Shown: positions 1 through 32,806 of the stretch, piece by piece | Position numbering within the stretch: the first letter of the stretch is position 1 | Layout of the letters: the number at the start of each line of letters is the position of its first letter | NCBI GenBank assembly: GCA_002269645.1 | Contig: NIVC01001496.1 | Location: forward strand, 1 to 32,806 | DNA length: 32,806 nucleotides | Direction: 5' to 3' | Source of the DNA: Macrostomum lignano | Taxonomy: Eukaryota | Made by a program: the position numbers and the translations under genes | Notes under the pieces: model-generated | Seen by the model: only the letters and a program-made list of their open reading frames with translations | Databases searched by the model: none | What the model was told of the DNA's origin: nothing

Positions 1-26
1 CTAGACAACGCCCCTTTTTAACTTAC

Positions 27-126
27 GCTTGCAGGACCGTCTTGATGAGCGTCTGGTGCCACGAGGGCATTTTCGCCAACAGCGGTTATTGAACAAAAAT
101 TTGCCGGACTTCAATCTTGTTGAACT
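27..126 (-). CDS. Probable further gene L exon (...RLKSGKFLFNNRCWRKCPRGTRRSSRRSCK)
   Basis: Acceptor ttgcag at 127, donor AAGC|GTAAGT at 26, CPRG motif. It is 100 nt, so the phase does not match the preceding exon by one base. Confidence 0.5.
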
Positions 127-3100
127 CTGCAATGTTTATTTTTTTGAGAGCAATAGTTAATAATCTATGATAATCGCTGGAAAGTCTTTGAGAAAGCTTT
201 CCTAGTCGTTATACAATAAAATTGGCTTACTGATGCACCGCCCTCCGCGCTTGTTCCTAATCATAGTGAAAGTTCGCGGGCACACCCGATAGTAGCCGAC
301 GCAAGTTCGTCCCCGGCGACGGTATCCGCTCGGGCAAAACTCTAAAATTCAGAGACAGCATAAGTTAGCGATGCGCAAGCCGCAAGCGAAATATCTCGGG
401 CCTTTGTCAACTTACTTCCTGGCTTATAACAGCGAGCTACAAACGCCCACTTCGTTTAAAGGCTCCGCGTCTTTTAAAGGCTTTCCAGATCTTTCTCAAT
501 TTTCTTTTCAGGGAACGCTTCAACTTTCTAGCAGTTGCCGCTCGTCTTCTGCGACTAAGTTTGGAGAGCCGGCGCCTTGCAATAGCGTATCTTCTATAGC
601 GACGCTTTACGATTTTTCTGAAGCGCCTGTACAGCCTTGGAACTCTTCTGCGCACGACGCACCTGGATCCACTTGGGCAGCGCTTCTTTCTGCATGGATC
701 TGAATTAATTTGATTGGAAAATAATATATCTCTCTCGCGTCTCTAAGTGCAAGAAACCGCATGTGAGAAAAATGAAATTATGTGACTCACTTGCTCTCTT
801 TGGTGCACAAACGGCGCGGGTAATGTAGCGCCGTTTGTTTCGCATGAGTCGTCTGTATTGTCGCCTTGTGGCGCGTCTCAGACGCCGTCTTAGCTTATTG
901 CGAATTCGTCGGTACGACCGGGTCGAACGACGGCGATGCCTTCGAAGAGTGCGCTTCAGTGACCGTCTCAAACTTCGGAAGCGTCTTGCCCGTCGTCGGC
1001 CTCGGAATCGCCGAGCGGCTGATCGTCTCAGACGTCGGTTTCGACGGATAGCGCGGGCCGCCAGACGTCGACGCCTACGGCCAAGCCTCCTGCGTATGCC
1101 ATGCATTCGAAGACGGAAACGTTTCCTACTGACTCTTAGATAGAAGCGGTACAGCCGGAAGGCTCGAGTTGGGATCCTTCTCACCACACAGCGACGGTTC
1201 TTTCCGCACTTCTTTCTGCTGCATGGATCTGAAAATTAAAAAATATCATCCACTGTTTGCCTCATTCGGAAATAATACGAGCTTATGGGCAGAAGGAATA
1301 GCAAATATTGCTATTTATTGAATTAACATAACGATTACTTACTAGACTTTCTGACGCAGCGTCCAACAGTGATTTTTCGACCCCTCTTTGACTTGACTCT
1401 GCGCACTTTGCACCTGTATCCCCGTCTACAGCGCTTTCTTCTGCAAGGATTTTTGGCAACGCACATGGCCCGACGAATAAATCGCCGTCCCTTGCGTCTG
1501 CCAAGTCGCTTGCGCAACATTCGAAGCCTTCTTTGCAGAGAGGTTGCAAGGATGCTCTTTTTCTTGTAGTACGAAACCACAGCTCGTTTCAGTCTTCTTC
1601 GATAAACCCTGGAAATTCTTCTATACAAAGAGCGCATCTTTTTCCTGATCGATTTCTTTGCTGCTTTGGTCGCCTTTTTAGACTTGTAATACAGAGCCTT
1701 GAAAATTCTCGCTTTTCTTCCAAACCAGCTTTTCAATGAGAAGACGCGTCTGGCGTACTTCTTCTGATTCCTTCTGAATCGGCGAACAACAGATTTTGGA
1801 ACGCGTCGTCTACGAGAAGAACGTCCACGCCGTCCCTTTCGTCGAGAGAATTTTCTAAAAAGCTTTTTGAATCGCCTTCCATAGCGCCTTGCCGCTCTTC
1901 TGAACCTTCCCCACAGTCGAGAGCGAGCTCGTCGCAATTTTCTAACAAATCTTTTCAGGTTACGCCTTGACCTGCGAACACGACGGACTCGAGAGCGCCG
2001 GGATCTGCGAATGCGTCTCAAAGCGTGTCTTAGCCAGAAAGAAAATGATTTTCCTGCTCTTCTGCTTCTCCGTGCCAAAAATTTACGGTGCACTCTGTGT
2101 CGGTGACGGAGTTTTTGCACAGTGCGGCGTAGCCGGGTGTGGAACCGTCTGTAGGCCCTCTTCACACTGATGCGGTAAAGCCTGTACCACCAAGTTGGAA
2201 CTTTCTTAACCACGCAGCGCTTTCCAGCTGAGCATCGAACTTTTCGACAGGATCCTAGATATGCAAAGGTGGGCGAAAAGAAATGCAGGTATATTGCAGT
2301 AGTGTAACTAAAATATCTGTCGCAGTTAAAAAAAACAAAGCACTCACTCGTCGCCTTTTTGATGCATCGAGCCACAGTCCTAACGCGGTTCTTGAAAACT
2401 CCCTTGCCTTGCTTCTTACGCAGTGATCTAAGCCTTTGAGCCAAGCGGCGCCTAGCCAGTCGTACTGAGCGACGATACTGCTTGAAAGCTGCACGCCTAC
2501 TTCTTCTGAAGCTTCTTACTCGACGACGGAACGCAACTCTGAGACGCTTCTTCGCACTGCCAGATTTTGCTCCCTTGAAGCTCGAGCGATAAGTTGCGGC
2601 ATACTTGCGGAAGTTTCTTGCAGCTTGGCGACTTCTTCTTCGGTAAGCCAACGTGATCTTCTTGTGACTGGCAAAGTAAGACTTTGTCAAAGCTCGTTTC
2701 TGACGAAGGAATGCGCTAAACTTCTTTGTAAACCGCCTCACATGCCTGCAAGAGAATCCCGACTTGCACTTGACTTTTGAACATTGATTCACTACACAAA
2801 CAGCAGCTCGTACAGCAGTCTTAGTTCTTCGATTCTTTCGAGAATGGCTTGATAGGCTACGCCTAAAACGCAGGCTGAGACTTCTTCTAGCCTTCAAGAA
2901 CTTTCTTCTTTGTTTACGAAGCTTCAAAACGTAAGATCGTCTTCGAAGTCTCCAGGATCTTCTCAAGCTCTTAACAGAGGCAGCTTTCTTCGCCTTAGAT
3001 GCTTTCCGAATAGCCCTCTTAAAAGTAGCTGACGCCCGTCTATAAGCCAACTTTGCAGATCGCCGACTTCTAACGAACCTTAGTTTCAGAGCTCGAAGCT

Positions 3101-6100
3101 GCTTGCGATATCCTTTGATCATTCTGCGCCTCTCTGAGTGAAATTTACGGCCCGCTTTTGTGATAATTCGTTTCACGATGCAACGCTTGCCTTTGGAGCA
3201 CCGTTTTTTAGCACACAAACCTAAAAAAGGGTGCAGGTATTTTCAATATCAAGAGAAACCAAAAAAACTACTTAGAAAAAGGGTTTTTCAAAATCTACAA
3301 AAATAAATAAAAACAAGACAATTATAGCCGACTAACCTCTGGAAGGTCGTCTCCTTCGGACGCATCTCTTCGATCCTCGTCTAGCTCGTCTCAGCAGTCG
3401 GATCAGCCGAGCGACTCTGCGCCTGTGCCTCGATCGAAGAGCGTTCAATCGTTTCTTGTGCAGTCGTGCAAGTCGAGCTCTGCGCTTCGCGTAGCTAGAC
3501 ACAACCGATGAAGCCAGCTGGCATCTGTACCTCACGGTCATGTACTTGTATGTTCCGCGGCAAGGATCTCCGAAGACGGCGTTGTTGCTTCGCACCCTGC
3601 ACGCTCGTCGGTTGTTGCACTTGGAAGCGATGACTTTGTTGGCTCGGCCGCTGCTGCACTTGTATGTCTTGCGGGGTCCTCGAGCGCAGTATTTGTTCGA
3701 TGTTCTGCCATAGAACCGCGCAGCACCCGGATGACGTATCTGGATGGACATCTGATGGTCAGAGATTTGCCCTCGCAAGCGTGCTTCACTCGCACTCCTG
3801 AAGCGGTAAATAATGCACCGTTCGTAAAAGCGTGATATACTCGTAAACAACCGAAAGCAAATAAATAAAGCAGTTTCAGTAGTATTGCTTACGGCGGTAG
3901 CGAGCTGGTGTTCGGCTCTTTCGGATGGAGGCTGCATGTCGTCGTCTCTCGGCGACAGTCCTGCTCTTGTGAGCTCGTCGCAGTTTGTTGATGCTTCTTC
4001 TGAGGCTTCGGATTCGCCTGCTAGATCTTCGTGTCACGCACTTCTGGTTCCTTCGGCAGGTTCGTCGGCCGCATTTCTTGCCTGAGTATGTTGTATTTCG
4101 GTGAGGAGCAACGTATGAACTTGGGTGAAAGTGCTTCAACTCTAAAATCCGTAGCTCAAAGTCTCACTAGATATTTGAGGAAGCAATTTACTAGGTGGGG
4201 CATCAATAGTTTACTTCTGTAGTTATTTTGATTTTAATAAACGGTCGACCGAATAGCCGACTAACCTCTGGAAGGTCGTCTCCTTCGGACGCATCTCTTC
4301 GATCCTCGTCTAGCTCGTCTCAGCAGTCGGATCAGCCGAGCGACTCTGCGCCTGTGCCTCGATCGAAGAGCGTTCAATCGTTTCTTGTGCAGTCGTGCAA
4401 GTCGAGCTCTGCGCTTCGCGTAGCTAGACACAACCGATGAAGCCAGCTGGCATCTGTACCTCACGGTCATGTACTTGTATGTTCCGCGGCAAGGATCTCC
4501 GAAGACGGCGTTGTTGCTTCGCACCCTGCACGCTCGTCGGTTGTTGCACTTGGAAGCGATGACTTTGTTGGCTCGGCCGCTGCTGCACTTGTATGTCTTG
4601 CGGGGTCCTCGAGCGCAGTATTTGTTCGATGTTCTGCCATAGAATCCGCGCAGCACCCGGATGACGTATCTGGATGGACATCTGATGGTCAGAGATTTGC
4701 CCTCGCAAGCGTGCTTCACTCGCACTCCTGAAGCGGTAAATAATGCACCGTTCGTAAAAGCGTGATATACTCGTAAACAACCGAAAGCAAATAAATAAAG
4801 CAGTTTCAGTAGTATTGCTTACGGCGGTAGCGAGCTGGTGTTCGGCTCTTTCGGATGGAGGCTGCATGTCGTCGTCTCTCGGCGACAGTCCTGCTCTTGT
4901 GAGCTCGTCGCAGTTTGTTGATGCTTCTTCTGAGGCTTCGGATTCGCCTGCTAGATCTTCGTGTCACGCACTTCTGGTTCCTTCGGCAGGTTCGTCGGCC
5001 GCATTTCTTGCCTGAGTATGTTGTATTTCGGTGAGGAGCAACGTATGAACTTGGGTGAAAGTGCTTCAACTCTAAAATCCGTAGCTCAAAGTCTCACTAG
5101 ATATTTGAGGAAGCAATTTACTAGGTGGGGCATCAATAGTTTACTTCTGTAGTTATTTTGATTTTAATAAACGGTCGACCGAATAGCCGACTAACCTCTG
5201 GAAGGTCGTCTCCTTCGGACGCATCTCTTCGATCCTCGTCTAGCTCGTCTCAGCAGTCGGATCAGCCGAGCGACTCTGCGCCTGTGCCTCGATCGAAGAG
5301 CGTTCAATCGTTTCTTGTGCAGTCGTGCAAGTCGAGCTCTGCGCTTCGCGTAGCTAGACACAACCGATGAAGCCAGCTGGCATCTGTACCTCACGGTCAT
5401 GTACTTGTATGTTCCGCGGCAAGGATCTCCGAAGACGGCGTTGTTGCTTCGCACCCTGCACGCTCGTCGGTTGTTGCACTTGGAAGCGATGACTTTGTTG
5501 GCTCGGCCGCTGCTGCACTTGTATGTCTTGCGGGGTCCTCGAGCGCAGTATTTGTTCGATGTTCTGCCATAGAATCCGCGCAGCACCCGGATGACGTATC
5601 TGGATGGACATCTGATGGTCAGAGATTTGCCCTCGCAAGCGTGCTTCACTCGCACTCCTGAAGCGGTAAATAATGCACCGTTCGTAAAAGCGTGATATAC
5701 TCGTAAACAACCGAAAGCAAATAAATAAAGCAGTTTCAGTAGTATTGCTTACGGCGGTAGCGAGCTGGTGTTCGGCTCTTTCGGATGGAGGCTGCATGTC
5801 GTCGTCTCTCGGCGACAGTCCTGCTCTTGTGAGCTCGTCGCAGTTTGTTGATGCTTCTTCTGAGGCTTCGGATTCGCCTGCTAGATCTTCGTGTCACGCA
5901 CTTCTGGTTCCTTCGGCAGGTTCGTCGGCCGCATTTCTTGCCTGAGTATGTTGTATTTCGGTGAGGAGCAACGTATGAACTTGGGTGAAAGTGCTTCAAC
6001 TCTAAAATCCGTAGCTCAAAGTCTCACTAGATATTTGAGGAAGCAATTTACTAGGTGGGGCATCAATAGTTTACTTCTGTAGTTATTTTGATTTTAATAA

Positions 6101-9100
6101 ACGGTCGACCGAATAGCCGACTAACCTCTGGAAGGTCGTCTCCTTCGGACGCATCTCTTCGATCCTCGTCTAGCTCGTCTCAGCAGTCGGATCAGCCGAG
6201 CGACTCTGCGCCTGTGCCTCGATCGAAGAGCGTTCAATCGTTTCTTGTGCAGTCGTGCAAGTCGAGCTCTGCGCTTCGCGTAGCTAGACACAACCGATGA
6301 AGCCAGCTGGCATCTGTACCTCACGGTCATGTACTTGTATGTTCCGCGGCAAGGATCTCCGAAGACGGCGTTGTTGCTTCGCACCCTGCACGCTCGTCGG
6401 TTGTTGCACTTGGAAGCGATGACTTTGTTGGCTCGGCCGCTGCTGCACTTGTATGTCTTGCGGGGTCCTCGAGCGCAGTATTTGTTCGATGTTCTGCCAT
6501 AGAACCGCGCAGCACCCGGATGACGTATCTGGATGGACATCTGATGGTCAGAGATTTGCCCTCGCAAGCGTGCTTCACTCGCACTCCTGAAGCGGTAAAT
6601 AATGCACCGTTCGTAAAAGCGTGATATACTCGTAAACAACCGAAAGCAAATAAATAAAGCAGTTTCAGTAGTATTGCTTACGGCGGTAGCGAGCTGGTGT
6701 TCGGCTCTTTCGGATGGAGGCTGCATGTCGTCGTCTCTCGGCGACAGTCCTGCTCTTGTGAGCTCGTCGCAGTTTGTTGATGCTTCTTCTGAGGCTTCGG
6801 ATTCGCCTGCTAGATCTTCGTGTCACGCACTTCTGGTTCCTTCGGCAGGTTCGTCGGCCGCATTTCTTGCCTGAGTATGTTGTATTTCGGTGAGGAGCAA
6901 CGTATGAACTTGGGTGAAAGTGCTTCAACTCTAAAATCCGTAGCTCAAAGTCTCACTAGATATTTGAGGAAGCAATTTACTAGGTGGGGCATCAATAGTT
7001 TACTTCTGTAGTTATTTTGATTTTAATAAACGGTCGACCGAATAGCCGACTAACCTCTGGAAGGTCGTCTCCTTCGGACGCATCTCTTCGATCCTCGTCT
7101 AGCTCGTCTCAGCAGTCGGATCAGCCGAGCGACTCTGCGCCTGTGCCTCGATCGAAGAGCGTTCAATCGTTTCTTGTGCAGTCGTGCAAGTCGAGCTCTG
7201 CGCTTCGCGTAGCTAGACACAACCGATGAAGCCAGCTGGCATCTGTACCTCACGGTCATGTACTTGTATGTTCCGCGGCAAGGATCTCCGAAGACGGCGT
7301 TGTTGCTTCGCACCCTGCACGCTCGTCGGTTGTTGCACTTGGAAGCGATGACTTTGTTGGCTCGGCCGCTGCTGCACTTGTATGTCTTGCGGGGTCCTCG
7401 AGCGCAGTATTTGTTCGATGTTCTGCCATAGAATCCGCGCAGCACCCGGATGACGTATCTGGATGGACATCTGATGGTCAGAGATTTGCCCTCGCAAGCG
7501 TGCTTCACTCGCACTCCTGAAGCGGTAAATAATGCACCGTTCGTAAAAGCGTGATATACTCGTAAACAACCGAAAGCAAATAAATAAAGCAGTTTCAGTA
7601 GTATTGCTTACGGCGGTAGCGAGCTGGTGTTCGGCTCTTTCGGATGGAGGCTGCATGTCGTCGTCTCTCGGCGACAGTCCTGCTCTTGTGAGCTCGTCGC
7701 AGTTTGTTGATGCTTCTTCTGAGGCTTCGGATTCGCCTGCTAGATCTTCGTGTCACGCACTTCTGGTTCCTTCGGCAGGTTCGTCGGCCGCATTTCTTGC
7801 CTGAGTATGTTGTATTTCGGTGAGGAGCAACGTATGAACTTGGGTGAAAGTGCTTCAACTCTAAAATCCGTAGCTCAAAGTCTCACTAGATATTTGAGGA
7901 AGCAATTTACTAGGTGGGGCATCAATAGTTTACTTCTGTAGTTATTTTGATTTTAATAAACGGTCGACCGAATAGCCGACTAACCTCTGGAAGGTCGTCT
8001 CCTTCGGACGCATCTCTTCGATCCTCGTCTAGCTCGTCTCAGCAGTCGGATCAGCCGAGCGACTCTGCGCCTGTGCCTCGATCGAAGAGCGTTCAATCGT
8101 TTCTTGTGCAGTCGTGCAAGTCGAGCTCTGCGCTTCGCGTAGCTAGACACAACCGATGAAGCCAGCTGGCATCTGTACCTCACGGTCATGTACTTGTATG
8201 TTCCGCGGCAAGGATCTCCGAAGACGGCGTTGTTGCTTCGCACCCTGCACGCTCGTCGGTTGTTGCACTTGGAAGCGATGACTTTGTTGGCTCGGCCGCT
8301 GCTGCACTTGTATGTCTTGCGGGGTCCTCGAGCGCAGTATTTGTTCGATGTTCTGCCATAGAATCCGCGCAGCACCCGGATGACGTATCTGGATGGACAT
8401 CTGATGGTCAGAGATTTGCCCTCGCAAGCGTGCTTCACTCGCACTCCTGAAGCGGTAAATAATGCACCGTTCGTAAAAGCGTGATATACTCGTAAACAAC
8501 CGAAAGCAAATAAATAAAGCAGTTTCAGTAGTATTGCTTACGGCGGTAGCGAGCTGGTGTTCGGCTCTTTCGGATGGAGGCTGCATGTCGTCGTCTCTCG
8601 GCGACAGTCCTGCTCTTGTGAGCTCGTCGCAGTTTGTTGATGCTTCTTCTGAGGCTTCGGATTCGCCTGCTAGATCTTCGTGTCACGCACTTCTGGTTCC
8701 TTCGGCAGGTTCGTCGGCCGCATTTCTTGCCTGAGTATGTTGTATTTCGGTGAGGAGCAACGTATGAACTTGGGTGAAAGTGCTTCAACTCTAAAATCCG
8801 TAGCTCAAAGTCTCACTAGATATTTGAGGAAGCAATTTACTAGGTGGGGCATCAATAGTTTACTTCTGTAGTTATTTTGATTTTAATAAACGGTCGACCG
8901 AATAGCCGACTAACCTCTGGAAGGTCGTCTCCTTCGGACGCATCTCTTCGATCCTCGTCTAGCTCGTCTCAGCAGTCGGATCAGCCGAGCGACTCTGCGC
9001 CTGTGCCTCGATCGAAGAGCGTTCAATCGTTTCTTGTGCAGTCGTGCAAGTCGAGCTCTGCGCTTCGCGTAGCTAGACACAACCGATGAAGCCAGCTGGC

Positions 9101-12100
9101 ATCTGTACCTCACGGTCATGTACTTGTATGTTCCGCGGCAAGGATCTCCGAAGACGGCGTTGTTGCTTCGCACCCTGCACGCTCGTCGGTTGTTGCACTT
9201 GGAAGCGATGACTTTGTTGGCTCGGCCGCTGCTGCACTTGTATGTCTTGCGGGGTCCTCGAGCGCAGTATTTGTTCGATGTTCTGCCATAGAATCCGCGC
9301 AGCACCCGGATGACGTATCTGGATGGACATCTGATGGTCAGAGATTTGCCCTCGCAAGCGTGCTTCACTCGCACTCCTGAAGCGGTAAATAATGCACCGT
9401 TCGTAAAAGCGTGATATACTCGTAAACAACCGAAAGCAAATAAATAAAGCAGTTTCAGTAGTATTGCTTACGGCGGTAGCGAGCTGGTGTTCGGCTCTTT
9501 CGGATGGAGGCTGCATGTCGTCGTCTCTCGGCGACAGTCCTGCTCTTGTGAGCTCGTCGCAGTTTGTTGATGCTTCTTCTGAGGCTTCGGATTCGCCTGC
9601 TAGATCTTCGTGTCACGCACTTCTGGTTCCTTCGGCAGGTTCGTCGGCCGCATTTCTTGCCTGAGTATGTTGTATTTCGGTGAGGAGCAACGTATGAACT
9701 TGGGTGAAAGTGCTTCAACTCTAAAATCCGTAGCTCAAAGTCTCACTAGATATTTGAGGAAGCAATTTACTAGGTGGGGCATCAATAGTTTACTTCTGTA
9801 GTTATTTTGATTTTAATAAACGGTCGACCGAATAGCCGACTAACCTCTGGAAGGTCGTCTCCTTCGGACGCATCTCTTCGATCCTCGTCTAGCTCGTCTC
9901 AGCAGTCGGATCAGCCGAGCGACTCTGCGCCTGTGCCTCGATCGAAGAGCGTTCAATCGTTTCTTGTGCAGTCGTGCAAGTCGAGCTCTGCGCTTCGCGT
10001 AGCTAGACACAACCGATGAAGCCAGCTGGCATCTGTACCTCACGGTCATGTACTTGTATGTTCCGCGGCAAGGATCTCCGAAGACGGCGTTGTTGCTTCG
10101 CACCCTGCACGCTCGTCGGTTGTTGCACTTGGAAGCGATGACTTTGTTGGCTCGGCCGCTGCTGCACTTGTATGTCTTGCGGGGTCCTCGAGCGCAGTAT
10201 TTGTTCGATGTTCTGCCATAGAATCCGCGCAGCACCCGGATGACGTATCTGGATGGACATCTGATGGTCAGAGATTTGCCCTCGCAAGCGTGCTTCACTC
10301 GCACTCCTGAAGCGGTAAATAATGCACCGTTCGTAAAAGCGTGATATACTCGTAAACAACCGAAAGCAAATAAATAAAGCAGTTTCAGTAGTATTGCTTA
10401 CGGCGGTAGCGAGCTGGTGTTCGGCTCTTTCGGATGGAGGCTGCATGTCGTCGTCTCTCGGCGACAGTCCTGCTCTTGTGAGCTCGTCGCAGTTTGTTGA
10501 TGCTTCTTCTGAGGCTTCGGATTCGCCTGCTAGATCTTCGTGTCACGCACTTCTGGTTCCTTCGGCAGGTTCGTCGGCCGCATTTCTTGCCTGAGTATGT
10601 TGTATTTCGGTGAGGAGCAACGTATGAACTTGGGTGAAAGTGCTTCAACTCTAAAATCCGTAGCTCAAAGTCTCACTAGATATTTGAGGAAGCAATTTAC
10701 TAGGTGGGGCATCAATAGTTTACTTCTGTAGTTATTTTGATTTTAATAAACGGTCGACCGAATAGCCGACTAACCTCTGGAAGGTCGTCTCCTTCGGACG
10801 CATCTCTTCGATCCTCGTCTAGCTCGTCTCAGCAGTCGGATCAGCCGAGCGACTCTGCGCCTGTGCCTCGATCGAAGAGCGTTCAATCGTTTCTTGTGCA
10901 GTCGTGCAAGTCGAGCTCTGCGCTTCGCGTAGCTAGACACAACCGATGAAGCCAGCTGGCATCTGTACCTCACGGTCATGTACTTGTATGTTCCGCGGCA
11001 AGGATCTCCGAAGACGGCGTTGTTGCTTCGCACCCTGCACGCTCGTCGGTTGTTGCACTTGGAAGCGATGACTTTGTTGGCTCGGCCGCTGCTGCACTTG
11101 TATGTCTTGCGGGGTCCTCGAGCGCAGTATTTGTTCGATGTTCTGCCATAGAATCCGCGCAGCACCCGGATGACGTATCTGGATGGACATCTGATGGTCA
11201 GAGATTTGCCCTCGCAAGCGTGCTTCACTCGCACTCCTGAAGCGGTAAATAATGCACCGTTCGTAAAAGCGTGATATACTCGTAAACAACCGAAAGCAAA
11301 TAAATAAAGCAGTTTCAGTAGTATTGCTTACGGCGGTAGCGAGCTGGTGTTCGGCTCTTTCGGATGGAGGCTGCATGTCGTCGTCTCTCGGCGACAGTCC
11401 TGCTCTTGTGAGCTCGTCGCAGTTTGTTGATGCTTCTTCTGAGGCTTCGGATTCGCCTGCTAGATCTTCGTGTCACGCACTTCTGGTTCCTTCGGCAGGT
11501 TCGTCGGCCGCATTTCTTGCCTGAGTATGTTGTATTTCGGTGAGGAGCAACGTATGAACTTGGGTGAAAGTGCTTCAACTCTAAAATCCGTAGCTCAAAG
11601 TCTCACTAGATATTTGAGGAAGCAATTTACTAGGTGGGGCATCAATAGTTTACTTCTGTAGTTATTTTGATTTTAATAAACGGTCGACCGAATAGCCGAC
11701 TAACCTCTGGAAGGTCGTCTCCTTCGGACGCATCTCTTCGATCCTCGTCTAGCTCGTCTCAGCAGTCGGATCAGCCGAGCGACTCTGCGCCTGTGCCTCG
11801 ATCGAAGAGCGTTCAATCGTTTCTTGTGCAGTCGTGCAAGTCGAGCTCTGCGCTTCGCGTAGCTAGACACAACCGATGAAGCCAGCTGGCATCTGTACCT
11901 CACGGTCATGTACTTGTATGTTCCGCGGCAAGGATCTCCGAAGACGGCGTTGTTGCTTCGCACCCTGCACGCTCGTCGGTTGTTGCACTTGGAAGCGATG
12001 ACTTTGTTGGCTCGGCCGCTGCTGCACTTGTATGTCTTGCGGGGTCCTCGAGCGCAGTATTTGTTCGATGTTCTGCCATAGAATCCGCGCAGCACCCGGA

Positions 12101-15100
12101 TGACGTATCTGGATGGACATCTGATGGTCAGAGATTTGCCCTCGCAAGCGTGCTTCACTCGCACTCCTGAAGCGGTAAATAATGCACCGTTCGTAAAAGC
12201 GTGATATACTCGTAAACAACCGAAAGCAAATAAATAAAGCAGTTTCAGTAGTATTGCTTACGGCGGTAGCGAGCTGGTGTTCGGCTCTTTCGGATGGAGG
12301 CTGCATGTCGTCGTCTCTCGGCGACAGTCCTGCTCTTGTGAGCTCGTCGCAGTTTGTTGATGCTTCTTCTGAGGCTTCGGATTCGCCTGCTAGATCTTCG
12401 TGTCACGCACTTCTGGTTCCTTCGGCAGGTTCGTCGGCCGCATTTCTTGCCTGAGTATGTTGTATTTCGGTGAGGAGCAACGTATGAACTTGGGTGAAAG
12501 TGCTTCAACTCTAAAATCCGTAGCTCAAAGTCTCACTAGATATTTGAGGAAGCAATTTACTAGGTGGGGCATCAATAGTTTACTTCTGTAGTTATTTTGA
12601 TTTTAATAAACGGTCGACCGAATAGCCGACTAACCTCTGGAAGGTCGTCTCCTTCGGACGCATCTCTTCGATCCTCGTCTAGCTCGTCTCAGCAGTCGGA
12701 TCAGCCGAGCGACTCTGCGCCTGTGCCTCGATCGAAGAGCGTTCAATCGTTTCTTGTGCAGTCGTGCAAGTCGAGCTCTGCGCTTCGCGTAGCTAGACAC
12801 AACCGATGAAGCCAGCTGGCATCTGTACCTCACGGTCATGTACTTGTATGTTCCGCGGCAAGGATCTCCGAAGACGGCGTTGTTGCTTCGCACCCTGCAC
12901 GCTCGTCGGTTGTTGCACTTGGAAGCGATGACTTTGTTGGCTCGGCCGCTGCTGCACTTGTATGTCTTGCGGGGTCCTCGAGCGCAGTATTTGTTCGATG
13001 TTCTGCCATAGAATCCGCGCAGCACCCGGATGACGTATCTGGATGGACATCTGATGGTCAGAGATTTGCCCTCGCAAGCGTGCTTCACTCGCACTCCTGA
13101 AGCGGTAAATAATGCACCGTTCGTAAAAGCGTGATATACTCGTAAACAACCGAAAGCAAATAAATAAAGCAGTTTCAGTAGTATTGCTTACGGCGGTAGC
13201 GAGCTGGTGTTCGGCTCTTTCGGATGGAGGCTGCATGTCGTCGTCTCTCGGCGACAGTCCTGCTCTTGTGAGCTCGTCGCAGTTTGTTGATGCTTCTTCT
13301 GAGGCTTCGGATTCGCCTGCTAGATCTTCGTGTCACGCACTTCTGGTTCCTTCGGCAGGTTCGTCGGCCGCATTTCTTGCCTGAGTATGTTGTATTTCGG
13401 TGAGGAGCAACGTATGAACTTGGGTGAAAGTGCTTCAACTCTAAAATCCGTAGCTCAAAGTCTCACTAGATATTTGAGGAAGCAATTTACTAGGTGGGGC
13501 ATCAATAGTTTACTTCTGTAGTTATTTTGATTTTAATAAACGGTCGACCGAATAGCCGACTAACCTCTGGAAGGTCGTCTCCTTCGGACGCATCTCTTCG
13601 ATCCTCGTCTAGCTCGTCTCAGCAGTCGGATCAGCCGAGCGACTCTGCGCCTGTGCCTCGATCGAAGAGCGTTCAATCGTTTCTTGTGCAGTCGTGCAAG
13701 TCGAGCTCTGCGCTTCGCGTAGCTAGACACAACCGATGAAGCCAGCTGGCATCTGTACCTCACGGTCATGTACTTGTATGTTCCGCGGCAAGGATCTCCG
13801 AAGACGGCGTTGTTGCTTCGCACCCTGCACGCTCGTCGGTTGTTGCACTTGGAAGCGATGACTTTGTTGGCTCGGCCGCTGCTGCACTTGTATGTCTTGC
13901 GGGGTCCTCGAGCGCAGTATTTGTTCGATGTTCTGCCATAGAATCCGCGCAGCACCCGGATGACGTATCTGGATGGACATCTGATGGTCAGAGATTTGCC
14001 CTCGCAAGCGTGCTTCACTCGCACTCCTGAAGCGGTAAATAATGCACCGTTCGTAAAAGCGTGATATACTCGTAAACAACCGAAAGCAAATAAATAAAGC
14101 AGTTTCAGTAGTATTGCTTACGGCGGTAGCGAGCTGGTGTTCGGCTCTTTCGGATGGAGGCTGCATGTCGTCGTCTCTCGGCGACAGTCCTGCTCTTGTG
14201 AGCTCGTCGCAGTTTGTTGATGCTTCTTCTGAGGCTTCGGATTCGCCTGCTAGATCTTCGTGTCACGCACTTCTGGTTCCTTCGGCAGGTTCGTCGGCCG
14301 CATTTCTTGCCTGAGTATGTTGTATTTCGGTGAGGAGCAACGTATGAACTTGGGTGAAAGTGCTTCAACTCTAAAATCCGTAGCTCAAAGTCTCACTAGA
14401 TATTTGAGGAAGCAATTTACTAGGTGGGGCATCAATAGTTTACTTCTGTAGTTATTTTGATTTTAATAAACGGTCGACCGAATAGCCGACTAACCTCTGG
14501 AAGGTCGTCTCCTTCGGACGCATCTCTTCGATCCTCGTCTAGCTCGTCTCAGCAGTCGGATCAGCGAGCGACTCTGCGCCTGTGCCTCGATCGAAGAGCG
14601 TTCAATCGTTTCTTGTGCAGTCGTGCAAGTCGAGCTCTGCGCTTCGCGTAGCTAGACACAACCGATGAAGCCAGCTGGCATCTGTACCTCACGGTCATGT
14701 ACTTGTATGTTCCGCGGCAAGGATCTCCGAAGACGGCGTTGTTGCTTCGCACCCTGCACGCTCGTCGGTTGTTGCACTTGGAAGCGATGACTTTGTTGGC
14801 TCGGCCGCTGCTGCACTTGTATGTCTTGCGGGGTCCTCGAGCGCAGTATTTGTTCGATGTTCTGCCATAGAATCCGCGCAGCACCCGGATGACGTATCTG
14901 GATGGACATCTGATGGTCAGAGATTTGCCCTCGCAAGCGTGCTTCACTCGCACTCCTGAAGCGGTAAATAATGCACCGTTCGTAAAAGCGTGATATACTC
15001 GTAAACAACCGAAAGCAAATAAATAAAGCAGTTTCAGTAGTATTGCTTACGGCGGTAGCGAGCTGGTGTTCGGCTCTTTCGGATGGAGGCTGCATGTCGT

Positions 15101-18100
15101 CGTCTCTCGGCGACAGTCCTGCTCTTGTGAGCTCGTCGCAGTTTGTTGATGCTTCTTCTGAGGCTTCGGATTCGCCTGCTAGATCTTCGTGTCACGCACT
15201 TCTGGTTCCTTCGGCAGGTTCGTCGGCCGCATTTCTTGCCTGAGTATGTTGTATTTCGGTGAGGAGCAACGTATGAACTTGGGTGAAAGTGCTTCAACTC
15301 TAAAATCCGTAGCTCAAAGTCTCACTAGATATTTGAGGAAGCAATTTACTAGGTGGGGCATCAATAGTTTACTTCTGTAGTTATTTTGATTTTAATAAAC
15401 GGTCGACCGAATAGCCGACTAACCTCTGGAAGGTCGTCTCCTTCGGACGCATCTCTTCGATCCTCGTCTAGCTCGTCTCAGCAGTCGGATCAGCCGAGCG
15501 ACTCTGCGCCTGTGCCTCGATCGAAGAGCGTTCAATCGTTTCTTGTGCAGTCGTGCAAGTCGAGCTCTGCGCTTCGCGTAGCTAGACACAACCGATGAAG
15601 CCAGCTGGCATCTGTATCTCACGGTCATGTACTTGTATGTTCCGCGGCAAGGATCTCCGAAGACGGCGTTGTTGCTTCGCACCCTGCACGCTCGTCGGTT
15701 GTTGCACTTGGAAGCGATGACTTTGTTGGCTCGGCCGCTGCTGCACTTGTATGTCTTGCGGGGTCCTCGAGCGCAGTATTTGTTCGATGTTCTGCCATAG
15801 AATCCGCGCAGCACCCGGATGACGTATCTGGATGGACATCTGATGGTCAGAGATTTGCCCTCGCAAGCGTGCTTCACTCGCACTCCTGAAGCGGTAAATA
15901 ATGCACCGTTCGTAAAAGCGTGATATACTCGTAAACAACCGAAAGCAAATAAATAAAGCAGTTTCAGTAGTATTGCTTACGGCGGTAGCGAGCTGGTGTT
16001 CGGCTCTTTCGGATGGAGGCTGCATGTCGTCGTCTCTCGGCGACAGTCCTGCTCTTGTGAGCTCGTCGCAGTTTGTTGATGCTTCTTCTGAGGCTTCGGA
16101 TTCGCCTGCTAGATCTTCGTGTCACGCACTTCTGGTTCCTTCGGCAGGTTCGTCGGCCGCATTTCTTGCCTGAGTATGTTGTATTTCGGTGAGGAGCAAC
16201 GTATGAACTTGGGTGAAAGTGCTTCAACTCTAAAATCCGTAGCTCAAAGTCTCACTAGATATTTGAGGAAGCAATTTACTAGGTGGGGCATCAATAGTTT
16301 ACTTCTGTAGTTTTTGATTTTAATAAACGGTCGACCGAATAGCCGACTAACCTCTGGAAGGTCGTCTCCTTCGGACGCATCTCTTCGATCCTCGTCTAGC
16401 TCGTCTCAGCAGTCGGATCAGCCGAGCGACTCTGCGCCTGTGCCTCGATCGAAGAGCGTTCAATCGTTTCTTGTGCAGTCGTGCAAGTCGAGCTCTGCGC
16501 TTCGCGTAGCTAGACACAACCGATGAAGCCAGCTGGCATCTGTATCTCACGGTCATGTACTTGTATGTTCCGCGGCAAGGATCTCCGAAGACGGCGTTGT
16601 TGCTTCGCACCCTGCACGCTCGTCGGTTGTTGCACTTGGAAGCGATGACTTTGTTGGCTCGGCCGCTGCTGCACTTGTATGTCTTGCGGGGTCCTCGAGC
16701 GCAGTATTTGTTCGATGTTCTGCCATAGAAACCGCGCAGCACCCGGATGACGTATCTGGATGGACATCTGATGGTCAGAGATTTGCCCTCGCAAGCGTGC
16801 TTCACTCGCACTCCTGAAGCGGTAAATAATGCACCGTTCGTAAAAGCGTGATATACTCGTAAACAACCGAAAGCAAATAAATAAAGCAGTTTCAGTAGTA
16901 TTGCTTACGGCGGTAGCGAGCTGGTGTTCGGCTCTTTCGGATGGAGGCTGCATGTCGTCGTCTCTCGGCGACAGTCCTGCTCTTGTGAGCTCGTCGCAGT
17001 TTGTTGATGCTTCTTCTGAGGCTTCGGATTCGCCTGCTAGATCTTCGTGTCACGCACTTCTGGTTCCTTCGGCAGGTTCGTCGGCCGCACTTACCTGTAA
17101 GTTTTTAAAATGTTTTTTTTCTTGTTTTTACACTGCGCAAAGTGGAGTTGATTTTTTTTTGTTTCTTTGCCTGCCTACCTAGTTATTCGATTGTTACTAG
17201 GAATAATCGTGCAATAATTGTTTTTCGTCTTTAATATTTTGAGTGGCGTTTGCCTACCAAGTGAGTGGAGTCTCGCACTGGGGCAAAAGTTTTAGCTGGC
17301 TCAAGATGAATTTAAAATACCAATTTTTCTGCTTAGAGCTTACCTTTTGGCTTTGGACCTACACATCGTGCTACCATGCGTCGTGATCCTCTTCTCAGTC
17401 TTCGGACAATGCAGCGCCTGTATCTTCCACAACGAACTCTTCTGCACAGGTCTACAGGTTTTTGATGATGTTGAAGTGTTGCAATTATTCTTACAGGTCA
17501 AAGTTTTTCAGCCTATTAAATATATCTTACTTGATATTCGCTTGACGCAGACGGCTTTTTTGCGCACCAACTTAACACGCCGTTTTCCTTTTTTGTAGAC
17601 TCTTCCGAAGAAGCGCACAATGCATTTGCGTCCTTTCTGACAACGCATTTTCTTGCATGGGTCTAGAGAAAGTTTTGTTGAGTTTTTGAGCAAAGGTTAA
17701 AGTTTAGTGAAGAGGCAGGGTTATATTGGAGAAGAAATACTCACTATTGATGCTGACACATCGTGTTTTAAGTCCGCTGCCTCGACGTGTTTTTACTCGA
17801 TAGTGCACACACTTGTAGCCCTTACTGCATCTTCGCGATGAGCAAGCTCCCTTTGGTCTCTTTGTGCACTTGGCCACTCGCCTGGTTCTAGTGTATCTTC
17901 TTGTGACCCTCTGTTTGACGCGGCGACAGTGGCACTTGCGGATGAACTTCGACAGGTGAGAGAGGTTCAAGCGCCTCAGTCGGCGGCTTCCTAACTTGAC
18001 CGCTTTTTGGATGAAGCTGAGCACCTTCTTGATGCGTCCACTTGTTGTTTTTATAACCCGGCCGTTGCCTCTCGACACATATTGGTACTCCTTGCGGTAG

Positions 18101-21100
18101 CTTCGGCCGCACAATCGACCTGTGATGATGAACATCACTTGGAGGGACTTCCGTTTCACAATTTCTCGAACCTGAAAGTAGTGGAAAGTATGCATTTTTT
18201 TTAAAAACAGGAAACCTTTTGTGCAGTTGCCAAGGACTACTAATCAGAAACTGAACACAATAACTTATCCATTAGCTTACTTGACGCCTCCTTCCTCTGT
18301 CTTTTGCGCTTGCATCCGTGAACACGTAGATGACCGATCCGGACTTCACTCGCTTAGCGGCAGCAAGAATACCGCTCATGCTCCTTTCAGGACAGTCGCC
18401 ACCTCCTCTGGGTTTAAGTCTGTTCACTGCGGCAAAAATTGTTCTGGCTCTTGAGCTGACAGTAATTGGACCAACCTGAAAAAAAACGACGTTGATCCCA
18501 AGTGTCATTGTATTTTCTGTTATTGGGATTGGAGAGTCCATACTTCACTTGTTGTGTTTTAATCCTTACCTTTGGATCATTGAAAGCAGAGATGACGAAG
18601 CGACTGACTGTACGCCTGTTTGCAGCCACAATCTGCTTGATGCTTGACCGGATTCCTTTGATGACTCTGCCCATGCTTCCTGTGGTATCTACAACGAACG
18701 CCATGTCGACCAGGCCTGTCTTCTTTTTGGAGGCGGATGGCTTAACCAGGACCTTGCGGCATGGACACTTTCTGACGAATCGAGTCACCCTGCGGGTCAC
18801 TATTCTGCGCTGGTATGAAACTCGGCACCGATAACCCGACTTGCACCGGACTCTTCTGCACAGATCTATAAAACAGTTTTTGCCACAAAGTGATGTTATT
18901 CAGAGACTGAATTTGTCTCCTTAAAATACTTGAATGAACCAGAAGGATTACAAAAAAATTCTTACTCCTGACAGGCCTGCAGGATGCGGTTCTGACGTAG
19001 CGGTAGACAGATCCGAAACGGCGGCGCATGTTTCGGACGAAACAGCGTCTACCCCGTCCGCATCTGACCTTTCTGCACAAATCTGAAGGTTATTAAAAAG
19101 AAACGAGTTTTATGTTTTCTTCATCAGTCTCTTTGCTTCAACTATTCTGTAGATTGACACAGCATTATATAATATACTGGTCTCATACACTCCACTCTAG
19201 AACTTAATCCTAGTGACTTTTTGTTAGTTCCTTTTGCAAGAGAGTACTTTGACGAAAATATAGTTTTTTTAATTCTGAATTTTCCTTAGCATTTAAATAA
19301 TTTTATATTTTGAAAATTTTGAAGCTGCCCGTCTTACTTCTTGTTTTGCTTCTGTAGCAGCGTCTCAGGTTTCTTGCAATCGCTCGCAGTTGCTTTCTGA
19401 CTGCCCGGAATCGCCTGGCGCTTCTTCGCCGCGCTGACCGCCTGCCAATTCGCATGCGACGCCGGTAAAGCTGGGCCGCGCGTCTTAGTCGCCTTCGCTG
19501 GTTCAGGATTCTGGAGCAGCGGCCAGTGCTTGGCCGAGGCCTGACAAAGCATTTCACCGAGCTGACGTACTTGTAACGGGCCTTCATTCTGGCAATGCGG
19601 TGGCAAGTGCATGTTTTCCTTGCTTTGATGAATGAGGATAGTCCGCGCCGGTTCAGCATCCTCAGAGCGGTGGCGCCCTTGGGGATGGCCTTGCTGAGGA
19701 AGCGCAAAACGCGGTACGTTGTCGACCTTTTCATTTTGATCCAGGCACCTTTCGATTTCTTTGACAAGTTTTTGTACGAATTCCTTTTGCCGCACATTGG
19801 ACCGGTGAGCAGGAAGTTGAGCTGCACGTTTTTGCTCTTCGACAGCCGGAGCACGTCGGCCTGTCGTCTGTAATAGGAGTTTCAAATGGTTTATTTTTAC
19901 TTCATTTTCTTGTTGCACTAGACTAGAAGGGTTTATTGCATGATTGTTTATTTGTAGCAAATATTTTAAAGATAACTGTTTAATCAAGTAGTGAAATTTC
20001 CAACCGTTTGTCTCGTCTCGACGGACTGGCATCAGTGAACACGTAGACGATGGAGTTTCGCTTGACGCGCCGGAGCGCCTCGTACATGCCGGACTGGCTC
20101 ATCTCCGGACAGTCGCCGCCACCGCTGGCTCGCATGCGCCTGACCGCTTTGATAAGCCTGCTCTTGTGCAGGCGGGACCGACCTCTGCTGATTGTCACTG
20201 GTCCCACTTTTGGGTCCGCGAACGGCACGAGAATGAATTTGTCCACCTGAATTGAGGAGACACAGTGGAAGGTTAAGATTAATCATTTTCAAATTGTCCT
20301 GATGGATGAGGGGGAATTTCCGCTGATTTTATTTTACGTACCACTCTGGACTTAGCGTTGACGTTGATGACGTTGACAATGTTTTTCTTGATGGCGCTGA
20401 TGACTCGGCCCATGCTGCCGCTCACGTCAACTACAAAAGCCACATCGATGGAGTTTGCCCGTGGCTTGGCACTTGATTTGCCATTAATGCAGGTGCACTT
20501 CTTGGTGTATCCGGTAACACGATGCTTGAGATACACTCTAGTGCGGTAGGAGCGGGCCACGTAGCCGGAGGGACAGCGAGCTGAAGTAGGTCATCATAAG
20601 GAACAGGTGAAAATTTCTTGAACTATTGTCTGCACAGATCTAATCCAGCATTGTTAAGATATCTAGTCAGCATCAAGATCATCAAACCTCTAACGCAGCT
20701 CTGCCCAACGCGCCTGAAGAATTTCGGGCAACGCTTGCGGATGCAGAAATACCGCGTCGTTCTGGTGCCGCTTGGACAGCGTCCTGGAGGGCGAATAATT
20801 AAATTCGTTACAATAATGCGTTCTGTACACTGGTTCAAAACTAAAACTTAAATCAAAACCGTCAGTCACTCACTGATGCACACGCTTCCCATCTTTTTGA
20901 AGCCGCGAGCGCATCGGGCTAAAATTTTAATATTAAAACAATATTTAATAACTGTCGCTGCGCGCTTTACTCGAAAAACTGAGAATCATTCATCAATTAG
21001 GAGCTTGGATCAACTCACCTCTGTAGCAAGCCCGACCACGTCGGACAAATCCAGATGGACAGGATTTTCCTGTAAATATTTATTGAAAAATTGGTTCGGT

Positions 21101-23841
21101 CGGATAAAATATCCGCAAATCGCAAGCCGCAATTCTATTTCTATTTGATTCAAATCGCTAAAGCGTTGTGGGTTATCTGCATTACCCAGTGCTCAAGTGA
21201 CTGCATCTTTAGTGAGAACTGCAATTTATGTTAAGGACTTACGCATGCAGTAGCGACCAACTTTCTTGAAGCCGCTCGGGCACACACGTCTGCGGCAGAG
21301 ACGGCCAGTCCTGCGCCAGCCTCTTGGGCATTTGCCAACAAAGCGTATCCGGGCACAGAATCTGCCCACTCGGCGGTAGAAACGGGGGCACCTGGTGTGC
21401 ACACAGCGCGATCCCCTGCGCACGTAGCCGGCCGGGCAGTTCAGCTTCTTGCAGACGCCTCGCACCTTTTTGTAACCTGCCGGACATCTTCGGCTGCCAC
21501 CCTTGGGTGGTCGGTAGACGCATCGAGATCCGCGTTTCCTGTAGTGTCTCGGGCAGACAATGCGAACGCAAGAAAAGCCACGTCTGTATCGCTTGACTCG
21601 TCTGAATCCACGTGCACATCTTCCAGCATTGATGACGCAGCGGAACCTGAAGCAGATGTAATACTTAGTATTTATTTTGTTCTTAAAGTATCTTGTATTC
21701 ACATTTGCTACTAAAGGAAAGTACCTGTAGCGCCTTCCGCGTCGCACGCGTCGCAGACTGTAACCGAGTGGGCACTTGGACGTGACGACAACGCACCTGA
21801 TCACTCCGCGGCGAATGCGCCGAGGCACCCGGCCGCTTGCACAGCGCTTGACACACCGCCTGCCTCGGCGGCGGTAGTTAAGCGGGCACGATCGAACGGT
21901 GCGCAAGCACTTTCTGCCTCTCCTGCGGTATCCTCTCGGGCATCTACAGTAAAAAATTGCACGCGCATCTTAGGTTTGCATTGCAACAATTTCAAATGCT
22001 ATGCTACTCGCAGTTTCAAAAATTACCTTGTCGATCCTCGGCGGAATCGGACGCAGCGCCTTCGATGGTAATAAAAGTTCTTGGGGCATCGGAAGCGATA
22101 GCGAACGCAAAAACGGCCACGGAGTCGGAATCCGGGCTTGCAGCTGCGGCGGCAGCTTCTACCGATCTTGATGAATCCACGACGGCACCGGACCAGGTGA
22201 CATCTGCCGCGGTAAACTCGATAGCCAGCTGCGCAGATGATGCGCATGCGCTTGATGCACCGGCTGCCTCTTCGACGGAAACCTTTGGGGCACCATTTTC
22301 GGGGCTTGTAGATTCGGTAGTAGCGAACGCACCGGGCGCCTCGGCGGACGTACGGCTTCGGGCAGTAAAGGCGGTAGCAACGATTTCCACGCTTCTTGTA
22401 TCCTCGTGGGCATTTGCGGAACAGACGCTTGACGAACTTGACAAAACGGGTTTTGAGCCGCTTCACACGACGGTAGATTGATCTCTTGATGATTCTTCCG
22501 CGCTTGGCCCGCCTTCGGAACCAGTCTCGAATCTTCTTCGCCGCTCTTGCCGCCGCTCTGGCCACTCTTCTAGCCTTGGCTCTAGCTAAAGCTTTTGCTC
22601 TTCTACTTGCTTTAGCGACGGCCCTGGCCAGAGCTCTGGCTCTTCGTCTCGCTGTGGCTTTGGCTCGCTTCAGGGCTAGAGCTCGTCTCCTGGCCCAGGC
22701 TCTCGCTCGGGCTGTGGCTCTTGCTTTTACTCTCGCCGCCGCCGCCGCCAAAGATCGGGCTCGGGCACGAATTAGGGCTTTGGCTCTGGCCAATGCTTTA
22801 GCTCTGGCTCTTGCTCTAGCTTTGGCTCTGGCCACTGCCCTGGCCAGGGCTCTGGCTTTTGCTCGGGCCAGTGCTCTCGTTCTGGCTCTTGCTCTAGCCA
22901 ATGCTCTAGCCACAGCTCTTGCCTTAGCCCGGGCTCTAGCTTTAGCACGTGCCAAGGCTCTGGCGACGGCCCGGGCACGAGCTCTGGCTCTGGCCCTTGC
23001 TCTCGCCGCTGCCTTGGCCAAAGCCCTAGCCCTGGCTTTGGCGATTGCGCGAGCTCTTGCGCGAGCTCTTGCCAAACGTCTGGCCAAAGCTCTAGCCCTG
23101 GCTCTAGCGATTGCTCTAGCTCTGGCTCGTGCTTTTGCCAACCGCCTGGCGATGGCCCGGGCACGAGCTTTAGCTCTGGCCCTTGCTCTGGCCGCTGCTC
23201 TAGCCGCTGCTCTGGCCAAAGCCCTTGCCTTGGCGCGAGCTCTTGCGCGTGCTCTTGCCACACGCCTGGCCAAAGCTTTAGCCTTGGCTCTAGCGATTGC
23301 GCGAGCTCTTGCGCGTGCTCTTGCCACACGTCTGGCCAAAGCTCTAGCTCTGGCTCTGGCAATTGCGCGAGCTCTTGCGCGGGCTCTTGCCAACCGTTTG
23401 GCTAAAGCTCTAGCCCTGGCTCTAGCAATGGCCCTGGCTCTGGCCCTGGCTCTAGCAGCAGCTCTGGCCCTGGCTCGAGCCCAAGCTCTGGCTCTGGCCC
23501 GCGCTCTTGCCGCAGCTCTGGCTGCTCTCCGCCGAGCCAGCAAGATGCGGCGCCTGAGGGCCCTGGCCCTCTGAATCGCCAGCCGCCTCAGCCTGGCGGC
23601 TCTCGCTCGGATGCGACGCATGCGTTTGCACGCCCATCCGCATCTGAAAGCGAGTGGAAAAAAGGCGTTAGGATTGTTCAGCACCTTCAACGCTAATTGA
23701 AAAAGCCTGCTGTTAAAAATAAGGGCAGGAATGATTCGAAGACAAAAATATGACTCAAACTCACCCCCAGGACTCTCCAACGTCGCTGGTTAGCGCAAGA
23801 AAAAGACAAACAGAAAGAAGAAACAGCACTGTGAGACGCAT
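27..23841 (-). CDS. Gene L: giant secreted polycationic modular protein (signal peptide, RA repeat, CPxG hairpins, 2x vWA, FOLN-like Cys modules, 15x SUEL lectin); 3' end probably beyond the left edge
   Basis: Manually spliced with GT-AG introns and consistent phases. Exons in transcript order: 23841-23765, 23643-22027, 21943-21725, 21646-21243, 21069-21019, 20918-20874, 20783-20688, 20580-20342, 20246-20005, 19867-19338, 19082-18966, 18865-18570, 18475-18281, 18171-17745, 17662-17531, 17451-17344, then 30 array exons 17094-3337, then 3220-2348, 2254-1343, 1228-791, 699-416, 341-231 and probably 126-27. The summed coding length is about 17.2 kb. Single-base frameshifts occur near 14565, 6504, 3715 and 441. 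Confidence 0.85.
231..341 (-). CDS. Gene L exon with CPxG hairpins: KFCPSGYRRRGRTCVGYYRVCPRTFTMIRNKRGGRCI
   Basis: Acceptor ttttag|AG at 342, donor ATCA|GTAAGC at 230. It is 111 nt, phase 1-1, and is not in the ORF track. Confidence 0.75.
416..3220 (-). CDS. Gene L post-array exons (3220-2348, 2254-1343, 1228-791, 699-416): six FOLN-like Cys modules with long Arg/Lys-rich insertions
   Basis: Examples: LCAKKRCSKGKRC...AVC, NQCSKVKCKSGFSC...ARC, SCRKVRCSAGKRC...AMC, NPCRRKRCRRGYRC...GRC, NPCSRKKCGKNRRC...AVC, NPCRKKRCPSGSRC...(VARC). The last exon needs +1 nt near 441. Confidence 0.85.
15981..16169 (-). CDS. Representative array exon A: first three Cys of a follistatin-N-like module plus Arg-rich segment
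   Basis: GKKCGRRTCRRNQKCVTRRSSRRIRSLRR...ARYRR. Acceptor catactcag|GC, donor CGCC|GTAAGC, phase 1-1. Confidence 0.85.
16352..16813 (-). CDS. Representative array exon B: SUEL-type (Gal_lectin / rhamnose-binding lectin) domain plus Arg-rich helix and closing Cys
   Basis: ACEGKSLTIRC...FYGR...C...C...C...C...NAVFGDPCRGTYKYMTVRYRC contains all 8 Cys and the YGR and DPC..T.KY signatures of SUEL domains. Acceptor cttcag|GA, donor AGAG|GTTAGT. Confidence 0.92.
17344..17662 (-). CDS. Gene L: two single-module follistatin-N-like exons (17662-17531, 17451-17344)
   Basis: NPCKKMRCQKGRKCIVR...AVCVKR and NLCRRVRCGRYRRCIVRR...ARCVGP fit C-x4-C-x5-C...C. Both are phase 1-1. A similar exon lies at 19082-18966. 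Confidence 0.8.
17745..18865 (-). CDS. Gene L vWA domain 2, hemicentin/VWA7 type (exons 18865-18570, 18475-18281, 18171-17745)
   Basis: Motifs MAFVVDTTGSM, FVISAFNDPKVGPI, GGGDCPERS, VIYVFTDAS and QVMFIITG.LCG. Splice phases (1, 0, 0, 1) are consistent. Confidence 0.9.
19338..20580 (-). CDS. Gene L vWA domain 1, hemicentin/VWA7 type (exons 20580-20342, 20246-20005, 19867-19338)
   Basis: Motifs VAFVVDVSGSM (MIDAS DxSxS), FILVPFADPKVGPV, GGGDCPEMS, IVYVFTDAS and VQLNFLLTG..CG match the N-terminal vWA of hemicentin-1 (FVFDVTGSM...LVPFHDPEIGPV...GGGDCPEMS...IYVFTDA). Confidence 0.9.
20688..21943 (-). CDS. Gene L exons 3-7: tandem C-P-x-G-[YF]-x4-G-x2-C hairpin repeats
   Basis: Exons 21943-21725, 21646-21243, 21069-21019 (RKSCPSGFVRRGRACYR), 20918-20874 (ARCARGFKKMGSVCI) and 20783-20688 (RRCPSGTRTTRYFCIRKRCPKFFRRVGQSCVR). 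All have canonical splice sites and in-frame lengths. Confidence 0.8.
22027..23643 (-). CDS. Gene L exon 2 (1617 nt): Arg/Lys-Ala alternating low-complexity region followed by 7 CPxG-type Cys hairpins
   Basis: Lies within ORF 22023..23780. Acceptor at 23644, donor ACAAG|GTAATT at 22026. The length is a multiple of 3 (phase 2-2). Confidence 0.85.
23765..23841 (-). CDS. Gene L exon 1: signal peptide MRLTVLFLLSVCLFLALTSDVGES-W
   Basis: ATG at 23841, basic n-region (MR), hydrophobic core and small-residue cleavage region. The donor GG|GTGAGT (phase 2) matches the phase-2 acceptor ctttcag|A TGC GGA at 23643, giving WGCGWACKR. This exon is not in the supplied ORF track. Confidence 0.85.
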
Positions 23842-23849
23842 CTTGTTGT

Positions 23850-23862
23850 CTGCAAAGCAACG
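23850..23862 (-). promoter_or_regulatory. 3' splice acceptor 8 nt upstream of the gene L start codon
   Basis: The minus strand reads tttccgttgctttgcag|acaacaagATG. Confidence 0.5.
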
Positions 23863-24568
23863 GAAAAACTTGGCATGACTCAAGCAAAGGGAACTCAGGA
23901 GACAGAGTTATGCTTCCAGTGAAAGCATTGAAACTTACCGATACGTCAGCAGTGTCGCTCAGGAAAGAGTTGGATCCACACAGCAAGCGTGGAAGGGGCC
24001 CGAATTTATCAGCTTGTAGAAGCCGGGGTGTCCGAGGAGGGTGGGGGCAGCAGTTGATCCACAGGTGGATAGCGGGGCGACGGCGCAGCTCTTGAGAGCC
24101 CCGAGTTCCACATGTTGCCGAAGAGCTGCAGTCCCCCCCCACCCACGGCTTCGCCTCGCGCGGGGGTCTGGGTGACTGGGAGACGCATTCGCTGTCCAAA
24201 CACTGGCACTGGGCTCCCACCCCTCTCATCCTCGCCACAGCGAGTCTTCAGTTGGCAGGCAGTGCAGCGGGCCGCCGCAGCAGCAGTTGCCAGGGCGGCA
24301 GAGATCCCACTTGAATAATCTGTCCGCTCAGCATTTTTTGTCGAAATTGCTTCTGCTTGCAAATTTCTTTGACCCACCCCACCTCCACAGATCAGCGCCT
24401 CTGAAGCGCTCGAAACCATGGCGAGGCGTCACTTTTGAGAGCCTGTTTCTTTTTTCGAGAAGTCTGCTTTTGCTCAAATCCTACTTGAACGCAACATTAG
24501 CTGGGACAACTTCAGGGCTAGCGGAATGGGCGACGCTCGCCTCCCCGCTGCGTCTTCGGACGCCCTGC

Positions 24569-25277
24569 AGCTAAGTCAAGTTAAGTCAAGGACAACTCAA
24601 GTAGAAGGACGGGAAATTATGTTCTTAGAAAAAGTTAAGGAGCTGCATGGTTTTCGCCGAAAATGGAACTTTTCTTCACGTTTTCTATTAAAACTGTTAT
24701 TTCTTTCGATAGGAGACAGACCCAATGCTCATCTTTTGATATGTTGTGCCTTTCTTATAGCTCTATTGACATTCATAAAGCTTTTCGTTCAGAAAATTAG
24801 GATTCTTCTATGTTAAATGTTTCTTGTACGTACAAATTGCATATCTCGGCTCAGCTCATTGGTGTTATGAATCTATTCTATCATTCTTAGCTGACTGTGT
24901 AGCAATATGTGTGACAGAGATGGTAAAATAGGTTCATAAAACCAATGAGTCAAACTGTGCCATGCGTTTCTATGATTTTTAGGTACAGGAAATGTACGCA
25001 GAATAAAAAATAAACATAGAATCCTGATTTTCTCAACGAAAAGCTCTATGAATATCAATAGAGCAATAAGAAAGGCACAACATATCAAAAGATGAGCATG
25101 GGTTCTGCCTCCTATCAAAAGAAATAACAATTTTAATATGAAAAAACGTGAAAAGTTCCTATCTCCGTAGTGTATTTTTCGGCGAAAACTGCAGCCTCCT
25201 TAACTTTTTCTAAGAAACGTAGTTTCCCGTCCTTCCAGCTCGTACTTGAGTGGTCCTTGAACATTACTTGACAAGCT
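24569..25277. mobile_element. Foldback / MITE-like element with about 250-bp imperfect inverted arms and about 200-bp spacer
   Basis: 24569-24814 is the reverse complement of 25013-25277. For example tgctcatcttttgatatgttgtgcctttctta matches taagaaaggcacaacatatcaaaagatgagca. The ORF track shows near-identical peptides on opposite strands (HLLICCAFLIALL). No transposase is present. Confidence 0.7.
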
Positions 25278-25895
25278 TTGAAACAAAATACTTTGCTAGG
25301 CTACCTGAGCTGTTTGGGACTTAGCATCCGACTTTTGCAAGCTGTGGGAAATGGGGATGCAATGGTCCAGGCCTCAGACTTCTGGGGAATCATTCATACC
25401 GACATTCGGAATCCACTGCGTTTGAAACCAAGTGGCAGCTCGTATATCAAGATTGAACGTCTGAGCTGTTTCTGTGCTCACAAAAAAAGAAAAATGCCAA
25501 TACGCACTCGCATTTTAAGGCTCTGAAATCCGGAGAAAGTTGGAAAGATTTTATCGTACGCTCGTAATTTGATACTGCACAGGAATTTGATCGCGTGTTG
25601 TGTTTTTTTAAATTTCATTCTGTCCATCGGCCCAATTTACGTGTTTGCTCGAGCGTAACCGTTTGGTCGCCAGTATTTCATGAACTTTTTAGCGTCGATG
25701 ACCTTGTACCGGTAAGTAACCTAAGGGTATAAACATGTGGCTCAGATGATAATAAAAATATTCCCTTTTTTCTTATTCATTATCTAACAATCAAATTCTT
25801 AAGTCAGTTAGCTAGTCATCTTGCTACCGAAGCAGTCGCGAACGGTTTGTCACATCTTGGACGGGGCATTCAACGGCCCAAGAGACAGGGGGCGG

Positions 25896-26402
25896 CAGGG
25901 ACGCCAACCAAGACACAGGGCGCCAACCAAGACACAGGGGCGCCAACCAAGACACAGGGACGCCAGTCAAGACACAGGGACGCCAATCAAGACACAGGGG
26001 CACCAATCAAGACACAGGGACGCCAATCAAGACACAGGGACGCCAGTCAAGACACAGGGACGCCAATCAAGACACAGGGGCACCAATCAAGACACAGGGA
26101 CGCCAATCAAGACACAGGGACGCCAGTCAAGACACAGGGACGCCAATCAAGACACAGGAACGCCAATCAAGACACAGGAACGCCAATCAAGACACGGATG
26201 CCAGTCAAGACACAGGGGCGCCAACCAAGACACAGGGCGCCAACCAAGACACAGGGCGCCAACCAAGACACAGGGCGCCAACCAAGACACAGGGCGCCAA
26301 CCAAGACACAGGGCGCCAACCAAGACACAGGGCGCCAACCAAGACACAGGGCGCCAACCAAGACACAGGGCGCCAACCAAGACACAGGGACGCCAAGACA
26401 CC
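25896..26402 (+). repeat. Minisatellite with 20-bp (aagacacagggacgccaatc) and 19-bp (aagacacagggcgccaacc) units, about 25 copies
   Basis: Direct inspection. Overlapping ORFs in several frames are repeat artefacts. Confidence 0.92.
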
Positions 26403-26467
26403 AAATACTGGCGCCCCCCCCCCTTACAAAAAACAAAATACTCTGCCAGGGTCTTTAGAAGTCAGCG

Positions 26468-26920
26468 TCACAGGGCGCGCTTCTGAGCCGGTTCGCGAAA
26501 GAAGGCCGCGCCGCCGACCGAATCCGGGGCGCCGGCATCAGCCAGCAGGCAGTCGACGAAATGCCGAGTCCGCGCCTGTCCCTGCCAGTAGGGTGCCTGC
26601 AGCGTCAGCAGCACCTCCTGCACCGGCTGCGGGCAGTGCGACTCGGCGCGGATGATGTGGCCTGCCAGCTGGAGTCGCTGACGGCGCAACAGGCGGCTTG
26701 GACGGACACGGCCGGCGCGGCGATGCTGTGTCGCATTGGTGACTCGCTCGTCGCCGATCTTGAAGGCGATGCGCAGCTGCTCAAGTGAGTCTGTCAGCGT
26801 CCAGGTCTCGGTGTTGCACAGCAGGAGGGTCTCGAGCACTACCTGAAACAGTGCCACCCTCTGGTGGTCAGGTAGGGCCTCGGACTGCAGAACTGCCCTC
26901 ACAGAACGAAAAGCAAGCAA
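26468..26920 (-). mobile_element. Decayed 3' fragment of a non-LTR retrotransposon ORF (RT C-terminal region, RTE/L2-like)
   Basis: LLLCNTETWTLT...VTN...RRQRLQLAGHIIR resembles the LLYGxETWxL...RRLRWAGHVxR region downstream of LINE RT domains. No RT catalytic core is visible. Confidence 0.65.
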
Positions 26921-27088
26921 AGCAAAGAGATCCTCACGGATGCCGGGAACCAGACCGCCCGGGTAGATGAGCTGCTGTAACCAAAATGACCGCTAAAATT
27001 AATTTGGACAGGTCATTAATTTTTTTAGCCATGGCATTTCGAATTTTTTCTAAAGGCTTTTCGAGTATTACGCTACAGATCAAAGAAA

Positions 27089-27937
27089 ATGATGCTGCCG
27101 TTGAGCAACATAGATGAGCTTCGCGCCTGGGTTGAAGTATTTGACGCCCAGGCCAGATCCAAAGGAGTCGAAGATACCGACGAGAGACGAGCGCTGACCG
27201 ACGCTTTCATGGGCTGCCTCGGGGTCGCTGAGCTCATAAAAGTCAAGCAGCTGGTTGCTCCAAAAACCCCGTCTGCGATGAAATGGTCTGAAATCAAGCA
27301 ATGCCTACTGGCGTTTGTGGAGCCCAAGAAGAAACTGCAGATCGCTGAGAGGACAGCCTTCATGTCTATGCGCCAGGCCGAAGGCGAAACCGTCACCAGC
27401 TATGCCGCTCGTCTCAGGGAGCAAGCCGTCGTATGCGAGTTCGAGAGCCTGAAAAAGGAAGGAGCGGACCCCGCCGAAGCGCTCATCAAGATGCGGCTCA
27501 TTGCCGGTCTGGCCAACTCGAACATCAGGAACAAGGTGCTCGAGTGTGAAGTGACTCAAGAACTGACGGTCGATCAGGTCACAGAATATGTTCAGCAGCT
27601 GCTGATGGTCAGCAACTTTTCAGCTGGGTCCCAGGCTGCTGCTCACTCGACTCTCGTGGATTCGGTGGTGCACCAGGCTAGGTCGCTGTCGACCGCGGGT
27701 CTGACTACGGCTGATGAAGCTCACTGCCATCCGGATAGCTCCGGCTCTGTCAACGTTAATTCGGTTATGAGGCAGAAGCAGAACTTCGGACACCAGCGCT
27801 GTCAGCGTTGCGGGTTGAGATCGCACCAGAAGCCCGCTGACTGCCGAGCCCTGAGAGCCACCTGCAATCAATGTGGAAAGCCTGGCCACTTTCTTAGCTC
27901 AGTTGCTCAGCAGCTAGCTCAGTTGCTCAGCAGCTAG
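27089..27937 (+). mobile_element. Truncated Ty3/Gypsy-like gag ORF
   Basis: MRQAEGETVTSYAARLREQAVVCEF, LIAGL...IRNKVL, and Zn-knuckle-like CQRCGLRSH...C plus CNQCGKPGHF, whose last Cys is lost where a 20-bp duplication begins near 27896. No pol or LTR is recognisable in the window. Confidence 0.75.
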
Positions 27938-29797
27938 CTCAGTAGCTTAGTTGGTAGCATTGGCTTGACAAAAATTTGAATCAACCTTGGAGAATAAATT
28001 TAAAATTCGAATGCTCTGACTGTGAGAAGATGTCAGTTCTCACTGATAACACGCGGGAAACTAAAAACATAAAACTGCTTAAATAATAAGAAAACTTTTT
28101 ATTTGCCTGTCTTTGTGATAAAGCCCTTTCGTTTATGTTATAAAATATTTATAAGGAAGGAGGAAGGACCAAAAAAAGCCAAGCATCAAGGCGAGATTCA
28201 GTGAAGCGTCCCGCTAGTTGTCACTGTCCAGACTATGTTTAACTTGGCTATGCTTGATTGTTTAAAATACTGAAATAGCAATTTAAACAAAGCAGTTGTG
28301 AGTATTTGCTCGAACTTTGAGTCAAGTCAAATGAAAGTCAGAGCTTTGACAAAGCTCATCTCCGCTTTCAGTTTCTCCTGGCTATAATTGAACAGAAAAA
28401 GATTGAAAAAGATCCCAGCAAAAATATTTCGCTAAGCGTTGCAAAAATTCAGCTTTTTCCCTGCAAAAAATTCCCGACAGGAGCTGCAGCTGCGGCCGGG
28501 GCAGGAAGGTTCCTCGAGGCTGTTGACGCTGCTCAAAAATCGATGCTGAACAGTTGCTGTTCGCCCCCGTGAGCAGCAGAAGGTGAAGACTGGAAGACGG
28601 CTGCGGTGGAAAAAAAGTTTTTTTCGCCAAAGCGAGGAGTGAGAAAGGGAAAAATGGATTCCAAGGCTTCGATTTGGGGAGGTTGTTGATTGGGGCGCCA
28701 ACTGGCCAAGGGCCGTCAGCCGCGCTGCTCTCGGCTCGGGGCGGCTTCATGCGGAGCAGAGAGTCGCGTGCTGAGCAGGGAGGGAGCCCTCAGGCTCCCG
28801 GCAGGGTCGCTGGGAGAAAATTCTGCGACGGTCAGCAAAAATTGAGTCGTCAGGTGTGAGGCAACTGATCGAAACCAAACCATAGAACTTTTCAATCGGG
28901 TTTAAACTTCGTTAATGAATTCGTATACGCCTCTCTCTCTGTTTCCACAACTGAGATGCTCCTTTGCATTTGCATTCAGCCATCGATGACCCAGCTGACT
29001 CAAGCTGCTCCGGAGGCCCCTGTTACCTTCAGGGTCTTCATTGGAGATGGTGATTGGAGATCTTCCTTGAGGGGGAGCTTCATTGAAGCTGCGGTTTTGA
29101 ACTTTCAGTCATCGAAGACACAAAAAGGCATAGCAGCTCGAGAGCATGTCGTTAAGGCCTTGGAAGCGCTGAGTTGAGGACTAATATACCAAAAAGCTCA
29201 ATAACTGCATCTTAGCTAGACTTCACCTGCGCAATATGACACGTGCATAAAGTTGGAGCAAGTTCACGTCTGAAATATTCTGTATTATCCTGTACCAGCC
29301 TGTCTGTTTTCCGCTCTTTACAGCTGCCATTGCAGCAGGCACTGGCAGCAATGCCTGACTACATTGCCCATATACTCATCACGAGGCTTAAAATGCAATC
29401 GAACTAGAGAAGCGAAAGAGGCGAATTCAACAAATCAAACGGTTATTATGTTAATTAGAAGTAATTGAATAGTTTTTTAGAAGATATGCTCATCAGTAGT
29501 CGGTGTCGGTGGAACAAAGCTAAATTCAAAAGTTGGAGGCTTGTTGAAACTGTCACCAATCTTTAACCACACATAGTTTTGTGCAAATTTTATTGATGCG
29601 CGCTCTCTCAGTCGCATAAGTTAGCTCATATTCTTGGCCCAATTGACTTAACTCCAGTTAATACCAGGTACCTCTGTTATTTGATCATTCTACCCATCGA
29701 ACTGTGGTTTTGGAAGCAAAACATCGGGTGACAATTCATTCTTGCTGATTTGAGTTGTTTTTGCGTGACAAGATGTTTTGATAATTAAATAGCCATA

Positions 29798-29803
29798 TTT
29801 ATT
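29798..29803 (-). promoter_or_regulatory. Putative polyadenylation signal (AATAAA) of gene R
   Basis: The plus strand reads tttatt about 80 nt downstream of the TGA at 29884-29886. Confidence 0.55.
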
Positions 29804-29883
29804 TTCCAAAGCCAATAATCCTCGTCATTTGAGGGAGAGAGGAAATTCTATCACCACACTTAGTCTATCAACGAGGAAGCTGA

Positions 29884-32806
29884 TCAACGCCTCCTGGATC
29901 TGCCGCTCTTTCTTGACCTTCTTGAGACGCGTCGACGAACTCTCCTTGAGACGCGTCGACGAACTCTCCTTGAGACGCGTCGACGAACTCTCCTTGAGAC
30001 GCGTCGACGAACTCTCCTTGAGACGCGGCGACGAACTCTCCTTGAGACGCGTCGACGAAGTCTCCTTGAAAAGCGACGAGATTTACCCCAAAAACGTCGA
30101 ACCTTCCGAGATACACGGCGAGCTCTCCTTGAGACGCGTCGACGAAGTCTCCTTGAAAAGCGACGAGATTTACCCCAAAAACGTCGAACCTTCCGAGATA
30201 CACGGCGAGCTCTCCTTGAGACGCGTCGACGAAGTCTCCTTGAAAAGCGACGAGATTTACCCCAGAAGCGACGGACTTTCTTTGAGGCACGACGAACTCT
30301 CCCTGAGACGCGTCGACGAACTCTCCTTGAAAAGCGACGAGATTTACCCCAAAAACGTCGAACCTTCCGAGATACACGGCGAGCTCTCCTTGAGACGCGT
30401 CGACGAAGTCTCCTTGAAAAGCGACGAGATTTACCCCAAAAACGTCGAACATTCCAAGATACACGGCGGGCTCTCTTTGAGACGCGTCGACGAACCCTCC
30501 TTGAAAAGCGATAGACTCTCCTTCTCCAGGAAATGCGACGGGTTCTTCTCCTCACGCTTGAGCAGCGAGCCACGAGCTTTCGGCTTCGTTGGAAAGCGCC
30601 GCGTCTTCTGTATAGTCTGTGCAGCTTTCTCAGCTTCCGTTTGAGTTTGCGAGTCAGTTTGCGAACGGCGACTTTGCGCTTGCGACGACGCAGCTTACTC
30701 AACCGACGCCGGACTGATACGAACTTCTTGATTTGGCGTTTTGCGATTCTGATGAATTTCTTCTGAAGCCTGGACTGCTTTCTTCTAACAACGCACCTTG
30801 TGCCTTTTCGACAGCGTTTCTTGCTGCAAGGGTCTGAAATGAATACAATAGTAATAAAAATATTACTGAAATATTTAAAACAAACATGTCGTTTATTTGG
30901 AAGCACTTTATCATGCGTATCATCGATCGTATTACATATCGTATCTAGAAATACTTGCTGCAATTTCAGCAAACATTAAAATAAAAATCCTACCTAATCA
31001 AATATAATGCTTTCAACTCACTATTTAGCCTCTTGACACAAATTGCACGGGTCTTGTAGCGTCTCCGGTAGCTCAAGTATCGTGCGGAGAAACGCCTCAC
31101 AGCGCTTCTAAATCGCCGTTTCAGCGCGGCTCTCCGTCGACGGAAAGACCTCCGCGATCGGTTTCGGAATCTTTGCAGTTTTCGCCTCACAGAGCGTTTT
31201 ACGGCTTTGACACGCCTAGCGAGCTTCCGACCGCGGAGACGCTTCCTGAGAGACTTGCGCACCTTTTTGTACTTCTTTACGACTCGCCTCGCGAATCTTC
31301 GCCTCTTGTTGCGGAGACGTTTGAAAAGTCGTCGAGCCTTGCGCCTGAAGCGTCTACGGTTTGCCCTGGCAAACCAGCGGAAACCTTTGAAAGTACGAGT
31401 CGACACCCGCCTGACGATGCATCGCTTGCCCTTGGAACAGTTCACCTTGCTGCACTTGTCTGAAATTTGATGCTTTACTCTTTGTAGGTCTGTATATAGA
31501 CTGAGAAAGTTGCAAAAAATCCATGACTTTTGACAGAAAATTTAAAGTTATTAAAAAGTACGAGTACTTACTGGCTTTCTTCTCGCATCGAGCGACAGAT
31601 CTGGTTCGGCCACTTTTTGCTTTGATCTTTCGCACCCGGCAGATAAACCCTCGACTACAACGCTTTCTCCGGCATGGATTTACTGCAACGCAGATGGCTC
31701 GGCGTGTGTAGCGTCTTCTGAAGCTTCTTGGTCTCCGCTTGAACTTTCTTAGCCGTTTCTTCAATGATCTCACGACATTAACCCTCCGTTTGTAGTAGGA
31801 AACAACTGCTCGCTTCAACATCTTTCTGTAGGCTTTTTTGATCTTTTTGTATCTTCTCAAGATCTTCTTCTTCAGCTTCTTCCAGTCGGCAGCTGTTGCT
31901 TTCTTACCTCTCTTGTAGGCCGACTTTAGCTGTCGGAACTGCTTCGCGACTCGTCTCTTCAGGAAACGAACGCGACGTGCAAACTTTCGCGCATTTCTTT
32001 TGAACCTTCTGAAAACTGACTTTCGGGCACGCTTCTTCGATTTAGCGTATTTTTCAGTCTGCGCTTAGAAACCCTTCGAATGGTCTTCCTAAACTTTCTT
32101 CGGTACCGGCGAGCGGCACGTCTGTACCTGCCCCAGAGGAACGATCCAGCTCCTCTGTTTCGTCGAGCAGAACGGGACCCGGATTTGCGACTGCGTCTTC
32201 CAGCCCCCCTTCTGTAACGCCTCTTTCCGCCAAGACGCCTAACGGCGCGTCCAAACCAGCGTCTAAATGATTTGACGGCACGCCTCCTACGACGGTTCAA
32301 ACGTCTTCTGTACTGCCTGCGGAGATAACGAAGCTTCCGAATAGACCGCACTAGACGAGAGCGTTTTCGTCTGTTGCCTCTCTTCAGACTTCGCCTGTAC
32401 CGCCTGAACCATCTGCGAGAAACAACAGTCGAGACGCAACGCTTGCCGGCTGAACACTTGACATTCTTGCAAGATCCTGAAAGCAAAGTCAGAAATTGCG
32501 AATGAGAGGTCTGTTACTGCTCTTGTTTAAAAATGTATGATTTTCAGTCAACAAACCAGCTTACTTCTCACTCTGCGGATGCAACGAGCTACAGTCCTGA
32601 CTCGGTTCTTGAAAGCCGATTTATTTGCATGCTTTCTACGCAGCGCCTTGCGCCTCAGCACGTAGTTTCTTCTAGCAAGTTTCACGGCACGTCGGTACTT
32701 CAGATGAGCAGCACGTCTAGCACGTCGGAAACGTCTCACCTTGCGTCGTAGAGCCGATCTAAGTGATCTTCTAGCGGATGCGGTCTTCGCGCGTCTAATG
32801 CCGGAG
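29884..32806 (-). CDS. Gene R (3' part): paralog of gene L, Arg/Lys-rich FOLN-like modules ending in a protamine-like tail
   Basis: Exons >32806-32565, 32476-31572 (needs +1 nt in the A5 run at 32050-32054 to read LKKYAKSKKRARKSVFRRF), 31459-31022 and 30833-29884 (TGA). They are colinear with gene L exons 3220-416: for example FKNRVRTVARCI is shared and the third exon is 438 nt in both genes. Confidence 0.85.
29912..30510 (-). repeat. Coding tandem repeats: 24-nt unit (RRVRRRVS) x about 6 and 87-nt unit (RRFWGKSRRFSRRLRRRVSRRARRVSRKV) x about 5
   Basis: gagacgcgtcgacgaactctcctt is repeated directly, and RRFWGKS occurs five times in the minus-strand translation. Confidence 0.9.

Follow-up and report, generated by a model that had tools for sequence, protein, structure and literature searches.

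A giant secreted polycation with a 15-fold SUEL lectin array in Macrostomum lignano: a candidate scaffold of the worm's surface secretion

Gene L of Macrostomum lignano is a genuine, translated gene, and its product is present in footprint material left by the animal. The protein can be found in databases and in a published supplement, yet it has been described by nobody. On balance, it appears to be a multivalent, polycationic lectin that serves as an extracellular scaffold in the secretion on the worm's surface, with a mucus or rhabdite origin favoured over the adhesive organ. The analysis covers one stretch of genomic DNA of 32,806 nucleotides (contig NIVC01001496.1), referred to as the window; its features are collected in Table 1.

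Table 1. Features of gene L and its upstream paralog in the window.
Feature	Position	Strand	Description	Basis
Gene L exon 1	23765..23841	-	ATG and signal peptide MRLTVLFLLSVCLFLALTSDVGESWG; donor GTGAGT	direct reading
(RA)n polycation region	22536..23643	-	~370 aa, strict R/A alternation, 22-residue super-repeat; 5' part of exon 2 (22027-23643)	
Basic two-cysteine hairpins CPxGYxxxGxxC	20688..22535	-	~23 hairpins; end of exon 2 and five short exons	
VWA_4 domain 1 and basic Cys-containing tail	19338..20580	-	exons 20580-20342, 20246-20005, 19867-19338; DVSGS...TDA	
Small C-x4-C-x5-C...C module exon	18966..19082	-		splice model
C-x4-C-x5-C module, then VWA_4 domain 2, then Cys modules	17745..18865	-	exons 18865-18570, 18475-18281, 18171-17745; DTTGS...TDA	
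Two exons, each one small C-x4-C-x5-C...C module	17344..17662	-	17662-17531 and 17451-17344	
Tandem array	3337..17094	-	15 repeats of 930 bp, each encoding a Cys motif, a basic helix, a SUEL lectin, and a second basic helix	
K/R-rich C-terminal region	451..3220	-	exons 3220-2348, 2254-1343, 1228-791, 699-451; six C-x4-C-x5-C motifs	
Two further CPxG-type coding segments	27..341	-	341-231 and 126-27; end at GTAAGT donor	
Upstream tandem paralog, C-terminal ~800 codons	29884..32806	-	K/R-rich, C-x4-C-x5-C modules; stop 29884-29886	

Gene model and composition

Gene L lies on the minus strand with its ATG at 23841. The splice model built from the window features 54 exons separated by GT..AG introns of 40–255 nt and encodes 5,659 aa as far as position 244; with the coding segments 341-231 and 126-27, the total within the window amounts to ~5,700 aa. 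The junction 451->341 has a weak GTGGGC donor located past an in-frame stop at ~440, and canonical sites give no in-frame closure at the junction 231->126. The NCBI protein PAA50029.1 is identical to the model over 483 aa after correction of two junctions in the hairpin region by this entry. Since the coding segments end at a GTAAGT donor at position 27, the gene runs out of the window, and the full product comprises at least 5,700 residues—probably ~6,500.

The signal peptide MRLTVLFLLSVCLFLALTSDVGESWG is of the classic n/h/c type, with a hydropathy peak of 3.15 at residues 5-15. Hydropathy never exceeds 1.25 thereafter, and the model contains neither a second hydrophobic nor a transmembrane segment, in agreement with the secreted product proposed by an earlier, sequence-only reading of this DNA. 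The composition of the model (R 1558, K 508, D 31, E 35, Cys 5.0%, Gly 4.8%) corresponds to 36.5% R+K and 1.2% D+E—a net charge of ~+2000. The proportion of one third Arg+Lys estimated earlier is found exactly in array exon B (51/154), and the near absence of acidic residues extends over all 5,659 aa. Likewise, the dozens of small disulfide modules can be counted as 26 C-x4-C-x5-C motifs and ~23 CPxGYxxxGxxC hairpins. A protamine-like or nuclear basic protein is ruled out by the signal peptide, the extracellular domain types, and the presence in deposited material.

The N-terminal half

The (RA)n region is encoded by 66/186-bp tandem repeats. Its hydrophobic moment at 180° is 1.03 compared with 0.30 ± 0.11 in shuffles, and AlphaFold2 without an alignment predicts a single long helix at low confidence (pLDDT ~60). 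The subsequent hairpin region (aa 436-905) carries 47 Cys. The Antistasin Pfam match in this region is marginal (21.5 bits, E 3.4e-4, against a cut-off of 21.2), its score being the sum over three short stretches in a repetitive 157-aa Cys-rich segment, and the EB and cEGF matches there stay under the cut-off. FOLN (PF09289) matches the small module exon 18966..19082 at E 0.059 and 14 bits against a cut-off of 21.1, covering only the first 12 of 22 profile positions. Judged by sequence, all four matches reflect resemblance without family membership.

Both hemicentin-type vWA domains of the sequence-only reading are recovered once the exons are spliced, and the Pfam VWA_4 alignments cross the predicted splice junctions. 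VWA1 matches PF25106 at E 1.6e-34 and 119.4 bits (profile positions 2-150 of 169) and VWA2 at E 2.4e-38 and 131.8 bits (positions 2-141 of 169), the cut-off being 27 bits. Of the MIDAS-type residues, VWA1 features DVSGS and TDA, with DxSxS intact, and VWA2 features DTTGS (DxTxS) and TDA; placement of the middle Thr would take a structure, and no solved structure related to these domains is detectable in the PDB by sequence. The DTTGS of VWA2 in place of DxSxS is a point against the favoured scaffold reading.

Gene L is under purifying selection. Compared with a related genome fragment, dN/dS ranges from 0.17 to 0.32 in four of five orthologous exons, basic linkers included, with 0.17 for the VWA2 region and 0.32 for exon 17662-17531; exon 17451-17344 has saturated synonymous sites (pN 0.21, pS 0.83) and yields no ratio. 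A further ortholog, L003, crosses the 18570|18475 junction uninterrupted at 70% identity; an intron is absent from one ortholog. M. lignano itself has at least three paralogs.

The SUEL array

Each array unit is built from exon A, of 189 nt, encoding the motif CGRRTCRRNQKC and a basic linker, and exon B, of 462 nt, encoding the SUEL lectin and a basic helix. In an alignment of 14 units starting from 16164—the first unit, with its variant exon A, being left out—the only differences are one substitution and three 1-nt deletions. The SUEL exon matches PF02140 at 71.6 bits (cut-off 31.4; E 7e-20) and is present in 15 copies, the number given by the sequence-only reading. Matches to rhamnose-binding lectins in the PDB reach down to E 6e-58: the eight Cys as well as ACEG, FYGRT, and FGDPCRGTYKYM can be aligned position for position with those of 5H4S and CSL3, and the sugar-site motifs CEG, YGR, DPC, and YKY are intact compared with solved rhamnose/galactose-binding lectins. 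Each domain is itself basic, with 22 K+R versus 2 D+E in 87 aa. The basic tail is predicted to be helical (pLDDT ~90), its amphipathicity being modest at 1-2 SD above shuffles.

Gene L might be read, alternatively, as encoding a polyprotein precursor that convertases of the secretory pathway would cut at dibasic/RXKR sites into individual SUEL lectins and cationic amphipathic helices, with an antimicrobial or defensive role in mucus. The model contains 113 RX[K/R]R sites, which hint that proprotein convertases might cut the chain so that it is not one giant scaffold, and Arg runs on both sides of the array units, the predicted helicity of the tails, and the symmetrical exons with identical units—recalling peptide-precursor arrays—point the same way. 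Rhamnose-binding lectins are, in addition, commonly immune lectins. However, the long basic stretches are apparently bracketed by Cys (C-x4-C-x5-C ... C), which would tie the fragments together after cleavage, and the slight amphipathicity of the tails speaks against released amphipathic helices. This precursor is considered quite improbable.

The three single-base deletions affect the reading frame. The same A is deleted twice in the SUEL exon (~6504 and ~3715), and a G is missing from a basic tail at ~14565. Read literally, the frame closes in the third array unit, and a truncated product of ~2,300 aa would result if all three deletions were real. The spliced product of more than 5,700 aa claimed earlier holds as to its signal peptide and a model of ~5,700 aa, but its long reading frame is not literally open because of the 1-nt deletions in three array units. 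A product of this size requires the deletions to be assembly errors or to lie in skipped exons. Skipping would preserve the frame since exons A and B are both of phase 1-1; assembly errors are plausible since, in a comparison with a second assembly, 28 of 47 differences are 1-nt indels. Over 13.5 kb, the window is 99.6% identical to contig NIVC01003734.1 of Mlig_3_7 (assembly GCA_002269645.1), which assigns the locus to M. lignano itself, a provenance that the sequence-only reading did not know.

That the giant ORF is partly an assembly construct, with an array copy number or frameshifts that may be wrong or real, and that the functional product may be much shorter (~2,300 aa or 3,863 aa), is given very little credence. 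The deletions do fall among otherwise identical units, the assemblies of the locus differ mainly by 1-nt indels, an older M. lignano assembly breaks ahead of the array, and a short-read transcript encodes just 3,863 aa. The latter figure is nevertheless a lower bound because short-read assemblers collapse identical repeats. Furthermore, an identical deletion in two units three periods apart, with 100% identity elsewhere, argues for residual consensus errors or a copied block; exon skipping leaves the frame intact; and a peptide downstream of the array has been detected.

The C-terminal region and the upstream paralog

The C-terminal region 451..3220 reaches 43.5% K+R with 0.1% D+E. It is colinear with UniProt A0A1I8JAD7, and the segments 27..341 are colinear with the C-terminal CPxG array of this paralog. 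A colinear alignment of 614 positions with 48% identity likewise links the C-terminal region to the paralog upstream of gene L (32806-29884), whose end features (RRVSRRVRR)n encoded by 24/87-bp tandem repeats. This paralog is smaller than gene L: its transcriptome entry has 1,639 aa, and NCBI annotates 2,210 aa. Neither lectin nor vWA is found in its ~800 codons within the window. Hence, of the tandem lectin/vWA pair described earlier, the colinear upstream paralog is retained, but the lectin/vWA character of the pair is not visible, since the window contains no more of the paralog than its last ~800 codons.

Detection in footprint material

Expression is documented by nine tryptic peptides of gene L in the footprint mass spectrometry of the same animal (Dataset S2, Wunderer et al. 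2019, PMC6410801). They cover VWA1 (NIVNVINVNAK, FILVPFADPK, VGPVTISR, and NSIVYVFTDASPSR), VWA2 (FVISAFNDPK and SGSVIYVFTDASAK), the SUEL unit (SNNAVFGDPCR and CQLASSVVSSYAK), and, downstream of the array, the C-terminal region (AAVCVVNQCSK). The last of these is common to five database entries and may thus derive from a paralog; YPTALAFGR, from the same entry as the gene L peptides, is absent from the window. This entry is an 11,590-nt transcript encoding 3,863 aa (457 kDa, pI 12.1, Gal-lectin/hemicentin), annotated by the authors as HMCN1 at 5e-21 (PMC6410801). The upstream paralog is represented by one peptide, GAGSFLWGR, in an entry of 1,639 aa (pI 12.5, galactose-lectin; PMC6410801). The gene L protein is never discussed in that study. 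In public annotation, it is split into hypothetical and 'SUEL-type lectin domain-containing' fragments. The architecture, put forward as unrecognised, has indeed never been discussed in print, but its fragments are annotated and its peptides are part of a published supplement.

In the footprint sample, the mucus protein RNA1509_276 dominates (score 185), and tubulin and PDI are present as well (PMC6410801). Because such samples contain cellular proteins, presence in footprints is no proof of secretion onto the substrate.

The same data bear on a role of gene L in the adhesive organs, as an overlooked third duo-gland adhesive protein: a cohesive polycation that would bind Gal-beta(1-3)-GalNAc glycans of Mlig-ap2 through its SUEL array and would be targeted, through its charge, by the anionic releaser. 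This role is rather unlikely. Its peptides do occur in footprint mass spectrometry alongside ap1 and ap2, Mlig-ap2 bears the PNA ligand Gal-beta(1-3)-GalNAc, and SUEL recurs in temporary adhesives—in sea urchin alpha-tectorin-like protein, sea star Sfp1, and the Hydra basal disc. Attachment of M. lignano is blocked by heparin and chondroitin sulfate, and release by Lys, Arg, or Mg2+ (PMC6410801); heparin sensitivity is compatible with any polycation. In addition, the entry RNA815_38 (3,590 aa, cbEGF, IgGFc-binding-like, pI 11.5) has four peptides in common with gene L—a hint of a vWD/EGF continuation as in Sfp1 and ap1. In its extended form, gene L would continue into vWD/EGF in the manner of Sfp1/alpha-tectorin and be a third structural component of the temporary adhesive, with its SUEL domains binding Mlig-ap2 glycans and its charge as the real or a shared releaser target; this form is unlikely.

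Several observations stand against the adhesive organs. Double RNAi of ap1 and ap2 entirely abolishes the adhesive vesicles, and neither galactose (up to 0.1 M) nor PNA affects attachment (PMC6410801). Later literature still gives ap1 and ap2 as the footprint constituents, the checked Mlig-ap1/ap2 probe primers are not in the window, and the gene L peptides are not among the PNA pull-down and tail dataset entries that are listed.

A reproductive secretion—cement-gland egg glue, an eggshell or antrum secretion, or a seminal fluid component—is very unlikely. SUEL lectins were first found in eggs, and the family evolves fast: its paralogs differ in domain order and SUEL number, and one ortholog is without an intron. 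The cement and prostate glands of M. lignano produce abundant secreted proteins. However, gene L protein was detected in material that crawling worms left on glass, and the checked Mlig-ap1/ap2 probe primers also lack a match to gene L. A weak further point is that RNA815_38—an id that may not be gene L—does not occur among the region-specific candidates listed in PMC4490696.

Comparison with known systems

Mlig-ap1, the cohesive adhesive protein, is one of the closest counterparts and comes from the same animal: It is giant (>5,000 aa), secreted, extremely Lys/Arg-rich, equipped with lectin and Cys-rich modules, and present in footprints (PMC6410801). Its proposed action is polycation–polyanion binding that is blocked by heparin (PMC6410801). 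Mlig-ap1 features a CTL-vWD-C8-TIL-17xEGF core and KSRKVN/SRKPRRKNRKSRKP-type repeats, whereas gene L features 15 SUEL, two VWA_4, (RA)n, and R-rich helices, with no ap1 domain within the window. A profile search of the 5,659-aa model, which is the window part of the gene, finds no C-type lectin, vWD, C8, TIL, or cbEGF. Identity with Mlig-ap1 (transcripts RNA815_13121, RNA815_317, and RNA815_27695) is rejected, as its primers are absent from the window; the earlier view of a distinct family is thereby upheld. Mlig-ap1 has been localised and has an RNAi phenotype, whereas gene L is known from sequence and footprint peptides alone; the footprint sample shared by both also has mucus and cellular proteins.

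The ap3 proteins of Minona ileanae and Theama mediterranea (PMC6745481, PMC9229212) are, like gene L, very large secreted stand-alone polycations with a signal peptide. They consist of near-pure Gly/Arg/Lys(/His/Ser) low complexity (GRK / GRKHS) without domains. Gene L is not of this type: its Gly content is 4.8%, Arg far outnumbers Lys, and the chain is interspersed with folded modules of the lectin, VWA, and Cys types.

Sea star Sfp1 and the sea urchin alpha-tectorin-like protein share with gene L several SUEL domains in a giant Cys-rich secreted protein and come from temporary-adhesion footprints. They are not polycations and combine SUEL/Gal-lectin with vWD, C8, and EGF, whereas gene L has VWA_4 and, in the window, no vWD/EGF. 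In the paper that makes the sea-star/urchin adhesive comparison, Nectin is predicted to be negatively charged in seawater.

The SUEL family (SUL-I 5H4S, CSL3 2ZX0, and latrophilin RBL 2JX9) shares with the gene L units the 8-Cys pattern, CEG, YGR, DPC, and (K)Y(L/M). Known members have one to three domains of ordinary charge, whereas gene L carries 15 basic copies per chain flanked by Arg-rich helices. VWA1 and VWA2 resemble the N-terminal VWA of hemicentin-1 (VWA_4, PF25106) but are strongly basic; the Ig, G2F, EGF, and fibulin modules of hemicentin have no match anywhere in the model.

The M. lignano proteins A0A1I8JAD7 / A0A1I8GDF5, A0A1I8JEL7, A0A1I8GUE1, and A0A1I8I8N4 share building blocks with gene L (CPxG, SUEL, C-x4-C-x5-C, VWA_4, and K/R tail). 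A0A1I8JAD7 / A0A1I8GDF5 bear the name 'SUEL-type lectin domain-containing protein', and A0A1I8JEL7, A0A1I8GUE1, and A0A1I8I8N4 are K/R-rich VWA_4 proteins; A0A1I8JAD7 differs from gene L by a single SUEL, placed ahead of VWA_4, and by the lack of a tandem array. These UniProt paralogs carry automatic annotations only and have no study behind them.

Proposed role and significance

In the favoured reading of a surface-secretion scaffold, the gene L protein would be left on the substrate along with the mucus and the adhesive secretions of the worm. The predicted chain runs from the signal peptide through ~370 aa of Arg-Ala, ~23 hairpins, two VWA domains, 15 array units, and the K/R tail to more hairpins, and may act as an extracellular multivalent cross-linker. 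With ~2,000 net positive charges, the chain would condense polyanions, for example sulfated/sialylated mucins or glycocalyx; the SUEL array would add specific, avidity-based binding of galactose- or rhamnose-type sugars; and the Cys modules and VWA domains may mediate covalent or metal-assisted self-association. Combined, these features could turn secreted granule content into a cohesive gel. The block of attachment by heparin and chondroitin sulfate, and of release by Lys, Arg, or Mg2+, is in keeping with such polyanion binding in this animal.

Rhabdites are classically acidophilic, i.e., rich in basic protein. As for the glands, the lean is toward body-wide mucus/rhabdite-type glands rather than tail adhesive organs, on a basis that is negative and indirect: The footprint sample is dominated by a mucus protein, the loss of ap1 and ap2 already removes the adhesive vesicles, and galactose leaves adhesion undisturbed.

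Among models of reversible underwater adhesion, M. lignano is the best understood; in its published mechanism, an anionic releaser neutralises one polycation, Mlig-ap1. The gene L family is a second set of giant secreted polycations—still more charged, endowed with lectin arrays, and undiscussed in the footprint proteome—and the perfectly identical 930-bp units of gene L defeat short-read transcriptomes and gene annotation. Should gene L act in the adhesive organs, the experiments with heparin, Lys/Arg, and Mg2+ would have to be reinterpreted, and as a third adhesive component, it would require a revision of the published two-protein model of attachment and release. If it belongs to rhabdites or mucus, it would be, to our knowledge, the first molecular candidate for their basic matrix. 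As a natural design in which ~2,000 positive charges are paired with the avidity of 15 lectin domains, it is relevant to coacervate and glycan-binding biomaterials.

Gene model and locus

Gene L, the minus-strand gene for a giant secreted polycation, lies in metazoan-type DNA with short GT..AG introns, and the coding potential of the window is entirely minus-strand. The splice model was obtained with a small dynamic-programming gene finder trained on K/R-rich codons and was then corrected by hand in exon 1 and both VWA domains, with two junctions placed via the NCBI protein PAA50029.1. Exons of 2–12 nt called around frameshifts and past the stop of the upstream paralog were discarded as artefacts. 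The corrected model features 54 exons and 5,659 aa as far as position 244 and agrees with PAA50029.1 across 483 residues. Gene L runs off the window since its two extra coding segments at the low-coordinate end close on a splice donor (Table). In addition, three stretches of the window (700-455, 336-232, and 111-28) are colinear with the paralog A0A1I8JAD7. This supports the prediction that gene L goes on beyond the in-frame stop at ~440 by way of the weak donor GTGGGC. For the 231->126 junction, canonical splice sites give no in-frame closure.

Features of gene L and its surroundings, with related database entries
Feature	Position	Strand	Description
Gene L exon 1	23841-23765	(-)	Encodes MRLTVLFLLSVCLFLALTSDVGESWG; GTGAGT donor at end
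(RA)n repeat tract	22776-23523		66/186-bp DNA tandem repeats encoding the (RA)n region of gene L
Array	17094-3337	(-)	Fifteen units, 930 bp each
Array exon A			189 nt; CGRRTCRRNQKC plus basic linker; phase 1-1
Array exon B			462 nt; SUEL plus basic tail; phase 1-1
Two extra coding segments of gene L	341-231 and 126-27	(-)	End at GTAAGT donor
Paralog repeat tract	29921-30511		24/87-bp tandem repeats encoding the C-terminal (RRVSRRVRR)n of the upstream paralog
Minisatellite	25896-26396		Intergenic; ~25 copies of 20-bp unit CAGGGACGCCAATCAAGACA, 93% identity
Gag-like ORF	27089-27937	(+)	282 aa, between both genes; CX2CX4H-type zinc-knuckle motifs near C-terminus
Antisense ORFs	e.g. 22486-23574	(+)	Up to 362 aa; antisense to Arg/Ala-rich exons
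PAA50029.1			NCBI; 624 aa, partial, 'hypothetical protein BOX15_Mlig000911g8'; gene L fragment
537-aa piece			NCBI annotation; second fragment at locus
Upstream gene			NCBI annotation; 2,210 aa
A0A1I8JAD7, A0A1I8GDF5			'SUEL-type lectin domain-containing protein'; hairpins, one SUEL, Cys motifs, VWA_4, and K/R tail colinear with gene L; ~620 aa hairpins

Window 32048-18558 (13.5 kb) matches the end of contig NIVC01003734.1 (M. lignano assembly GCA_002269645.1) at 99.6% identity, which identifies the window as DNA of M. lignano, a species cited in the sequence-only reading for comparison only. The two assemblies differ at 47 positions over the locus, 28 of them 1-nt indels (ten in exons)—which shows that the long-read consensus is error-prone here. 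Because of these indel errors, gene L is split into fragments in the NCBI annotation. PAA50029.1 loses the correct frame after ...GAWIKMK at a 1-nt homopolymer difference (A5 against A4; older assembly, window 19731 vs L002), and its last ~140 residues are hence an out-of-frame translation.

The long antisense ORFs are a by-product of GC-rich repetitive codons and not genes, although a prokaryote-style ORF caller would list them. The intergenic 282-aa ORF resembles a remnant of a retroelement Gag. Its sole Pfam match is a weak zf-CCHC hit (E 0.12), no pol ORF adjoins it, and it is also found in the Mlig_3_7 contig, as is the 20-bp minisatellite in a slightly different copy register. Exact-product look-ups of the gag ORF and of the 154-aa SUEL ORF gave no match. 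Rfam and tRNA scans of the window gave none either, and a bacterial promoter/terminator scan, a method irrelevant to a metazoan gene, stayed at shuffle level.

Domain architecture of the gene L product

The gene L product features, in order, a signal peptide, an (RA)n region, hairpins (two-cysteine CPxGYxxxGxxC modules), a first VWA_4 domain, small Cys modules, a second VWA_4 domain, more small modules, the array, a K/R-rich region, and hairpins again, the last of which run past the window edge. Past exon 1, no segment of the model is hydrophobic enough for a membrane span. The model consists of 27.5% R, 9.0% K, 1.2% D+E, and 5.0% Cys and carries a net charge of ~ +2000 at a mass of ~670 kDa. 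A recount of array exon B confirms the earlier figure of 51 K+R among its 154 residues.

In the (RA)n region, Arg and Ala alternate strictly over ~370 aa, overlaid by a super-repeat of 22 residues; the hydrophobic moment of the region at 180 degrees reaches 1.03 vs 0.30±0.11 in shuffles. The repeat tracts encoding this region and the paralog C-terminus likely differ in length between alleles. About 23 basic hairpins separate the (RA)n region from VWA_4 domain 1. The spliced VWA domains match PF25106 (VWA_4) with 119 and 132 bits in alignments that cross the predicted junctions. VWA1 reads DVSGS...TDA and VWA2 DTTGS...TDA; no solved structure is detectable by sequence for either. The small C-x4-C-x5-C...C modules, which follow both VWA_4 domains, have no convincing Pfam family: Their resemblance to FOLN concerns its first half and falls short of the FOLN cut-off (E 0.059), EB and cEGF matches stay under theirs, and Antistasin passes its cut-off of 21.2 bits, with 21.5, only when three short repetitive Cys-rich stretches are summed. 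The K/R-rich region behind the array (857 aa) has 43.5% K+R, 0.1% D+E, and six more Cys motifs.

The SUEL exon matches PF02140 with 71.6 bits and aligns with the solved rhamnose/galactose-binding lectins 5H4S (6e-58) and CSL3 (1e-29) and with latrophilin RBL. The unit retains all eight Cys as well as the motifs CEG, YGR, DPC, and YKY. The signal peptide, SUEL lectins, and two hemicentin-type vWA domains assigned by the sequence-only reading thus agree with exon 1 and the PF02140 and PF25106 matches. In AlphaFold2 models, the basic tail helix of the array unit is the sole confident part (pLDDT ~90); computed without alignments, the SUEL fold stays below 50 and the (RA)n helix at ~60, which is low confidence.

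The SUEL array

Of the 15 units, all but the first, whose exon A is a variant, were aligned; these 14 are identical including introns, save one substitution and three 1-nt deletions. This identity means very recent amplification or ongoing homogenization. An identical A deletion occurs in the SUEL exon of two units (~6504 and ~3715) and a G deletion in the basic tail of the third unit (~14565). The deletions are probable consensus errors given the indel error rate of the assemblies, and the footprint proteome includes a tryptic peptide encoded beyond the array. The product of more than 5,700 aa proposed earlier would need the deletions to be such errors or the affected exons to be skipped; in the literal reading, the frame is shut in the third unit.

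The array is young and lineage-specific, because one paralog has a single SUEL at a different position and the related genome fragment L001 (Logan, SRR24204725) departs after the first unit into unrelated sequence (L001 2030-2699, no similarity to the next unit of the window). The 15-unit array may thus be absent or different in the L001 species. L001 carries orthologous exons for the VWA2 end, two small modules, exon A, and exon B at ~73% nucleotide identity. By Nei-Gojobori, pN is 0.17 and pS 0.52 overall, and dN/dS is 0.17–0.32 in the four computable exons, which take in the basic linkers; the fifth (17451-17344) gives no ratio owing to saturation of its synonymous sites. In a second ortholog fragment, L003 (SRR31628403), VWA2 is 70% identical, and the ORF is continuous across the predicted 18570|18475 junction: L003 148-678, aligned to window 18865-18281, lacks the VWA2-splitting intron 18569-18476 of M. 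lignano. This represents the gain or loss of an intron within the genus-level family.

Detection in the footprint proteome

Dataset S2, the footprint proteome in the mass-spectrometry supplement of Wunderer et al. 2019, contains an 11,590-nt transcript annotated 'Galactose binding lectin domain; HMCN1 5e-21' (3,863 aa, 457 kDa, pI 12.1) with the peptides NIVNVINVNAK, FILVPFADPK, VGPVTISR, NSIVYVFTDASPSR, FVISAFNDPK, SGSVIYVFTDASAK, SNNAVFGDPCR, CQLASSVVSSYAK, and AAVCVVNQCSK (PMC6410801). The gene L model contains all nine: They map to VWA1 and VWA2, to the SUEL unit (15 times), and to the C-terminal region. This is a good yield, since no more than 46 distinct tryptic peptides with at least 7 residues are present in the model. 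A tenth peptide, YPTALAFGR, is absent from the window, which fits a continuation of gene L beyond it. A length of 3,863 aa would be expected of a short-read assembly with identical units collapsed; adding the missing units suggests a product of ~6,500 aa.

A second entry (4,920 nt, Gal-lectin score 143.8, 1,639 aa, pI 12.5) includes GAGSFLWGR (PMC6410801), which within the window is encoded only by the upstream paralog. This paralog therefore has SUEL domains too, located outside the window, and is likewise deposited. The better-scoring polycation of the table, RNA815_38 / RNA1310_79.1 (3,590 aa, pI 11.5, cbEGF + IgGFc-binding-like, 18 peptides; PMC6410801), has four peptides in common with gene L (SUEL-unit and C-terminal), whereas the window lacks its vWD/EGF-type peptides. 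This entry may represent a 3' continuation, isoform, or homeolog of gene L.

The main text of PMC6410801 makes no mention of the gene L, paralog, or RNA815_38 proteins. Positional expression and in situ data were sought under Mlig000911, RNA815_38, and SRR24204725, none of which occurs in the searchable literature text; the accessible part of the PMC4490696 supplement holds no exact entry.

Relation to Mlig-ap1 and other proteins

The adhesive protein Mlig-ap1 is encoded by transcripts RNA815_13121, RNA815_317, and RNA815_27695 (PMC6410801). An identity of gene L with Mlig-ap1 or a part of it is ruled out by transcripts, primers absent from the window, repeat motifs, and domains: Within the window, gene L carries neither the ap1 repeats KSRKVN and SRKPRRKNRKSRKP nor the CTL-vWD-C8-TIL-EGF core. 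The separate family proposed by the sequence-only reading is upheld on these grounds. RNA815_38 was likewise rejected as Mlig-ap1, not being among the ap1 transcripts.

A profile-free exhaustive search with PAA50029.1 returned 1,336 proteins at E<=1e-3, of which most are ordinary VWA proteins and only nine score below 1e-30; no family member was found outside Macrostomum. The best matches are automatically named M. lignano UniProt entries, and several K/R-rich tandem VWA_4 proteins also occur. The upstream paralog is 48% identical to gene L over 614 aligned positions. The family thus has at least three members in M. lignano, plus orthologs in the SRR24204725 and SRR31628403 samples. A homology search with the array unit gave one Logan ortholog and a fish lectin only; one with the paralog C-terminus gave no match, probably because of composition filters. 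Protein P0007, a 1,846-aa uninterrupted ORF on an ENA metagenome contig (7,875 bp), consists of nearly all Lys-rich CPKGYKKVGKxC hairpins and thus mirrors the hairpin array of gene L with lysine in place of arginine.

Giant K/R-rich secreted proteins are a known kind in flatworm surface secretions, e.g., ap1 and ap3. Gene L combines 15 basic SUEL and two basic VWA_4 domains, (RA)n, Cys-bracketed Arg-rich helices, and a perfectly homogenized exon-pair array. It exists in databases as unnamed fragments and in the supplement table only, and the literature searched holds no description of this architecture, in line with the earlier failure to recognize it from described proteins.

Proposed function and gland of origin

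The signal peptide, the extracellular module types, the many disulfides, and the presence in deposited material point to a structural polycation of the extracellular space. In M. lignano, attachment is abolished by heparin and chondroitin sulfate and release is blocked by cations (PMC6410801), so that assembly of secretions by charge is established for this animal. The gene L product would condense anionic glycoconjugates electrostatically, its 15 lectin domains would bind galactose/rhamnose-type sugars by avidity, and its Cys modules and VWA domains could mediate self-association.

The adhesive organ is a possible source, given roughly half the weight of a mucus or rhabdite gland. The product is found alongside ap1 and ap2, yet the checked ap1 in situ/RNAi primers are absent from the window, and those probes hence do not target gene L. 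SUEL domains recur in the temporary adhesives of sea urchins, sea stars, and Hydra, and Mlig-ap2 bears Gal-beta(1-3)-GalNAc; adhesion is, however, unaffected by galactose and PNA, and adhesive vesicles are wholly lost on ap1+ap2 double RNAi. Rhabdites are classically acidophilic, i.e., rich in basic protein. The footprint sample is dominated by the mucus protein RNA1509_276 (score 185), with tubulin and PDI also present (PMC6410801). Because of these last two features and the points against the adhesive organ, the evidence leans toward an origin in mucus or rhabdite glands, with roughly twice the weight. The mechanism is the same for both origins.
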